Virus record (IMG/VR): IMGVR_UViG_3300003155_000119
Coordinates: 32,001-96,000 of that record
DNA length: 64,000 nt
Origin: a virus
Taxonomy: Duplodnaviria > Caudoviricetes
Direction: 5' to 3' (one strand)
A program made the position numbers and the translations under genes. The notes under the pieces were generated by a model. The model did not search any database, was not told the origin of the DNA, and saw only the letters and a list, made by a program, of their open reading frames with translations. Every line of letters begins with the position of its first letter. Positions within the stretch are counted from its first letter, which is position 1. Positions 1 through 64,000 of the stretch are shown one piece after another.

Positions 1-2
1 CC

Positions 3-692
3 TATTTCCGCGCTGAGATTAGGCGCTGTGATTAGCAGACTCAAGTAGGGGATAAAAAATATTGGACTTATATACGCGGTCCAATGGAAACGTCTATCTA
101 GTGGAATCAAAAAGGCGGTATTGAGTGGAATGACTTGAATTATTCTCTAGTTATGTACATTACTAAAGACGAATATACATCTGATTATTTTCATAGATTC
201 AATTTAGTGAAAGTACAAGAGCCAGATACAGATGTACAGAAAACTTGGCAAGTGGTTGCGGTCAATCCCTATTACGGGGACGGAATTATACAAGTTTATC
301 TGGACGAGTATTTTGAAAATACTATAGAGGAGACTGGGAAAGAGCCTGAGCCAGAACCGCCGGTGATTGACCCTAGTTCCATCTATATAGAGGGACCCGA
401 TACTGCGGCCGCATATGATGAGGTTGTTTGTACTATTGTCAATGCCGCGGATGGGACTTGGGAAGCTATTTTAAAAGAAAGAGTTTATTCTGTTAAAGAT
501 TTAGAGGCAAATACTGATAAGAGTAATAATGATACTTGGGTTCCTGTTCAAAAGACAGACGAGCTTGAATTAGCAAGAATTGATGATTATTCAATAAAGA
601 TTTTCCTAAATATTTCTAGTGGTTCTATTGTTGTGAATTATTTAGGAGAAGATGATGGAATTCTTGCTTCAAAAACTATTACCGTGAAATAA
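3..692 (+). CDS. Virion structural protein (head-tail connector/closure-like), 5'-truncated, TAG-recoded
   Basis: The frame of track ORF 135..692 stays open to the window edge except for TAG at 33 and 99. Ends TAA. Function inferred from position upstream of the tail genes. Confidence 0.6.
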
Positions 693-720
693 AAAGAGAT
701 AAAAGGAGATTTTAATTTTT

Positions 721-1308
721 ATGAAAGTAGATTTAGCTATGAAAAAGATAGATTTTAGTACATCTTTTCTCTCTTGTGAAAAAGATGCTGAATCTATTTT
801 AAGAAAATTATTTATAGAAAGTAGACCTTATAGTGATTATTTAAAGCGTCTATTGGTTATTAATACAAAAGATTGCCTAGATAATTTAGATAATGAAGTC
901 TATAATAAAAAAATTACTGAAATGACTTTGCCTAAATTGATAGAGGATGGTTATATAAAATTGGCACCTAAGATAAAAATGCCTGAACATGAAGAAATAA
1001 AATCTTATATTATCATTACTTTTGATGATTTTACTCAAACGTCAAATAATGAATTCAGAGATTGCACTATCAACTTTCATGTTCTAAGTCATACTGACTA
1101 TTGGGACTTAGGTAAATATAGATTGCGGCCAGTGAGAATTGTTGGTTATATAGACGGAATACTAAATAAAGCAAAGTTATCAGGAATTGGACGATTAGAA
1201 TTTTTAAGTTGCAGTTAGTTAGTATTAGACGAAACTCTATCTGGATATGTACTTAGCTATAGAGCGGTTCATGGTTCAGATGATAAAATAGAACAAGTGA
1301 ATGAATAA
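721..1308 (+). CDS. Putative tail completion/terminator-like protein, 195 aa (TAG read through)
   Basis: RBS AAAAGGAG. Reading through TAG 1216 gives ...FLSCS(Q)LVLDETLSGYVLSYRAVHGSDD...TAA, overlapping the next ATG. Confidence 0.65.
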
Positions 1309-2041
1309 TAAATTATTATTCTAGTCAAATAATGATATTCCTTTTCTTGAAGCAAAAGTTGTTGTGCATTAGCCAACTATAAAAGAAATTGCTCTTATTG
1401 GAGAAGATATTTTCTTCAGAGGGAGTGAGCTATTAACTTTATCTAAAGAAAATATTCCGAATGTGGGCAAAAATGATTTAAAGGGTTTTAGTAATTTTGA
1501 TATAATTATGTCAGTTATAAATAATAAAGATTTGAGTTCATAGAAAGAAAAAATAAATCTATTATTAACTTTGTCTCTTTTATTTCCTGATTATAAAATA
1601 AAATTATCTAATAGCTAGATAATTTTGACAAAAGATGAAAAAGAATTTTTTATTAATTCGTCTAATCACGAGTCTTTCAAGAAACTTTTAATACAAATGC
1701 TTTGTCTAGATTATAATAAGAAAGATGATAAAAAATATAATCCAGCAAATGGTAAAGCTGCGGAAATAGCAGAAAAAATAAGAAAAGGCAAATAGAAAGT
1801 AAACTAGTTAAAAAATAATAAATAGAATCAAGATATTCATATTTTATTATAGTATGTTTCTATTTTGTCTGTTGGTTTATAGAAAGATAAGAATTAGTTA
1901 ATGGAATATACAATTCCTCAACTTTATGACGAATATAAAAGATTTGAAATGAAATATTAGTATGATATGTACGTTCAACAGAAAATGCTTGGAGCAAAAA
2001 ATCTCAAAGAGATAAAATTCTGGATGGATGATATATATTAA
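1301..2041 (+). CDS. Tail-region protein (possible tail assembly factor), 246 aa, about 11 TAG codons, absent from ORF track
   Basis: MNNKLLF(Q)SNNDIPFLEAKVVVH(Q)PTIKEIALIGE...FWMDDIY-TAA. Fills the gap between its neighbours exactly. Confidence 0.75.
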
Positions 2042-2088
2042 AATTTATTAAATTAATTTAATAACTTTTTTAAGGAGGAAAAAATCTT

Positions 2089-5000
2089 ATGAAATTTGGC
2101 GTGAAACTAAATTAAGTCTTGCGCTTATATACCTTATCCTAATACCATAGGGGTTCTTAAATAAGAGCTAACGGGGAATGGGTGTCAATGTCACCAGAAT
2201 CCCGTGTCATGGCCGCAAGGCAGCGATGTAGAGACTAGAATATATTCGTAGGTTTGCTATTGGTACGCAAATCGAAACAGGTATAGGTGCGGTTTAAGGT
2301 CTGGCCGCATTTAAGAGATAGTCCATAGTTAATACTATGAAGAGAAATATGTAATGTTGTATTCCGTGCTAAATCTCCTATGAAGATTGGCAAGACAACA
2401 TTCCAAACTGGACAACCAGTTATTATGCTTGATACTGCAACTGCTTCCACTCTGGAAGGCGCTGCAACGACAGTCTACGCGCAGGGTTAAAAATAGCTCC
2501 ATATATAAGTGATTATATATGAAAACTGCTCTAATTGCTGGAAACTCTTATAAAAAATATAAGACAATCAGCAGCGAAGTAATTAAGAATAAAATATTTT
2601 GGGAGGCATATTGATTATGTTATTACAAATTAATTAGTTTATTCCTGAAGTAAAAGACCGTTATTTCATTTGTGACAATGGCGATTTATTTACTGATTTT
2701 GGTCAAAGAAAAATGAAAAATAGTACAAAAAATGGATATGTAAAGAACTCATTAGTCTTAAAAGATGGAACATCTAAATCATTTTTTAGACACCGTCTAG
2801 TTATGTTATGCTTTTGTCCCAACGAAAAAGCAAATGAATTACAAGTAAATCATATAGACGGAAATAAAGAAAATAATAGTATAGAAAATTTAGAATGGTG
2901 TACTAATCAAGAGAATAGAATTCATGCTGTAAAAATAGGACTTGCCGCGAGATTAATCGGTGAAGAAAATCCTGCTAGTAAATTAAAGGAAGAAGATGTG
3001 CTAGATATTATAAATGATTTATTAAATCATATTCCTTATTCTCAAATAATGAAAAAATATGAATGTTCTAAAAGTACTATTTCATCAATAAAGAATAAAA
3101 GAAACTGGTCTTATTTGACTAAAGATATTGATTTTAATTAAACGTTCAACGACTATCCTTTATGGAGTAGATTACAAGCTATTGGTAATTGAAATGGGCA
3201 GTCTCTCTTGGCGAGAGAAAGATATAGTCTAATCTCATATGTGAATATGAGCTGTCGAAAGACGCATATAGTGTAGCGAACTATATGGAATATTAATGGG
3301 ACGCGGAAATGTTCGTTTAATTGCGTGGGATGAAAAGAAAATTACTCACCGGCTCACGAATCTTAGTAATAAGATAAAGAAAAATCTCGTGAATTGCTGG
3401 GACACCCAAAATCATTTTGGGCAATCAGCAGCCAAGGGGCGCATATAAAATAAATGCGTTCAAGGTTCAACGACTATCCTTTATGGAGTAGGGCTAAGCG
3501 GCCCGAAGCGCGAGACTCCTATTTTTAGGATGAAGATATAGTCTCATCTAAGTGGATATATAAAGACTTAGTAGTTCATTAGAGAACACATAGAAATTAG
3601 CGACTTCTATGGAAGATACACTCGTTATGAGGTGAGAAAACATTAACCTTCACCGTCACCGATGCTCTTCTCAGCGCTACTGGATTTGCAATCCTGTCTG
3701 GCGCTGGATTAATTACACAAAATACTGGAACTAAAGTTCACTATCATGTAACAACTAATACAACTTGTGCAGCTACTGAAATTGATTTAACTGATGCTCT
3801 CACACCTTTTGGCACAGGTGCTCAAATTTGTGATACTGCACCTATTTATGTCATTGAAACAGAAGCAGATGGTTCTATCACTGGAACTTTCTTAACTAAC
3901 GTAACTGTTGACGTGGGTGGAAAGAAATTAAAGGGTACCTTTACAGCGGGTAAAGCTGTCACTGTTGACTATTATGTGCTAGTCGATGGTGCTGGTATTG
4001 ACGAAATTCAGATTGATGCTGAGAACTTCGCAGGATACTTCTATGTAGAAGCGGATACTTTATTCCGTCGGCAGTCTGACGGTGTTGACCTGCCCTGCAA
4101 CATCACTCTACCTAACGTTAAGATTCAGTCTAACTTCACCTTCTCTATGGCTTCAACTGGAGATCCAAGTGAACTAATGCGCTTGGCGGCTTAAATAAAA
4201 GCTGAAAAATTTAGTTCTTTAATTGCGGGAAAACCCTTAGAGCTTTTACAACTAAAGCAATATAGAAATATATTGACTGGCGAGGGTAATGACTAAGGTA
4301 TAGTAAAATCGTAAAAGATTGGGTAATCCGCAGCAAAGATTTCGTATTTGACTTTTTATAAAATATAAGATATAATTAAAATAAAAAAAGGAGAAATGAA
4401 AGAGTGGAAAAACGTATACATGACTTCATTCCAGAAATAAAAGATTATTATACAATTACTTCAGATGGATTAATATACAGTGATAATTCTGGATTAATGA
4501 AAACTAGAGATAGAGCAGGAACTGACTATCAAATAATTAATTTAAGCAAATTAGACGGAAGTAAAAGGACTTTTAGGGTTCACCGTTTAGTAATGATGGC
4601 TTTCAATCCTGTTAAAAATATGAATGAATTAGAAGTAAATCATATAGATGGAAATAAAAAAAATAATAAATTAGAAAATCTTGAATGGTGTACTGCTAGT
4701 GAAAATCAAATTCATGCTTTTAAAACTGGACTAAATAAACCAAGAAAAGGAGAAGAAAGCAATCTCTCTAAATTGACTGAAGATGATGTAAAAAAAGTAT
4801 TTGAGTTAAGAGAAAAAGGTCTTTTACAAAAAGAAATTGCTGAAATAGTTGGATGTACAAAAAGTAATATATCTTGTATTTTAAGAAAAAAGTCTTGGAA
4901 GAAATAATGTTCAACGACTATCCTTTATGGAGTAGCTCTAAGTAGAGCGAAATGGGAACTTAAAAGATATAGTCTCAACTATACTGAAAAGTATAGCAGT

Positions 5001-5237
5001 TCATAAAGAACGCATATAGATTAACGACCTATATGGAAGATATTGACATTCGATTTCACAATGGACGCCTTCCCTGGCGTTACTTATTTCAATCCTGGAC
5101 GGCAAGTTTTGTGCGCAATGCAGGTGTTGAATAACTACAACGCTGGTGCGGATACTATTGAATCTGTATTCTTACATGATGATGCTGAAGTTATTGCGGA
5201 GGCAGAGAACGATTCTGCGGAAGGCGCCGGAGGTTAA
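2089..5237 (+). CDS. Major tail tube protein, spliced from 5 exons (2089-2102, 2340-2487, 3299-3331, 3631-4170, 5046-5237), 308 aa
   Basis: RBS AAGGAGG. Exons sum to 927 nt, in frame: MKFGV/REICNVVFRAK...YAQG/GRGNVRLIAWD/GEKTLTFTVTDAL...ASTGDPS/TFDFTMDAF. Lies upstream of the tape measure gene and is followed by a terminator. Confidence 0.8.
2103..2339 (+). ncRNA. Group I intron 1 (237 nt, no ORF)
   Basis: 5' exon ends in T and the intron ends in G. Core motifs AACGGGGAA, AATCCCGTG, GTAGAGACTA, AAGAGATAGTCC. Guide TCTTGCGC pairs with junction GCGT|AAGA. Confidence 0.9.
2488..3298 (+). ncRNA. Group I intron 2 (811 nt) with HNH endonuclease
   Basis: GGT|TAA start. Core motifs AATTGCTGGAAA, AATCAGCAGC, TTCAACGACTA, AAGATATAGTCT. 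Terminal G3298 restores YAQG-GRGN. Confidence 0.9.
2617..3141 (+). CDS. Intron-encoded HNH homing endonuclease, 174 aa (TAG at 2635 read through)
   Basis: HRLV...VNHIDGNKENN...NLEWCT..EN..HA motif. RBS GGGAGG at 2601. The N-terminus IN(Q)FIPEVKDRYFI aligns with IHDFIPEIKDYYTI of the intron-4 HNH. Confidence 0.88.
3332..3630 (+). ncRNA. Group I intron 3 (about 299 nt, no ORF); junction uncertain by 1 nt
   Basis: Core motifs AATTGCTGGGA, AATCAGCAGCC, TTCAACGACTA, AAGATATAGTCT. Guide CTCACCGGCTCACG (3345-3358) pairs with CGTGGGAT|GGTGAG. Confidence 0.85.
4348..4376 (+). promoter_or_regulatory. Sigma70/sigmaA-type promoter inside intron 4
   Basis: TTGACT-N17-TATAAT followed by RBS AAAGGAG and the HNH start. 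Confidence 0.8.
4404..4907 (+). CDS. Intron-encoded HNH homing endonuclease with C-terminal HTH, 167 aa
   Basis: VHRLV...EVNHIDGNKKNN..ENLEWCT.SEN..HA motif. C-terminal LLQKEIAEIVGCTKSNIS helix-turn-helix. Confidence 0.9.
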   Translation: MEKRIHDFIPEIKDYYTITSDGLIYSDNSGLMKTRDRAGTDYQIINLSKLDGSKRTFRVHRLVMMAFNPVKNMNELEVNHIDGNKKNNKLENLEWCTASENQIHAFKTGLNKPRKGEESNLSKLTEDDVKKVFELREKGLLQKEIAEIVGCTKSNISCILRKKSWKK

Positions 5238-5300
5238 TAAGGAAGCTTTATAACAATTCCTTTTATGAGCAAATAAGTAGGAAAAAGATATAATAATTAC

Positions 5301-5332
5301 AGGCTATGTCTTAATCAGGCATAGCCTTTTTT
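5301..5332 (+). terminator. Rho-independent terminator after tail tube gene
   Basis: AGGCTATGTC/GGCATAGCCT stem followed by a T-tract. Confidence 0.8.
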
Positions 5333-5377
5333 GTAAAATGGAGATTTATACGTTACTAATAAAAAAAGGAGCAAAAA

Positions 5378-6745
5378 ATGAGCGCAATAGGAGATTACAT
5401 ACATTTGCACGCTGCGAATTATCTAACTTATGGAACTTTTAGACGCGGCCAAGGAGAAAACTCTTGGGTAGATAGTTATAATGCCTAGATGCAAATAAAC
5501 AAAAACAGAATAGATGCCTTGGCCGCGCATAATAAAGAAATTAATGAAGAATTAGTTCGTTTAAAAGAAATAATTAAAGACGAAAGTTTAAATACTGAAA
5601 ATACGGGCAGACAAGAGCTAGAAAGAAAATGGTAGCAGGACGCAAATCGAGCAGTACAAGAGTGCTAGAGTTATATAATAAACTAGATGTCTAATACCAT
5701 AATAAGCAAGAGCGCAATTAAAAAAAATATTCAAGAATCATCTGATTAGACTGATTATAAAAATTTAATGAAAGCGGTCTAGGTAAGAAATAATATATAT
5801 AAGAAAATAGACCAAATAAATAAAAACGATAATGCAGTTCCGCAATCAACTATTACTTAGCTATTGAATTTATTTGACGAATTCTTTGCGCTATTGGGGA
5901 TGAAATCTTTTAGAAATGTTTATAAAGGAAGTCTTTCAAATAGAAATACTTTAAATTAGCTATATAATATGTTAAGGAATATGTAGATTAGTAAATTTCA
6001 GTTATCTACATATAATGGCGAATTAGGTGAATATATTATTGCCTCTTGCGGCAATATTGCGTTAAAAGAAGCTGGTCAAGCAATTAATGACTCCCTTACT
6101 TCCTTAATAAGAGGAGATGAAAAGTCTTCTTTCTCTTTAGATGAATCACTATTACCTAAAAAGATTCAAGAGGAATTAGTAAAAATTACTGATGGACAAT
6201 ATAACCTATACAGAATTTAGAATACTTAGAATAAAGTTGATGTAGAAATACAATTTAATGACATGAACTTAGGGGTTTCGGTAAAGAACTATAAAAGAAG
6301 AAGAAAATCAAAAGGTGCGCACTTACAAGATGTTAATCTAATATATCAGTTGGCTGCGGCGGCAGATAATTTTGGTAATCACTGGCTAAATATTCATTCA
6401 TTGGATATAAAGCCTGGCCGCGATTATATGGACGATGCTTTGACTCAGTCTATTAGATATGAAGCATTGGTCAGTGGTAACTTAATGAAAGGCGCGAGTG
6501 CTAGTTTAGCTAATGTGTTTATTGCTATTGATGCGCAAAACGGTTCTGTTATAACTAAGACCTCTTATGATATTTTGACAAAATCTAATGAAATATCTAA
6601 CTTTATTATTAAGCCATTGGTTTCCTCTATAAATTTATCTAGTGCAAATGTTTTTGTAGAAGAATCATACGAAGCTAGAATAGCGAATATATTAAACGCA
6701 TTAAGAAGATATAAAATTGCTGTAAATTATAAGCTGAACTTCTAA
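5378..6745 (+). CDS. Hypothetical protein, 455 aa, about 11 TAG; possible restriction-endonuclease-like fold
   Basis: RBS AAAGGAG. Read codon by codon with no TAA/TGA; in frame with track ORF 6263..6745. Motif GELGEY...KVDV...SVKNY. Confidence 0.7.
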
Positions 6746-6763
6746 ACTCTGAGGATTCCTTAC

Positions 6764-6792
6764 TTGACAAAAGAAAAATTTTATGGCATAAT
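6764..6792 (+). promoter_or_regulatory. SigmaA-type promoter
   Basis: TTGACA-N17-CATAAT with extended -10 TG. Confidence 0.75.
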
Positions 6793-6856
6793 TAACCTAA
6801 GAGGGAAGGAAAGAAAAAATTTCTCAAACAAAAAAGAAGGAGAAAATAATATTATT

Positions 6857-7384
6857 ATGAATAGAATTACTTTTAATAAATTAAATATAAAACAACAAGA
6901 TACTATTAAGACTATTAAATATAATGATTGTACAATAGAAGTCTTACAATCATTACCTACTAGAGATATTAATGATTTTATATATGCGGTTTTAGCTAAA
7001 TCTGAACAAGATGATGGAACTTATAATGAAGTATTACTAAATGCTTATTTTCATTTATATTTAATTTATCTTTATACAAATATTACTTTTACACAAAAGC
7101 AAAAGGAAGATGAATTAAAATTATATGATTTAATTAATAATTCTGGCTTATTAGATGCGGTTTTAGGTGTTTTTCCTGAAGAGGAATACAATGATTTACT
7201 TGATTATTTAAATAAAACAAGAGAAGAGAAATCTACTTATAAAAGGTCTGTTGCAGGTGTCCTAGATAAAGTAATTAATGATATGCCAAAAAATGCTGAG
7301 GCCGCAGCTAAAATAGTTGATAATTTTGACCAAGAAAAATATCAAAATGTTCTTAAATTAGCAAAAGCCACTGGGATGAAATAA
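6857..7384 (+). CDS. Hypothetical protein, 175 aa, TAG-free
   Basis: RBS AAGGAGA precedes ATG 6857. The track's TTG start at 6764 is the -35 box. Confidence 0.75.
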   Translation: MNRITFNKLNIKQQDTIKTIKYNDCTIEVLQSLPTRDINDFIYAVLAKSEQDDGTYNEVLLNAYFHLYLIYLYTNITFTQKQKEDELKLYDLINNSGLLDAVLGVFPEEEYNDLLDYLNKTREEKSTYKRSVAGVLDKVINDMPKNAEAAAKIVDNFDQEKYQNVLKLAKATGMK

Positions 7385-7482
7385 ATTCGGACAAAAATAA
7401 TTAATTTATATACCTCTATGATTAAATATCATAAAGGTATTTTTTTTATACTTTTTCCGCGGAAAGGAGATAAAAGGATTAT

Positions 7483-10400
7483 ATGGCTAATAATATTAGA
7501 TTTAATATAGGCTTTGATGTAGATAAGAAAGGTCTTGAAGAAATCAAGAATGAATTGAAATCTATTCAAAGCACTACAACAGAAGAATATCTAAAAATAA
7601 ATATTAATTAGACTGATTTAAATTAGGTTACTAAAGATTTAGCAGAAATTAACTATGCGGCGTCTACTGTACAAAATGCACTAGATAAAGCATTTAATGC
7701 TAAATTAGATACTTTTAATATTTAGACTTTTAATAATTATTTAAAAGATGCAGATTTGACTTTAGATGAAGTATATTCATCTTTTAGTAAGTTAGGGACG
7801 CAAGGACAAAGCGCGTTTAGAAAATTAAGTTAGTAGATTTTAACAACTAATACTTAGCTTGATAAAACTTCTACAGTATTAGATGACTTATTTTAGACTT
7901 TATCTAATACTGTAAAGTGGAATGTCGCGTCAACAGCGGTAAATGCTTTGGCGGGTCAAGTATCTTAGGCTTTTGGATACGTTAAAAATTTAGACAGTTC
8001 GTTAAATGATATTAGAATTGTTACAGGTGAGTCTGCTGAATAGATGGATGAATTTGCTCGCAAGGCTAATGATGCGGCGATTGCGTTAGGACAACAAACA
8101 ACGGAATACACGAACGCTAGTCTAATCTACAGACAATAGGGATTGGATACGGAAGAGTCCGATGTGCGTGCCAGATTAACTTTGATGACCGCCAATGTTA
8201 CTGGACAGGACGCGTAGGACGTATCAGAGTAGCTAACTGCGGTTTGGAACGGGTACCAAGTATCCGCAGAAGAGGCTGAGATATACATTGATAGGCTTGC
8301 AGTTGCGGCAGCAGCTACAGCCGCAGACCTGGAAGAACTATCCACTGGTATGTCAAGAGTAGCTTCAACTGCAAACGCAATGGGTGTGCAAGAAGAGTAG
8401 TTAGCCTCTATGCTAGCTACAATTATCTCTGTTACTCGTCAGGCACCAGAATCTGTAGGCACAGCTGCCAATACTGTCTTAACAAGAATGGCTGATATAA
8501 CCGCGGATTTAAATGACGAGGTATCTTTGGATAATTACACCAAGAAAATGAATGAACTTGGTATAAACGTCTTAGATGCTAACAATAATTTGCGCGAAAT
8601 GGGAGATGTAATCACTGAGATTGGGTCTAAATGGACAGACCTCTCAAGAGAACAACAATTAGCTTTGGCGCAAATTATTGGTGGAACTCATCAATTCAAT
8701 ACCGTCTTGGCGCTATTCGATAACTGGGACCAGTATCTTTCTACTCTTGAACAAGTGAATAATGCAGAAGGCGCACTTCAAGAGCAGCAAGATATTTATA
8801 TGGAGTCTACTAGAGCGCATTTAGATGCTTTAACCGCACAGTGGGAGGACTTATTTGATTCTCTATTGGACTCAGATTCTATTAATGGAGTAACAGATTT
8901 CTTAAGAGGATTAGTTGGATTAGTAACTAATTTAGTTGATTCTCTTGGCGGCGGTGAGGAAGTATTTATTGCTTTTGGTTCAGTTCTAACAAGAGTATTT
9001 AGTTCTTAGATTTCCGCTGGATTAAATACTTTCATTTCTAATATTCAAGTTGCGCTTTAGAATGTTTAGAATGCAAAAGATTAGTTGCAGTTAGGGCAGT
9101 CTTTAAGTGACGGGAACTATGATTCTCTTACTAATGAGATAAATCAAATGAGCGCCGCGTATCAAAAATATTCAAAATATTTAACTGAGGCGCAAAAAGA
9201 AGAAGTAAAAAGAACTATTGAATCAAGAGAAGCAATTATCACTGAAGCGCAAGCTTGGGAACAAGCAAAGAAGTCTCTTGAAGAATATTATAATACTTAT
9301 GTACCCGCAGATGATAGAGTAGGTGGAGATAATACTTAGATTATATCTGCGGCAAATTTAGATTCTTATAGTGAAGATGAGCTATTAGATATTGAGACTT
9401 CTTTGGAGAACGCCCAAGACAGATTCCGTAGGTCTAATGATAGAGCTAAAGAATTTAATAATACTATTAATCAACTGACTTAGGGACTTAAACAAAATAG
9501 TTTAAGTTTGGATGAAATCAACGAAGGCTACAGATAGGTTTATATTGAACTAGATAGAACAGAAGAAGCTGTTCAAAATTATCTAAATAATTTAGACCAA
9601 GAGTCTTAGGCATATATACAATTAAATTCTCTATTAGACCAATATAGACAATAGAGAGAAAGAGTAGTCTCAACTTATGGCGAAAGTAGAATAGGTGAAG
9701 GCTTTGCTACAGATGATAAAGCTAGAATCTCTTTATAGAATTTAATAAGAGGCTGGCAAAAAGAAACAACTAATTCAGTTACTGCCGCAGAGGAGTCATT
9801 AGATACTGTATACAATGCTTTAGCAGAAAAAAGTTCTTAGATTAATGTTTAGATGCAAAAATCTAATGAACAGGTAAAAGCTCTTTGGAAGACTTTCTCT
9901 CAACCAGAGGCAATAAACGCCTTAACAGAAGTGGTTGCGGCAAGTGGTTCTGCTTTAAGTATTTTTACCTAGATAAAATAGTTAGGTTCTATTTGGACGG
10001 ATGAAAATTTATCTGATGGTGAAAGATTTTTACAAACTTTATTTGGTATCGTCAACATTGGGGGCCAAGCTGTATCAATATTAAGCAGCATAGCAAGTAT
10101 ATCTAATGCTGCATCTGCCTTCTCCGGCATTGCTTCTGCCGTTACTTCTTTTGCCGCAGTTAATCCTATCTTAATTGGAGTGGGTGTCGCCATAGCCGCA
10201 ATCGGCGGAGTTTATGTTGCGGCAACAGATGCCGCTGAAAAATATGATGAGGCGTAGAGAAGAGCGTTTTCAGAATCTCTAAGCGCTGTAGAGGAAAATA
10301 AAACAAAAATACAAGAACTTTCTTCTTAGTTAGAGGACAATAGACAAAAGATAGAAGAAATAAATGAAGCTGGTCCATTGTCTATAACAGATGAGCAAGA

Positions 10401-13400
10401 TATAAGAAATCTATAGACTTAGAATGAATTACTTTCTATTCAAATAGATTTAGAGAAATAGAGATAGAAGGTAGCATATCAGGATGCCGCAGACACTTAT
10501 AAAGAAACTGCTCCAACAAGAAGAAAAGACTATGAGAAGGCGGCAAATGAAACTGCTTATAGCGGTCTTGATGATTATAGAAGAAACATTGGTATTGCGG
10601 CATAGGGTGAGACTAGCCTATACGATATAAAGGCGAGTGATACTTAGGGATTTAACCAGTGGCAAGAGCAAAGACTGAATGAAATAAAAGAGTATAGAGA
10701 GAAAGCCGCAAAAGCTGGTTCTGATGTAGAAAGAGCTTACTTTGAAGAGCGCGCTGATTATATGGACCAGCTCTTCCAAGACGATATCGAAAGATGGAAG
10801 TATATCAATACTAATTTCGTCGATTATTTAGGCTAGGCCGCACAAGAGGCTACAAACTATCTTGCTCTTGACTCTCAATTCCAGGACGACGAGGCGGTTA
10901 AAGAAGCGCAAGAAACTATTCGTCAATACTACGAAGCAACTGGAGTCTATCAATAGAAAGTTGCGGAACAGGTAAATGAATTAATAACGGAGAATAAAGT
11001 AGCTTGGAAAGATTTTGTTGATGATACTTAGTCTATTGATTTTAATCAAATATTTGCTCAATAGAATCCAGAACAAGTTCTATAGAGCGTATTTGGTGAT
11101 GATTTATTTGATGCAATTCAACAAAAGGCATAGGAATTAGGGTTATCCCTATATGCGTTCTTACAACCTCTAGCTGACGATTCAGGTATTATTAATCTTC
11201 AGTCTATTGCGGAATGGATTAATATAATAGCAGAAAATACTGAGTCCGCAACCGAGACCGCAGATGATTATGCTTCTAAATTAAGTTTTATAAAGACTTT
11301 ATCTTAGACAATCTCTACTTCTGGAATAAGCAGTATTACTGATGACGAAGATTTAAAACAACTACAAGAATTAGAAAGTGAATATTCTGTTCTTGCAAAT
11401 ATCCAAGATAAAAATTCTCATGATTATCTTGAAGCACTAAGATATATCCAAGAACAACTAGAAGATAATCATAGAGCGGAACTAAATAATATTAAAGATG
11501 AAGCGTCTGAAAGAGCTAAGACCGCGGCTCAGAACCTAAAAGATTTGGAAGCGCGGAAAGAGGAACTGGAAGGGTTAAATGACGCTCTATCCTAGAGTGA
11601 ATTAGACGACGTTATAGTTGATATACAGGCTAATACCAATGAGCTACAAAACGCAATTAATGACGTTATCAGCGCAGACTATGAGTTAAAAGTATCTATT
11701 AATGCGCAAGACCTAGCTTCCGATGTGTCTGATGCTTTTGATTTCGCAACAGAAATATCCAATATTGGTCAATTCATTACAGATGATTTAAAAGTGTCTG
11801 TCGATGAAATGAGACAGATTGTAAATGCTGGATATGGCGCAATGTTGATTGATGCTTAGGCCACAACAGATGGAATGGTTCAATTAAATGCGGCCCAAGT
11901 AAATGCTTTTATTGATGGAAAATAGTCTGAGGTAGAGGCGTCTCGTTAGGCTTATATTGCGCAACTAGAACAGTCATTAACCTACTTAAATGGACAAAGA
12001 GAATACATTTCTTTAGAGCTTCAAGCAGTAGAATCTGCTTTGGCCGCAAAGAATACTGCCTAGGCGCAAAGTAGTCTGTATGAATTGAGAGCTAGACAAA
12101 ATGGTTATGAACATTATGTTTAGCTATTGTCTGAACAACTGAGCGCGGAGGATGATTACAGATACTAGAGTGAGAATATCTCAGACTAGCTGAACGAGTT
12201 TAAGGCGCAATAGTCAGAGATTGCTTATCTGAATCAATAGAAAGATGAAAGTGATGCAACTACTCAATAGGCGCAAGAAGTAAAGAGAAGAATTGAAAAC
12301 CTTGAAAAATATTATAATTCACTTGTTTCTATTGGTCTAGCTACTAAACAGGCAATGTCTGGAACTGAAGTTACAGTTAAATTCTCTTCTGGTAGCCCAG
12401 TTGGTGGAGGCGGAATAGTTGATTCTGGTAATTTTGAAATGCAGAATCCGCTTGACCGCGATTAGAGTAGAGATTATGCTATTAATACCGACTTTGATAT
12501 TGGTGCGTTATTAGACGAATGGATGGGCTCCGATTGGTCTGAGGCTGGGCGGCAAGAGTTAGAAGATTTAAGAAAAGGCTTATCAGATACTTTAGCTTCT
12601 CTTGATGCACAAGCTGGTGCGCTAAGAGGAAGTATTGAAGCGCTTAAAGCTGCGAACCTTGGCGTTGATTATTAGCAAGCTGGCTCAGGTGGTAGTTCTG
12701 GAAGTAAAAGCGGAGGCTCAACACCTAACTAGAAGGAATTAGACTTATATAATGATAGGCTTGATGTCTTCGCAGCAATAAACGAAGAAATTGATAAGTA
12801 TGAAGCTGGTTTAAAAGCGTTACAAGAGGCAGAACAAAATGCTTATGGCGCTGAATACGCTAATAATTTAAATAAACAGCTTGACTTAATTAAAAAACTA
12901 AAAGAGGCGCAAGAAGAAAGACTTGAAATCGCAAAGAATCAAGAGTCTTAGCTAAAAGACGAGCTAAGCGGAATTGGTTTCACTTTTACTGACGAAGGAG
13001 TTCTTGACAGAAGCAGATTAACTGAGCTAAAGAATTTATATGACCAGGCCGCGACTGTTTATAATAATATGTCTGGTGAACAACAGCAATCAGAGTAGGG
13101 TCTTGCTCTTGAAAAACAATTAGAAGATTAGAAAGATTATATATCTTAGATAGAAACCCTAATTGGTTTGTGGGAGGAAGCGCAAAAAGAAGGTAATGAC
13201 GCAACTACATAGATTTCCTCTTATGAGCAGCAAATTATAGAAGTAATGGATAAGCTCAAGCCAGGCGAACAAATTGAGCTTTGGGAAGAGTTTAATAAAG
13301 TAATTCAAGAATTTGGCGACATTACTGATTTAGTTGATTCAAAATTAAGTGCTTTATCTGACGAGCAAGATCATCTTGCAGGAAATGACTGGATAGAAAA

Positions 13401-16248
13401 TATTAATAAACAGATTGATGCTCTTAATTTAAAGAAACTTACTTCCGTTGTTGATGCAGTAAAAGATTTAGGTTCTGTGGCTATTGATGTTAAAAAATCC
13501 TCAAAAGATTTTAAAGACTTAATGAACAGCTTAAAAGAGCTAGCTAAATAGAATGATAAGTTGGCGGCCTTTGATATAAATATTGACCCTGACCAAATTA
13601 ATGCTAGTGCAGATGGAATAAAATATATATCAGATACTTTAATGCAGCTATTTAATGCCTACAATAGCATGGAGGCTGGCTAGCAGGATTTAAATTTATC
13701 AAAGACAATAGGAGATATACTTGGAGCAGCTTCTGGAAATATCTTAAGTATAATTTCTTTAGCAGTAGATGTAATAAATATTATAACTAATCTTGCAGAT
13801 ATACTACATAATATAAGAGAATAGATTATTGAATTGAGAATTGAAAAATTTAATAAACCAGTTGATGTTACTCTTGATTTATATGATATGCAACAGCAAT
13901 GGAATGAATTTAGGCGGCAAGTGATAGATGATTTAGCTGAAGATGACTTTGTCGGCAAGATGAAACAAAGTTTACGCGAAATTAAACAATACTATGAAGG
14001 ATTAGACTTTAGCATTGGAGATTCATTATTTGATGAAGACAGTATTAATGGAAGCATGAATTTAATGGATACTTTAAGTTCTCATCTTGGTCAAATTATG
14101 CAAGAAATTCAAGTCATGATGAGCGGAGAAAAATCTGATATATATGGAGATCATATGCAAGATGCTTTAGATGACCTTAAAACATATATGACTTCACTTC
14201 AGGATGCATTAATTGATGTTGCGGAACTAGAGGACGAAATATATCAAGCATACTTAGATGGATGGGACGATATACAAGACGGACTCCAAGATTAGTTAGA
14301 TGAGTATGACAGAATTATGAACGAAATAGAGCATAATAAGAATATTCTATCTATGCTTTATGGAGACGACGCTTATGACCAAATGAACCAATTCTATGAG
14401 CTAGAAGAGAAAGCGAATAGTGGGCGTTTGCAGTATTTGACTTAGACGGTAGCCTACTGGGAACAAGTACGAGCAGAGATGGAAGCTTCTGGAGAAACAA
14501 GCGGAGAAGCATGGGATAAAGTAGTCCAAGCGCAAAAAGATGCGCAAGAAGAATTGAATGCGGCTTTGGAAGAAGCAATTCAGACAATCATTGATAAATA
14601 CTAGAATACCATAGCTGGCATATTTAATGACATGACTGATAAACTAACTGGCGGCATGGGGCTAGATTATATAAGCGATTAGTGGGATTTAATAAATCAA
14701 AGAGCTGATAAATATTTAGATGATGTTAATGCAGCTTATGCAATATCTGAATTGCAAGCAAAAGTTCAGGATGCAATCAATAAGAATGACGGAAACGTAG
14801 AAGCCCAAGAGCAAATCAAAGATTTGATGGACGAGCAATTATCTTATTTGCAAGATAAAGAAAATTTAACTCAATATGACGTAGAGAGAGCTGAAAAGCT
14901 ACTTGATATTGAATTAAAACGTATTGCACTATAGAATGCACAACAGAACTAGACCTCTATGAGATTGCGGCGGGACGCGAATGGAAACTATTCATACGAA
15001 TTTGTGGCTGATGAAGATGCCGTCTCGTCAGCGGAACAAGACCTGGCCGCAGCTGAGAATGAGCTATATAACTTTGACAAAGACCAGTATAATTAGAATT
15101 TGCAAGAGATTTTTTAGATGTATCAAGAGTACAATTAGAAAGTTCAAGAAATAGCTTCTGATAATACTTTGTCAGAGGAAGAGCGTTAGAAATATATATT
15201 AATGTTAAATGAGGAATACTAGAATTAGCTTACTGCATTAGTGCAAGATAATGAAACTATTCGTCAGAATTTAACTCAATCTGCTTTGGCCGCGTATGCT
15301 GAACTGTATGGACTAAGTAAAGATGAGTTTATTAATATGACAGAAGAATAGAAAGAAGCATTTATGTCTAATTTAGTTGAAACATGGAATAGCGGACTAC
15401 AATAGATGGCTGATGCTATTGCTGGAGAAGGTGGCTTTGAGAGTATAGCTAATGAGGCGCTAGAAAAAATTAAAGAAGCTCAAGATGCTTATAACGAATC
15501 TATTGAATAGACAAAAGAAGATATTGATGGACTAGATTTTACAGATTTTTAGACTTCTATTGATAATATATTAGCTACTACCGAGTAGACTATCGCATCA
15601 AATGAATCTCTAATTAATAGCTATAAGTAGGAGGCATCTCAATTAATTTAGACCAATCAATAGGCTCAAGAATATTTGGCTACTTTGCAGGCTCAAAATG
15701 AAGCAATGTATAAATAGATTGCACTAGCACAATAGTTGTATGCACAAAACGCGGCCGGAACAACTGAGGATGAATCGGCTCCCGGGTGGTTTGACGCCTT
15801 GGTTAATATAGCAGCACCAGGAGGACTAATTGGTAATATAATTACAGGCGGAGGCGTGTCAGATTCTTTATGGGAGGGAATTCAAAATTGGTTTGGATTC
15901 GACACAGGCGGATATACAGGGGACTGGAACGATAATAAAGGAAGACTTGCGGTCTTGCATGAAAAAGAACTAGTATTAAATAAAGATGATACTGAGAATA
16001 TTCTTTCTACAGTTGACATAGTTAGAGGAATATCTGATTCTATTTCAGATAATTTATCTGCTTTGGCCGCATCTTAGACACCAATTCTTTCAAACCCGTT
16101 GCCGCAAGAGAAAGAACCCGATACTTTGCAGCAAGAAGTTCATATTACGGCAGAGTTCCCGAACGCAACAGATAGAGACGAAATTATGGCGGCTTTCGAC
16201 AATTTAGTTAATGTTGCTTCCTAGAGAATTATGACTATTAAAAAATAA
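7483..16248 (+). CDS. Tail tape measure protein, about 2921 aa, many TAG codons
   Basis: Six track fragments (8410, 9085, 13246, 13834, 14752, 15736) share one frame and each ends at TAG. Tape-measure-type motifs ASLIYRQ(Q)GL, TRQAPESVGTA and C-terminal FDTGGYTG...LHEKELVLN. Long helical composition. Confidence 0.88.
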
Positions 16249-16260
16249 TAAATAAACAAC

Positions 16261-16296
16261 AGAGGGCAGAGAAATGAAAATCTGTCCTCTTTTTTT
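16261..16296 (+). terminator. Rho-independent terminator
   Basis: AGAGGGCAGA/TCTGTCCTCT stem plus T-tract. Confidence 0.8.
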
Positions 16297-16370
16297 GGTC
16301 ATTTAAGGTTAATTATATTTATTCTATTTTATATATATTTATAAGAGATAAAAGGAGATGAATAACACTA

Positions 16371-19300
16371 ATGTCAAAATAGATAGAAGATATTTTTTGT
16401 GACGCAGTACAGTTGATGGTAGATAATGCCGTTAGTAAAGCTGGGTATGACGCAACAATAAAAGCGACTATTCTAAGTTGTTCTAATGCTTTGACGGGAG
16501 AATATAAAATTAAGTATTAGGATAATACTTTAACAGTTTATTCTCTTAGCGCTGATACCACTTATAAGAAAGGCGCACTCGTATACGTCCAAGTACCAAA
16601 CAATGATTTAAAGAATAGAAAATCTATTATTGGCGCGGTTAAATCTGACGATGAAAATTATAGTATCTCAGTAGAGCAAGACGCAACTTATGACTTTATA
16701 GGGACTAATGTTGTATCTAATGGAGCTGCAACTCTAAATTCATATCATACAGAATCAAAAGAATTATATAATTATTCAAATGACGCAGAAGATAATGCTC
16801 TAACGTTAGATACTTTTGCTGTTGACGAGTATATAAAAGAAAATGGTAGTATTTACTGTGCGGCAGATTTTTAGACCTCCTTGCCGCAAGAACAATAGCT
16901 ACAAGGAAATTATGGAATTATCTTTGCTCTTGATTTTAATAGTAATAATAATGAGGAGGATGTTATTACCAAATATTATTCTATTAATGTGAATAATATG
17001 ACTGGCAATCCTTATAAATTATTATAGCCAACGCGGCAATATGCTTTTTTTGACATAAATAATGCTAATTTTATAAGAGTAAATTCTATTACTGCTTTTG
17101 TTTAGAATTTCCCTAATCAAGATTAGTTCAATACTGTAGAGGATATTTTTATAACTAATATATCACTTCAGGCCGCAAATAAGATGACGTCTGACGAGCT
17201 TGCTGGATATAGTATTAATTTAACCACACCTGAAGGTTCAATCTTTACGACAGAGGCCAGTCCAGATGCGGAATTGCCTATCGCCGCAACAGTTAAATTG
17301 CGCGGACAAGAGATAGACGATACTAATATCGAGTTCTATTGGTTCGTGGAAGATGCGACTATTAAAACAAATAGTTAGTATTACAGTTTATATGGCGGCC
17401 TAGGGTGGAAATGTCTAAACGAGTTATCCTCCACTGGTACTTTCATTGCAGGAAAGAATGAATTTAGCATAAAATTTTCTGATGCTACGGCAAGGAATAA
17501 TACTTTCAAATGTGTAGCTGTCTACAATGGAAATATCTTTAATAAAACTATTAATATAAAGAATTACTTAGCAGTAAATGTTACGATAGTATCAGATAGC
17601 GGAACAAATTTTTATTATGACTAGGGCAATCCTATTTTATCTTGCTTAATAGACGGAGTGGCTCATCCTGAATATTCTTATATCTGGTTAAAGACGGATG
17701 ATAACGGAGTAGAGGAAATAGAGAACACTACATATTAGTATAAAGTTAATATTGGCCAATTAACAAATTATGCAATTTTTAAATGCGCCGCGGTTAGCAA
17801 TGGTTTTAGTTTAGGAACGGCATCAATAACATTAACGAATAGTTTAGAAAGCGAATCTGGTTACTCTTTGACTATTGTCAATGGAACGCAAGTCTTTAAA
17901 TATGATGAAAATGGGGTAAGCCCAACTAGCTAGTCTAATGATGTGCCAATGGTATTAGAACCTTTGCGGCTTTAGTTAACATCTGCGGACGGGGCGGCGA
18001 TAGCAGATAGCGTTTTAGAAAACTTGCCTATATCGTGGGAAATTCCGACAGAGGACACTTTGTTGATTGTAGAGGAAAATAGCCTATCAAGAATAGAACT
18101 TTCATATGACATTGCCGCATCTTATAGCTATCAAAAAACAAATAATACAATTACCGCTTCTGTTACCTACTAGGGTTAGCGGTTAAGCGCAAGTACGAAT
18201 TTCTTATTCTTGAAAGATGGAGACCCAGGAACAAATGGTACTAATTTCGTATGTAAGATAATACCAAATGTAGCAAGCAATGTAACGCCCCCTGACCGCG
18301 TAATATATGATGTAACGCATGGAAGATTAAATTACACCCCGTCTGGCGCGAATACTTAGTGGGTAAGAGCTTAGCTTTGGGAAAATGGAGAGTTAATTTT
18401 TGATGGGGTAAGTAGCTAGAATAATTTTGATGTAACTTGGAGTTTATTAGCTAATAAATATAATTATAATACTTCAGATATTTCAACTCTTTAGATAAAT
18501 TCCATTACTGGATAGATTAATTGTAGTGGATATAATGAATTAAATCACGTGGCTGACATTATTAAAGTAGTAATTTCTTATTAGGGAGTAGAATATGTAG
18601 GTGTCTTGCCTATTGTACTTGTAAGTATTAAAAATTTGAGTTATAATATTAGTATACCAGAAAAATCAGGATTTCAATTCGTTACTTATAGCTCAGATGG
18701 GACTAACCCCTCTTATGACAAGTCTAATCCATTTGAAGTACGAATTTTAAATAATGGTACTGATGTGAGCGAAAATAATAATACTACTTACACATGGAAT
18801 ATAAAAGGCGCAATATACGAAGACAATAGCTGGAAAGAACAGTCTTTATTAACTGTCTCAAATAATGATAGTGATGCTTTAAATAAGAATTAGTAGAATT
18901 TAAAACCCTCTAGCTCTTATAATGGACTATGTGTAACTAATGCAGTAGAATGCGTTGTCCGAATAAGCGGGGCAGAAACTGCGAGAGTTCATATCCCAGT
19001 ATATCTAGGATTAAATCGTTACGGACTGGCCGCTTTAAATGGTTGGGACGGAAACAGTATACAGACTAGTGCGGAAGGCGGCTTTATTTTAGCTCCTTAG
19101 ATGGGGGCTGGCCGTAAAGAAACAGATAATAGTTTCACTGGTTTAGTGATGGGCGAGGTCAAAGAAGGCGGTAGCTCAACTAGTGAAGTTGGTTTATTTG
19201 GTTACAATAAAGGATAGAGGTCCATATTCCTTGATGCCGAAACGGGCACTGCCGCATTTGGAGTAGAAGGGAAAGGACAAGTAATAATTGACCCAACAGA

Positions 19301-20081
19301 GGATAGAGCGCTATTAAGGAGTGGGAACTATAGACAAGGTTACTCTGGTATGGCTATTGATTTAACTACTCCTCAAATTACGTATGGGAACGGAAATTTT
19401 ACAGTGGACAATGAAGGTCATCTGTATGCGTCCGAAGGAGAGCTGGGAGCTGGAAGTTCAAAAATTCACCTTGGAGGACAAGGGAGTAGAAGTTATGTCT
19501 ATAGTGGCAATAAAAATACATTAACATCTACTTCTACTGGTTTCTATTTGGGAACGGATGGTTTTGCTATGGGCGCAGGAAGTTCTGGCTAGAGCGCGTT
19601 TTAGATTGATACAACTGGCGCGGTTAAAGCAACTAATATATCAGTTTAGAATGCAGCCACGAGTAATGGTAGAATTGAAATAACAGCAGGCAGCTCTTGG
19701 TCTTAGATAAACTTTTATTATGGAGGCTCAAGAAGAGGCTATATCTATGGAGGTTCTAATGGCCTAGAGATATGGGGATCTCCAACTTATATTGGAGGCT
19801 CTAGGATGGATATTTCTGCCAGTTCTTTAGATATTAGTTCTTCTTCTATGTCAATTACGTCTAGTGTATTATATCTTAGACCAGGCACTTTATATGCGAG
19901 AACAAATTCTGGGTCAGGATATGCCCCAGCTATTAGTGCTACTTACTAGGTTTTATCATTAAAAACCCATGCTAACCCTGGAGTACCAGGCTTTCCAACT
20001 TTAACCAAAGTTTATTATAATATGACTTTTTATAATGGAATATTGGTAAATACTTCTTCTGGAGAAGAAACAGATGAATAA
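16371..20081 (+). CDS. Large tail protein (tail tip/spike-like), about 1236 aa, TAG-recoded
   Basis: RBS AAAAGGAG. Fragments 17184, 18606 and 19350 are in one frame. Beta-rich G/S/T C-terminus ending FYNGILV. Confidence 0.75.
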
Positions 20082-20110
20082 TATTTTTATGGAGGTCAAA
20101 AGGAGATAAT

Positions 20111-20434
20111 ATGACAGAAAAAGAAATTTATGATTTACAGAGAGACATATATTGGTATCTTTCAAATAGATTTTAGCAAAAAAATATTCCTCCTATTATT
20201 TAGAAATTAATAATAGAAGGTATATACTGTAAAATTTAGATGCTTGCAGAAAGTTATGATTGGAACCTTTTCATAGAAAAAAGAGTAAAAGAGAAAGAAT
20301 TAAAAAATAAACAAGAAACTGAAATAATAGTTCCTGATTATATGAAAGATGAAGAGTAGTAGCCTATACCAGATTATATAAGGGATTCAAAAGGAGTAGC
20401 TGAAGAAACTTCAGAGGGGGTTACTTATAAATGA
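20111..20434 (+). CDS. Hypothetical protein, 107 aa, TAG-recoded
   Basis: RBS AAGGAG. Ends TGA in an ATGA overlap with the next gene. Confidence 0.7.
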
Positions 20435-20937
20435 GTAGAATTAAAAGTTTAAAAATAAAGATAACTGATACTGATTTTGGTGAGCCAATTCCTCTTGGCG
20501 CAGATGCTACGAATGTAGATATGTCAACAGGCGAAAGTGTTGAGGAAGCAATGTTGAATAGAGTTGAGCAGGAATTCGATAACACCGCACAAGGGGACGC
20601 ATCTTTAATAAATGCTGATACTGTACAAGGAGAAGGACTAGCTCATTTATATTCGGATTTCATAGTCATAAATGTTCCAGCCTCATCTGAATAGCCAAAT
20701 TAGGAAGATATGTATTTTGCGGATGTTACTGTAAGCGGGATGACGCCTCAAAAAGCTATACTCGGAATACAAATGAGTTACGATACTAGTATAGACACTC
20801 AAAAAGCTAAGGCCGCCTACTCATGGGATTATTTAGAGACTGGAACAGATAAAATATCTTTTTATGGGACCAGCTCATGGGTTGATTCTTTTACTATTGT
20901 TGGAGTTGTGGTTTAGGCAGAGGAAGGTGAATATTAA
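20431..20937 (+). CDS. Tail-associated protein, 168 aa, TAG-recoded
   Basis: Joins track ORFs 20431 and 20710 through TAGs. Ends in a TAATG overlap. Confidence 0.75.
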
Positions 20938-21491
20938 TGCCAGAAGCGCAATATTTAAAACCTTAGATTCCGTTGAAGAAGGGAGAAGATTACTTTTATC
21001 CCTTAACAACAGATGACTAGGTAATTTTATCAGATGGTCGAAGACTTAACTAGGTAGATTTTAATAACGAGCAAATAATTTTCGTTGGGTCAAATGAAAG
21101 TTTCCCAACAAGAGGAGATTCTGGTAAAATATATGTAAAGAATAATTATTTATATATATGGAATGGTGTAAATTATTAGATACTAAGTGTTTAGACAGTA
21201 AACGGGAAGTCTGGTTAGGTAGAATTGACTGCGGCGGACGTGGGAGCTTTAAACCATCCTTCTGATATTTCTGGTGCTGCTGTAGGGTCATATTTAGTCA
21301 TATAGAGTATTACGAATGGAAGAATTAATGTAGGGTTTGCGTCAATGTCGGATATTACTGGAGGCTTTATAGAAGCAGCGAATGGTAGCGAACCAGATGT
21401 TTCGTCTAGGCGCGCAAATACTCTGTATGGTGTTCAAATGAGAGTAATTAGCGGAGACAATGAATAGTCTGTTATTAGTTATAATAACTAA
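20937..21491 (+). CDS. Tail fibre-like protein, 184 aa, TAG-recoded
   Basis: YPLTTDD(Q)VILSDG and the fibre-type motif V(Q)TVNGKSG(Q)VELTAADVGA. Confidence 0.72.
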
Positions 21492-21502
21492 GGAGGTTAT
21501 TC

Positions 21503-23488
21503 ATGGGAAATAGATATTTATGGTCGCAATATGACCTTGAATCAGTATATCGGTATGATTATAATGCAGTTTCTAATAAAATAGTCCGTATAGCAGTAAG
21601 TTCTAGTAGTAATCCTTCATACAGTAATTATTAGATACTAGCGATGGCAGATAGACCTGATCCAGTAGGACGGAATCGGTGGACGTATACCGGAAAATAT
21701 AAAATAGGACGCACTTATATGTATACAGATGATTACCCCTACTGCATAGTTTTATATACAAAGGCCAGTTCTAGTTTAATAAATTCGTTGTTAGGTAAAA
21801 CGTCTATTAGCACAGGCACATTTAGTGGTACTTTAAATATTGATTTTAATATTATTGGCGGAAGCACTAATTCTTCTCTCATTTGGGGAGGCGACTATAT
21901 ATATTGGTCTATTATGACCGCAGCAAAGACATGGGAAATAGATAAACAAGCATATACTGGTTCTTCTTCTGGATACGAAGGAGAAGTTATATTAGTATGT
22001 AGTAGTTCAGCAAATTCATCAGCAGAATCTTATAGACAAGGATTTGAATATCTTTATACTACATTAGAATATAATAAAGGAGATAAACTTGGATATAGAA
22101 CTAGTAGTTCGTCATCTGCATATCCAAGTAATGATTATAGAGGCGGATATTGGTATGAATATGCTTATTACAGTGGTAATAGATATGACAATATAGACCC
22201 AACAGCTATTTCTATTCCAGATACTATAAATGCCAATGATTATATAACCGTAACAATTACACCTAATACCGCAGGTAACGCAAATAGCGGGATGGGAACT
22301 AATACTTATTATACTTATGAATATAAATTTGGTTCTAGTGGTTCATGGACTTAGTTCCAGCGAGCGACGACATCAACAACCGCAACTTTATAGATTCCAG
22401 CAGGAACAAAAAGTGTTCAAGTTAGAGCTAGAGCGTCAGATACTTTAGGATTCACTTCAACAACATATGTTACTTCATAGACCGTAGAAGTTATTAATAA
22501 CTACCCACCCTCCGCGCCAGACTCAATTACCGTTACTGGAGTTCAAGTTGACCAAGAGGCGACTATAACCATAACGGAAGCAACTGATACCGATGGATAT
22601 ATTACTAACTACTATTGGGAGAGAAGCATAGATGGCGGGTCTTTTACTTAGATTCAAGAAACTACAAATTTAGTATTATCAATAAAAGATTAGATTAGTG
22701 CGGACTGGGGTACGGTAACTTATAGAGTTAGAGCTAAAGATGATTATGGCGAGTATGGCGATTATGCGACTTCAACTACTTACGAAGTTCAAGAAGGTGT
22801 TTTAATGATTTCAACACCTTCGTACAACTTAGGAGAACAAATTAGTCCATTTTATTTCATCTTTTAGATAAATGTCACTGGAACTCCTTCTGATACAAGC
22901 GTTCATGTGGATGTATATTTAGATGGGAGACCAAAAGAATCGAAAGATACAAACTTTGCAACTGATATATCAATACCAATAGACCCAAGATTACTAAGCG
23001 CAACAACGCATACCATAACAATTACAGCTGAGAAGGAGGGGTATACTACGGCGCAATCATCAAATGTTTTTTATATATCTGGAATAACTGCTCCAAATGG
23101 TGGAGTAGTTGAACAATTATAGAACCCTGCGGGCCAGACTGTTTTGCCGATGACACTAGGTCAATGTGTGATTGGACGAGACGGCAAAGACATGAATACT
23201 ATTATAGAAGAAGTTGAGGCGGCCCAAGCAAAAGTTTACTCTGGAAGTTATGTTGGGACTGGAACCTATGGTTCAGGAAGTCCCAATACCATTTCTGTAC
23301 AGGGGACGCCTAAAATGGCGTTTATTGCTGAGTCAGGAAGCAGTTCTGGTTTAATGTGGGGAGGAAGTCCAACCGTCGGAAATGTTACTTTTAATGCGGT
23401 AGATGGAAATTTGACTTGGTATGCTTCATCTGCTTCAGCGCAGTATAATACGACAGGAACTAATTATTATTATATGATATTAGTATAA
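21503..23488 (+). CDS. Tail fibre/receptor-binding protein with Fn3-like domains, 661 aa, TAG-recoded
   Basis: RBS AAGGAGG. Joins track ORFs 21644, 22907 and 23144. Fn3-like NNYPPSAPDSITV...YRVRAKD segments. Confidence 0.75.
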
Positions 23489-23501
23489 GGAGGAAATATA
23501 T

Positions 23502-23795
23502 ATGAAGATAATTAAAAATACTCCATTTAAGAACGGAGCTTATCCATCTATTTAGAACTGGGACGGGATTTCCGCTCCAGAAGGCTATTATATATGGCTA
23601 GATGGGCTAGACACAGAAAATTTTTACCAGTATAATGGTTTTGTAACATTAAATGTTTTAAGAGGAGCTGTAATTAGCTATACTCCTAATGAAGAGGCTT
23701 GGGAGGCATGGAAAGCCACATTGCCGCCAGAACCAGAACCTGAAACAACAGATACTGAAATATTAAATATGCTTTTAGGAATGGAGGAGGAATAA
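23502..23795 (+). CDS. Small tail-fibre-associated protein, 97 aa
   Basis: RBS AAGGAGG, one TAG, ends TAA. Confidence 0.7.
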
Positions 23796-23798
23796 TTT

Positions 23799-24428
23799 AT
23801 GGCTATAACAAGAAAACAAGCAGCTGAGCAACTAAGAAAAGCTATTCAACTATTTATAAATTCATTAGATGAAGAAACCGCACTAGAGGTTGCTACAGTC
23901 TATCCTGCGTGGAAAGTCAACACTTATTATGCGAAAGGCTAGATTATCAGTTATGGGACTAATTCTGTTGGGGACCCTCAACTATATAAAGTAATTACTG
24001 GACATACTTCTCAGGCGGATTGGACTCCAGACACCTAGGCCGCATTATTTGATGCTTTTGGTTTGGACGAAAGCGGCTACTCTATTTGGGCGCAACCCGC
24101 TGGAGCTCATGACGCATATAATATTGGAGATGAAGTGAATTATAAAGGTTCTATATATCGCTCTTTAATTAATGGAAACGTATGGGCGCCAGATGTTTAT
24201 ACGGCAGGATGGGAACTTGTAAAAGAGAGTCCAGAAGAGCCAGAGGGACCTGACGAGCCTATTACCGAGGAATATCCAGATTGGGTGAGACCTACTGGCG
24301 CGCATGATGCTTATAATATTGGAGATATAGTTAAGTATAATGGAAAACTTTATCAATCTACTATTGATGGAAACGTATGGGCGCCAGATGAATATCCAGC
24401 TGGATGGACTTTATACGAGGAAACATGA
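23799..24428 (+). CDS. Carbohydrate-binding (CBM5/12, chitin-binding-like) repeat protein, 209 aa
   Basis: YPAWKVNTYYAKG...HTSQADWTPD plus two W.xP.GAHDAYNIGD.V.Y.G..Y.S.I.GNVWAPD.Y.AGW repeats. Two TAG. Confidence 0.8.
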
Positions 24429-24553
24429 AAATAGTAAATCCTTTATTATATTAGGAAGTTTATAATACAGCTGTAAGCGTTCGATAGTAGGTGCCGCAAG
24501 AGATAGTAGACGAAGAAGAGGAGGAAGATGTGTTAAATGAAAATAATAAATAA
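24425..24553 (+). CDS. Small acidic protein or gene remnant, 42 aa
   Basis: ATGA overlap with the previous gene. Starts MKIVNP and contains 3 TAG. Confidence 0.45.
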
Positions 24554-25904
24554 TTTGCGTTTTAAGACATATATTCCTCCTGTAATAAAAGCAACTAATT
24601 TATACGTTACAGAAGAAAATATAAATCTAGGTAATGATAATTATATTCTTACTTATTACTTAGAACCAGAAGATGTTGACACGAAATCTATTGATTGGTA
24701 CTATTTGCCGAAGGATGGAAATTTAATTATTACCGCGTTAGATAATAATAGAATATCCATATATAGAGCGCCAACGATTTAGCCAAATACAACTTATACA
24801 CTAGTACTTCAAACAATAGACGGAAGTAATTTAGAAGATTCTGTTTCTATCTTTATAGAAGATACTACTGTCTATGTAAATAATATTACTTTTAGTCCAA
24901 GGTCTTTAGAAATTCCTGTGGGCGGTCAAGGGCAATTTGCTTTTACGGTACTGCCGTCTGACGCGACGAATCGCAATATAGAATTAAAAGTAACGAGCGC
25001 CGCAGGTGGGAATACTAGCGGAATAACAGTGTCAAAAGAATCAAGTATTGTGACCGTTTAGACGACAGACTCTGCGGAATTGGGCCAGTATACAATTACT
25101 GGAACCGCGTAGGACGGAAGCGGTGTTACTGGTTCTTGCTCTTTTACTATTGTTAAGGCAAGTAGTTCTGAGGAAGAGATAGAGGAGCATAGAAGCACAT
25201 GGCGCGGAACAGATTTATTATCTAGCGGACATTTTTCTGACATAGATGAAATTGCTGATGCTGTTGCGACAGGAGATTTTTCTGATATATGGGTTGGTGA
25301 TTATTTCACTATTAATGGGCCTATATTTAATAATAGCAGTATCTTAGGTTATGATGAGTATAATTTAGTTGTAATGGACATTAATACTATTTCTAGTTTG
25401 AGTTAGCCTCATCTTGTTTTAATGCCAGACCACATTATTGGAGTAACTAATTCATTATAGCCAAATAGATATAACTTATATGAAGCAGCTGTTTCCAATA
25501 TGCTGCAAGTTTATTCTCAGTCGTTGAAAGTCTATCTAGGAGAGAATAATTTAATTGATTTTACAGACAGGATGCCTACAGAAACTTAGTATTCAGCTAC
25601 CTTCCCTGGAATTACGCTACCAAGTGTAAAGAGTTTAACTAATTCTTATTCTAACGTGAATCCTCTTTCTATGAGTTCAGTATTTGTATCAGTCCTTCCA
25701 GGAATTTCATTAAGTAGTTCAGGAGCTGGACGACCTACTCTTTCAGCTTTAGCTTCCTATTAGGCTATTGCCATGTATGCGGTTAGTGATTTAAATAATA
25801 CGAATGAGTACTTAATTACGGTTATGAATAATGGATAGCTAATGTCTAATGCAATGTTTCAAAATATGTCTTTAGGTATTTGTCCATTATTAATTTTTGG
25901 TTGA
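24537..25904 (+). CDS. Ig-like (Big_2-type) domains plus C-terminal lectin-like domain; putative virion adhesin, 455 aa
   Basis: TVLPSDATN and TA(Q)DGSGVTGSC Ig motifs. C-terminal DIWVGDYF...PHLVLMPD...LGICPLLIFG. Read codon by codon through TAGs. Confidence 0.72.
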
Positions 25905-25924
25905 TAGGAGGGATAATAAAGAAA

Positions 25925-26293
25925 ATGAGAATATATAATCCAATATACCCTTCCATTAAAGACAATTTAGAAGAATTATTTGGGAAGGCTCCTACCTCAA
26001 TTACTTTAACATCTTATTCCGCTTAGTATTCTATTGCGGATCAAGGTACTTGTAAAATAAAAGGGTACGTTTATCCACAAGACGCATTAAATTAGCAGGT
26101 GCTAATAACTTATACGTCTTAGAAAGAAGGTTCTGTCTTAACATATTCTATTAACTATGGAGAAGATTCTACAGGAAAATATTTTGAGATTTCTGTTTCG
26201 ACAACAATAGAAGATGTTTATAGTATAAGGGTTAAAGCAAAAGGGAATTCGTCTGTACAAGCAGATATTTTTACTTTGACCGCAGTTAGCTAA
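25925..26293 (+). CDS. Ig-like domain protein, 122 aa
   Basis: RBS GGAGGG. MRIYNP...VYPQDALN(Q). Ends TAA. Confidence 0.65.
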
Positions 26294-26366
26294 ATATCTA
26301 GTTCAGGATATTATCCAGTCCGACTATGAGGAAGGACCAGTCTGTCCTATAATTATATTTGGCTGA
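26280..26366 (+). pseudogene. Orphan C-terminal remnant of an adhesin paralog
   Basis: The frame reads ...EEGPVCPIIIFG-TGATAG, matching LGICPLLIFG-TGATAG at the end of 24537..25904. Confidence 0.55.
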
Positions 26367-26495
26367 TAGAAAAATAAAAAGGAAATATGTTAAAATTACT
26401 AGAGGATGGTCTAAAATAGATTATCCTCTTTTATCTTTTTTCAATATATTTATAATAATTTTTAAGAGTAGAGGAGGAGGAGGAGGTCTAGCAAG

Positions 26496-27056
26496 ATGAT
26501 AGACTTATTAGAAAAATATTCTATTACAGACATTATAATATTTTTAGTTTTTCTTGCTCTTGCCGCAAAAGAACTAATTACCTTCATAGAATGGTCAAAA
26601 AGTAAAATAAGAGAAGCAGGGTTAGAAGCCACAATGGATAAGAGAGAAGAAGAGAAATTAGATGGTTATGACGAAGCTATAAGAAAGAATAATTCAAGAA
26701 TAGTAAATTTAGAGAAGGAGTTAGAATCATTATCAGAAGAAGTAACTAAATTAGAAAAAGATTTTAATGAGCACTTAGATGAGACTAAAGAAATAAAAGA
26801 TAGTTTAAGTAGATTGAATACTAATATTTCTTTGCTCTTGGAATCTAATAGAGATATTATTAAAACTACTTTAACAGAAAAACATCATTATTATTGTTAT
26901 AGTAAAAAGTGGATTGATGACTACAGTCTTGAATGTTGCGAAAAATTATTTCAACATTATAAATAGGAAGGCGGGAACTCTTTTATTGAGCACTTCATGG
27001 AAGATTTAAGAAGTTTACCTACTTCTGAAGAAAAAAGGAGAGAAAAGGATGGCTAA
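26496..27056 (+). CDS. Holin-like membrane protein, 186 aa
   Basis: N-terminal hydrophobic helix, coiled coil, and C-terminal YK(Q)EGGNSF...LRSLP reached through TAG 26964. Confidence 0.55.
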
Positions 27057-29670
27057 TTTAAATATTACTTTATACCCACCACAAATACCCACATATCAGA
27101 ATGCTTTTGTTCTAACGTCTAAATGCCGCATTTATTTTTCTTTATCTATATACAATAGCTATAAAGATATATAGAATAATGCGCAAGTAACAGTATCGAA
27201 TTAGAATACGAATCAATCAGTTCTTTCTTTAACTAAGTATCCTAATGAAATAAAGTTATGTGATGTGAAAATAGATAATACTAAGAGTTCTGATAGATAT
27301 TATATAGAAATTGAGCCAGAAGACTTATAGAATGGCTTTTAGATAAATCAATATTATAAAGTTTAGATAAGATTCACTAGTGCGGATGCGCCGACTCCAC
27401 CAGATTCTGCGGCTATAAATAAATGGTTAGTTGATAACGTTGACTATTTTTCTGAATGGTCTACTGTATGTTTAGTTAGAGCTATCAGTTAGCCAATTTT
27501 AACTCTATAGAATCTTTCTTCTAGCTCAGGAGAGGAAGGCTCTAATGTCGCTATTACAACGAATACCTTGGATATAGTAGGTAGTTTAACTTTTCAAGAT
27601 TCACACGAGAGTGATTCACTAAGTAGTTATTAGATAAAACTATATGACGAAGATAATAATTTACTGACTGATAGTAGAATTATTTATACTAGTGCATACA
27701 ACAATCCAAATGAAATAAATTATACTTTAAAATATATTTTAGAAAACGGGTCTGCTTATACAGTAACTATTGATATTGCAACTAATAACTATTATTATTA
27801 GACTTTTACTTATAATATTATTGTTATTTAGACACATGAAAATCCATTAAATGCGTTAGTTGTTGCGGAAAATGAAAAAGAATCTGGCCGCATTAAATTG
27901 ACAATAGCTAGTACCACTACAGATACTTTCCAAGGTAGCGTCATTATAAGACGGACTTCTAATAGAAGTAATTTCACTATATGGGAAGATATTTATACGA
28001 GAGTTTATCCTACCAAAGAATTAATTAACTTTACTTGGTATGATTGCACTGTTGAGAGCGGAATCTGGTATAATTATTCAGTGCAGAAAAAAGACGTATC
28101 TGGACAAAGAGGGGAAGAGACGTACATCGAGAAACCGGTTTCAGCGTATTTCGAAGATATGTTCTTAAATGCGGAAAAACAATAGCTAAGAATAAGATAC
28201 AACCCCGCGGTCTCAACTATGCGGCAAAACGTATCTGAAGCCAGAGCCGAAACACTTGGTTCTTAGTATCCTATTATTAGACGAAATGGATATATTAACT
28301 ACCGTTCTTTAAATATTTCTGGACTAATTACTGCACTTGATGACTTTAAGGATATTTTTACAAGTAAAGAAGAATTGTATGGCAAGGAAGCAACATCTTT
28401 ATATGATGATTATAATGAGGAAGAAAGAATTACTGAATATAATGATTATATACTAGAGAGAGAATTTAGAGAAAAAGTAATTACTTTCTTATATAAAGAC
28501 AATATAAAATTGCTTAGAACACTTACAGAAGGCAACGTCTTAGTAAAATTAATGAATATTTCCTTAACTCCGCAAACTACTTTAGGAAGAATGATTTATT
28601 CCTTCTCAGCTGAGGTGTATGAAGTAGCAGAATGCTCTTTAGATAATTTTATCAACTATGGAATTATTGAAACAGAGGAAGATAATATAATATTTGAACA
28701 AGAGGAAGAAGAAACAGTTACGCGGAAAGAGGTACTTGGTTAGATTCAGGATACTATCTCCGCAGATACTAATATCGTTGAATTGATTAAAGAGAAACAC
28801 GAAACAGATGCGGTTTCAGTTGAGTTGATACAAGATATTAAGTTCTCCTTTTATGATGACCCGTATTAGATAAAAGAGGACCCGTCAGGTAATTTATTGC
28901 CCCTGGCCGCAACAGATGATTAGTCTTTGTCTATTGGTTTAGGCTATATCATTTATATAAATGGAGAGTCAATAATGGTAAGCGAGGACGGCGTATATTC
29001 TCTTATGGATTTAAATGAAATGTTGACGTCAGTTACTTTTCCTATTGATTCGTTTGTGTCTATTGACTACATTGCGGTCTTAGCTGAAGAAAAAAGTGTT
29101 GAACCAGAGAGTTAGATAACGAGTTCTATCTATTATTATAATGATATTGTTGGTCAAATCTGGGGAGGCTTTAACTACGGAGAATCTTTATATGAGTATA
29201 TTGAAGCTAAGTACGCATTCAATTATGATAACTATAACTAGAGATTAATCTATATAGGAGATATTTCAATAGAAGCAAATACTAATATGGTATTTTATAT
29301 ATAGACAGATGAAGAATCTACCCCTTTGCGCAATGTTATAAATGAAACAAATGTTTTAACTATTCAAGATAAAACTCTAAAAATAAGAGATATTTTATTT
29401 GGAGGTATTCATCTTGACAAAGAAACAGATAAAAATAAAGAACTTGTTAATTCAAATAAATATTATCAAGAAGATAAAGAATATAGTTCCTTGGCCGCAA
29501 TAGGATACCCCCAAGCCAACCATGTATATGTAGTTGATAATGAGAGATATATATGGTATAATGAAAATTGGGAAAATATAAATGAGAATGATGATGTAGA
29601 AATTCCTACTAGCGGTCTTATTGATTATTATTGTAGAATTGTAAGGGAGGTTTATTTATTGAATGAATGA
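27049..29670 (+). CDS. Tail/baseplate structural protein (distal-tail-like), 873 aa, TAG-recoded
   Basis: Fragments 27898, 28375, 28927 and 29326 are in one frame. Motif TLGS(Q)YPIIRRNG..NYRS..ISGLI. Overlaps both neighbours. Confidence 0.7.
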
Positions 29671-31711
29671 TAGACCTTATTTAAGAGATAAAAATTTTCT
29701 AAAGACAATAGACAGAATCTCTTTAAAAGAAGAATTTGCTAAAATAACTATACTAAATTGGCAAGAGCGCCCAATAGAAGACATACAAGGAAAAGTTAGT
29801 TCTGGTACTTTAAATATTAATGGTAATTCCTCCTTGCGCCGCACTTGCAATCTAACTATCTTAATTGACGAAAATAATTCAAATATTACTAGTGTAAAAA
29901 ATTCTTTGTCTATAAATAAAAAAATAAAATTAGACATTGGGATAAAAAACAATACTAGCCAGTATTCAGAGTATGACATTATATGGTTTTCTCTTGGGAC
30001 ATATATAATATCTAGTGTTTCAATTACAAATACAAATAGCTAGATAACCTCAGCATCTTTGCAACTGAAAGATAAAATGTGTTTATTAAATGGGGAATGT
30101 GGCGGGCTCCTTCCGGCGAGCGTTACATTTAGTTCTTATGATACTTTAGACGCCAATGGCGCATATCAAACAGAGCAGCCTACGATTTATACAATTATTA
30201 AATATGTTGTTAATTATTTTGGCGGAGAGTAGCTACCTAAAATTTTAATTAGTGATGTAGACGAGAGAGTTAGAAAAGTTATGAAATGGACTGGTTCTAA
30301 TCCTTTATATATTACTCAATACACTAGCACAACATCTGGTGTATAGTATGGAGCTACTACAGATAAAGAGCAGGTAGACGAAGCACTTGCCGCGGGAACG
30401 ATTGATTCTTATACAGAATATAAAAGCGGCCAAGATGTAGGATACATTTATACAGATTTTATTTATCCAGGAGAATTAATTGGAGACGCTGGAAATTCTG
30501 TCTGTGATATATTAGATAAGATAAAAAGCGCTTTGGGCAATTATGAATATTTTTATGATTTAGATGGGAATTTTATTTTTCAAGAGATAAAGAATTATTT
30601 AAATACATCTAAATCAACTACTGATTTGAATGACATGGAATAGAACAATTATTTAATAGATATTACAAAAGGAAAGTCTGTTTATACCTTTGATGATAGT
30701 TTCCTAATTTCCTCTTATTCAAATGCCCCTTAGTATAGTATGATTAAAAATGATTATATAGTGTGGGGGATGAGAGAAGATGCTACAACAGGAGCTACAT
30801 ACCCTATACGGTATCATTTAGCTATTGATACAAAACCCTAGACAGGTAATACTTACAAAGTGTTCTTTTATGATGACCCAGATGACGGAATACGAAAAGC
30901 AAAGCGGCCAATACAATTTTCTACTAGAAACGGATTTCCTGCTTAGGGCGCGGAAGATACATTTTATCTTGCTCTTGATACTAATATTGTATATAAATGG
31001 GATACTGAATAGAACACTTATGTGAGGTTCGCTACACAGACAAAAGATATAACAACTACTGATTGGCGGACAGAGCTTTATTTATCTGGAGCGCAGGCAG
31101 AAGGTTTTAGTTTAGATACAAACAATTATTATACTGAGTTAAATAATGAATGGCCTAAAATGTATGATATAGAGAACGGGGAATTTTATGAGGGATACGA
31201 GAAAGACCCCGCTTCTTTAGATTATTTTTTAGATTTTATAGATTCGTCTGCGGCAATAGGTGAACTTAGTATATCGAACATTGGGAAGCGTTCTAAAATA
31301 GTTGTAGACGAGGACATCAACTGCATATTTGAAAGAGAAATTCCTAATTTGGTAATGATAGATGCTAGTTAGGATTCTGCTATTGTAACGGAATAGAGAG
31401 AGGAAGCATAGCGCAAAGGGCAAGATTATATACAAGTCACTGGGGCTATTTACAACTTATTAGCTACTGGTGGGACTTAGAATTCTGCTTTTGAGCGGGT
31501 TAAGGAACTAATATATTAGTATACTAGTTATAACGAAAGTATTACTTTACAATGCTTACCTATATATTACTTAGATGTTAATTAGAGAATTACTGTTAAT
31601 GATTCAAAAAGTAATATCTATGGAGACTATATGATTAATTCGATTTCAATTCCTCTTAATATATCTAGTATGATGACAATATCTGCAACGAGAGCGTTAG
31701 AAAGATTTTAA
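29663..31711 (+). CDS. Baseplate hub/tail protein, 682 aa, TAG-recoded
   Basis: Joins track ORFs 29663 and 31022. Motifs GTLNINGNSSLRRTC, LKDKMCLLNG, YEYFYDLDGNF, LPIYYLDVN. Confidence 0.75.
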
Positions 31712-31724
31712 GGAGGCAAATAAA

Positions 31725-32270
31725 GTGATTGGACAATTAAGAAGAAATAAAATAAATGATTATATATCTGATATAGATACTTCTTTTTCAGATAATATTA
31801 TTACAGGAAATTTTATTGCCGCAAAGCATTACTATATAAGCATTGATATAAACACAACAACTCAATAGGAGTAGAATATTTCAATAGTTTTAAAGAATTC
31901 TGAGAACGAACAACAAGAGCAAACAATAAAAAGAATGAAAATAATAAATGGAAATAATGAATCTATTGAAACGGTTTTCGTTCCTAATGCGGCATATGAT
32001 TAGATAATTATAAAAGACTGCACTAATTACACCGTCGTTCTTAACTAGGCCGCAGAAATAAATAATGTCCTCACTAAACTTAATATTAATAAACTAACTA
32101 AGATTGGCGTTCAAGGTCCGTCTGGTTTAGTAATGGATATTAATGGCGAAGAAATTAGGGTTGGAAGATTTGGAATATATGAGTTAATAAGAAGGATAGA
32201 TATAGACTTTATCAGTTTTATTGTTAATAATGATGATAATAGATTTTTTATTCTTGATTATTAGTATTAA
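31725..32270 (+). CDS. Structural protein, 181 aa, TAG-recoded
   Basis: RBS AAGGAGG, GTG start. KIGVQGPSG...INGEEIRVGRFGIYE...FILDY(Q)Y-TAA. Confidence 0.75.
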
Positions 32271-32289
32271 ATAAAGGAGGGAAAATACT

Positions 32290-34038
32290 ATGGCTGATTA
32301 TGGTTTTTATGGTGGTCGAAGAGGTCAACCATTTATTCTAAGAACGAATTTTCCTTCTATTCAGGATATGATAGATGCTTTTTCTTAGGGGAAAGAATAT
32401 ACAGAAGTAAAATTTGATGAATATGTTATTATAGACACTGCGGACAAGGGTAATGACGACAATGGAAAAATCTATCGGCGCGGGTATGATTACACTAATG
32501 ACATGGGCGGTGCTGAATATATATGCTAGATAAAAGGAAGCGGAGGCGCCAGTCCGCATTTATTACTTACTACTATTGATAATATTAATTAGCTGAAATA
32601 GTAGCAAGATGTTTCATTCACCGGTGAAGGCGAGTACTCTTATACGGAGAATAATTTAGTTCCAGGTAAAGATGGTGATTCATATAATGATTCCATTACT
32701 TGGGCCTATTGTTCAGTGAAGAATCCTGATGGAACTGATACTATCTCATACATAGGATTCACTTTCCCTTATACAGTAATTGACTATGAAGCAGAAAGTG
32801 TTCCATATGATTATGAAGGTACTTTAGTTGAAAGACAAGACACAGCTGATCACCCTTTTTATGAGAAGTGGAAGTTAAAAATTCCTAGGGGCGCAAAAGG
32901 TGATACTATAGAAAATATTCGCGTCATAACTCCCACCGCGGAAAACGTACAAGATTATACTGGTAAAGATGATGACGTAGCTAATCAAAGACAAATTATA
33001 GTTTATGATTAGACCGCCTATGAAGAAAACACCCAGGGCGAAATTCAAACTTTATACCTAGGTGATTATAATATGATTCAAAGTCTTTCTATGGACGAGG
33101 ACGGTCATATTACGATTCATTACACTCATGGAGAGGACTAGCTTATAACAGTAATTGCAAGATGGATTACTGCTGTTCATTTATCAGAGACTGGTTAGCT
33201 GTCAATAGATTATACAACAGGAGAATCTACTTAGGTAGAAAATGTTATAAAATGGATAGACACTATTAGTTTATCTGATGAAGGTAATTTAATAGTTACT
33301 TATAATGATGGAACATCAGACACCATCCAAGAAGGTATTAAGTGGATTACGGATGTTTCACTATCTGATAATGGAACATTTAGAATAGAATTTGGAAATA
33401 ATTTACCTGCATACGAAGCGACAATTAAATTCCCCACATTAGTAACTTTAGATACAGGAGATGAAGAAGGGGAAGGCTCTTAGAAAGTTAAAGTAACATA
33501 TAATGATGGAACATCTCAAGAATTAGGCAATCCATTGAACTATATTATGCGGATGGTTCTAAATGAAGAGGATTATCATATATTGGTGTTATTTAGCGAC
33601 CCGGCTAAGAGACAATAGATAGTAGAATCTGGAGAAGCAAAATCTTATGACGGAAGAAACGACTGGTATGATTTAGGTGCTGTAAAAGAAGACTCTGGTA
33701 TTCTCATAGGAATGAATTTAACATTAGACCATTTTACTGGCGGCACTTCAAATATAAGAATAATTAATTAGTTAAATCAGGAATATCCATCAGGACTCCC
33801 CTCCTCAGATGTTAATTTACATGGAAAAATCATTACCGTGGGTGACGCAGACGATGATAAAAAGTTCTTTGCTTTTGATTACAATACTGATTCTTGGTAT
33901 TATGTAGGAAACACATCTGCGGCAGGTCAGGTTACTTAGACTCAAGGTATTATAGTTGGGTACGAGGATGATGATGAACTGATTTAGCAAGCGGAAGATT
34001 TGCCAGTCGGCACTGTTTGGATGATTGAGGAGGATTAA
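32290..34038 (+). CDS. Structural/fibre protein with short beta repeats, 582 aa, TAG-recoded
   Basis: RBS AAGGAGG. Includes track ORF 32716. Repeats WITAVHLSETG / WIDTISLSDEG / WITDVSLSDNG. Confidence 0.72.
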
Positions 34039-34042
34039 GTAA

Positions 34043-34285
34043 ATGAGTAAGAAAATTTAGTTAAAAGGCCCTTTCAAAGCCGAAACAGAATTGTTAAAAG
34101 ATTTATATGAAAAAATAAATAAGATTAGTATTTTTTGTAAACCAGAACATCTTATCGTCATTAACGGAATGACATTCGAGATAGGAAAGACTGGAATGCT
34201 AGAAATAGAAGGGACTAATATTGAATCTTTAAAGTTCTAGCAAGACGAAGATGAAAATACTTATATAGACTTTTTAGAATTATAA
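34043..34285 (+). CDS. Small structural protein, 80 aa
   Basis: RBS GAGGAGG. INGMTFEIGKTGMLE resembles the C-terminus of 31725..32270. Confidence 0.7.
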
Positions 34286-34287
34286 AA

Positions 34288-34391
34288 AATATGCTCTGCG
34301 GTCAAAGGAAAAATAAGCCGCAGAGCATTTTATTTTCTGATATAATAAGAAGAACAAGGCACAGACGATACTTTATTCATCTGTGCCTTTT
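34288..34391 (+). terminator. Two tandem hairpin terminators closing the structural operon
   Basis: ATGCTCTGCGG/CCGCAGAGCAT + TTTT and AAGGCACAGA/TCTGTGCCTT + TT. Confidence 0.7.
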
Positions 34392-34516
34392 ATTTTGTGT
34401 ATCCTGTTAATTTTAATAAAATATATTAAAATTTGGTCAAAGAAAGTAAGGAAATTTTAATTAAAATTTATATATAGTGTAAAGACATGAAAGAAAGGAA
34501 GGTTAAGACAAAATTG

Positions 34517-34972
34517 ATGAATTATTATAATAATTATCCTTATAATTATAGCTTTGGAGTTAATCCATACCTCCAACAGTAGCCAAGTTATTCATATCAA
34601 TAGGCGCCGGCCGCACCTAATAGCACTAATATACTAAATGGAAAAATAGTAGATAGTGAAGATATGGTAAAAGCAACTGAAGTCCCGATTGGCGGTTTTG
34701 GAATATTCCCCAAAGCTGACTTAAGTGAAATCTATATAAAGTCTTGGAATAATAATGGTACAACAAATTTAATAACTTTTAAGCCATATATTCCACCTGC
34801 CGCAGAACAAAATAATAATAGCAATAGCTTAGTTGACTTTACTATTGTTAATGAGATACTAGAAAAAGTTTCTGCATTGGAAGGGAAGATAGATACTATA
34901 TTAAATATTAAAAGCAATGCTCCAGTCTCAATAGCACAATAGAAAGAAGGTCTTAAAGCAAATGGCTATTAA
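34517..34972 (+). CDS. Cassette protein 1 (N/Y/P/Q-rich N-terminus), 151 aa
   Basis: RBS AAGGAAGG. Extends track ORF 34664 at both ends through TAGs. Confidence 0.75.
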
Positions 34973-35219
34973 TAATTTTGGAATGAATCCTATGCAATTA
35001 TTTCAGTTCGTCCAAGCGCAGAAAAATCCCCAGCAATTTATGCTGAATGCTTTAAAGCAGGGAGGAAGTAATAATCCTGTTTTAGCAAATATTGTTAGTC
35101 TAGCGGAGCAAGGAAAAACTAATGAAATTGAATAGGTAGTAAGAAATGTCTTTAAAGAGAGAGGTCTTGATTTTGATAAAGAGTTTACAAGTTTCAAGCA
35201 ATAGCTTGGAATAAAATAA
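34962..35219 (+). CDS. Cassette protein 2 (NPQQ helical protein), 85 aa
   Basis: MNPMQL...KNPQQFM...NNPVL...IE(Q)VVRN. Ends TAA. Confidence 0.75.
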
Positions 35220-35248
35220 AGTAATAAAATAAACGGAGGTAAAGGTAT

Positions 35249-36109
35249 ATGTTTAATAATGCAAATGGTTATAGTCTATCAGACATTGCGGCAGTTACGA
35301 ATGCTGAATCCAATAGATGTTGCAATAACGGCAATGGATTTGGCTTTGATAATGGCGCCTGGTGGATTATTATCCTGTTCCTGTTCTGCTTTGCGGGATG
35401 GAGCGGCAACGGAATGTTTGGAGGCGGATTCGGTGGAAGTCCGACATACCAAGGCACAACAACTCGTGAAGAAATTGCTTACGGATTCGATATGAACGGC
35501 TTAGAGAACGGAATCCGTGGAATTTAGAACGGGCTATGTGATGGATTCTATAATATGAATACTAGCCTATTGACTGGCTTTAATGGATTACAAAATTCAA
35601 TGAACCAAGGTTTCGCTGGATTAAATACTGTAATCAATAATTCCACTTCAAACATCCAGCAGGATTTAAATAGCATTAATATTGCTAATATGCAGAATAC
35701 TAATGCTATTACAGCTCAGTTAAATGCGCTTGGGACTCAACAAGCCGATTGTTGTTGCTAGACTCAAAGACAGCTGGAACGCGGTTTCGCGGATTTGGGG
35801 TACAATCTTGCAACACAAGAATGCCAGACTCGTCAAGCAATAAACGACAGCACAAGAGACATAGTAGATAATCAGAATGCTGGAGTTCGGTCTATCCTTG
35901 ATTTCTTAACTCAGGATAAGATTGCAACTCTTCAAGCTGAGAATCAGAGTCTGAAGTTTGCGGCATCTCAAGCTAATCAAAACAACTATTTAGTTAACAC
36001 TTTGCGGCCCTGCCCAATTCCTGCATATATTCAGCCAAACCCTTTCTGCAATTATGATTATTTAAGTCTATACAGAAATGGTTGCTGCAATAATACCGGT
36101 TGCTGCTAA
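35249..36109 (+). CDS. Cassette protein 3 (Gly-rich hydrophobic segment, coiled coil, Cys clusters), 286 aa
   Basis: Three track ORFs in one frame joined by TAG: GI(Q)NGLCDGFY and DCCC(Q)TQR. Confidence 0.85.
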
Positions 36110-36141
36110 TTAAATAATAAGAATGGAGGAAAGATAAAAGT

Positions 36142-36564
36142 ATGGAAATTACTGCCAATGCTTTACAAACAGTAGAAGCAAACCAAAACGTTTTATTTAC
36201 GGATACCGCAGTATGTGGTAGCTGCTCCATAATTCACAGAGATGGAAGCGGACTAGTCACTTTACGCGCGTTACCAAATAATCAATGTAGAGCTAGATTC
36301 AGAGTGACCTTTGGCGGCAATATTGAAGTTCCAACAGGCGGAACATTAGGTCCTATATCTTTAGCTATTGCGGTTAATGGAGAGCCAGTTGGTGCTACCA
36401 CTATGATTTCAACCCCGGCCGCACTAGAAGAATTAAATAATGTATTTAGTAGTGTTTTCTTAGATGTCCCTATTGGATGTTGCTCTCAAGTGAGTGTTAA
36501 AAATACTAGCTCTTAGTCTATTGGTGTATAGAATGCTAATTTGATTGTAGAAAGAGTTGCTTAA
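36142..36564 (+). CDS. Cassette protein 4 (beta-sandwich, BclA C-terminal/C1q-like by inference), 140 aa
   Basis: RBS GGAGG. Read-through gives the C-terminus V(Q)NANLIVERVA-TAA. Confidence 0.7.
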
Positions 36565-36580
36565 GGAGGAGGAATAAAGT

Positions 36581-37174
36581 ATGGAAAGATTAAAAAACAT
36601 GAAAGAAACTCTTCTGTCAGCAGCTCAATCATAGATGGGGAATCTTGCGGCTGCCGATACAAAAGAGTTAGGTCAAGTAATTGATATGATAAAAGATTTA
36701 GAGGAAGCAATTTATTATTGTTCAATTACAGAGGCTATGAAGGAAAACAAAGAAAAAGAGAAGTATAGTCAAATGTATTATCAGGAGAGATATTTGCCAA
36801 TTCCAATGATGAATGAAATGTATCAAAGAGATATGGATAGAAATAGCTATGGAAGAATGTATTACCCAGACCGCATAATGAACAATAGAGACGAATCTAC
36901 TAATAGAGGTGGTTCTCGCTATTATACGGAAAGAGATTGGGATACATATCCAATTAATACAAGAGACAGTAGAGAAGGACGAAGTCCTTTAAGCCGAAAA
37001 AGCTATATGGAAGCCAAAGAACTACATCAAGGTAAAGAGATACAGATGAAAGAACTTGATAAATATATTCAAGAACTAGGTCATGACATTACTGAGATGA
37101 TTCAAGATGCTTCGCCAGAAGAGAAACAAATGCTGCAACAGAAGATTAGTGCTTTAGCCACTAAAATAAAATAA
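36581..37174 (+). CDS. Cassette protein 5 (DMIKD..EAIYY; M/R/Y-rich), 197 aa
   Basis: RBS GGAGGAGG before ATG 36581. One TAG before track ORF 36635. Confidence 0.8.
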
Positions 37175-37183
37175 TAAAATGAA

Positions 37184-37507
37184 ATGTTTAATATTAATGG
37201 TGAAGAATGGCGCATAGTCTCTGTTTCATCTAATCATCCAAAACTATATAGAAGCAACGGTTCTTTAGCTGTGGCAACGTGCGATGACAATAGCAAAACG
37301 ATTTATTTAAATAATACTTTAAAAGGTAAATTCTTGAAAAAAGTTCTATGCCATGAAATTACTCATGCGGCAATGTTTTCTTATAATGTAGATTTGACTA
37401 TTGATTAGGAAGAATTGCTAGCAGATTTAATTGCTACTTATGGAGAGGAAATTATTCAAATTACTAATAAAGTATTCAGACGTATGAGAGGAAGATTCTT
37501 ATTTTGA
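37184..37507 (+). CDS. Cassette protein 6: small zincin metallopeptidase, 107 aa
   Basis: LCHEITHA (HExxH). The downstream (Q)EE..AD third-ligand region is made only by reading through TAG 37406. Confidence 0.8.
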
Positions 37508-37530
37508 CGGAGGAATCTTCCTCTCTTTTA
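37486..37530. terminator. Hairpin/terminator at the convergence of the two genome arms
   Basis: GAGAGGAAGATTCTT/AGGAATCTTCCTCTC stem followed by T-rich sequence. Confidence 0.75.
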
Positions 37531-37540
37531 TTTTATTTAA

Positions 37541-38041
37541 TTATTCCCAGTTGTATTCAGAATTTTCTTTTAATACTTGACTATATGCAATTAAAATAGC
37601 ATCTGCTTCATCATCATTAACGTCTTTCCCAAATTTATCTTTTACAAATTTAATGTCTGCGGCTTTCAGTTCTGCACGTTTTATACCGCGTCCCGTATGT
37701 ATCCCGACGGCAGCCCGCCACGAATTAGGCATTATATATTCTATTTCAATACTAGGAAAATTATCATGTACCATTATTGCTATTGCTCCTTGTAACCACA
37801 TAAGAGCTTTATGTGTTTTAATGTTTCCTTTAGTATTTTCTGGCAATACTTCTTCTAAAATAATTTTATCTATATCAGGATTCTATCTAATTGCTTCCTC
37901 TATTGAATCAACCATCTTATGAATTCTTTTAATTAAATCAGAAGAGGTCGCGCCACAAAATCCAGAGTACACTAGCTTCTATCCATCAAAGACTGCAATT
38001 CCGCTCATCTTGGAGCTTCCATCAATTCCCATTATTTTCAT
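37541..38041 (-). CDS. RuvC-like Holliday junction resolvase, 166 aa (2 TAG)
   Basis: MKIMGIDGSSKMSGIAVF...IILEE...NDDEADAILI catalytic motifs. TAG at codons 21 and 53. Confidence 0.88.
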
Positions 38042-38060
38042 ACTATCACCCCCTGTATAT

Positions 38061-38089
38061 AGTGTAGCACAAAAAATATTATAAAACAA
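38061..38089 (-). promoter_or_regulatory. SigmaA-type promoter
   Basis: TTGTTT-N17-TACACT with TG extension. Confidence 0.5.
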
Positions 38090-38093
38090 GAGC

Positions 38094-38127
38094 AAAAAGA
38101 AAAAGAGCTGAAACAAATCAGCTCTTT
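38094..38127 (-). terminator. Rho-independent terminator after dUTPase
   Basis: AAAGAGCTGA/TCAGCTCTTT stem with a T-tract on the minus strand. Confidence 0.75.
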
Positions 38128-38147
38128 CATATCTTTCATTTATTCAA

Positions 38148-38579
38148 TCACTTAACTCCAGTAGAACCAAATCCGCCTTCTCCGCGTTCAGTATCTTCCA
38201 AAGAATCTACTAGTTGAAAATCTGCGGTTACATAAGGCATTATAATAAGTTGACAAATTCTTTCTCCACGCTGAATCGTTTGCGGCAAGTCCGTGTCGTT
38301 GTGCATTGGGACTAGTATCTCTCCACGATAATCTGAGTCCACCACGCCGATGCAATTCGCCAACCGCAGGCCGCGTTTAGAGGCAATACCAGAGCGAGGG
38401 AAAAGTCCGCCAAAACATCCGCCAGGAAGTTCCATTGCAAGGCCGGTATGAATCATTGTAGTGCAGTGGGGTGCAATCAGAATATCATCAGACTCGGCCG
38501 CATAAATATCATAACCTGCGGCACATGAGCTTCCGCGAAGAGGCATTTGCGCATAATCATTTGTAAATTTAACTTTCAT
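38148..38579 (-). CDS. dut: Trimeric dUTPase
   Basis: AGYD, PRSG, GVVDSDYRGE, ICQL and RGEGGFGSTG motifs. Confidence 0.95.
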   Translation of the reverse strand: MKVKFTNDYAQMPLRGSSCAAGYDIYAAESDDILIAPHCTTMIHTGLAMELPGGCFGGLFPRSGIASKRGLRLANCIGVVDSDYRGEILVPMHNDTDLPQTIQRGERICQLIIMPYVTADFQLVDSLEDTERGEGGFGSTGVK

Positions 38580-38585
38580 CTATTG

Positions 38586-38834
38586 TTATTTCACCTCATA
38601 ATTGATATCGACTTCATTCAGAGGCTCTTTAAGTTCGTTGAAGGCTTTATTTAAGCTAACTTTAAAGTAGGTATCGACGATTTCACCTTTCAGTTTTATA
38701 TCTTTCTTCTCTGTTGTATACTTCAGCAAATCAAATTTATCGTCTGTTTTTGCGTCTTGAATCAACTGCTCTGCCTCTGCTTCACTGTCTACTCGATAAA
38801 TTTCAGTTGTACTAATCAAAAATTTCATAATCAA
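38586..38834 (-). CDS. Hypothetical protein
   Basis: Track ORF, overlap-coupled within the operon. Confidence 0.7.
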   Translation of the reverse strand: MIMKFLISTTEIYRVDSEAEAEQLIQDAKTDDKFDLLKYTTEKKDIKLKGEIVDTYFKVSLNKAFNELKEPLNEVDINYEVK

Positions 38835-39103
38835 AATACCTCAATTTCTAAATTATTTTTATTATACGTTGCCATTTCTTTTTCTTTAATCTTTTGAACA
38901 ATTTTTTCTGTAAATTTCTTTGGGCCTACAATAGTTATTTTGCTAAAATCTTCATAATGGCCGTCTGTAGTAATGATACCAAAAATATCGTTTGGTATAT
39001 TAGAAACTGTGCTATTTACAGAAGCAAATTTATGACCATTTTCGTATCCCTCGACTTTCTGTGTCATAGCAAAAGGTTGAATCATTACAATAATCTTCTT
39101 CAT
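38831..39103 (-). CDS. Hypothetical protein
   Basis: Track ORF with ATGA and TAATG overlaps. Confidence 0.7.
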   Translation of the reverse strand: MKKIIVMIQPFAMTQKVEGYENGHKFASVNSTVSNIPNDIFGIITTDGHYEDFSKITIVGPKKFTEKIVQKIKEKEMATYNKNNLEIEVF

Positions 39104-39561
39104 TATATCTCAATTACTCCTTCGTTGTAAGGAAATAGATAATAACATAGCATACCTTTTTCTGCGTCCTTCAACCAAATTTCTATAGCATAATTATCTT
39201 CTGTATTTTCTATACTATAGACTTTTCCTCTGTTCTTTAAACAAATCCTTAATTCATCACAAGCTATAAGAATTGGTTCGTGAAAGTCTAAATAATTGCG
39301 AACATTGAACAAGGTATAGTTATTATCTTCTTTACACAATAGCATAAAGTAACAATTATCAAAATCTTCTTTATTTATTCTCTATTCAATATTTTTTTTG
39401 AAGAAAGGGGCCACAATGTAATCTAAAGCATCATATAGATTTTCATCTGTCATAGGATTTTCTGTCTATTCTATTATCTATTTATTTAAATCATATAGAG
39501 TTGCTCCGCTTATTTTTGTTTTTTCACTTTTCTAAAACTCTTTAATTTTATTATTTGTCAT
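39103..39561 (-). CDS. Hypothetical protein, 152 aa (4 TAG)
   Basis: RBS AAGGAG before ATG 39561. TLYDLNK(Q)II is in frame with track ORF 39103..39345. Confidence 0.7.
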
Positions 39562-39589
39562 AGGCTTTGCTCCTTCACCTTTTTATTTT

Positions 39590-39618
39590 ATTATAGCATA
39601 AAATAATATTTTTAACAA
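39590..39618 (-). promoter_or_regulatory. SigmaA-type promoter
   Basis: TTGTTA-N17-TATAAT with TG extension. Confidence 0.65.
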
Positions 39619-40256
39619 ATATTTTCTTTCTCTTTATAAAGAGCAAGTCTTTCTTTTATTTTCCCTAGCGTTATTTCTTCAATCTTTTGCTTTAATATAT
39701 TATCTATTTTGTCAAAATATTCTATAGCTATTGGATTTCTGCTAATAGTTTGAAGTCCAAAGTATTCTTCTGCTGTTTTTCTACACCATATGGCCTCTTG
39801 TAGAGTTTCAAAATGTGGAAAATAAAATCTTTTTTTATTAAAATAAAAATCTACTGTATAGCTATGCCAGTTAGGATGGTATGTTATTCCTCTTATTTGA
39901 GTTTTACTTTCCTTTCTAACATTTACATTCTAAATATTTTTCAATCTAGTGACAATTCTTAAATTTGATTTTCTATTATCAAAAGAATTGCTGCTTATGT
40001 GGTCAATCTCACACCCATCTGGAACTTCTTTGTTTAAAATATATTTATGTAAATAAATTTGTTTTTGTCCATTTTTGCTTTGTCCAGTAACAGCGTATAC
40101 TTTATTCTTTTTATGGCTAGTTCTCCAGTGATATTTTTGAACTCTTTCGATATCATCTGTATCAATTATAAAATCATACCAGATATCTTTATACTAAATT
40201 TTTAGTATGCAATACTCTTCTTGTTGAATATATTGATTTGAATCTTTTTTATACAT
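39612..40256 (-). CDS. Free-standing HNH-AP2 homing endonuclease, 214 aa (2 TAG), absent from ORF track
   Basis: IYLHKYI...EIDHISSNSFDNRKSNLRIVT...IRGITY...FETLQEAIWCRKTAEEYFG. Confidence 0.85.
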
Positions 40257-40734
40257 TATTTGTTAAAACTCCTCGCTTAGTTATTCTTTGATTAGTAGAC
40301 CCTCTAAGTTTTAAAGTTATATCTCGCTTTTCTTCAAGGTATGGACCGTCAATTAAAATATCTATCAAAGGAAGAATTGTTTTTTGTTCCTCATTAAAAT
40401 TTTCTAATACATACCCAGTCCATAAATATATCTTTATATCAGGATAAGTATTTCTTACTTTTTTAACGATATAAATAGTATTATTTAAATTTTGTGCGGC
40501 TAAAGGCTCGCCACCTAGAATAGAAAAACTCCTTGCTATTCCGTTTTCTCTTAATGCGGTGATAATCTTACTAACTAATTCATCTCTGTCGATTTCTTGA
40601 CCACCATTAAAATCCCAAGTTTCTTGATTGTGGCACCCTTTGCAGTGAATAGGGCATCCTTGGCACCAATAAGAAACACATATCCCATTTTCACAATCTA
40701 CTATATCATTGTATTTTAAAGCTGCATATCTCAT
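40249..40734 (-). CDS. nrdG: Anaerobic ribonucleotide reductase activating protein
   Basis: Radical SAM CxxxCxxC (GCPIHCKGC), GGEPL, LRGSTNQR. Start placed at MRYAAL. Confidence 0.93.
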   Translation of the reverse strand: MRYAALKYNDIVDCENGICVSYWCQGCPIHCKGCHNQETWDFNGGQEIDRDELVSKIITALRENGIARSFSILGGEPLAAQNLNNTIYIVKKVRNTYPDIKIYLWTGYVLENFNEEQKTILPLIDILIDGPYLEEKRDITLKLRGSTNQRITKRGVLTNNV

Positions 40735-40747
40735 TTTTTTATTTCTC

Positions 40748-42904
40748 TCACCAATCAATATGAAGAACTCGTTCTTTAATTTCTTCTGTGCGACCTTGAT
40801 TCCAGAAATTAGTTCCGATGTATCCACAAGTCCGTCTAGCAACACTCATCTTATCTCGGTCCCGATTTCCACAGTTTGGACACTCCCAATACAGATGACC
40901 AGGTTCTCCTTTGATTTTAATCTCGCCGGAATAGCCACAACATTGACAATAATCAAATTTGCTATTTATTTCCGCATACATAATATTATCATAAATGAAC
41001 TTAAGAATTTCCAGCACTGCGGGAATATTATTACTCATATCTGGAACTTCTACATAGCTAATTGCGCCTCCCGGAGAAAGTTTTTGAAATTCAGATTCTA
41101 ACTTCAATTTAGTAAAAGCATCAATTTTTTCTCTTACATTCACATGATAAGAGTTGGTGATATAATCGTGGTCGGTTATTCCCGAAATAACCCCAAACCG
41201 CTCTTTTAAACATTTTGCAAATTTATAAGTAACACTCTCGATAGGAGTACCATAGACGCTATAATCAATATCCTCTTCTTTTTTCCATCTGGCGCACGCA
41301 TCATTTAAGGTTTGCATTACGGATAAAGCAAATTTTTTACCTTCTTCTGTGGTATGAGAGACACCGAGCATCGCCATTGTACATTCATAAAGCGCAGCAT
41401 ATCCTAGGCTGATAGTGGAATATCCATGATAAAGTAGTTCATCTATTGTATCATCTTTATTTAGTCTTGCTATTGCCCCGTTCTGCCATAAAATAGGAGC
41501 TACCTTAGATGATACGCCTACCAGTCTATTATGCTTACATTTTAATGCCTTATGACATAATTCAAGGCGCGAGTCAAGAATAGTCCAAAATTTATTCATA
41601 TCTCCTTTTGAACTTAATGCCACGTCAGCTAAGTTAATGGTAACGACACCTTGATTGAATCTTCCGTAGTATTTATGTTCACCCTCTTTATAGTTTAATG
41701 CATGAGCATAATTCTTAGTGGTGCGGTCTGTAGTTAAGAAAGAACGGCATCCCATGCAGGTGTAAATATCTCCGCCTTTCAACTCTCTTTCGACTTTATT
41801 AGAAATATAATCAGGAACCATTCTTTTAGCTGTGCATTCTGCGGCTATTTTCGTTAAGTAATAATACTTACTGTTTGGATAAATATTAATTTCATCAAGA
41901 GCATAAATAAGTTTTGGAAAAGCTGGAGTGATATATACTCCTTTTTCGTTTTTCACTCCTTTAATGCGTTGGCGAAGAACCTCCTCGATAACAAGAGCTA
42001 AATCCTCTCTAGCCGGACCGTCGGGAACTTCATTAAGATTCATATATACAGTAATAAATGGCGCCTGTCCATTTGTCGTCATCAAAGTAATAATTTGATA
42101 TTGAAGAGTTTGTACGCCAGCACTAATATCATTTTTTACCATCTGCTCTATCATCGCATCTGCCGCAGTCGGATAATCTTTTTTAAACTTTTGACGAGAG
42201 CTCTCAACAAACGGACTCAAATGAGCTAGACTAATAGATTGACCTCCGTATTGGCTAGATGCGACTTGGGCAATAATTTGAGTGGCAATATTGCACGCAG
42301 TAGAAAACTTATGCGGCTTGTCTATTTTTGTTTTACTAATTATAGTTCCATTTTGCAACATATCTTCAAGATTAATTAAGCAACAATTATAAATAGGTTG
42401 CAATATATAATCTAAATCATGAACATGAATAAGACCTGTATCATGAGCTTCTACAACGTCTTGCGGCAAGATTCTACGTCTTGCAATGTCAGTAGACACT
42501 GCGCCTGCTACATAATCTCTTTGAGTTGTAACTAATTGAGCATCCTTATTAGAATTTTCTGTCATCCAATATTCATTAGAATTATTTACTATTTCATCAA
42601 TAGTTTTATCGATGGTGTTCTGCCTAGCATTATCTCTTTGTTTTCTATAAAGAATATATGCTTTAGCAACGTCTTTTCTCTTTAGACTCATTAAGCCGCG
42701 CTCTACATAATCTTGTATTTCTTCTACGCTCAATTCGTCTTTAGAGGTAGAAATAGAAGCAATATAATCTGCAATATTTTGAGCCTTTATGCTTGCATAA
42801 TCAGTAATTTCGCCATCAACGACCAGAAAAGCTTTTAATATAGCATTTATAATCTTCTCCTTGTTAAATTGGACTATACGTCCATCTCTTTTTAATACAT
42901 TCAT
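40748..42904 (-). CDS. nrdD: Class III anaerobic ribonucleoside-triphosphate reductase
   Basis: N-terminal ATP cone, NCC, MGCRS, zinc CxxC pairs and glycyl radical RTCGYI. Confidence 0.96.
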   Translation of the reverse strand: MNVLKRDGRIVQFNKEKIINAILKAFLVVDGEITDYASIKAQNIADYIASISTSKDELSVEEIQDYVERGLMSLKRKDVAKAYILYRKQRDNARQNTIDKTIDEIVNNSNEYWMTENSNKDAQLVTTQRDYVAGAVSTDIARRRILPQDVVEAHDTGLIHVHDLDYILQPIYNCCLINLEDMLQNGTIISKTKIDKPHKFSTACNIATQIIAQVASSQYGGQSISLAHLSPFVESSRQKFKKDYPTAADAMIEQMVKNDISAGVQTLQYQIITLMTTNGQAPFITVYMNLNEVPDGPAREDLALVIEEVLRQRIKGVKNEKGVYITPAFPKLIYALDEINIYPNSKYYYLTKIAAECTAKRMVPDYISNKVERELKGGDIYTCMGCRSFLTTDRTTKNYAHALNYKEGEHKYYGRFNQGVVTINLADVALSSKGDMNKFWTILDSRLELCHKALKCKHNRLVGVSSKVAPILWQNGAIARLNKDDTIDELLYHGYSTISLGYAALYECTMAMLGVSHTTEEGKKFALSVMQTLNDACARWKKEEDIDYSVYGTPIESVTYKFAKCLKERFGVISGITDHDYITNSYHVNVREKIDAFTKLKLESEFQKLSPGGAISYVEVPDMSNNIPAVLEILKFIYDNIMYAEINSKFDYCQCCGYSGEIKIKGEPGHLYWECPNCGNRDRDKMSVARRTCGYIGTNFWNQGRTEEIKERVLHIDW

Positions 42905-42960
42905 TGTTTTTATCCTCCTAATTAGATAATTATTTTAAGGTTGATAACTTATACATAATA

Positions 42961-43014
42961 ATTATACCATATATAATTGTTAAAGTCAATAGGCTTAACA
43001 ATATATATGGTTTT
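42961..43014 (-). promoter_or_regulatory. nrdD promoter overlapped by two NrdR-box-like sites
   Basis: TTGACT-N17-TATAAT (42989-42961). Inverted repeats ACCATATATAATTGTTAA / TTAACAATATATATGGT. Confidence 0.65.
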
Positions 43015-43027
43015 TGTAGAATTTATA

Positions 43028-43915
43028 TTAACTATTTTTGACCAATTTTATCAAAACTCTTTTATATACATTCTTACCATTGCAAATGAATTGACCGTCT
43101 GAAATGCCAGCTCCGCCATCACCGGTTAAATCATGGTCATGACCTATTAATTGGAACTGCTCTGGACAATATTTACTTAAGAAAGTAACAGGGACTCCCA
43201 TTAGTCCGTCATAATCGCAAGGAATATTAACTACTTTAGATACTTCAATAGCATCATAGTTATCATATTTAGGATATTTCTCCTCATTACCATAATATTT
43301 TTCTTTTAGCGGGATGCGGCAATGCCTTTTTTCATTATCTAAATTTGTATACCAAATGATATTACCAAATTTCTTTTCTGTGCGGTCTGGCGTTAAAAAC
43401 ACTTTAGGGCTAGTATTTCCGAACCATACTTGGTTATTTTTAAAGAGCGGGAATATTTCTTTATAGGTTGCAGCATTCATATTACCTATAACAAGAAACT
43501 TCTTATTATATTTTATAAGTTGCGCGATATATTCGCGGAAGAGGCTAAATGGCGGATTAGTGATAACGAAGTCCGCACTTTTAAGTAATTCAACGCATTC
43601 TTCTGAACGAAAATCCCCATTGCCGCACAGTTGAGTCCTTACTTCTTTGCTATTGTTATCAAACTCTGTTTTATATGCCGTTTTATTTAATGACAAATTT
43701 GTTGCAATGATTTTTTTTATTCCTAGCTCATAAAAATTCTCTTTAAAATATTTATAAAAATTTGAATACTCTACATCATCACAATTACAATAAATAATTT
43801 TATCTTTAAAATATTCTTTATAATTAGTTAATTCTTTTTCTATATCTTCTAATCTTGTATAAAATTCATCATTTTTAATGCGCTTGGCCGCAGTTAGATT
43901 TTTATTATCACTCAT
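43028..43915 (-). CDS. Adenine DNA methyltransferase, EcoRI-methylase family (orphan)
   Basis: KNDEFYT, IYCNCDD, GDFRSEEC, ITNPPFSLFREY. Confidence 0.9.
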   Translation of the reverse strand: MSDNKNLTAAKRIKNDEFYTRLEDIEKELTNYKEYFKDKIIYCNCDDVEYSNFYKYFKENFYELGIKKIIATNLSLNKTAYKTEFDNNSKEVRTQLCGNGDFRSEECVELLKSADFVITNPPFSLFREYIAQLIKYNKKFLVIGNMNAATYKEIFPLFKNNQVWFGNTSPKVFLTPDRTEKKFGNIIWYTNLDNEKRHCRIPLKEKYYGNEEKYPKYDNYDAIEVSKVVNIPCDYDGLMGVPVTFLSKYCPEQFQLIGHDHDLTGDGGAGISDGQFICNGKNVYKRVLIKLVKNS

Positions 43916-44498
43916 TATTTATTCTCTCCTTTGTCCAGTTAACAAAAGATTCATAGAAGTTAAGTCCTTGTAAAGGCAATTCATAAATCTTATTTGGATG
44001 TTTTTCTATATATTCCTTTTTTGCGCAATTAAATTCTACGTCATTAAAATCTTGCTTGTCCGCTAAAAAGCGTCTACAAATTTCATCACAATTAGGATTT
44101 TTTTCTCTTCTTAATGAGCGCATTAATCTATCTTTATCACTAGCTGAAACCTCAATAGCCATTAAATCAAAATGTTCATCATTGTCTTCAAATAGTTTTT
44201 TCATCCAATAGAGATTAAATATTCCTACATTAATCTTATCATTCTTAATAGACTCTCTTGCTATTGCATAAATCCAATTATTATAATCAATAGGCCAAAG
44301 GAAATTATCATCCCTTAAAATATCTTTCTTTTTCTTAAATAGGTAATCAATACCGTCAATTTCCTTTTCGCGCGGCGGTCTGGAAGTAGTTAAAAGAATT
44401 TTGTTTAAATCAAAGTTATTTGATAGGTGATTCAGAAAAGTATCTTTCCCTGCCGCGCTCATTCCATAAATAGCTAAAATTTTAGGCTTTACGCCCAT
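43908..44498 (-). CDS. gmk: Guanylate kinase-like protein
   Basis: GMSAAGKDT P-loop and TTSRPPREKEIDGIDYLF. Confidence 0.85.
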   Translation of the reverse strand: MGVKPKILAIYGMSAAGKDTFLNHLSNNFDLNKILLTTSRPPREKEIDGIDYLFKKKKDILRDDNFLWPIDYNNWIYAIARESIKNDKINVGIFNLYWMKKLFEDNDEHFDLMAIEVSASDKDRLMRSLRREKNPNCDEICRRFLADKQDFNDVEFNCAKKEYIEKHPNKIYELPLQGLNFYESFVNWTKERINNE

Positions 44499-44504
44499 AT
44501 GGCA

Positions 44505-47500
44505 TCATCCTCTCTCATGCTCAATAATAATATCTTGACCATTGTTAATTACATCTTTGATCCTATAAAGTTGATGAGTTGAAGTATGCGAATAAGACTT
44601 AGCTCTAAAAGTGTCATCAATTCGATACCCAGTTACCATGATTTTCGTTCCTCTTGTAAACCAACTCTTATCAATAACTTTCTTAGTTCCATCTAATTGA
44701 ACTTCACTTAATTGACGATTATAATTCGCATAATATTCTTTAGTGAATTTAACATCTACGACACCTGTAGTAGTTAAAATCGAAACCGTTGAACGAACAT
44801 CATTCTTGCCAAGAACTGTTCCAATAATTCTTGTCGTTTCATAGATAGGAATTTCTTTTCCTTTCCTCTTGAAGAATTTTTCTGCTTTAGGAACGGTAGG
44901 AAGTTTATTAAAATCACTTATTCCATATTTAGAAGTATTAACTTTTGCCAATTCATGTTCGTGATAGTAAAAACACATACTTTCCATTTCCCATGCGGAA
45001 ACAGTTCCTGCTGCGTACTTATCCCAACATTCTTTAAATAATAAATCATTTAATTCATTTAATACTCTCTTTTGATTTTCTTTTAACCATTCTCTAATAT
45101 TATTCATCATTTTTGAATAAATATTATCCCATTTGCTTTGCGGCAAAAGATTTTCTCCGTTAATGATAGTTAAGTCATCTTGAGAGAAGTGCTCCTCGTA
45201 GAATAGAAAATCGTCCTCTTTTAACAGATAATATTCCTTGCCTTCCTTTTGATTCTTCAATTTTTTATTAAGCAAGAATACTTGCCTTTCAAGAGACAAA
45301 GAATCTGGAATGAGATTTTTCTGAATCAATATGCTCAGATTTTGTAGAGTAAGTTTTTTCTTTGGCTCACAAATCTTTGAGATATAATAAGCCATGATTG
45401 CGCGGCGAGGGGCAGATGGATTAACTGATTTTGCCCAGACTTCATCAGTTTCATCAAAAGCTCCTGACTTAATAAGAGAAATCATTACCGTTTTATTAAG
45501 AGGACATTTAACTAAGAAATCATTTAGACTCTTATATTGTCTGTTCTTAATAATATTCCCAATAACATCTCCGCCTACTTTATTAAGAGCATTCATCGCA
45601 TACAAAATTCTATTATTTGCCGCGTCTGGTTTAAAACTATAATCTGATTCATTGATATTTACAAGAGAAACAGAAATACCGTTTGAAATGATTTTACCTA
45701 GCGCCTTGGCGATTTTAGCATAGTCTGTTTGCCCTTCTGACTCCTCCAATGACTCACTATCAACAATAAGACAAGCCGTATTCCAGTATATAGGATTCCA
45801 ATGGGTTGCGAGGTATGCTGTTTGGAACCCGATAAAAGAATACGACATCGCGTGTATGTCGGAGAATGAATATCCCAGCTGAGTGGATGCGATATTGTCC
45901 CAAACATAATTAGCCATCGCAAGAGAGGACGCCTTTTCGAATACTTCAGATTTCAACTCTGCGATTTTATCCATGCGTTTCTTGCTTACGACTTTTCGTG
46001 CTGAGTTGGCTTGGGCTAGGCTAAACCCGCAAATATCGGAATCCATCAAAGTCCGCATTAGCTGTTCTTGTGAAATGCCAATACCATAACTTTTACCAAC
46101 ATATTTATTCAGTGCTTTTTCCTCTTGTTCGGTCAGACCATATTTTTTCATTTCTTTATGGACTAGTTCAGAATTCTTCTTAAATCGCACATACTTTTCC
46201 ATTGGTGGCTCACCACCATCCTCCGCCATAAGGCGAATCAGTCCATTGGTATTACTTAATTCCTGCATATTCTTAGGACGCACTTTTTTTGCGCCTTGAC
46301 GACCAATAGTAGAATCCAACTGAAACAGATTAAGACTAGAAGCATTTTGAATTGTGTTCCAAGTATCTTTATCATCAAGCGGCAAAACGTCAGGATGAAG
46401 ATATTTGTTATACAACTCGCGGAGACTCAATCCTTGTTCAAGAATTCCGTCCTTCTGCATCATAAGAAGCGTCTGAACGAACATGTCTTGCACAGAGGTG
46501 ACCAAGGCGTCCAATTTGGTCAGACCACAAGCTTCGTCCATATGCAAATCATACTGCGTTACAATTTCGCCGCTAGTCGCGCGCATAAAGCAGCAATGTT
46601 CATATGGATCATTCTCAAACATTACGACACCAGACGCGTGTATGCCGCGAGATTTAGTTAACCCCTCCACGCCCATAATAATATCCAACAATCCTGGGTA
46701 CTGGTCTACTTCATTAATAAAAGCGGAAATTGGTTTTCGTCCTTTCTCGTCATTTCCGTACACCACATCTCGTATCGACCAGACAAAGCCTCGTTCTGAT
46801 GGAATAAGACTAGATAAATATTGCGCAATATCAACGTCAATTCCCTCTGGGAACTCGTCACTTCTATAGCCGCGACAGGCCGTGAGTACCGCAGACTTAG
46901 ATGATTCTGTGCCGAAAGTTGCAATCATAGTACATCCAAGATTTTGTTTCTCTTGTTCACTAAGACTGGCATTCAAATATTTCTGACGTTCGTCTTTAAT
47001 ATTTTTGATAATTAGAGGTCTCTTTGAAGGTGCTAAATCCAGGTCAATATCACCAAGTCCATCCGTATCACGATTCATATAGCGGAAGAACGGGAATTCG
47101 TATTGGATAGGGTCGAGCTGCGATATACCTAACAAATAATGATTCAATGCGGCACAAGCACTACCTCGACCTACACCAACCGTCGAACCGCATTCCCAAA
47201 ACATATCAATGTAATGCTGCAAAAGAAGCGGGTATCTAAACATATTAGTATTTAATTTATCACCAACGATTTTCTTAACCTCAGCCTCTTCTTCAAGTTC
47301 ATCTAAATACTCTTTTTTATTAAGTAAATCTTTTTCCGCAAGTTTGTTCCAACATTGATTAATCCAATTCCGTTCAACTTTATCATCAGAATTGAACATT
47401 CTATCTAACTCTTTATATCCAGTTTCTTTCTTTTGTTTTGGATAATCAGAAATTTCTACTTCAGGAATTTGTTGAGAATGTTGCAAAGAATAATTTTCTA

Positions 47501-48425
47501 TTTTACTATAAATTTCCATACTATTCTTAAACATTTGCTCAACAAAAGAAATATCATAATTAGATGCGGCCAAATTTTCGATTATCTCTTCATTACTTTG
47601 AAGATACGCATACTCGTAAAAACTATCAACTTCACGCTCTCCGCCTTTAGAGTTAAGATATGCTTTATGCACATACCGGTCCTCTTTCCGCAGATAGTGC
47701 GCGTCTGTACAAACAATCATCTTGAGCCCAAATGCATGAGCAATAGAAAGAAATCTTTGGTTTACTTCAATCTGGTCTTTAGAACAACCTGGAGCGCACT
47801 CCAAATAAAAATCCTCACCGAATAGTTTTTTACACCAGAGAATAAAATTAATGATGTGATTGTGTGCGGCAATGCGGCCAGACTCGTCCCCGTTGCGCTC
47901 AGCTTGAATTAGTTTTAAAGTGGTTTTAGATACTTCGCCGTTCAGACACGCGGTACAAGCGACCAAGGATGAGGGGAATTTTTGAACGATTTTTTCGAGG
48001 TCATCGTAAGTTGTTACGACTCTTTCCATTCCTCTATCGGAGTAAGAATTTAGCCATGCTTTAGAGGATAATTCTCTTAACGCTCTATGCCCTGCCGCGT
48101 TTTTCGCAATAAGAATAAAATGGTAATACTCTTGATTTTTCTCTCTATTTGCGCACAGATAAATTTCGTTACCAAGCGCAATCTTAAAATCAGGATATTT
48201 TTTAATTAATTCTTGCTGATAAATATTTAATTCAGGGTGAGCGGCTAGTGTCTCGTGATCTGTAATTGCAATACCGCTAAGACCCAATTCAACCGCTCTA
48301 TCCACTAAGTCTTTCGGCTTATTGATGCAGTCCAGCAATCTAAGATTAGAATAATGACTGTGAGAATGCAATTCCATCCTTTGATAAACTAAATTAGTTC
48401 TCTTGTAACGGTTCGAGAGTTCCAT
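44505..48425 (-). CDS. dnaE: DNA polymerase III alpha subunit
   Basis: PHP domain (HSHSHYS, AITDH, TDAHY), GRGSA, DIDLD, HASG, YSFS..HA. Confidence 0.95.
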   Translation of the reverse strand: MELSNRYKRTNLVYQRMELHSHSHYSNLRLLDCINKPKDLVDRAVELGLSGIAITDHETLAAHPELNIYQQELIKKYPDFKIALGNEIYLCANREKNQEYYHFILIAKNAAGHRALRELSSKAWLNSYSDRGMERVVTTYDDLEKIVQKFPSSLVACTACLNGEVSKTTLKLIQAERNGDESGRIAAHNHIINFILWCKKLFGEDFYLECAPGCSKDQIEVNQRFLSIAHAFGLKMIVCTDAHYLRKEDRYVHKAYLNSKGGEREVDSFYEYAYLQSNEEIIENLAASNYDISFVEQMFKNSMEIYSKIENYSLQHSQQIPEVEISDYPKQKKETGYKELDRMFNSDDKVERNWINQCWNKLAEKDLLNKKEYLDELEEEAEVKKIVGDKLNTNMFRYPLLLQHYIDMFWECGSTVGVGRGSACAALNHYLLGISQLDPIQYEFPFFRYMNRDTDGLGDIDLDLAPSKRPLIIKNIKDERQKYLNASLSEQEKQNLGCTMIATFGTESSKSAVLTACRGYRSDEFPEGIDVDIAQYLSSLIPSERGFVWSIRDVVYGNDEKGRKPISAFINEVDQYPGLLDIIMGVEGLTKSRGIHASGVVMFENDPYEHCCFMRATSGEIVTQYDLHMDEACGLTKLDALVTSVQDMFVQTLLMMQKDGILEQGLSLRELYNKYLHPDVLPLDDKDTWNTIQNASSLNLFQLDSTIGRQGAKKVRPKNMQELSNTNGLIRLMAEDGGEPPMEKYVRFKKNSELVHKEMKKYGLTEQEEKALNKYVGKSYGIGISQEQLMRTLMDSDICGFSLAQANSARKVVSKKRMDKIAELKSEVFEKASSLAMANYVWDNIASTQLGYSFSDIHAMSYSFIGFQTAYLATHWNPIYWNTACLIVDSESLEESEGQTDYAKIAKALGKIISNGISVSLVNINESDYSFKPDAANNRILYAMNALNKVGGDVIGNIIKNRQYKSLNDFLVKCPLNKTVMISLIKSGAFDETDEVWAKSVNPSAPRRAIMAYYISKICEPKKKLTLQNLSILIQKNLIPDSLSLERQVFLLNKKLKNQKEGKEYYLLKEDDFLFYEEHFSQDDLTIINGENLLPQSKWDNIYSKMMNNIREWLKENQKRVLNELNDLLFKECWDKYAAGTVSAWEMESMCFYYHEHELAKVNTSKYGISDFNKLPTVPKAEKFFKRKGKEIPIYETTRIIGTVLGKNDVRSTVSILTTTGVVDVKFTKEYYANYNRQLSEVQLDGTKKVIDKSWFTRGTKIMVTGYRIDDTFRAKSYSHTSTHQLYRIKDVINNGQDIIIEHERG

Positions 48426-49158
48426 CTAATCTAATCCTTTCATCTAAAGAAATAGCTTTTATCATATCTGAAAGTCCGCTATAAGTATAGAGATTTTTAT
48501 ATCCTTCCTTCCATATATTTAAAAGTTTTTCCCCATTAGCAATTCTTTCTTTTATTTTTTGTTTTTCTTTTAAAGAAATTCTTCTTCTTAGTGACCCTTC
48601 ATATTCTCGTGAAAGGTGAATTTGTTTTTCTCTATTCTTTTGAGTAAAAACTTCTGGCATAATATCCTATGCATTCTGTCCTATCCAGATAGCTTGAAAT
48701 CCTCTCTTTGTTATTTTATTTTTAAATTCATTTTCCCAAATATAAGAAGCAGGATATTTGCATTCTAAATATCTTTTTCTTAAATAAATTACTTCTTCCT
48801 TTGTTAATTTACCATAAGATGCTCTTGGGTCTTTAACAGTTATACCTCCGTCTCCTCCTTCAGTTTCATTATATCCATTATTATAACTATCATAATAAGA
48901 AATCCAAAATTTCTCCCTCTCGTTACATTGCTCATTATAATTTGCATCTAATACTTCTATTATTTCAAAAGAAAAATTCTGAACACCATATTTCCTAAAT
49001 GCTTTATAAAGCGTTTTATTCCACTCTCTAATTGATTCATATTTTTGTTTATGATATTCCCATCTTTTTTTAATATCAGAAGACTTTCCAATATATTTTT
49101 TGTTATTTATTTTATTTGTTATCACATAAATTCCTTTTATTATTTCTTTTTCTTTCAT
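48394..49158 (-). CDS. Free-standing GIY-YIG endonuclease, 254 aa (1 TAG)
   Basis: GIYVITN...YIGKS...GYNETEGG. Two track ORFs joined in frame by TAG 48667-48669: WIGQNA(Q)DIMPEVF. Confidence 0.85.
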
Positions 49159-49188
49159 TTTTTTTTCTCCTTTAGTTTACTCTTTCTT

Positions 49189-49217
49189 ATTATAACATAA
49201 AAATAGATAAAAATCTA
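49189..49217 (-). promoter_or_regulatory. SigmaA-type promoter
   Basis: TAGATT-N17-TATAAT with TG extension. Confidence 0.6.
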
Positions 49218-49227
49218 CCTTGGCCGC

Positions 49228-51525
49228 TCACTCATTCAACACTAAAACTAATTTCTTTGCTGCTCTTGTTACCGCAGTATATAGACATTGCTTATGTAAT
49301 TCTTTCTCAAAAGGAAAAGATTCATCAATAACTAATACTTTATCCCACTCGCTGCCTTGGCTTTTCCATGTCGTAATTGCGTATCCATAAGCAAATTCCT
49401 TCGGCACTTGTCTATGGAAGAATTTAGAGTGGCTCATATTTCTTTCTACTTTTGTATTAAGAGATTTTTCTCCAGTTAGGAGATATTTATTATCAATTAC
49501 TACATCAATAATGTCATTTCCATCAGTATATAATCTTGCTCTTGTTTCATCTACATATGGTTTATCATTTTGTGCTCTATATTTAAGCGGCAAATAAATT
49601 TGTCCTTGCTTTGTGATATTGATATTTCCTAACGTACCATTTATAAGAGCATTACCTTCCTGTGAAATTTCTTTCCAATAGTTACGGAGGCAAATCATTT
49701 TGTCTCCTTCAACAGGATAGGGAGTATTGTATCCTAAAAGACGTCTTATTTGCTCATTTAGATTATTTCTAGTTTTGTTCATATTACAAATAACTTCGTC
49801 TGCCCACAAGAGCATTCCGTTACTTAGTTCTTCTCTTGTAACGATTTGGACTTCTTTCCCTTTAAAAGGCTTCAATGGGCGGCCAAGGCGTATGTCAGTA
49901 CTAACTCTAATAATCTCTGACTCTGCGGCCTGACGCATGATTTCAGTTAGCCTCGCGTGCGGATGGTCTAGTAAGTGATTGTCAGAGTCATCAGATACGG
50001 GCGGAAGTTGATGCTCATCGCCGAGACAAATGACTTGCGTCTCTTCATGACTAAAGAGTAAATCCATCATCTCCCTAGGCGCCATCGAAACTTCATCAAC
50101 CACGACAAGAGAATAAGGCAAAAAATCTAATGGCTCATGAGTAAATGTACCATCCTCATTAGGGATTGACTTATACAATAACTTATGCAAGGTCATTGAA
50201 TTTCGATTGCCTTTCTTCTGAAGAACTTGTGCGGCCTTGCCTGTATAAGTTGCATACGCGACCTCTGCTTCATTAAGACCAAGCTCTTCAATGATGGCTC
50301 TAACTGTAGTTGTATTATGAGTGACGATAAAATCATTTGTTAAGTACAGCTCTGTTGGACTATCAACTTTGATACAAACCATTTCTTTATACTCGTTAAG
50401 AGGATTTATTTCAGAAATAGATACTCTATCATAATTTCTATGCTGTTTTTTATTAATTGCTTCTTCTGCAATACTTCTTTTTCTCTTTAACCTGAACAAT
50501 TTATATTTCTCAGAATTAGGAATGTTAATTGAAATATTATAACAAATACCTGCACGATATTTTTCTTTCCTATTATCCTCTGAAATACTTGACACATAAC
50601 CTAAACTAAATAGGATTTCTCTTATATCGTCAATTAATTGTTTACTAGTATTAGTAAATCTTATAGTATAACGATTTCCGTTTACTGTGATAGAACCATC
50701 TGTATCCATTAATCCTTGAATTAATTTATATCTATCTTCTACAGAGGCATATTTGTAATCATCTGGTATCTTCTTATTAGCAGAAGCACAAATAATATAC
50801 TCACTATATTCGCCAAAAAAGTCATTTGTTTGAATATAACTTTGACTGGCTACACTTTTTATCCGATTATATTCTTCCTCTCCATTCTCGTTTTGAAGGA
50901 ACTGCCAACTATAATTAGTTAAAGAATTCCTTTTATAGCTTTTCGCATTGATTAGTTTAGCAACTTCAGCAACAAGCTCTTCGTCAGAACTAGAAACTGT
51001 TAATTGTCTTTCCAAACAACAGCCATCTCCAAGGAATACTCCAAAAACATAAGGGTCAATAGGAAGTCTAAAAGGATATTCTTTATACTGCACTGGTGTT
51101 TGGCATACAGGAATTTTATATTTGCAAGTATTATCTTTCTTTCCAGAATATAATCCACTATCAAGAATTTCTTGTGTAGTTAGAATTTTAATATTCCCTT
51201 TTTTAGTTTGGACTTGCCATAAATGTTCTTTGCAACAATAAGTTTTTCTTTTATCGCCTAAAACAACTTCATATACTTGCTTTTGTCCTTGTGGATAAAC
51301 ACCAATTATTTTTACTGGTTCCCCATACTCATTAAAAACATAATCTCCAATTTTTAAATCACCCATTTGTTTCTGACCAAGCGGAGTTGGGATAATAGTA
51401 TCTACCGGTTGAGCTTTTCCCGAGCCAGCGGGACCAGATATAACTGTATATCGTTTTCCGTCCTTAAATCGTTGAACTGCAATTTTGAGCGCATTAATTT
51501 GACCTTCATTTAATTCCATTATCAA
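49228..51525 (-). CDS. RecD/Dda-like SF1 helicase with intein
   Basis: GPAGSGK[intein]TT, VVDEVSM, GDEHQLPPV, IMRQA, YAIT..KSQGSE, YTAVTRA. Confidence 0.92.
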   Translation of the reverse strand: MIMELNEGQINALKIAVQRFKDGKRYTVISGPAGSGKAQPVDTIIPTPLGQKQMGDLKIGDYVFNEYGEPVKIIGVYPQGQKQVYEVVLGDKRKTYCCKEHLWQVQTKKGNIKILTTQEILDSGLYSGKKDNTCKYKIPVCQTPVQYKEYPFRLPIDPYVFGVFLGDGCCLERQLTVSSSDEELVAEVAKLINAKSYKRNSLTNYSWQFLQNENGEEEYNRIKSVASQSYIQTNDFFGEYSEYIICASANKKIPDDYKYASVEDRYKLIQGLMDTDGSITVNGNRYTIRFTNTSKQLIDDIREILFSLGYVSSISEDNRKEKYRAGICYNISINIPNSEKYKLFRLKRKRSIAEEAINKKQHRNYDRVSISEINPLNEYKEMVCIKVDSPTELYLTNDFIVTHNTTTVRAIIEELGLNEAEVAYATYTGKAAQVLQKKGNRNSMTLHKLLYKSIPNEDGTFTHEPLDFLPYSLVVVDEVSMAPREMMDLLFSHEETQVICLGDEHQLPPVSDDSDNHLLDHPHARLTEIMRQAAESEIIRVSTDIRLGRPLKPFKGKEVQIVTREELSNGMLLWADEVICNMNKTRNNLNEQIRRLLGYNTPYPVEGDKMICLRNYWKEISQEGNALINGTLGNINITKQGQIYLPLKYRAQNDKPYVDETRARLYTDGNDIIDVVIDNKYLLTGEKSLNTKVERNMSHSKFFHRQVPKEFAYGYAITTWKSQGSEWDKVLVIDESFPFEKELHKQCLYTAVTRAAKKLVLVLNE
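50314..51414 (-). mobile_element. Class 3 intein with LAGLIDADG endonuclease (367 aa)
   Basis: Starts AQPVDT and ends VTHN/T. HLW, MVCIKV and THN give the W-C-T signature. FLGDG and GLMDTDG blocks. Confidence 0.9.
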
Positions 51526-51749
51526 ACCTCCACGTACTCATATCTCATTTTATTCATTTCGCCCTCATACTTGCAAAGCGGACAAACAGATTCATATTTA
51601 TCTCGAAGAGTATAATACTGAATGAAAATGGTAGTTTTAACAAAAGAATATGAATATTCTCCATCATTTGCTTCAAATATAGTTCCACATTTTGGACATT
51701 TTAATATAACTTTCTTATTAGGGATTTTACCTTCTTTAATAATTCTCAT
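51522..51749 (-). CDS. Small zinc-ribbon protein
   Basis: CPKC...CPLC. Confidence 0.75.
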   Translation of the reverse strand: MRIIKEGKIPNKKVILKCPKCGTIFEANDGEYSYSFVKTTIFIQYYTLRDKYESVCPLCKYEGEMNKMRYEYVEV

Positions 51750-51771
51750 AATTATATCATCTCCTTATATA

Positions 51772-51800
51772 ATTATATCATTTTCCTTGTTTTTTGTCAA
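51772..51800 (-). promoter_or_regulatory. Consensus sigmaA promoter
   Basis: TTGACA-N17-TATAAT, directly after a hairpin terminator (51808-51839). Confidence 0.85.
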
Positions 51801-51888
51801 TAAGAAAAAATCGCTTTCAAAATATCTGAAAAGCGATTTACATTTTGGATTTTCTATTGAACTCAGTCCAAGCAACCCATCTAATATA

Positions 51889-53652
51889 TCAAAAGTAGTA
51901 ATCAACTTGATTAACTATTTGATAATCTGTCATAAATATTTGAGCAGAAATATTTCCATTCCATACATTTTTATTACAAGAGCCAACTAAATTAATTTCT
52001 ATATATCCTTCGTCTGTTGGAGATAGGGATTCATATTCATCTACAGATGATTTAAACTTCATAATATTTATTTTATTAGGTAGCGTTATTCGAAGGGTTG
52101 GGTTTTTATCTGGAGACAATAGAGTAATCATATTTTTAGTTATTTTTAATTTTTCTATTGCAATTAAAGGCTCCTCAACGTCTTTCCCATAAAGTTTTCC
52201 TAACGCGGCAATAGCAAGAATATCATCTGAGTCAACATTTTTCTCATTATATATTTTATCTACCAAATAAACAGATTCTTCATCTATATCTTTTAGTAGT
52301 TGATTTGCGGCCAGGACGAAGTCATTCACTCTTTCTTTTGGTATACTTAATCCCGCAGAATTATTATGCCCCTACACCCAGTTAACGCAATGCGTTTTTT
52401 CGCAAATGTCTTTAAAGTTAGTAATGCCTGAACGCTCATATCCGCGCATACTGCCTTCATAATTGTCTCCATTAAGCGCAACTATGCAACAAGGACGTTG
52501 GTATTCTTCTTTTAGCTTATTGGCAATCAGTCCTCTTAATTCAGATTGAACTTCCTCTGGCCGCGTAATGATAAACAATATTTTATTAGAATCTAAGTGT
52601 TCATCTTTAATCTTATTCTCTAATAGAGCGAGTCCTTCCTCTTGAGCTTTAGTTTGTCTCTTTTTTGCATTAGTCACTGCTCTTAATGCTTGAGCTAGCA
52701 CGGTTTCTGTCTCATTTAGTTTATGTCCTCTCTTAGTTGAGGGTATTTTATCATTAGCTTTAAATTCAAGCATCGACTCAAATACTATTTCTTTTTCCTC
52801 TTGCGTTCCTGACCGAGTAATTGCGTTTACAAAAGGAACAATATAGAAAGCAACGCCAAAAGGAGTTATTTCACCTTTTAAAGAGTATGAATTCTTTTCT
52901 ACCGTTGCGGCCAAGAAAGGATTTTGGATGCGTTCCAATCCTTTTTGAATTAGATGCTTAGTCTCTATGGAACGCAAACTCATCACGTCTCCAACGAGCC
53001 CCGCCGCAACTAAATCAAGAAAATCATCTGCGCATTTATCTTTATCATCTAGTTTCTGGTCAATATATCTACAAAATTGCCAAGTAACACCAACGCCAGA
53101 TAATGCTTTATTTGGATACTCGCAGCACTGGTTATTAATAATTATTGCATACTTATAAGTATCAGGATTAGCTATTTCTGTTTGGTGATGGTCTAATACT
53201 ATTACTGGTATATTTGCATCGAATAATCTTTTGTGCTCAGCTATATCAGATGACGCACTATCCGGGCATATGACTAAATCATATTTTAAAGCCTCGTTTA
53301 CACAGTCTTTTAATCCATGTTGTTTACTTGTATGATGTAGCCAAGATAAATTATTTTGGACCCAAGTAGGAAACAAACGATTTAAATAATTAATAAAGAG
53401 AGCACTAGATACATATCCATCCATATCGCAATCCACAATTACCAAGGCTCGTTTATTATCTTTTATAGACGAAAGTAAAACACTTGCCGCATCATAAAGT
53501 CTTGCCTCACCTAGCAATTCTGGCTTACTAATATCTTCATCTGTTGTATTTAGATAATGATTTATTTCGTTATAAGGAATTCCTCGATTAATTAATATTT
53601 GTTCTTCTATTGTATAATTAGGATTTATTTCGTTTATTAATTTATACCTCAT
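51889..53652 (-). CDS. recJ: RecJ-like ssDNA exonuclease (DHH/DHHA1), 587 aa (1 TAG)
   Basis: DCDMDG, HG, PD, LDHH, LSGVGV, GSMRG motifs. TAG 52372-52374 sits in WV(Q)GHNNSAG and joins two track ORFs in frame. Confidence 0.9.
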
Positions 53653-54747
53653 TCATAACATTATCCTTTCTTTAAGTAATTTCATAAATATATCTTTTCC
53701 TTTGTCTATTGGACTGTCTTTATATCCTAATAAGCCTCTCCTATCAAATATAAAGCTAATTTGAAAGAAAGATTTATATTTATCATTTATTTTCTTTAAT
53801 TTATTAGTCCAAGTTTTATATTCCTCGTCTCCGACTTTCTTGAATTGCCTGTCAAAAGCTACCAGTATTTCGTTCACACCAAGAGCAGAAAGCAAATTGG
53901 CTTGATAGTTAAGTAAATTACTTCCGCAACACGCAACACTAATATCACTCTCGCGGCCAAAAAAAGTCCTATAAGACAAAGTTGCTTTTTCAGATTCAAA
54001 TATAATTGCCTTTTTAATAATTTGTATGTTTTGTTTGCTATTGTTCAGATTGTATAAATTAAAACCTAATGGGTGAGAATAAAGTACTCCATTTAAATAG
54101 GCAGGACGATATTTACCATTAGATTCTTCCTCTTTAATAAGCGTTCTTTCTCTTATTCCGATTAAGCGATTATCTATGTCATAATGAGGAATTACTATTC
54201 CTTGATTAATTGGGTCATAACAGATATTAGCTTCTTTAATTGCAGTACTTGAAATACCTTCTCTTTCCCAAGGTATGATGCGCGGTCTAGGTAAAAAATC
54301 TAATATACTAGTATCATAAATTTTTAGATTAATTCTTTGCTCTTGCGGCAGGTCAGCTCTATCATTATATTGTTTTAATATGTCCCAGTCTGGTAGACTT
54401 GATGGTAGTTCATCAAAGTCTAAATGTTCCTCTTCTATTGCTAATCCAAAATAATCTGCGGTGAAAGTAATTGCTTTGTTTAGAGGAATTTTTTTTACTT
54501 TCATAGTAAGCTGGTATATATCAAAGCTAGGTTCCTCGCATCCAGTGTAACAATGGAAAAGGTGAGTATTATCATAATAATATAACTTATAACTAGCTTC
54601 ATCATAGTGGGCAATGTCGTTATGACAGATAGTCCTACTAACGAAACTATTGCCTTTGTCATACCTCGGTTCTCCTCCTAAATATTCAACAAACTCAAAT
54701 ACTTGTTCTATAGAGAGTTCGTTCTTCAAAGTATCTTTATTAAGCAT
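53653..54747 (-). CDS. DNA primase
   Basis: Zinc-binding CH..CYTGC, TOPRIM FESEK and AFD. Adjacent to DnaB. Confidence 0.85.
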   Translation of the reverse strand: MLNKDTLKNELSIEQVFEFVEYLGGEPRYDKGNSFVSRTICHNDIAHYDEASYKLYYYDNTHLFHCYTGCEEPSFDIYQLTMKVKKIPLNKAITFTADYFGLAIEEEHLDFDELPSSLPDWDILKQYNDRADLPQEQRINLKIYDTSILDFLPRPRIIPWEREGISSTAIKEANICYDPINQGIVIPHYDIDNRLIGIRERTLIKEEESNGKYRPAYLNGVLYSHPLGFNLYNLNNSKQNIQIIKKAIIFESEKATLSYRTFFGRESDISVACCGSNLLNYQANLLSALGVNEILVAFDRQFKKVGDEEYKTWTNKLKKINDKYKSFFQISFIFDRRGLLGYKDSPIDKGKDIFMKLLKERIML

Positions 54748-54749
54748 TA

Positions 54750-57377
54750 TTACTTTTCATCCTCGTCCTCAAAATTCATAACTTGGATATTTGTCTCCTC
54801 AATAGGCAATAATTCATAATTATAATTCGTTACAAATATTGGATTAATGCGGCAAGTACTTCTATCTGCTTTACACCATAACAAAACACCTTTCCATCTA
54901 CCGCGTCTATTTTTATATATACTTATTTTCATTTCAGGCATTTCAATACCTAGTCTATTTACAATATCTATTAATGCCTCTTTATCTCGTTCAGTTGTAT
55001 CTAGCGCAATCATGCCAATATCCACTCTGTCTGAAATCGCTTTCGATCCTCTCAACAGGTTCTGGTCAAAAACGTCTGCGTCGGCCCATCCGCCATTTAA
55101 CTGTGTGCTAGTCATGATGAAGACACCATACTCATTACATAAATCCTTTAGCCGCGTACTAATCATAAAGAGTACATTATCTTCACGCAGATTTGCGACT
55201 CTAGCTTTGCTACTAACTTCACTCAGAATCTTCATTGACGAATGCAAGTAATCAAAAAATACATATTTAGTATTCCAATCATGAACAGCAAATTTAATTG
55301 TATTTTCAATATCTTGCAACGAAAAATCTGGCAAGTATTTGATATGAAGAGGAGAACTCTTTAACACATTAGCAGCGTAAAGTACACGCTCTTCTTCATT
55401 ATCTTCATACTTCGCGGTCAAAATATGCTCTTCATCTACTTCCGCCAAAAATGCGAGAATTGCAGTTTGAACTTCATCTAGTCTTTGTTCTGTTGTGATG
55501 AATAAAGTAGACTCTTTAATTCCGTTTTTTCTCCATTCTCCTTTAGTCTTATCATACAAAGTGTCGCAAGCCATATTACAAGCATCAGCCACCATCATTC
55601 TTGTATTATGCGTTACAATGAAATCATTGGCTAAAAACAAATGGTCTTTATTGTCTACAGTAAAACAAGTCATATTAGTATATTCATTAGTAGGGTAAAT
55701 ATCTACAATAGGAAGGAAGTCTTTCTTTTCTTCTCTCTTCCCATTGTTTGCGTACGCCTCTGCGATAACTTTTTTTCGTTTTAAAGAGAAAAGCATTGGC
55801 TTGGTAGACTTACAACATTGAATACGAACAGTATACCCAACTCCTGTAGTATATTTCTCTTTTCTTTTGTCTAATATAACGGAAGTCATCATTCCTAAAC
55901 TTCTGCATAATTCTATTACATTGTCTTTCAGCTTAGAAGAAATTGTATAATAAGAGATTCTTCCCCTCTCATCTATATGTCCGTCCGTATCCAATAAACC
56001 CGCAAGTAATGCGTATCTCTGATAAATGTCGCTCATTAAGTATTCTTCTGGAATAAATTTATCTTCTGATTTAGTATTCCAGAGTTCTGGATAATTACAT
56101 AGAATTTCTTCTACCCACAAATTATGCTTAGGATTTTCAATCGGTTTAAATGTATAACTATAGTTAAAATTACTATTTTTATGCGGGACGATATTTTTAC
56201 CTAGTTCTTTAGCGACTCTATTTGGCAATTCATCATCTGCGCTACTAAAAGAAAGACCTTTTTGACTAGAATCATACCTAAAACTACCATCTCCTAGTAA
56301 AGCGCCCATAGCATAAGGACTTGGATATAACTTTTTCGTAGTATAAGCTACTGGCTCATTCATTCTAACAGCAAATCTATATCCTGTGTCTTTAAATCCT
56401 CCTCTCTCTTTAGCTCTTTTATAAATTTCTTCAGTAGATTCTACTTTTAATAAATTACGTTTTCTATCATATCGGTATTCCCATAGATGGTCTTTACAAC
56501 ATTTTACGGCCCTGCCATCTTTAAAGACAACTTCCCATACTTGTTTTAACTCTGATTGAGGATGAATAGCAAGAACTTCCGTTGGGTTGCCGTCTTGTCC
56601 AAATAAATAATCTCCAGGTCTAATATCTCCTACTCTTTTCCATCCGTTGGGCGTAGGAATTAGAGTGTCATTTGGAAGAGCTTTTCCGACTCCAGTACCG
56701 GCGGAACGAAGATAAAATTTCCCGAGACGAGCTCCGCGCGTAACTGTATTAATTAAAGTGCCGTAAAGAGGAGAACCAACCTCTGGCCGCGTCTTTAAAC
56801 TCTCAATTAAGTCGTCAATACCTTCCGCGGCTTGGTGAAAGTCTTTTTCTGTTATATTAGCATATTTTAATTTAATTTGAATAATTTTATCATCAATAGA
56901 ATCAGCAATGTCACTTAAACTTGTATTATCCAGCCATTCTTCTTGCTTTTGTTTTTTCTTTACATCAAATACATTATCTACGTCATATAAATCAGAAATA
57001 TCTAGTCCTACATCATCATACATACGAAGTAAAGTAAATTTCTTCATTCTATTGTAGTAATAAGTAAAAGCTGAAGGCTGAGCCATCTTGCTTACTTGCT
57101 CTAACCACTTTGCTCCGTTATTAGCTTTATAAATCCCATAATTCTTTGGCCGCGTAGACAGGAACTCTTCAATAGTAGATACATCTATTTGACGAGCACC
57201 TAATTGAAACAAATTATAGATAGAACCAAAAATTGTTTTATGAAAATCTTCTGTAAAGTCATCAAGAGAAAAAGAATACTTATCTGATTGCTCAATAAGA
57301 GACGGATTTAAATATACACATCCAATAACTTGCATATTTGCTTGAATGTCTACAATTTTATTTTTAGCTCTTGCCAT
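54750..57377 (-). CDS. dnaB: DnaB-like replicative helicase with intein
   Basis: SAGTGVGK[intein]TR, FITTEQ, FFDYL, TQLN, LRGSKAI.D, KNRRG. Confidence 0.92.
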   Translation of the reverse strand: MARAKNKIVDIQANMQVIGCVYLNPSLIEQSDKYSFSLDDFTEDFHKTIFGSIYNLFQLGARQIDVSTIEEFLSTRPKNYGIYKANNGAKWLEQVSKMAQPSAFTYYYNRMKKFTLLRMYDDVGLDISDLYDVDNVFDVKKKQKQEEWLDNTSLSDIADSIDDKIIQIKLKYANITEKDFHQAAEGIDDLIESLKTRPEVGSPLYGTLINTVTRGARLGKFYLRSAGTGVGKALPNDTLIPTPNGWKRVGDIRPGDYLFGQDGNPTEVLAIHPQSELKQVWEVVFKDGRAVKCCKDHLWEYRYDRKRNLLKVESTEEIYKRAKERGGFKDTGYRFAVRMNEPVAYTTKKLYPSPYAMGALLGDGSFRYDSSQKGLSFSSADDELPNRVAKELGKNIVPHKNSNFNYSYTFKPIENPKHNLWVEEILCNYPELWNTKSEDKFIPEEYLMSDIYQRYALLAGLLDTDGHIDERGRISYYTISSKLKDNVIELCRSLGMMTSVILDKRKEKYTTGVGYTVRIQCCKSTKPMLFSLKRKKVIAEAYANNGKREEKKDFLPIVDIYPTNEYTNMTCFTVDNKDHLFLANDFIVTHNTRMMVADACNMACDTLYDKTKGEWRKNGIKESTLFITTEQRLDEVQTAILAFLAEVDEEHILTAKYEDNEEERVLYAANVLKSSPLHIKYLPDFSLQDIENTIKFAVHDWNTKYVFFDYLHSSMKILSEVSSKARVANLREDNVLFMISTRLKDLCNEYGVFIMTSTQLNGGWADADVFDQNLLRGSKAISDRVDIGMIALDTTERDKEALIDIVNRLGIEMPEMKISIYKNRRGRWKGVLLWCKADRSTCRINPIFVTNYNYELLPIEETNIQVMNFEDEDEK
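55605..56681 (-). mobile_element. Class 3 intein with LAGLIDADG endonuclease (359 aa)
   Basis: Starts ALPNDT and ends VTHN/T. HLW, MTCFTV, THN. LLGDG and LAGLLDTDG blocks. Confidence 0.9.
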
Positions 57378-57384
57378 ATAATAT

Positions 57385-57930
57385 TTAATTATCCCCTTTC
57401 TCGAACGAATCTATATCTAACATCTTAATATTTCTTATTGGTTGCGGCTCAAGGATTTTTATCTGCTCTGACTCTTGTTTATAATTATCTAAAGCGTTTT
57501 TATTATTTACATAAATTTTTTGATAATAGCTCTTTGCTTCCTGATAATATCTAGCTACCACATTTATGTGTCCGCCTAAACGAAAACGATCTATCTGTTT
57601 TACCTCAAATAAATAAATAAGAGTTTTATGAATCCCGCTTAGAGAGAAGCCCATCTGTTGAAACTGTTTAATTTCTCTTCCAATAACCGGCCAATTTGGA
57701 TTCATTCCTTTGAACGCTTCATGAATGTACTGTCTTAAAGTGTTCATATCAGTCTCTCGTTTCTCTTCTTCGCTTAAATTGCGTATCCGATGTGCATGAA
57801 ATTTATCATAACATTTTTTATGGCACCAACGAGAATTGCTGATTTGAATAATTCCTTCACCAGATTTTTTTATGCCTTTGCCGCAATACACGCAATGAAC
57901 TAGTTGATTTTCACTTGTCGTCATAAGCAT
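57385..57930 (-). CDS. Zinc-finger protein preceding DnaB (possible replication accessory factor)
   Basis: CVYC...HKKC. Function inferred from position. Confidence 0.65.
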   Translation of the reverse strand: MLMTTSENQLVHCVYCGKGIKKSGEGIIQISNSRWCHKKCYDKFHAHRIRNLSEEEKRETDMNTLRQYIHEAFKGMNPNWPVIGREIKQFQQMGFSLSGIHKTLIYLFEVKQIDRFRLGGHINVVARYYQEAKSYYQKIYVNNKNALDNYKQESEQIKILEPQPIRNIKMLDIDSFEKGDN

Positions 57931-57945
57931 AACCTCCCTTTATAT

Positions 57946-57974
57946 ATTATACCATAATAAAAGAAAAAAGTCAA
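57946..57974 (-). promoter_or_regulatory. SigmaA promoter
   Basis: TTGACT-N17-TATAAT with TG extension. The -35 overlaps a terminator stem. Confidence 0.8.
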
Positions 57975-58012
57975 ACAGATAATTCTCTTAATCTGCTTGA
58001 CTATTGTTTTAA

Positions 58013-59236
58013 TTAATTACTTAGATATTCATCTTTAATTTCGTCTACTATTGTTTTAATTAACTCTACCTGTTCGGGAGTTGAGTCAGAAACTTTCTTA
58101 CCTTTTCCAAGGATTTTATTTACAATAGCAGTAATTCTTGGCCCATAATATTCTTTGTCTTTCTGCATCAAAGTTGATACTATTTCATTGAAGTCTGCAA
58201 TCAGACTATCATAATTAAGAACTTCTGCTTTGACCGCAACATTTCTTTCGTCAGTGACGAATTTATTATCATTCATCTTGGCTTCTTTGTCTATTGCTTC
58301 GTTCACAGCATCTACTAATGCGGAATATGTAAAATCAATAACGGGAGGAATATACTTAAATCTACATCCAGTATCAATCGTTCCGTCTTGAGAGCGAAGA
58401 ACTAGTCTTACTTTAGGAGCTCCATCCTCTCCTTTATACTTTTGTGCATATCCGTATATATCCGCGGCATTCTTAGCAATATCATTAAAACTGCTTTGAC
58501 ACGAAGGCCCAATCTGAAGAATTTCCTCACCATTAACTTTTACAATGCGTTCCTTGTCATGTGAAATGAATACTAGTGCATAACCAAGTTGCGTTATTGC
58601 TCTGCACGTTTCCTCGAATTCGCGTTTCATTTGACTATAGCCGCCGCCATAGGGAACTTCTGCTATTTTTTCAACTGAGTTCTGAGCGCATATATATTTT
58701 TCACACAATGAGCCAGCAATATCGATAGTATCAATGATTACTGTTTTAAATCTTTCCTTGACCGCAGGCTTCTTCAAATCTCTTAGTACCGCTCTCATTT
58801 CGGACCAAGACGTAACATCTTGCGGGATTACCTTCGGAATTGCATTATATCCTACTTCAAACGCCAGCAGGATGGGGTCGGGGAATTGTGAAGCGAGTGT
58901 AGTTTTACCTACTTTCAATTTGTTATCCTAAAGGCTTTTTATCCTTTAGCTCTTATACTTCCTATTCGTATAAGTTCGGCATAGCTTTCACCCTATAATA
59001 TACAGGGGTGCAGTCTCTTGGATATATTATTTCAATATCTATGCTCTGCGCGTGTAATAATTAATTCTTACTTCCGCTCGGGTTAGCATCTCAGCTTTCC
59101 CGCTCTTACTGCATTTTAACTACCTAATTACTTAGATAGTGCCCAAAGTTTTAGGCCCACCATAAATGTAAACTATATACCCGCTCAAATCCCTACTAAC
59201 CTTATGAGGTTGTAGGGCTAATAAGTCAATCGCCAT
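58013..59236 (-). CDS. AAA/Sak4-like ATPase, spliced (exons 59236-59153 and 58915-58013), 328 aa
   Basis: RBS AAGGAGG. IYGGP|KVGKTT Walker A is restored by splicing. IIDT, FISH. Confidence 0.88.
58916..59152 (-). ncRNA. Group I intron 5 (237 nt, no ORF)
   Basis: Exon ends in T and the intron ends in G. Guide ACTTTGGGC pairs with GCCT|AAAGT. P7 variant GCAGAGCATA/AAGCTATGCC. Confidence 0.88.
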
Positions 59237-59253
59237 ATATTAGCCCCTCCTTA

Positions 59254-60204
59254 TTAAAAATCAAAACTAGTGTCCATCTTAGGCTGAATCTTTGGATTCA
59301 TAGAACTAGCTTTCCGAGCTTCGTATTCCTCCTTATCCCGACGAATACCAGCCAGCTTAACCTCTCTATCTTGAACCGCTTTCTTCAAATCGTCTGCGGT
59401 CATAATTGATTCATCACCAAATTCATACGGAACAGTAATCATACCAGTAATCAGCCATTCGCGCTGTTTATTTTCGTACGTCTGTACCTCAGGCTCACCA
59501 AACGCAGATTCAGTGACGCGTTCTGTCTTAATTGTCATGCAATTAATACGACCCCAAACATTCGTATAAGTAGGATTGCTCACACTAGCATCCATGTCCT
59601 CAAAACACGCCATTCCCTGCTCATTACGGCAGACGAAAGTGACGGGAAGCAATTCGTTCTTGAAGTTAAAGACAGCTCCGCCTACACGAACAAAATCTTT
59701 GTCAATGTTCTTTTCAGGATCCGCTTCTACCCTATTAACTTTATTAATCAGCATATCCATACTGAAAGTATTTCTCTTTTTCGGCTCAGGAAGAGAACCA
59801 TTAATCATGTTCAAGAAACCGCCATCAATGCGAATCGCTGAAACGACTTCGTTTGTACGATTAGAAATGAATTCATTCAATTCGAGTGCGCCACTGACAG
59901 AAACCTTAAACGCGTTCTCCTTGCCGCCCATAATCCAAGTCTTATCTGGATTCTGGATAATCTGCTTTAGATTATTAAAAGTATCTTTCTTCTTATCAGC
60001 AGTTACATACATAAAATGGACAGTAATGACATTCATTCCATCTTCATCAACCGCAATATCAAGATTACCAGAAATGAACTCTTTACCATAATTTGCAGAG
60101 TTTGCGTTCTGCACAGTTTTAACACTCAAACCAATTCGCGGGTCTTGATTATTCTGATACACATAACCAGCAATTTTTACTTCGTTCTTACTTCTCTTTT
60201 TCAT
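59254..60204 (-). CDS. Putative single-stranded DNA-binding protein
   Basis: Two beta-rich OB-like halves and an acidic/aromatic tail (DTSFDF). Lies next to the ATPase. Confidence 0.65.
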   Translation of the reverse strand: MKKRSKNEVKIAGYVYQNNQDPRIGLSVKTVQNANSANYGKEFISGNLDIAVDEDGMNVITVHFMYVTADKKKDTFNNLKQIIQNPDKTWIMGGKENAFKVSVSGALELNEFISNRTNEVVSAIRIDGGFLNMINGSLPEPKKRNTFSMDMLINKVNRVEADPEKNIDKDFVRVGGAVFNFKNELLPVTFVCRNEQGMACFEDMDASVSNPTYTNVWGRINCMTIKTERVTESAFGEPEVQTYENKQREWLITGMITVPYEFGDESIMTADDLKKAVQDREVKLAGIRRDKEEYEARKASSMNPKIQPKMDTSFDF

Positions 60205-60292
60205 ATATTCCTATTTTCTCCTTTATAAAAACATTCTATTCTTTATCATTATCATTACTGTAATTATATTATAACATAATTTTTCTTAATAA

Positions 60293-60967
60293 TCATTTTT
60301 CTCTTGGCGGCTTGCGACAACTCTTTTTATTCTCAGGACAATAGCCAAATATCTCACATTTTGGAACGAAATATTCATCAACAATAGTAGCCCATTCTGT
60401 AGAATAATTAGCTAAGGCCGCCTTTATATCCTCCATCAGTTCCCTGTATTCCCAGTACGCCCTGGCGCACATTCTTTGATGACTCATATCAATAAGATTG
60501 CGCAGATTAGTTCTTACTACTACTTTTGTCGTCATATTAAGCGGTAAGATACCAGACGCGTCTTCATTTTTAATACCTAGCTTTTGCAATCTATCATACG
60601 CATCCAAAATATCTTGCATGACTGCGTCATATGTTCTACAAGCTTCCTCATTATTAACAATAGAATAAGGTGTGATGTAATCAAAATTTTTATAATTAAT
60701 GTACCTCGTTGAACTCTGCAAACGAGTCGGCATCCCGCCTATATGAGTGTAAAATTCTCTAATAACTTTCGCGGAATAACCATCTAAAATCATATAAACT
60801 TGCGGAATTTCAAGAACGCGGCCGTGATTATTTTGTAGACACTCAATCCCACGATTATAGTTTTTAGCATCTGAACTAATATTAGACCCATAACAAATTC
60901 CGGCATAGTAGCCCATTTGAGTAATAGGATTAGTCATTGTATCTACTTGAATTCGTACTTGCCCCAT
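60293..60967 (-). CDS. thyX: Flavin-dependent thymidylate synthase
   Basis: HGRVLE, RLQSSTRY, EDA..ILP, NLRNL, QRMC.RA.WE.R. Confidence 0.88.
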   Translation of the reverse strand: MGQVRIQVDTMTNPITQMGYYAGICYGSNISSDAKNYNRGIECLQNNHGRVLEIPQVYMILDGYSAKVIREFYTHIGGMPTRLQSSTRYINYKNFDYITPYSIVNNEEACRTYDAVMQDILDAYDRLQKLGIKNEDASGILPLNMTTKVVVRTNLRNLIDMSHQRMCARAYWEYRELMEDIKAALANYSTEWATIVDEYFVPKCEIFGYCPENKKSCRKPPREK

Positions 60968-61915
60968 TTAGCTTCCTCCTTGTGTCATGTTGTAACCAAA
61001 TTTATCTGTTTGATAAAGTAATATATAAAATTTTTCTCTTTCGTTTAATTGCTCTTTAGAACACTGTTCTATCAATTCAAAAGCAAAATTCCAAACACCA
61101 TATTTTTGCATTGAGTTATAGAGTATATTGGTATGCGAAGCATCTATTCCTAGACCGCATTTTATATGTTGCTTTATTCGGTCTTGAATATTAACACTTT
61201 GGCCTATATAAGACTGTTTTGTTGACAGATTGGTTATCTTATAAATGCCGCAGACAATAGCAGAGCCATAGATTCTATTACATAGTTCTGTTGTATTCCT
61301 TTGAAAGTATTCGCTCCATATCAATTTACTTATTGCTCGCTCATTCCTAAAAGAAGGTCTTAACTCCAATAATCTCTTTACATCAGCTAAATCTTGTTCA
61401 GAAATAGTTAATTTATAAAACTCTTCTTTTTCTTCTATTTCTCTTTCTCTTAACTGTGCGGCCTTAGCTGCGGCGAGTTTTTGACTAATATCTTTGATAT
61501 TTGATTCTAGTCCAGACTGTTTTTGAGCTAGAGCCGCGCATTCATTTTCAAGTTGTTCTTTCTTTTGTTCATACTCTTTATCTAAATTATTATAGTTTGC
61601 TGTTGCTAAATTTATTGAATCAGTTAATTGTCCTAATTCTTCTTCTTTCTTTTCTAACTGCTCCAGTATCTCGTTATAACTATTTTCGTTCTTCTCTATT
61701 AATTCTATATATGTCTCAGAATTCTTTTTTAACTTTTCGTTTATTTGTTCTATTGATTTTTTTCTAATATTTGCTTTATCTATTTCTTCTTGAACAGAAT
61801 TATACGATTTTTTTATATTAGAAAAAGTGATTGATTGTGACCATAGATATAGTAAATAGATTGAAACAAAAACACAATAAGTAAAAATAAATCCAAATAT
61901 TATTGCCTAGCGCAT
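60968..61915 (-). CDS. Membrane-anchored coiled-coil GIY-YIG nuclease, 315 aa (TAG at codon 3)
   Basis: RBS AAGGTGG, then ATG CGC TAG, a hydrophobic helix, a coiled coil and GIYKITN...YIGQS. No other stop in frame. Confidence 0.8.
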
Positions 61916-61972
61916 ATCATACCACCTTATTTTATTTATAAAAAAAGCAAGGCTTTCACCTTGCTAAACATT

Positions 61973-62284
61973 TTATTGCTCGTCTTCGTCAGCAGGAGCA
62001 CAAGCTGCTTCAATATCGAAGTCTCGTCCCGCATCAGTCAGCCGAATCAATTTAATGGGACGATGCAACCCAGTATCAGGGTCAACAGCCTCAGCGGGAA
62101 TTCGCTCCATCAAAGGCTCAGGATTCTTATTTGCATCCTTGTGGCGGCAGAAAGACTGAGTTACGATACCATTAACACTCTTAAGGGGAATACCAGTCTC
62201 ATTTGCAATGTCTTGAGCAGTAATATTCTCGCCGTCATGAGCCTTTACACACATATAAACCATCTTAGAAGTTTCTTTCATCAT
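61973..62284 (-). CDS. Winged-helix DNA-binding protein
   Basis: ITAQDIANETGIPLKSVNGIV...IRLTDAG. Confidence 0.7.
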   Translation of the reverse strand: MMKETSKMVYMCVKAHDGENITAQDIANETGIPLKSVNGIVTQSFCRHKDANKNPEPLMERIPAEAVDPDTGLHRPIKLIRLTDAGRDFDIEAACAPADEDEQ

Positions 62285-62286
62285 AA

Positions 62287-62472
62287 TTAATAATCTCCTT
62301 TTTTCTTTTCGATAATTTTATCTATATAATTATAAATTTCAAACATTTCTCTTGGAGTCAAGTCTTTCATTAAGTCAGCCATTATTTCTTGTTTCTTTCT
62401 CTCTGAAAGATTTTCATCCAACTCGTATTCAGCAATTTTACTTGCCAGATTTTTTATTTCTTTCTTTTTCAT
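62287..62472 (-). CDS. Hypothetical protein
   Basis: Track ORF directly downstream of a promoter. Confidence 0.65.
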   Translation of the reverse strand: MKKKEIKNLASKIAEYELDENLSERKKQEIMADLMKDLTPREMFEIYNYIDKIIEKKKGDY

Positions 62473-62478
62473 GTCTTT

Positions 62479-62507
62479 ATTATACCATAAAAAAAATTAT
62501 AAATCAA
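62479..62507 (-). promoter_or_regulatory. SigmaA promoter, probably producing a leaderless mRNA
   Basis: TTGATT-N17-TATAAT, 6 nt, then ATG. Confidence 0.65.
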
Positions 62508-63999
62508 ATTTTTTCTTAAAGTCTTTTTCAGATAAAATAGGAATATTTGCTTTCTTCGCGGCCAGATTTTTTGCTGAAGTAGAATTTATATCATTATTAA
62601 TGAGGTAGCTAGTCTTTTTATTGATGGTCTCAACTACCCTGCCGCCATTCTCCTCAATGATGGATTTGAGTTCCGCTCTGTTCTTATACTCAGTCAATTT
62701 CCCAGTGATAACAAAAGTCAAACCATCTAAATGCGCCGAAAGTAGATTTTTTTCTGGTTTGGCCGCACTAAAAGTAATCAACTCTGCAATTTTATCTGCC
62801 TCTTGATAATCAAAATTCATTATCTCATATGCTTTACTTAAACCAAAATTTGGGATTTGAGTGAAATCATAATTGTTATTAATTGCGTCTCTAAAGCTCT
62901 CATAGCTACTAAAATACTTTGCAATGTCTTTAGCTACGTTCTGACCAATAAGCGGGATACCAATAGCAGAAATGAATTTATTTAACTCACAACTTTCTTT
63001 GCTTTTGTCTATTGCGGCAAGAATTTTATCTACTGACCGCGGTCCAAAGCCTTCCTTCTTTATCCATTCGTCTCTATGCTGTTCAAGGTTAAATATATCA
63101 ATCGCAGAACTAATCCAGCCATAATTAATTAGCTTCTCTAAGGTAGCTCGTGAAAGTCCTTTAATATCTAGTCCCTTCTTGCCTGCAAAATGGTCCAGCC
63201 GCACAACAAGATTAGACTCGCATTCTGAGTTATTGCAATATAATACGATTGACCCATTCTCATTTTTTTGAGTTAGCTTCGCTCCGCAATAAGGACAAAT
63301 TTCAGGAATTTCAAAGTATTCAACTCGAACAGTTGGTTCGCTTTTGTCTGCGGAGTAAATTTGAGGGATAATCATATTAGACCTATACACTTCGATAAGC
63401 TGGCCTTGGTATGGCTTATCACCAAGTAGTTCATTCATAATACTAATATTATGTAGATTAGCTCTTGATACTACTGCGCCCTCAATTTCAATCGGTTCAA
63501 AAACGGCAACTGGAGTTAACGTACCAAGTCTACCCATAGTCCACTCGATATCGAATAGTCTACTTGAATAAATTTCATCGTAAAACTTAAAAGCTAATGC
63601 TCCACGAGGATGATGTGCAGTATTACCAAGAGAAGCTGAATATTCTTCATCATCGTATCTGACTACTACACCATCAATAGGAATAGAATAATATGCAGCC
63701 CAAGACTTAATTATCTCAATACCGTCCTCTAAAGATTTCGTTTTATCAGGGATAATTGCGGTTTCATAAAATCCATTAAGGAACAGATGATGCAAATTTG
63801 CATTAAAGGAACTAGTCTTAAAATCACTTTTAATAAGCGCCCAAGCCCAGAATTCTAGTCCTCTTTTCTCGCATTCCTTCGAATCCAGAAGCCGGATACT
63901 ACCTGCGGTAAAGTTGCGTGCATTACTATACTGGTCTGCAAAGTTATTCTCAAATACATTTTGGCGACAAAGGATTTCGCCATCAATAATTACTTCTTC
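62497..63999 (-). CDS. ligA: NAD-dependent DNA ligase, 5'-truncated
   Basis: IDGEI, NARNFTAGS, IDGVV, AFKF, TPVA, RANLHN, zinc finger, HhH and BRCT (FVITG). Frame open to the window edge. Confidence 0.95.
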   Translation of the reverse strand, partial: EEVIIDGEILCRQNVFENNFADQYSNARNFTAGSIRLLDSKECEKRGLEFWAWALIKSDFKTSSFNANLHHLFLNGFYETAIIPDKTKSLEDGIEIIKSWAAYYSIPIDGVVVRYDDEEYSASLGNTAHHPRGALAFKFYDEIYSSRLFDIEWTMGRLGTLTPVAVFEPIEIEGAVVSRANLHNISIMNELLGDKPYQGQLIEVYRSNMIIPQIYSADKSEPTVRVEYFEIPEICPYCGAKLTQKNENGSIVLYCNNSECESNLVVRLDHFAGKKGLDIKGLSRATLEKLINYGWISSAIDIFNLEQHRDEWIKKEGFGPRSVDKILAAIDKSKESCELNKFISAIGIPLIGQNVAKDIAKYFSSYESFRDAINNNYDFTQIPNFGLSKAYEIMNFDYQEADKIAELITFSAAKPEKNLLSAHLDGLTFVITGKLTEYKNRAELKSIIEENGGRVVETINKKTSYLINNDINSTSAKNLAAKKANIPILSEKDFKKKFDL

Positions 64000-64000
64000 A

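Follow-up and report, generated by a model that had tools for sequence, protein, structure and literature searches.

Three group I introns, all self-splicing, interrupt orf142, the tail tube gene of Staphylococcus phage Twort; one of its exons is 23 nt long, and exon skipping has been shown for this gene (PMC10136302, PMC11878797); its introns were originally reported by Landthaler and Shub (1999; PMC22036). Yutin et al. (2021; PMC7886860) described the major capsid gene of the Zeta-group crAss-like cMAG OLRF01000054 as broken up into five fragments. In the Bacillus phages SPO1 and SP82, and in genes for DNA polymerase and terminase of Bastillevirinae, group I introns carry I-HmuI-type HNH endonucleases (PMC11878797).

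A 64,000-nt stretch of a metagenome-assembled viral contig (hereafter the window) was analyzed. Four group I introns lie within its tail tube gene, and the locus is arranged as follows:

2072–2078 (+), ribosome binding site AAGGAGG, 10 nt ahead of the ATG (from the sequence)
2089–2102 (+), exon 1, 14 nt, MKFG plus GT of Val5 (invariant MKFGVRE N-terminus of homologs)
2103–2339 (+), intron 1, group I, 237 nt, no ORF (P1, G2339 end, P10, covariation)
2340–2487 (+), exon 2, 148 nt (phrog_2729 positions 8–46 matched; collinear with homologs)
2488–3298 (+), intron 2, group I, 811 nt, with an inserted endonuclease ORF (split RF00028 matches)
2617–3141 (+), predicted HNH homing endonuclease ORF of intron 2, 174 aa (PF13392 HNH_3, 3.2e-11; phrog_59, 8e-39)
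3299–3330 (+), exon 3, probable 32-nt extent of the micro-exon, GRGNVRLIAW plus GA (homologs, RNA-library contigs)
3331–3629 (+), intron 3, group I, 299 nt, probable ends, no ORF (RF00028, 81.9 bits over the full model)
3630–4170 (+), exon 4, probable 541-nt extent (phrog_2729 at 1.1e-26, profile positions 58–223)
4171–5045 (+), intron 4, group I, 875 nt, with an inserted endonuclease ORF (P1/P10, RF00028)
4404–4907 (+), predicted HNH homing endonuclease ORF of intron 4, 167 aa (PF13392, 9.5e-12; phrog_59, 1.8e-43)
5046–5237 (+), exon 5, 192 nt including the TAA stop (GDPS/TFDFTMDAFPG junction, collinear with homologs)

As in Twort orf142, several group I introns of phage IA-like type lie in a tail tube gene, and two similar introns enclose a very short internal exon, of 23 nt there and 32 nt here. 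Unlike Twort, with three introns, this locus has four and a 14-nt first exon; its tube belongs to the siphovirus YomU/SPR family rather than to the myovirus tubes, two of its introns carry HNH endonuclease genes, and TAG is read as Gln. The OLRF01000054 capsid gene likewise encodes an abundant virion protein of a gut phage from a recoding-prone lineage (stop codons) and has four group I-like interruptions, but it is a capsid gene of Crassvirales, whereas the present one is a tube gene of an SPbeta-like Firmicutes-type phage; that case concerned intron-encoded proteins, whereas ribozyme cores were checked here too. With the SPO1/SP82/Bastillevirinae introns the locus shares the endonuclease family (match to PDB 1u3e), the placement of the ORF in a peripheral ribozyme loop and the crowding of introns (two or three there) within one conserved gene; those introns lie mainly in DNA-metabolism and terminase genes, in contrast to the structural tail gene here. 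An earlier note on this DNA had set the locus against phage group I introns best known from nucleotide-metabolism genes and usually one or few per gene; to regard such a case as unprecedented would be too strong given Twort orf142 (PMC10136302, PMC11878797) and the crAss-like capsid gene (PMC7886860); the four-intron load is unusually dense but closely resembles the Twort case. Literature searches on YomU, on four group I introns and on recoding combined with introns returned nothing useful.

The joined tail tube protein and its phage

The five exons (window 2089–5237, + strand) joined into a 927-nt frame encoding, as the earlier note had reconstructed, a 308-aa protein without a stop. Of the 3149 nt of the locus, exons account for 29%, and the note's figure of about 70% intron was correct. 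The joined protein aligned end to end with uninterrupted homologs (~305 aa) with no gaps at any junction, exons 2 and 4 matched phrog_2729 collinearly, and the gene was uninterrupted in 69 of 80 IMG/VR relatives (one tblastn segment from aa 1); the collinearity with intron-less homologs by which the note had proposed to judge the locus was thus found. The insertion points were conserved codons (V5, G54/G55, E65 and S245/T246), and the rest of the gene was intact and evidently under constraint. A DNA search among GenBank phages for a close relative of the exons returned none, only intron cores and endonuclease genes being matched. A long Phass-1 homolog was rejected as an intron carrier, its extra part being an inserted protein domain.

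The spliced product is an SPbeta/SPR-type tail tube protein encoded upstream of the tape measure gene. Exon 4 had 3948 homologs, and PF27173 (YomU_Tube) was precomputed in all 120 among the matches listed; PF27173 was not matched in a local Pfam copy. GenBank homologs were annotated as tail tube or major tail protein. The fold was modeled on a 75%-identical intron-free homolog (P0003; pLDDT 81, diverse alignment), a first AlphaFold model (shallow 30-sequence alignment, pLDDT 53) having been discarded. Foldseek placed two SPR tail tube structures, 8xkn (E 2.6e-11) and 8ygm (E 5.6e-11), at the top with TM 0.69–0.70, and its leading matches also included 9jgh and tube proteins of YSD1, Chi and JBD30; PDB sequence searches gave only marginal tube matches (E 0.03–0.35). 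The gene lies upstream of a 2921-aa ORF (7483–16248), with two ORFs (455 and 206 aa) between; the counterpart of this ORF in relative L002 carries PF10145 (PhageMin_Tail), and the neighbors are YonB/YomW/YomV/YomO/PhageMin_Tail. The proposal of a major tail tube gene was therefore borne out by Pfam family, tail-module position and SPR tube fold, the last from the suggested structure prediction, run on P0003. The product shares fold and Pfam family with the SPbeta/SPR tail tube at ~19% sequence identity. We know of no report of introns in the SPbeta/SPR gene. Structures bound to DSR2 also exist for the SPbeta/SPR tail tube (e.g., 8zc9).

Late genes read TAG as Gln. ORF length nearly doubled when TAG was treated as sense, and the window's CAG codon in YAQGG is TAG in L002. 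The window and the 113.8-kb record were searched for a suppressor tRNA, and no tRNA gene was found in either. The phage is best read as a ~150-kb SPbeta-like siphophage of the animal gut with TAG read as Gln in its late genes. For annotation, standard gene callers fragment the tube gene in such TAG-recoded gut phages; the database proteins P0001, P0002 and P0005 are single exons or exon pairs.

Group I features, endonuclease genes and RNA-library contigs

The four intervening segments are all group I introns, of phage IA-like type, as proposed. P/Q/R/S-like motifs were present in each (sequence and Rfam alignments), and each ends in G (G2339, G3298 and G5045, and for intron 3 probably G3629). 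[quoted passage not shown] Introns 2 and 4 gave partial, split matches on either side of their ORFs: 2536–2621 (P4–P6, 31.6 bits) and 3147–3251 (P7–P9, 28.6 bits), both sub-threshold, in intron 2, and 4224–4332 and 4832–4996 (14.8 and 31.8 bits) in intron 4. At site 4 of L002, an ORF-less 329-nt intron scored 70.8 bits over the full model. Intron 1 matched RF00028 weakly (12.9 bits, E = 7); its assignment rests on the U.G pair, omega-G, compensatory changes and metatranscriptome contigs. L002, L008, L044, L047, L052 and L108 have homologs of intron 1 in the same position. Compensatory changes were assessed for the intron 1 family alone, with five sequences: of 53 predicted pairs, 15 had changed on both sides, and the U.G pair was invariant.

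Introns 1, 2 and 4 have U before the 5' splice site and a U.G pair in P1. Intron 1 pairs U2102.G2121 at the splice site and forms P10 by AAGA/UCUU; intron 4 forms P1 by CCAAGU/GCUUGG (U4170.G4181) and P10 by CAUU/AAUG. In intron 3, the guide CUCACC-GG-CUCACG (3345–3358) complements GGUGAG in exon 4 and CGUGGG in exon 3, with P10 formed by GGUGAG/CUCACC. The guide sequences noted earlier for introns 1, 3 and 4 were thus seen as P1 and P10 pairings, to which intron 2 adds a weak P1 (U2487.G2496); no clear P10 was found in the sequence of intron 2.

Introns 2 and 4 encode predicted I-HmuI-like HNH homing endonucleases. Both ORFs have the HNH_3 motif and weak helix-turn-helix matches, and the intron 4 ORF (GTG start, RBS AAAGGAG) matched I-HmuI (PDB 1u3e, 3.4e-9). 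The intron 2 ORF has an in-frame TAG (2635–2637), read as Gln, and the two ORFs are 44% identical in an alignment that spans it. Both proteins would be active as endonucleases.

RNA-level joining was observed for introns 1 and 2, in relatives ~90% identical to the window rather than in its own strain; the DNA of these relatives may simply be free of the introns. In run X6, a single contig joined 2102 to 2340, 2487 to 3299 and 3330 to 3630; the last joint, across intron 3, had no intron-containing RNA of the same strain behind it. In run X4, two paths ran between shared flanks, one retaining intron 1 (depth 83) and one with the exons joined (depth 180), and an ORF-less intron 2 formed a separate 269-nt contig over 2490–3298, ending at the intron boundaries, with exons 2 and 3 joined. 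The RNA runs listed neither a joint across intron 4 nor any cover of intron 3 toward its 5' end, and were uninformative there. The window's own copy would be expected to self-splice.

The boundary between exons 3 and 4

The micro-exon proposed earlier is real, but the 33 nt then assigned to it are less likely than 32 nt, Glu65 being invariant in 30 homologs. The earlier boundary (33 + 540 nt) extended exon 3 to 3331 and ended the intron at A3630, giving Asp65. A boundary of 32 + 541 nt (3299–3330 and 3630–4170), with the intron ending at G3629, is the more likely one on coding grounds and is preferred because it keeps Glu65 and an intron ending in G. Homologs read GGRGNxRLIAWEGEK, with W64–K68 invariant, and both L002, which is intron-free here, and the RNA-library contigs have GGGA/AGGTGA at this boundary. 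The 3' end of intron 3 (...GUUAUG) is similar to those of introns 2 and 4. A 20-nt exon 3 (5' site after 3318, from the Rfam P1 alignment) was rejected, as the conserved LIAW residues would be lost.

A U before the 5' splice site is near-universal in group I introns. The 32-nt exon 3 instead leaves A3330, facing G3352. Using U3331, as U.G with G3351, would require the intron to end in A; no placement gives both a 5'-site U and a 3' G while keeping the frame and WEGEK. The exact ends given here for intron 3 are accordingly the probable ones. Coding and an intron-final G also force an A before the 5' site at site 3b (L069, L072 and L073) and at site 3c (L108–L112), so a non-U seems to be tolerated by the group to which intron 3 belongs. 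The A lies opposite a guide G in a continuous P1 helix in the window's intron 3 and in L108, and is unpaired in the L069 fold. Some phage IA-like group I introns of the tail tube family may therefore cut after A rather than U, a tentative reading to which we give somewhat less than even weight. If so, these ribozymes would set the cleavage position without the U.G wobble, and this unusual 5' site in intron 3 poses a small, testable question for ribozyme biochemistry. Literature searches on non-canonical wobble pairs returned nothing useful.

Were intron 3 instead cut after both U3331 and G3629, the joined codons GAU AGG UGA would run into a stop, and this copy of the tube gene would be defective or reliant on a minor alternative splice; the exon 3/4 joint expected without such a frameshift would read UGGGAAGGUGAG. 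U3331.G3351 is the only true wobble beside the P1 helix CGUGGG/CUCACG, G3629 fits introns 2 and 4, which end in ...AUG/...UUG, and no second copy of intron 3 that includes the 5' junction was found for comparison, neither a 15-nt guide sequence query of IMG/VR nor a search of JGI metagenome contigs for the gapped junction giving more than chance matches. The frameshift is nevertheless unlikely: the remainder of the gene is intact and constrained, sites 3b and 3c force A with no alternative reading, and a relative in run X13 carries the same intron 3 at ~96% identity.

Intron occupancy and its significance

Occupancy among relatives, the comparison called for by the earlier note, was variable. 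No intron was present in the 69 uninterrupted relatives, and close relatives carried different subsets (sites 1 and 4 in L002; 1, 3c and 4 in L108; only 3b in L003). At least seven sites were occupied in the gene family, all in conserved motifs, and sites concentrated in the most conserved ones (p about 2e-4). Some intron segments were ~99% identical between genomes whose exons differed by 4–11%; intron 1 was 99% identical between genomes with exon 4 at 89–96% identity. Introns so much more similar than exons indicate recent horizontal spread.

From these observations it is very probable that the tube gene was invaded by four mobile, selfish group I introns of phage IA-like type. This explanation builds on four observations: the exons are collinear with uninterrupted homologs, a group I core is present, occupancy varies, and the product has the tube fold. 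The I-HmuI-like endonucleases presumably spread introns 2 and 4 between co-infecting relatives, and guanosine-initiated self-splicing would remove all four introns to give the 927-nt mRNA and the 308-aa tube protein. The introns would be selfish passengers rather than a regulatory device, tolerated because they are able to splice.

The earlier note had suggested that the four splicing events could act as a GTP/Mg-sensitive delay on tail assembly; in its full form this reading makes them a selected timer that holds back tube synthesis. Such a timer could draw on the prior removal of all four introns that the tube protein requires, on an intron 1 P1 that overlaps codons 4–5, just past the start codon, so that translation and splicing could interfere, and on a late gene whose product is needed in high copy number. 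It was not supported and is now very improbable: the introns are absent from most relatives and their subsets differ among close ones, some intron segments are far closer between genomes than the exons, two introns carry homing endonucleases, and the insertion sites show the homing pattern of conserved targets. Occupancy, intron identity and site choice together point to predicted selfish homing elements rather than a conserved regulator of tail assembly.

Slightly less probable still is an assembly mosaic, in which strains with one to three introns each were threaded into one contig: occupancy is highly polymorphic among near relatives and metagenome assembly could in principle mix strains into a four-intron combination, but the X13 relative (~95% alike), with contigs of similar depth (4.8–7.3) running exon 1–intron 1–exon 2–intron 2, intron 2–exon 3–intron 3–exon 4 and exon 4–intron 4 (ORF-less), has all four sites occupied in a second sample, and exons 2 and 3 are short enough for single reads or read pairs to link neighboring introns.

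The locus is a clean and well-delimited example of extreme intron load in a structural gene of a phage, with four ribozymes in a 927-nt frame and exons of 14 and 32 nt. Its relatives form a natural series of zero to four introns over at least seven sites, and are useful for work on how homing sites are chosen, how introns come and go, and how adjacent ribozymes fold without exon skipping.

The tail tube gene and its group I introns

The locus on the + strand was divided as follows, with the favoured ends of intron 3:

2089-2102 (+), exon 1
2103-2339 (+), intron 1
2340-2487 (+), exon 2
2488-3298 (+), intron 2, with HNH ORF
3299-3330 (+), exon 3
3331-3629 (+), intron 3
3630-4170 (+), exon 4
4171-5045 (+), intron 4, with HNH ORF
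5046-5237 (+), exon 5

A tube gene with four introns, as proposed in the earlier note, was borne out by collinear homologs, matches to the Rfam group I intron model RF00028, PF27173 and a structure-model match to the SPR tube. The exons as first drawn (2089-2102, 2340-2487, 3299-3331, 3631-4170, 5046-5237) were joined into 927 nt encoding 308 aa with no stop, and this product aligned with uninterrupted 300-315-aa homologs over every junction. Exon 2 matched positions 8-46 and exon 4 positions 58-223 of phrog_2729, and the gene was one continuous segment from residue 1 in 69 of 80 related IMG/VR loci. The name 'major tail tube' is sound because homologs bear Pfam PF27173 (YomU_Tube), neighbor YonB, YomW, YomV, YomO and a PhageMin_Tail tape measure, and carry tail tube or major tail protein annotations in Bacillus phages, and because a structure model (pLDDT 81) of P0003, an intron-free homolog (75% identical), matched SPR tail tube entries 8xkn and 8ygm (E 2.6e-11 and 5.6e-11; TM 0.69-0.70) and further siphovirus tube proteins. 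Window gene order was that of the homologs; two genes downstream of the tube gene lies an ORF of 2921 aa.

The closest solved structures to the P0003 model were of SPR tail tube protein, a trigger of the DSR2 defence NADase, and included DSR2-complex chains 8ygc and 8zc9; the window phage tube protein shares its fold family at 19% identity. The tube homolog of Phass-1 (OQ749652.1; L086:3001-4617) was 538 aa, with a ~250-residue insert between N- and C-terminal tube segments that was rejected as an intron and is a protein domain.

Intron 3 gave a full-length RF00028 match of 81.9 bits (threshold 50 bits), and partial matches flanked on both sides the ORFs of introns 2 and 4, predicted I-HmuI-like HNH endonucleases with 44% mutual identity (codon 7 of the intron 2 ORF is an in-frame TAG). 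The site-4 intron of the related locus L002 (329 nt, without ORF; 5' part 99% identical to the window copy) matched the whole model at 70.8 bits. A 27-nt block, GUUCAACGACUAUCCUUUAUGGAGUAG, was identical in introns 2, 3 and 4, the 3' ends of which were also similar, and the P3-P6 region was common to introns 2 and 3. Intron 1 scored weakly (12.9 bits), carried R- and S-like motifs (GUAGAGACUA, AAGAGAUAGUCC), placed U2102 in a U.G wobble in P1 and ended in G2339; same-site homologs in four other lineages kept the U.G pair, and among these copies 15 pairs had changed on both sides. All RF00028 matches in the 64-kb window were within the tube gene.

Intron 3 boundaries and RNA-library contigs

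The intron 3 guide CUCACC-GG-CUCACG (3345-3358) paired with CGUGGG (3324-3329) and GGUGAG (3631-3636), leaving A3330, U3331 and A3630 for assignment. An intron of 3331-3629 (5' site after A3330, last base G3629, Glu65) is somewhat favoured because W64-E65-G66-E67-K68 was invariant in 30 homologs, intron-free L002 and RNA-library contigs read GGGA|AGGTGA or GGGAGGGC at the exon 3/4 joint, the R and S core blocks holding P7, the guanosine-binding helix, were the same as in G-ending introns 2 and 4, and the L113 3' junction (...CGTTATG|AGGTGAG) was that of window intron 3. The earlier placement (5' site after U3331, end A3630, Asp65) is thus probably one base off and unlikely to be correct; splicing at both canonical positions, with a frameshift, is equally improbable, and other options take what remains. 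An A ahead of the 5' splice site is unusual. Introns at sites 3b (L069/L072/L073) and 3c (L108-L112) of relatives force it, with no alternative reading, and it faces a guide G in window intron 3 and in L108, there inside a long P1 helix. In the site-3b introns of L063, L065 and L066, G seems to precede the 5' site.

Introns with A, not U, before the 5' site:
window 3330-3352 (in the favoured placement of intron 3)
L108:1772-1812
L069:2928-2955

All runs were read as Logan contigs, and matching contigs (90-99% alike) represent relatives of the window phage. A single 1049-nt contig from X6 (feces metatranscriptome) joined 2000-2102, 2340-2487, 3299-3330 and 3630-4170. In the chicken gut metatranscriptome X4, an upstream contig stopped at 2102, after which an intron 1 path (depth 83 vs 180 for the direct 2102|2340 path) merged with the direct path in exon 2, and exon 2 led directly to exon 3 and then exon 4. 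A separate 269-nt X4 contig (depth 37), an ORF-less intron 2, began at 2490 and ended precisely at 3298, which is what a free excised intron would give. The exon joints could also come from intron-free strains; no intron 4 joint was among those listed from the RNA runs, and the 5' part of intron 3 was without RNA cover in them. Similar-depth contigs of a ~95%-alike relative in X13 (run kind not on record) crossed all four exon-intron boundaries, which speaks against the four-intron state being an assembly mosaic.

Source record, probable TAG recoding and an upstream gene

The IMG/VR record is 113.8 kb and ~73% complete, with the window at bases 32001-96000. TAG is most likely a Gln codon in the window phage, since residues in long ORFs nearly doubled (13.7k to 24.9k, mostly in the + strand late arm) once TAG was read as sense, and one relative has TAG where the conserved YAQGG motif has CAG in the window. 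Phass-1, the nearest named phage, is listed in the 'Caudoviricetes code 15 clade'. In-frame TAG codons were common in + strand late genes (window 1-37200), the 2921-aa ORF having 88, and the replication genes on the - strand (window 37500-64000) had almost none. No tRNA gene, suppressor or other, was found in the whole 113.8-kb record.

A second late gene full of group I introns was seen ~8-10 kb before the window begins:

L114:1-3216 (= G000:C1:21505-24720), second late gene
L114:747-1535, predicted GIY-YIG endonuclease ORF, just upstream of three introns
G000:C1:23005-24105, three ORF-less RF00028 matches above threshold (92.2, 83.1 and 59.8 bits) within 1.1 kb

Its exon fragments gave a weak terminase large subunit match (phrog_5909, 1.4e-6). 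These three and the tube gene's four bring the record to at least seven group I introns, spread over two late genes.

Intron occupancy, precedents and mobility

At least seven intron sites were found in tube genes of relatives.

Intron sites and the loci in which they are filled
Site 1, after nt 14: window; L002, L008, L044, L047, L052, L108
Site 2, G54/G55: window
Site 3a, within E65 codon: window; L113 (3' junction)
Site 3b, after G66: L003, L008, L023, L063, L065, L066, L069, L072, L073
Site 3c, after E67: L108-L112
Site 4, S245/T246: window; L002, L008, L044, L047, L108
Site 5, near residue 256: L072

Filled sites varied between close relatives: sites 1, 3c and 4 in L108 (exon 4 96% identical), sites 1 and 4 in L002 (site 4 without ORF), and no site 4 intron in L113. 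The site-3c intron of close relatives held a 255-aa Cys-rich ORF (L108:1991-2758), unrelated to the window's HNH_3 endonucleases and without a precomputed Pfam match.

The window tube gene is somewhat more extreme than precedents of a known type. [quoted passage not shown]

Intron 1 was 99% identical across genomes with exon 4 only 89-96% identical, and conservation at the window's four sites averaged 0.86 vs 0.53 at random positions (p ~2e-4). The GTP/Mg-sensitive delay on tail assembly suggested in the earlier note, as a selected timing function, is unsupported: variable filling, intron 1 identity and site conservation together form the classic footprint of homing elements targeting conserved sequence.

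What the first reader, a model, noticed from the sequence alone, without database searches (positions are those of the whole stretch)
3326..3640. Intron 3 cannot be spliced with both canonical ends without losing guide-paired codons
Seen: the guide CTCACC-GG-CTCACG aligns without gaps to CGTGGG-NN-GGTGAG. Option A: U.G 5' site after T3331 with the intron ending in A3630 (omega-A), giving W-D-G-E-K. Option B: omega-G3629 with a 5' site after A3330 (A.G pair), giving W-E-G-E-K. Option C: both ends canonical (T3331, G3636), but this deletes Gly-Glu and discards the P10 pairing. P7 keeps the normal GACTA/TAGTC pairing. Established: U.G and omega-G are near-universal in group I introns. A or B would be a rare splice-site variant in a presumably essential gene.
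Basis: partly seen in the sequence, partly recalled or inferred. Interest (0 to 1): 0.8.

Follow-up and report, generated by a model that had tools for sequence, protein, structure and literature searches.

The report
Phage intron spliced after A, not U
A self-splicing (group I) intron in the tail-tube gene of a chicken-gut phage most likely cuts its 5' end after an A instead of the almost universal U while keeping the normal final G; this rare rule-break has so far been shown by experiment only in Bacillus IStrons.

Summary
Bases 3331/2-3629/30 hold a high-scoring group I intron (Rfam 81.9 bits) in a YomU-type tail-tube gene, which is split by four such introns in a TAG=Gln phage. With a U-ended 5' exon (T3331) and a G-ended intron (G3629), the ligated mRNA is one base too long.

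Seven further diverged copies at the same site were found in public contigs; five of them include the 3' end.
- The guide G faces the A in 8/8 copies.
- The G aligned with the omega-G of canonical sibling introns is invariant. The next base is A (5) or G (1), as expected for the third position of a Glu GAR codon.
- A canonical sibling intron begins and ends at the homologous bases.
- In one relative, a second intron's guide pairs 8/8 with the option-B junction and 7/8 with option A.
- Close homologues have Glu at this position in 108/108 cases.

Option C fails: four of the five relatives with a 3' end lack its G, and it deletes conserved Gly-Glu.

No RNA from this exact copy was available, so B remains an inference (about 0.72). 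The closest precedent is the group B IStrons (BcISt1), which splice after G with U as the first intron base.

The parts
2089..2102 (+). Exon 1 of the tail-tube (YomU_Tube) gene, ATG at 2089, ends with U2102
   Evidence: Sequence; joint 2102->2340 in RNA-library contigs X16, X17, X19; homologues start MKFGV
2103..2339 (+). Intron 1 (group I, canonical U-1 and omega-G2339)
   Evidence: Joint 'skips 237, GA..TG'; same intron in L001 and L003
2340..2487 (+). Exon 2 (148 nt)
   Evidence: phrog_2729 match; RNA-library contigs
2488..3298 (+). Intron 2 (group I, canonical ends) carrying an HNH homing-endonuclease ORF at 2617-3141 with an in-frame TAG
   Evidence: Joint 2487->3299 'TA..TG' in X16 and X17; HNH_3 and phrog_59 hits; partial RF00028 hits
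3299..3330 (+). Exon 3 (32 nt under option B): GRGNVRLIAW plus the first two bases of the Glu codon; last base A3330
   Evidence: Homologue alignment; joined form 3330->3630 present in a relative's contig in RNA library X17
3331..3629 (+). Intron 3 (299 nt, IA-type group I ribozyme, no ORF) as delimited by option B: first base U3331, last base omega-G3629
   Evidence: RF00028 81.9 bits; homology of both ends with canonical siblings; 8-copy comparison
3324..3331 (+). P1 5' strand: CGTGGG pairs with 3353-3358; A3330 faces G3352 (or is bulged); U3331 pairs with G3351 (or with G3352)
3345..3358 (+). Internal guide: P10 guide 3345-3350, G3351, G3352, P1 guide 3353-3358
   Evidence: P10 guide covaries with the Gly codon in relatives (TCACT with GGT, TCGCT with GGC)
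3472..3476 (+). P7 5' strand GACTA, containing the G of the G-C guanosine-binding pair
   Evidence: identical in all copies and in canonical siblings
3539..3543 (+). P7 3' strand TAGTC
3629..3629 (+). Omega-G
   Evidence: Invariant column in alignment A1, aligned with the RNA-verified omega-G of introns 2 and 4
3630..4170 (+). Exon 4 (541 nt under option B); A3630 completes the Glu codon; GGTGAG 3631-3636 pairs with the P10 guide
   Evidence: phrog_2729 and PF27173 match; 4,903 homologues
4171..5045 (+). Intron 4 (group I, canonical U4170.G, omega-G5045) with an HNH ORF at 4404-4907
   Evidence: Joint 4170->5046 'GA..TG' in X19
5046..5237 (+). Exon 5, ending in a stop codon
   Evidence: Spliced CDS is 927 nt, 308 aa, colinear with intronless homologues

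Best explanation
Intron 3 is a functional IA-type group I intron covering 3331-3629. Its own ends are those of an ordinary intron of its family: it starts with U and ends with omega-G3629, which binds the unchanged G-C pocket in P7. It sits, however, behind the second base of a Glu codon, so the last exon base is A3330 rather than U. Guanosine attack therefore occurs at the A3330-U3331 bond. A3330 either faces the invariant guide G3352 as a purine-purine opposition or is bulged while U3331 forms the wobble with G3352; in the second case the cut lies one base 5' of the canonical position. Exon ligation after G3629 restores TGG GAA GGT GAG, i.e. W-E-G-E-K. What is shown: the sequence, the homology of the ends, the conservation and covariation patterns, and the protein conservation. 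What is inferred: that splicing actually happens at these bonds, and the geometry at the cleavage site.
For: (1) In 8 diverged copies at the same site, the guide G faces A(-1) in 8/8. The partner of U(+1) varies (A in 5, G in 3), like an ordinary helix pair.
(2) 3' junctions are always G|R-GGN-GAR. The G is invariant and aligns with the omega-G of the canonical siblings I2, I4 and L007 (9/9). For I2 and I4, joints at exactly these omega-G sites occur in RNA-library contigs of relatives. The following base is A in 5 copies and G in L109, i.e. synonymous GAA/GAG.
(3) The canonical sibling L007, inserted 4 nt downstream after GGT, starts with the same TTG. Its U(-1) occupies the column of A(-1).
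(4) P7 GACTA/TAGTC is identical in all copies, so the pocket is the normal guanosine pocket.
(5) In L025 a second intron begins 7 nt further on. Its guide pairs 8/8 with the option-B ligated junction but 7/8 (U.U) with option A.
(6) A second, unrelated intron lineage in the same gene (L002/L003, L304, L306, L025b) has A(-1) opposite the guide G, no U nearby, omega-G, and compensatory changes that fix the register.
(7) Glu follows Trp in 108/108 close homologues. Intronless relatives read TGG GAG GGC or TGG GAA GGC. The option-B CDS is colinear with homologues.
(8) Precedent: the BcISt1 IStron splices after G with U as first intron base, shown by RT-PCR sequencing (PMC4227781).
Against: There is no RNA of this copy. 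The only contig with the 3330->3630 joint is from a relative about 89% identical in exon 4, and it may simply lack the intron.
U(+1) and the guide G are both invariant and can form a textbook U.G wobble if A is bulged (95.8% of cells paired). By the canonical rule that would place the cut after U, which is option A.
The 14-nt guide pairs better with the option-A product (U:R pair) than with option B (purine opposite purine).
Asp occurs at this position in 10 of 86 distant family representatives and in L010, so Asp would be tolerated.
No compensating change was seen by eye in the one junction compared, J4/5, in four copies (not scripted; J8/7 not examined).
In Tetrahymena, a non-U at -1 cripples the first step (my own knowledge: Barfod & Cech 1989; Doudna et al. 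1989).
Confidence: 0.72

Rival explanations
1. Option A: canonical 5' cut after U3331 (U.G wobble with A3330 mismatched or bulged) and a 3' cut after A3630 (omega-A), giving TGG GAT GGT = W-D-G-E-K.
For: U(+1) and the guide G are invariant, and the bulged-A register pairs 95.8% of cells. The guide is contiguous with the option-A product. Asp is tolerated in some family members.
Against: Omega would be A in 5 copies and G in one, with an unchanged G-C pocket. The preceding G, invariant and aligned with the siblings' omega-G, would have no role. In the no-bulge register, U would pair with A (not G) in 5/8 copies. The L025 downstream guide mismatches the Asp junction. All 108 close homologues have Glu. 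The intron start would be shifted by one base relative to the canonical sibling.
Confidence: 0.13
2. Option C: both ends canonical (cut after U3331, omega = G3636), deleting Gly-Glu (W-D-K-T).
For: It is the only in-frame combination with U-1 and a terminal G in the window.
Against: L021, L025, L170 and L303 read GGTGAA, so the required G is absent. Gly-Glu-Lys is nearly invariant in about 270 homologues. The phrog_2729 profile leaves 11 positions for exon 3 and starts exon 4 at the Gly. P10 would be lost.
Confidence: 0.02
3. The intron copy splices canonically (after U3331 and after G3629), or not at all, and yields a frameshifted, dead tube mRNA. Under this reading the gene is defective in this genome, or tube protein comes from rare mis-splicing.
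For: This is what textbook rules predict for the sequence. There is no RNA evidence for this copy.
Against: The same arrangement with an intact downstream frame is kept in six diverged complete copies from independent samples, some on contigs of 121-178 kb. The tube protein is essential and the rest of the gene is intact. The ribozyme core scores highest of the four introns.
Confidence: 0.13

Closest known systems
Group B IStrons, e.g. BcISt1 of Bacillus cereus ATCC 10987 (Tourasse, Stabell & Kolsto 2014, PMC4227781)
   Same: IA2-type group I ribozyme whose 5' exon ends in a purine. A U that can pair with the guide G is the first base of the intron, so the cut lies one base 5' of the usual place. 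The terminal G is normal. Splicing after the purine was proven there by sequencing RT-PCR products.
   Different: There the -1 base is G and is Watson-Crick paired, and the element carries an IS200/IS605- or IS607-type transposon and inserts at a tetranucleotide target. Here -1 is A with no Watson-Crick partner, the intron has no IS, and relatives carry an intron ORF that was not searched against any family library. It sits in a phage structural gene. Splicing is untested.
Staphylococcus phage Twort orf142 (tail tube gene) with three group I introns (Landthaler & Shub 1999; cited in PMC11878797 and PMC10136302)
   Same: A phage tail-tube gene interrupted by several IA2 group I introns, with a very short internal exon (23 nt there, 32 nt here).
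   Different: As far as I know the Twort introns have canonical U-1 and omega-G. The tube proteins were not shown here to be related.
Leu.3Cg tRNA introns of Proteobacteria (bioRxiv 10.1101/2020.01.27.920355)
   Same: A natural class of group I introns lacking U at -1, inferred from sequence only.
   Different: C-1 forms a Watson-Crick pair with the guide G. The host is a tRNA, the subgroup is IC3, and there is no U at +1.
Coxiella burnetii Cbu.L1917 (Raghavan et al. 2007, J Bacteriol 189:6572; my own knowledge, not read here)
   Same: A natural self-splicing group I intron that breaks one of the two terminal rules. It is the precedent for the rival option A (omega-A).
   Different: The break is at the 3' end, in an rRNA gene. 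Here the invariant G before the purine argues that omega is G.

Membership tests
Group I intron (Rfam RF00028), IA-type | Conserved catalytic core P3-P9 scoring above the family threshold | tested here: met
   81.9 bits against a gathering score of 50, full model 1-253
Group I intron (Rfam RF00028), IA-type | Guanosine-binding G-C pair in P7 | tested here: met
   GACTA 3472-3476 / TAGTC 3539-3543, the same letters as the Tetrahymena P7 (my own knowledge); identical in all copies
Group I intron (Rfam RF00028), IA-type | P1 formed by the 5' exon end and an internal guide sequence | tested here: met
   6 bp CGTGGG/CTCACG kept in 8/8 copies, with one compensatory double change
Group I intron (Rfam RF00028), IA-type | U as last base of the 5' exon, in a U.G wobble with the guide | tested here: not met
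   Under the best-supported boundaries -1 is A3330 in 8/8 copies; a U follows as the first intron base
Group I intron (Rfam RF00028), IA-type | G as last intron base (omega-G) | tested here: met
   G3629 lies in an invariant column aligned with the omega-G of siblings for which matching joints occur in RNA-library contigs
Group I intron (Rfam RF00028), IA-type | Self-splicing with exact exon ligation | not testable with these tools
   No RNA of this copy. The joined form was seen only in a relative's contig, which may lack the intron
Group B IStron-like shifted 5' splice site (PMC4227781) | 5' exon ends in a purine and U is the first intron base, shown by comparison with element-free alleles | tested here: met
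   Intronless alleles read TGG GAG GGC or TGG GAA GGC; intron-bearing alleles read TGGGA|T...G|R GGN
Group B IStron-like shifted 5' splice site (PMC4227781) | IS200/IS605- or IS607-type transposon module inside the 3' part of the intron | tested here: not met
   Intron 3 is 299 nt with no ORF. The ORF that related copies carry in an internal loop was not searched
YomU_Tube tail tube protein (PF27173 / phrog_2729), host gene | Profile match over the whole spliced protein, and SPbeta-like neighbours | tested here: met
   phrog_2729 E 4e-27 on exon 4. PF27173 is precomputed on homologues, which have YomW, YomV, YomO and tape-measure neighbours. The 308-aa product is colinear with homologues

The most novel reading that the evidence does not exclude
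Two unrelated lineages of phage group I introns in the same tail-tube motif (W-E-G-E-K) really do splice after an adenosine that faces the conserved guide G. In the second lineage there is no U anywhere near the site. If so, a purine-purine A.G opposition, which like G.U leaves the guide G's 2-amino group unpaired, can stand in for the 'universal' U.G wobble. It would do so in an otherwise ordinary IA ribozyme core, without the IS context of IStrons.
Probability: 0.45. Interest if true: 0.72.

Novelty: new variant of a known kind. Interest (0 to 1): 0.58.

Why it matters
[quoted passage not shown] They are also what annotation tools and ribozyme engineers rely on. The one experimentally supported purine-at-minus-1 case I found is the group B IStrons.

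Here the same break appears in classical phage introns, in at least eight diverged copies. A second lineage has no U at all. This suggests that 5' site choice in IA ribozymes is more flexible than assumed, and that introns can colonise sites without a U.

It gives a compact 299-nt natural system, with canonical siblings differing only in exon context, for asking how the cleavage site is chosen. In practice it shows that exon boundaries in intron-rich phage genes cannot be called by the U/G rule alone.

Tried and rejected
RNA evidence. Four RNA-library runs from chicken or animal gut were laid.
- None covers the 5' part of intron 3 (3332-3442) at 90% likeness or more.
- The 3330->3630 joint comes from one low-depth contig (4.2x) of a relative with 60 differences in exon 4, so it cannot show splicing of this copy.

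Database searches that gave little.
- Exact searches for the window's two junctions in IMG/VR found nothing.
- GenBank phages hold no close relative; only the generic catalytic core matches.
Only L109, L136 and L170 were useful.

Other points.
- Rfam's own P1 assignment (pairing within 3313-3335) would cut inside conserved codons, so I rejected it.
- Classic papers could not be opened and are cited from my own knowledge: Doudna et al. 1989, Barfod & Cech 1989, Karbstein et al. 2007, Hicks et al. 2011.
- A programmed +1 frameshift on a canonically spliced mRNA with one extra base was considered and dropped. The sequence contexts differ between copies (GAU AGG UGA versus GAU GGG CGA) and none resembles a known shift site.
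- An altered nucleoside pocket for omega-A was rejected because P7 is unchanged.

Full report
**Setting.** The window is phage DNA that reads TAG as an amino acid. Frames open only with TAG=Q, for example the HNH ORF in intron 2. The best DNA holders are chicken-gut metagenomes. The gene at 2089-5237 encodes a tail-tube protein of the SPbeta YomU type. Exon 4 hits phrog_2729 at E 4e-27. Its 4,903 homologues carry PF27173 YomU_Tube and lie beside YomW, YomV, YomO and a tape-measure gene.

The gene is split by four group I introns. Exact borders for introns 1, 2 and 4 come from contigs of RNA libraries that join 2102 to 2340, 2487 to 3299 and 4170 to 5046. Each skipped part follows a U and ends in TG. 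In run X16 the joined forms (depth 180 and 348) stand beside intron-containing contigs (83 and 37). This suggests, but does not prove, real splicing of introns 1 and 2 in a relative: several strains may be present, and the intron-2 contig is a variant without the endonuclease ORF.

**The observation.** The exon strand CGTGGG (3324-3329) pairs with CTCACG (3353-3358). A3330 and T3331 lie opposite G3352 and G3351. GGTGAG (3631-3636) pairs with CTCACC (3345-3350). The intron tail reads ..TTATG(3629) A(3630). Using U3331 and G3629 together gives one base too many and an immediate stop. The paradox is therefore real.

**Homologues.** The residue after Ile-Ala-Trp is Glu in all 108 close homologues that span the site. 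Among 50%-identity cluster representatives it is Glu in 74, Asp in 10 and Ser in 2. Intron-free relatives read TGG GAG GGC (L001, 95% identical protein) or TGG GAA GGC. One allele without an intron at this site reads TGG GAC GGT (L010). Glu is thus expected, but Asp is not excluded.

**More copies of the same intron.** Scanning IMG/VR and JGI contigs for the core and guide gave seven further, clearly diverged copies at the same codon: L021, L025, L034, L109, L136, L170 and L303.
- All eight read TGGGA then T.
- The guide base opposite the A is G in 8/8. The base opposite the T is A in five and G in three.
- One exon change (GCC for GCG) is matched by a guide change.
- Six copies, counting the window's, include the 3' end. 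All read G, then a purine, then GGN GAR. The purine is A five times and G once (L109), exactly the synonymous pair of a Glu codon.

**Homology with canonical siblings.** L007-L009 carry an intron with the same core, inserted four bases downstream after GGT. It has a normal U.G and a tail ending in ..ATG before GAG.
- Aligned with family 1, its first bases (TTG) match the family's first bases, and its U(-1) falls in the column of the family's A(-1).
- At the 3' end, alignment A1 of the tails of introns 2 and 4, L007 and six family-1 copies has one invariant G at the very end. This is the omega-G of the three canonical introns. For introns 2 and 4, the joints seen in RNA-library contigs of relatives lie exactly there.
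- P7 is letter-for-letter the same in all copies.

The intron proper therefore runs from U3331 to G3629, as in its relatives. What differs is the exon base in front of it.

**An independent readout.** In L025 a second intron of another lineage starts only 7 nt after the first, leaving a micro-exon AGGTGAA. Its P1 must use the ligated junction of the first intron. Its guide pairs 8/8 with the option-B product and 7/8, with a U.U clash at the disputed base, with the option-A product. In members of that lineage without an upstream intron, this helix position covaries with the Glu codon's third base: A with T, G with C.

**A second lineage with the same anomaly.** That lineage (L002/L003, L304, L306, L025b) sits after GAA of the next Glu codon.
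- Eight base pairs, with compensatory changes at the Gly codon's third base, are followed by A(-1) opposite a conserved guide G. A 3-5 bp extension follows, and the intron ends in omega-G.
- No U is available near the site.
- In three of the four the borders are unique.
- The intron is common: the cluster of its downstream ORF has 68 members.

Natural introns with A at -1 facing the guide G therefore seem to exist in these phages.

**What remains open.** Two P1 registers fit. In the first, A faces G and U(+1) pairs with A or G; 79.5% of cells are paired, and there is covariation further into the stem. In the second, A is bulged and U(+1) makes an invariant U.G wobble; 95.8% of cells are paired, with little covariation. 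Here, though, it would mean an omega that varies between A and G in front of an unchanged guanosine pocket, and an unexplained invariant G before it. Option C is excluded because four of the five relatives with a 3' end lack its G.

**Literature.**
- A C-1 class in tRNA-Leu genes has been inferred but not tested (bioRxiv 10.1101/2020.01.27.920355).
- Most relevant, group B IStrons end their 5' exon in G and have the U as first intron base. For BcISt1 this was confirmed by sequencing ligated exons and intron circles, and the authors note a one-base shift relative to the U-G pair (PMC4227781).
- P1 extension and P10 are not strictly required for splicing (PMC7877785). This fits the weak conservation of P10 here.
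- Twort orf142, a tail-tube gene, has three group I introns and a 23-nt exon (PMC11878797, PMC10136302).

**Verdict.** This rests on comparative inference, and no RNA from this copy was seen. The spliced product under B is a 308-aa protein colinear with intron-free homologues.

Noticed in passing
L003 1370-2595; L002; L304 1265-2503; L306 1273-2503; L025 3006-4241: A second group I intron lineage, carrying a 255- or 303-aa ORF of unknown family, sits after the GAA codon of W-E-G-E|K. It has A(-1) opposite the conserved guide G, no U nearby, a normal omega-G, and compensatory changes that fix the P1 register. This is a clearer breach of the U.G rule than intron 3.
   Followed up: partly
L025 2727-4241: Two group I introns are separated by a 7-nt micro-exon (2999-3005). 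The downstream intron's P1 spans the upstream intron's ligated junction, so splicing must be ordered (upstream first).
   Followed up: partly
window 3326-3640 and loci L007, L003, L109: Intron insertion hot spot. Four different insertion points lie within about 20 nt of the W-E-G-E-K/R-T-L/V motif: after GA (this intron), after GGT (L007), after GAA (L003 type), and after ACG GT (L109 second intron, canonical). The same ribozyme family occupies two of them, 4 nt apart.
   Followed up: partly
window 3144-3170, 3465-3491, 4909-4935: An identical 27-nt core segment (P7 to P7.1 region) is repeated in introns 2, 3 and 4. It caused cross-joins between introns in the laid contigs (for example 3481->4221) and could support recombination or exon skipping.
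   Followed up: no
window 2000-5300 (runs X16, X17, X19): RNA-library contigs of relatives join exons exactly at the predicted canonical sites of introns 1, 2 and 4. In X16 the joined and intron-containing forms co-occur. X16 holds an intron-2 variant without the HNH ORF (17 other letters replace 2581-3461).
   Followed up: partly
window 2617-3141: The HNH homing-endonuclease ORF of intron 2 has an in-frame TAG at codon 7, so it depends on the phage's TAG=Gln reading. The paralogous ORF in intron 4 (4404-4907) has none.
   Followed up: no
L021, L034, L136, L170 (internal loop of the intron-3 family): Relatives of intron 3 carry an ORF of unexamined family inserted in the P5/P6 region. The window's copy is ORF-less (299 nt), and L007's ORF appears broken by stops, consistent with the usual gain-and-decay cycle of homing endonuclease genes.
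   Followed up: no

Follow-up and report, generated by a model that had tools for sequence, protein, structure and literature searches.

The window, a 64,000-nucleotide stretch of a phage (Duplodnaviria; Caudoviricetes; IMG/VR record IMGVR_UViG_3300003155_000119, positions 32,001 to 96,000), holds a leftward arm of replication and nucleotide-metabolism genes whose names are backed by Pfam matches. The features of this arm are listed below, with each TAG located by the lowest window coordinate of its codon.

37541..38041, minus strand: RuvC-like Holliday-junction resolvase, 2 TAG (PF02075, E=1.2e-4; ORF 37541-38116)
38101..38128, minus strand: terminator-like hairpin and T-run between dUTPase and RuvC (relative G006 has a hairpin at the same place)
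38148..38579, minus strand: dUTPase, no TAG (PF00692, E=6e-33)
39103..39561, minus strand: conserved hypothetical, 152 aa, 4 TAG (39532, 39478, 39466, 39382)
39612..40256, minus strand: free-standing HNH endonuclease, 2 TAG (40194, 39930; PF13392, E=3e-7)
40249..42904, minus strand: NrdG and NrdD, anaerobic ribonucleotide reductase, no TAG
42989-42961: sigma70-like promoter match by NrdG/NrdD (consensus match)
43028..44498, minus strand: EcoRI-type adenine methyltransferase and guanylate-kinase-like gene, no TAG
44505..48425, minus strand: DnaE-type DNA polymerase, 1306 aa, no TAG (Pfam PHP, DNA_pol3_alpha, finger, HHH_6)
48394..49158, minus strand: free-standing GIY-YIG endonuclease, 254 aa, 1 TAG (PF01541, residues 8-97)
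49228..51525, minus strand: SF1 helicase with LAGLIDADG intein, no TAG
51772..51800, minus strand: sigma70-like promoter match, the arm's best (12/12, extended -10), downstream of RecJ (consensus only)
51889..53652, minus strand: RecJ-like exonuclease, 587 aa, 1 TAG (DHH, DHHA1, RecJ_OB)
53653..57377, minus strand: primase-like gene and DnaB helicase with LAGLIDADG intein, no TAG
57385..60967, minus strand: hypothetical of 181 aa, AAA_24 ATPase, SSB-like protein of 316 aa and ThyX, no TAG
60968..61915, minus strand: membrane-anchored coiled-coil protein with C-terminal GIY-YIG, 315 aa (PF01541, residues 222-309)
61946..61965, minus strand: terminator hairpin directly upstream of the membrane GIY-YIG RBS (position kept in 9/9 genomes)
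62497..64000, minus strand: NAD-dependent DNA ligase, no TAG (continues past the window end; 654 aa in the genome)

TAG codons in the replication arm

Across 37541-61915, 11 in-frame TAG codons fall in 6 genes, and the remaining 16 genes have none. The original prediction had the six genes and their counts exactly (RuvC 2, HNH 2, GIY-YIG 1, RecJ 1, membrane GIY-YIG 1, hypothetical 4). Its TAG-free list, covering the replisome, nucleotide metabolism, ThyX and ligase, was reproduced gene by gene: dUTPase, NrdG, NrdD, the methyltransferase, GMK, DnaE, both intein-bearing helicases, the primase-like gene, AAA_24, the SSB-like gene, ThyX and ligase. TAG is present in 5/5 nuclease genes vs 1/17 others in this segment (Fisher p=2.3e-4), and 7 of the 11 TAGs lie within the 20% of codons that belong to nuclease genes (binomial p=0.002). 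Over the whole-genome replication arm the figures are 6/7 and 4/31 (p=4.8e-4), the additional nuclease-class genes including a third GIY-YIG gene, located beyond the window, with 5 TAGs and a NUMOD-like domain. TAG serves as terminal stop in 0 genes of the arm. A twelfth arm TAG (48426) is upstream of the real DnaE start (48425). Per 1,000 codons, TAG counts are 16-21 in the late arm, 1.5-2.0 in the replication arm overall and 0 in the replisome.

Nuclease activity is nevertheless not what determines TAG use, contrary to the rule first proposed. The LAGLIDADG endonuclease domains of the inteins and the PHP domain of DnaE contain no TAG, and RNase H has 0 TAG in 6/8 genomes. Conversely, endolysins, a collagen-like protein, transporters and genes of unknown function are TAG-bearing non-nucleases of the arm.

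Read from its ATG at 38041, the RuvC-like gene encodes 166 aa. Its profile match is marginal (22.4 bits vs a cut-off of 22.2, residues 3-113, PF02075), and the N-terminal catalytic Asp motif MGIDGSS is present; both TAGs (37979 and 37883) lie past this first catalytic Asp. The orthologue family spans 14 genomes, with 2-8 TAGs in 9/9 recoded orthologues. In the membrane GIY-YIG gene, the TAG at 61907 is codon 3. A good RBS is positioned 6 nt 5' of its ATG, no alternative ATG, GTG or TTG start occurs within ~180 codons, and orthologues carry 6-11 TAGs each.

In the GIY-YIG gene at 48394-49158, the TAG at 48667 (codon 164) comes later than the catalytic domain. The RecJ TAG, at 52372 (codon 427), is inside DHHA1 and likewise after the catalytic domains; the domain order is DHH (70-218), DHHA1 (374-454) and RecJ_OB (483-576), the last scoring under its cut-off (22.7 vs 27). 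Delayed DNA cutting, as originally proposed, agrees with the location of the TAG genes within the early arm but not with these two positions past catalytic domains. RecJ adjoins the TAG-free primase gene with a gap of 0, so full-length RecJ must await TAG suppression. RecJ orthologues contain TAG in 9/10 cases, that of G004 having 0.

The hypothetical gene at 39103-39561 has a codon-28 TAG that aligns to Gln in most relatives. Its TAGs are lineage-specific, and 15 other orthologues are without a supported TAG. The HNH gene is a singleton in clustering, without an orthologue in the relatives, and is therefore likely mobile. Relatives have 0-5 GIY-YIG domains each, a variable copy number, and GIY-YIG genes occur in inserts that split dnaE of relatives; DnaE of this genome is uninterrupted. 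By their domains, patchy presence and variable copies, the GIY-YIG and HNH genes appear to be free-standing homing endonucleases. An Rfam search covering 37000-64000, together with the inserts in dnaE of G006 and G005, gave no hit at the gathering score, for group I introns or otherwise.

Transcription from host-type promoters, another element of the original prediction, is represented here by consensus matches, and RuvC and the membrane GIY-YIG gene each stand directly behind a terminator hairpin. The RuvC genes of G001 and G005 have their own perfect TTGACA-17-TATAAT match, yet carry 5-6 TAGs.

TAG is read through in these genes. RecJ_OB follows the RecJ TAG, homologues of the GIY-YIG gene (standard-code ones included) align over its TAG, and the catalytic GIY-YIG domain is highly conserved even where as many as 11 TAGs precede it. 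TAGs at conserved columns in this genome correspond to Gln at 40/78 sites and to Glu at 13, and judging from these alignments TAG is read as glutamine in this phage. Searching for a suppressor tRNA yielded no tRNA in the record (113.8 kb, 73% complete); a tRNA(CUA) is present in the relatives G001, G002, G003 and G005, and in G004 with an insert. Bacterial genome collections gave matches to phage-sized contigs, binned into MAGs whose taxonomic assignments disagree. In a sister clade, TAG seems to specify glutamate, a decoding of which we found no report in the phage literature searched.

Recurrence across related recoded phages

Extending the comparison to relatives, we found that nuclease-class arm genes are TAG-richer than other conserved arm genes in 14/14 TAG-recoded phages, by ~2-60x and typically ~10-fold (5.6-29 vs 0.4-3.0 TAG per 1,000 codons). 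GIY-YIG catalytic-domain matches contain TAG in 20/27 cases in recoded genomes vs 0/10 in standard-code relatives. The free LAGLIDADG homing endonucleases of relatives are also TAG-bearing.

As a share of cognate codons in the Gln-reading group, TAG use is 0.295 in late genes, 0.354 in RuvC, 0.263 in membrane GIY-YIG, 0.345 in free GIY-YIG, 0.071 in RecJ and 0-0.017 in the replisome. RuvC and both kinds of GIY-YIG gene are accordingly at, not above, the late share in this group. In the Glu-reading group, late genes stand at 0.164, RuvC at 0.396 (p=1e-4 above late), membrane GIY-YIG at 0.255, RecJ at 0.090 and the replisome at 0-0.003, and free GIY-YIG genes are below the late-gene level. Pooled over groups, the RuvC share is 0.46 vs 0.265 for late genes (p=1.5e-4). 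RecJ keeps an intermediate share that is stable in both groups.

Relaxed selection does not explain the pattern. RecJ, at a mean identity of 0.57, has 27 TAGs in 19 distinct alignment columns, whereas GyrA, GyrB, ligase and SSB, at identities of 0.53-0.59, have 0 TAG in ~21,000 codons; since these proteins are similarly conserved and differ in TAG, constraint fails as an explanation. Conservation of TAG positions was not borne out. Sites turn over between relatives and positions are hardly shared, so the pattern belongs to the gene and not to the site. On the RecJ tree, recoded lineages branch among standard-code relatives, and the Gln- and Glu-reading groups decode TAG differently, which argues that TAG gains were independent.

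Discussion

Gut viromes often contain recoded phages, and views on the purpose of recoding have come mostly from genes for lysis and structure. A reproducible, gene-specific exception within early operons allows a sharper test of that purpose. Of the original prediction, what endures is a recurrent set of TAG genes among TAG-free early genes; the nuclease rule and the promoters are not supported as first described, nor is the conservation of sites suggested as a check.

We lean towards the explanation that early operons contain a class of genes with delayed translation, those bearing TAG, whose full-length products are made only once the code has switched. Because the TAG-free replisome and TAG-bearing nucleases share the same mRNA, a difference in timing must be translational. 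Genes needed before suppression (replisome, topoisomerase, ligase, nucleotide metabolism) would be kept TAG-free, and a subset of the same leftward arm (RuvC, membrane GIY-YIG, free homing endonucleases) would sit at or near the late TAG rate; the lysis cassette, which lies shortly beyond the window, would belong to this subset, while RecJ has an intermediate rate. On early transcripts, translation of these frames would stop at TAG, as soon as codon 3 in membrane GIY-YIG, and full-length protein would follow once a suppressor tRNA is active. Membership would be set not by nuclease chemistry but by a product unwanted early, namely late DNA processing, selfish endonucleases or lysis, with the probable benefit that DNA-cutting enzymes stay inactive until replication has begun. 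What the sequences show is where TAG falls, that this recurs between lineages and that TAG is read through; the timing, any selective benefit and the part played by a suppressor tRNA are what we infer. The TAG blocks of this genome are thin, RecJ and GIY-YIG having one TAG each, and the terminators ahead of RuvC and membrane GIY-YIG mean that transcription may already part these two from early genes.

A stronger version of delayed translation, in which TAG loading is adaptive and convergent, with RuvC, RecJ and membrane GIY-YIG independently loaded in Gln- and Glu-reading lineages, is possible but doubtful. These enzymes would then do harm when active too soon or out of context, be it ahead of replication, during lysogeny or in non-permissive cells. 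As for the deliberate disarming originally envisaged, sequence cannot tell it from simple tolerance in genes dispensable early. Such tolerance, in which CAG-to-TAG drift (GAG-to-TAG in the sister clade) accumulates in early-dispensable genes and the nuclease bias is a by-product, we regard as tentative and on the unlikely side. TAG would be purged solely from early-needed genes, and blocking resolvase, RecJ or selfish endonucleases would bring no benefit. A passive equilibrium would look like the late-level TAG share of RuvC, membrane GIY-YIG and free GIY-YIG in the Gln-reading group, and it is consistent with the turnover of sites, with TAG in arm non-nucleases (endolysins, collagen-like protein, transporters, hypotheticals) and with the 4 TAGs acquired by the hypothetical at 39103-39561 in this lineage only. 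However, the RuvC share lies above that of late genes in the Glu-reading group and when pooled, the same families have become rich in TAG in lineages that decode it differently, and the intermediate RecJ share is stable in both groups. Poorly conserved small genes (hyp181, fam48, fam50) also stay TAG-free, and drift would require all of them to be early-needed.

Incomplete suppression could instead hold enzyme copy number low throughout infection, with no delay. Few copies of a nuclease or homing endonuclease typically suffice, and the hairpins ahead of RuvC and membrane GIY-YIG would lower expression too. This is improbable: the most abundant virion proteins are the TAG-richest (for example, 88 TAGs in a 2921-aa protein) and late-arm genes have 12.5-21 TAGs per 1,000 codons, so late suppression must be efficient, and the single TAGs of RecJ and GIY-YIG here would then attenuate little. 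Still less credible is that the pattern arises by chance or that the TAGs are true stops or lie outside coding regions. Start-codon choice does make false TAGs, as at DnaE codon 6 and in N-terminal extensions of NrdD in relatives, but domains and homologue alignments run on across the TAGs considered here, no arm gene ends in TAG, and chance is opposed by the Fisher, binomial and TAG-share statistics. When tested, this account was unsupported.

The idea of delay is itself not new, having been published for one intron endonuclease by Borges et al. (bioRxiv 10.1101/2021.08.26.457843). They reported early replication genes free of the recoded stop and structural and lysis genes rich in it. In Agate phages, which recode TGA, they also found preferential recoding of an endonuclease whose group I intron interrupts an early gene, and proposed that its in-frame stops hold it back until late; resolvase and exonuclease are not mentioned. 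Our analysis shares with theirs the early/late recoding split and a gene-family test of recoded stop vs standard codons, and extends it from one recoded intron endonuclease to a gene class within the early arm. It differs in that the gated set adds the conserved, vertically inherited RuvC, RecJ and membrane GIY-YIG, in the phage family (DnaE/RecJ, SPbeta- or phAss-like), in the occurrence of the pattern in both Gln- and Glu-reading lineages and, unlike the Agate case, in that the Rfam search found no group I intron around the endonucleases here.

In phage T4, translation of I-TevI, I-TevII, I-TevIII, segB and mobE is delayed by RBS-sequestering hairpins, and seg43(25) has a stable hairpin just upstream of its RBS (PMC2988022), resembling the conserved hairpin 5' of membrane GIY-YIG. 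There too, early or middle transcripts carry endonuclease genes that are not translated until late in infection. Delay in T4 relies on mRNA structure and late promoters, whereas here it would rely on an in-frame stop lifted by suppression.

phAss-1 of the proposed Phassvirus group of TAG-recoded gut phages (PMC10607447) is a distant relative (DnaE 34-36% identical) with replication-arm content in common. The paper left its interrupted DNA-processing genes unspecified and drew no regulatory conclusion. We counted 4 TAGs in its RecJ and 8 in its membrane GIY-YIG, and 0 in DnaE, helicase, primase, SSB, NrdD, GyrA and GyrB. By contrast with our phage, its RuvC has 0 TAG, and its replication arm contains two suppressor tRNAs, so that delay could be short. 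SPbeta-like phages (yorL DnaE-type polymerase, yorK RecJ-like exonuclease) also have replication-module genes in common, with DnaE 38% identical over 99% of its length and RecJ adjacent. Their DnaE and neighbours differ in being intact under the standard table by GenBank annotation, and no codon gating is therefore apparent.

If TAG loading were adaptive, stop-codon recoding would serve to contain toxic enzymes in general, beyond timing lysis. For annotation, standard-code gene callers will truncate or split these nuclease genes.

TAG codons of the replication arm fall mainly in nuclease genes

The window spans positions 32001-96000 of a viral contig of 113,778 bp with a CheckV completeness of 73%. 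Its rightward arm (window 1-37507) yields long reading frames only when TAG is treated as a sense codon; one 2921-aa protein there contains 88 TAGs. The leftward replication arm extends from window position 37541 to approximately genome position 109,200 and encodes a DnaE-type polymerase with 38% identity to SPbeta yorL and 34% (tblastn) to the polymerase of phAss-1, a distant TAG-recoded gut phage. At conserved alignment columns, glutamine stands opposite this genome's TAG codons at 40 of 78 sites and glutamate at 13; TAG is therefore read as glutamine in this phage. We detected no tRNA genes, suppressor tRNAs included, in the contig at its 73% completeness, and no integrase or repressor match among ten leftward genes that lack TAG near the start of the record (first 20 kb). 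Scanning bacterial genomes for a host returned phage-sized contigs in MAG bins with inconsistent taxonomy. Related phage genomes of 125-142 kb (loci L092-L099, genome_contigs) sat in bins labelled Bacilli, Lachnospiraceae, Anaeroplasmatales, Methanobrevibacter and Gastranaerophilales. This placement is probably mis-binning, which makes the host labels unreliable.

Features of the arm discussed below (minus strand or, for the last, replication-arm strand)
49228-51525 (-): SF1 helicase with intein
54750-57377 (-): DnaB helicase with intein
60968-61915 (-): membrane GIY-YIG gene
61946-61965 (-): hairpin with T-run before the membrane GIY-YIG gene
genome 100969-105357 (L002:6969-11357): lysis cassette

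The per-gene TAG counts behind the original prediction were reproduced: two in RuvC, four in a hypothetical gene, two in HNH and one each in GIY-YIG, RecJ and membrane GIY-YIG. A twelfth TAG precedes the true start codon of DnaE and is thus outside the gene. Names of the nuclease and replication genes are backed by Pfam. The RecJ TAG is inside DHHA1, with RecJ_OB downstream of it; alignment of the GIY-YIG gene with homologues, including standard-code ones, runs across its TAG; and relatives have glutamine at positions aligned to the TAGs of the hypothetical gene. The membrane GIY-YIG gene begins with a well-spaced ribosome-binding site (RBS) and an ATG, has its TAG two codons later, and offers no alternative ATG, GTG or TTG start for ~180 codons. 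Judged by these alignments and gene starts, the window TAGs are coding.

By gene, TAG occurs in 5/5 nuclease genes of the window versus 1/17 others (Fisher p=2.3e-4); by codon, the 20% of codons in nuclease genes hold 7 of 11 TAGs (p=0.002). The remainder of the arm, beyond the window, served as an out-of-sample test. There, GyrA, GyrB, ligase, RNase H and two metallophosphoesterases have no TAG, and five occur in a third GIY-YIG gene, which includes a NUMOD-like domain. A lysis cassette on the same strand contains a holin-like gene, an M15 endolysin (two TAGs) and two small genes (three TAGs each), flanked by RNase H and a TAG-free metallophosphoesterase. Across the whole arm, TAG is found in 6/7 nuclease genes versus 4/31 others (p=4.8e-4). 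Nuclease function, proposed as the mark of TAG-bearing genes, is thus a good but inexact predictor: RNase H and the LAGLIDADG endonuclease domains of the SF1 helicase and DnaB inteins lack TAG, and the endolysin carries it. Of the 11 TAGs in the window, 8 are confined to the distal 2.7 kb, but position along the arm is not a general cause, as RecJ and membrane GIY-YIG are mid-arm in all genomes.

The same gene families are TAG-rich in related phages

A DnaE scan of IMG/VR produced 26 loci, and ten whole or long contigs were fetched. We read all frames through TAG and clustered them into families, using greedy ORFs rather than a trained gene finder and disregarding any TAG ahead of the first residue that aligns with a homologue from another genome. 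The relatives have a common genome plan, with 1-4 TAG per 1000 codons in the DnaE-strand arm and 10-22 in opposing arms.

TAG in gene families of the replication arms of relatives (TAG / codons; members with TAG)
Free GIY-YIG genes: 64 / 5483; 21/22
Membrane GIY-YIG: 66 / 2846; 8/9
RuvC: 17 / 916; 5/5
RecJ: 27 / 5917; 9/10
Free LAGLIDADG: 9 / 1098; 2/4
DnaE: 5 / 19,942 (mostly artefacts of start codons or split genes)
Helicases: 2 / 10,289
Primase: 1 / 3697
GyrA, GyrB, ligase, SSB: 0 / ~21,000

The nuclease class was TAG-richer than other conserved arm genes in 14/14 recoded genomes or loci (5.6-29 versus 0.4-3.0 per 1000 codons), bearing out the predicted contrast, although the Glu-group relatives (below) are mutually close and the independent lineages number about four or five, not fourteen. 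When copies relocated in the genome are included, all nine recoded RuvC orthologues contain 2-8 TAGs. In phAss-1, RecJ has four TAGs and membrane GIY-YIG eight; DnaE, helicase, primase, SSB, AAA_24, NrdD, GyrA and GyrB have none, and neither does RuvC.

TAG appears to carry two meanings within the clade

Of 282 conserved sites with TAG in seven relatives (G001, G003, G005, G010, G013, G016 and L025; Glu group), 194 have glutamate opposite and 18 glutamine. For G000, G006, G004, G012 and G002 (Gln group), glutamine is opposite at 153 of 340 sites and glutamate at 42. This split is unchanged when scored against standard-code relatives only, and a sister clade thus appears to read TAG as glutamate. 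The phage papers we searched contained no report of TAG-to-Glu decoding.

Glu-group tRNA(CUA) genes
G001:88856-88931
G003:65805-65883
G005:124239-124314

These tRNAs have a D-loop in common with the phages' own tRNA-Glu(UUC), as well as an acceptor stem in the G005 copy; the tRNA(CUA) of G002 resembles tRNA-Gln(UUG). We saw no clear tRNA(CUA) in G006. The Gln-group tRNA(CUA) genes at G002:20170-20259 (L069) and G004:45449-45547 (L054) have a 14-20-nt insert after the anticodon, and ARAGORN matched the latter only with introns allowed. Within the tRNA array of G001, ARAGORN also predicted a tRNA (G001:90222-90296) whose UUA anticodon would decode TAA.

In a RecJ tree, the Glu group forms a single clade (support 100/100), sister with moderate support (89/94) to four standard-code relatives. 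Gln-group members are divided between two further lineages, and one of these also contains a standard-code relative. Together, the differing TAG meanings and this tree indicate that the same gene families became TAG-rich in lineages whose TAGs derive from different codons. On these comparisons, a common cause is favoured over inheritance.

TAG-richness belongs to the gene and not to the site

The original prediction looked to conserved TAG positions, but where this genome has a TAG, relatives hardly ever have one at the aligned site. Distinct alignment columns with TAG number 19 in RecJ, 46 in membrane GIY-YIG and 14 in RuvC, with hardly any sites common to relatives, which rejects shared ancestry of single sites. 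TAG-richness is a property of the gene, not of the site. RecJ TAGs showed no significant N-terminal bias (6 of 19 columns within the initial 16% of alignment length; rough binomial p~0.06).

Relaxed constraint does not explain the pattern, as TAG density shows no relation to the mean identity of a family. Mean pairwise identity of RecJ (0.57) is similar to that of GyrA (0.59), ligase (0.55) and SSB (0.57), and membrane GIY-YIG (0.45) and RuvC (0.39) are comparable to TAG-free families such as GMK, the metallophosphoesterases and the hypothetical gene hyp181. We then expressed usage as TAG / (TAG + cognate codons).

Normalised TAG share (Gln-reading group; Glu-reading group)
Late genes (baseline): 0.295; 0.164
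RuvC: 0.354; 0.396 (p=1e-4 above baseline)
Membrane GIY-YIG: 0.263; 0.255
Free GIY-YIG: 0.345; 0.077
RecJ: 0.071; 0.090
Replisome genes: 0-0.017; 0-0.003

These shares define three classes: late-like, intermediate (RecJ) and excluded.

Transcription context and mobility of TAG-bearing genes

RecJ starts directly after the primase stop (gap 0 here, -11 to +80 in four relatives with primase upstream) and, from this layout, should be on the primase mRNA. From promoter and terminator scans we used only a few best matches and hairpins. The best sigma70-like consensus matches on the minus strand are at 51800, 42989, 57974 and 62507, and promoter-like matches in the arm are not enriched over shuffled sequence. 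RuvC is downstream of a terminator hairpin here and in G006; relocated copies in G001 and G005 have a perfect TTGACA-17-TATAAT match, yet contain 5-6 TAGs. A candidate late-promoter-like motif (TTTGGnCAAA ... -10 box) has one good copy on the arm's minus strand, at ~43046 upstream of nrdD, and none before TAG-bearing genes. A strong hairpin and T-run directly precede the membrane GIY-YIG RBS in nine of nine genomes (here and in G001-G006, G010 and G016), fixed in position and variable in sequence; it may act in termination or in the control of translation.

In the membrane GIY-YIG protein, a membrane helix at the N terminus is followed by a long coiled coil and, at the C terminus, a well-conserved GIY-YIG domain. 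A PDB sequence search returned only the I-TevI catalytic domain (E=0.007). Its gene, adjoined without a gap by ThyX in this genome, is clade-wide, holds 6-11 TAGs in relatives and also occurs in phAss-1. As a single-copy, syntenic gene, it does not resemble a mobile homing endonuclease. In many relatives, a ~1-kb insert with a GIY-YIG gene, often containing TAGs, splits dnaE in two.

Split dnaE genes
G003:4134-9272
G005:44230-49355
G006:65948-71061
G016:21682-26644
L019:1917-7086

Rfam gave no group I intron match in window 37000-64000 or in the dnaE inserts of G006 and G005. Here dnaE is uninterrupted, with a GIY-YIG gene adjoining its start.

A proposed delayed-translation class within early operons

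The simplest account of these genomic patterns is a delayed-translation class within early operons. TAG would be purged from genes whose products are needed before suppression, and would climb to late-gene levels where the product is not needed, or not wanted, until then. Members would include late DNA-processing enzymes, selfish endonucleases and lysis genes. TAG may be selected in such genes as a safety catch, or may simply be tolerated in genes dispensable before the code switch. Selection is favoured by the convergence across lineages and by a TAG share of RuvC above that of late genes; the equilibrium-like TAG shares and the turnover of sites fit tolerance.

The delayed-translation account is the same model as that of Borges et al. 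(bioRxiv 10.1101/2021.08.26.457843), who had noted that an intron endonuclease situated in an early gene is recoded and reasoned that its synthesis is held back. T4 achieves a like delay of its homing endonucleases through RBS-sequestering hairpins (review PMC2988022). What is new is that the class includes the conserved cellular-type enzymes RuvC and RecJ and a clade-wide membrane GIY-YIG protein, is stable across a family-level clade and recurs under two TAG meanings. Two relatives also encode a tmRNA beside their tRNA arrays (G002:673-985 and G003:67803-68080), with tags ending in MAA, of note given the many premature TAG stops in early mRNAs of these phages.
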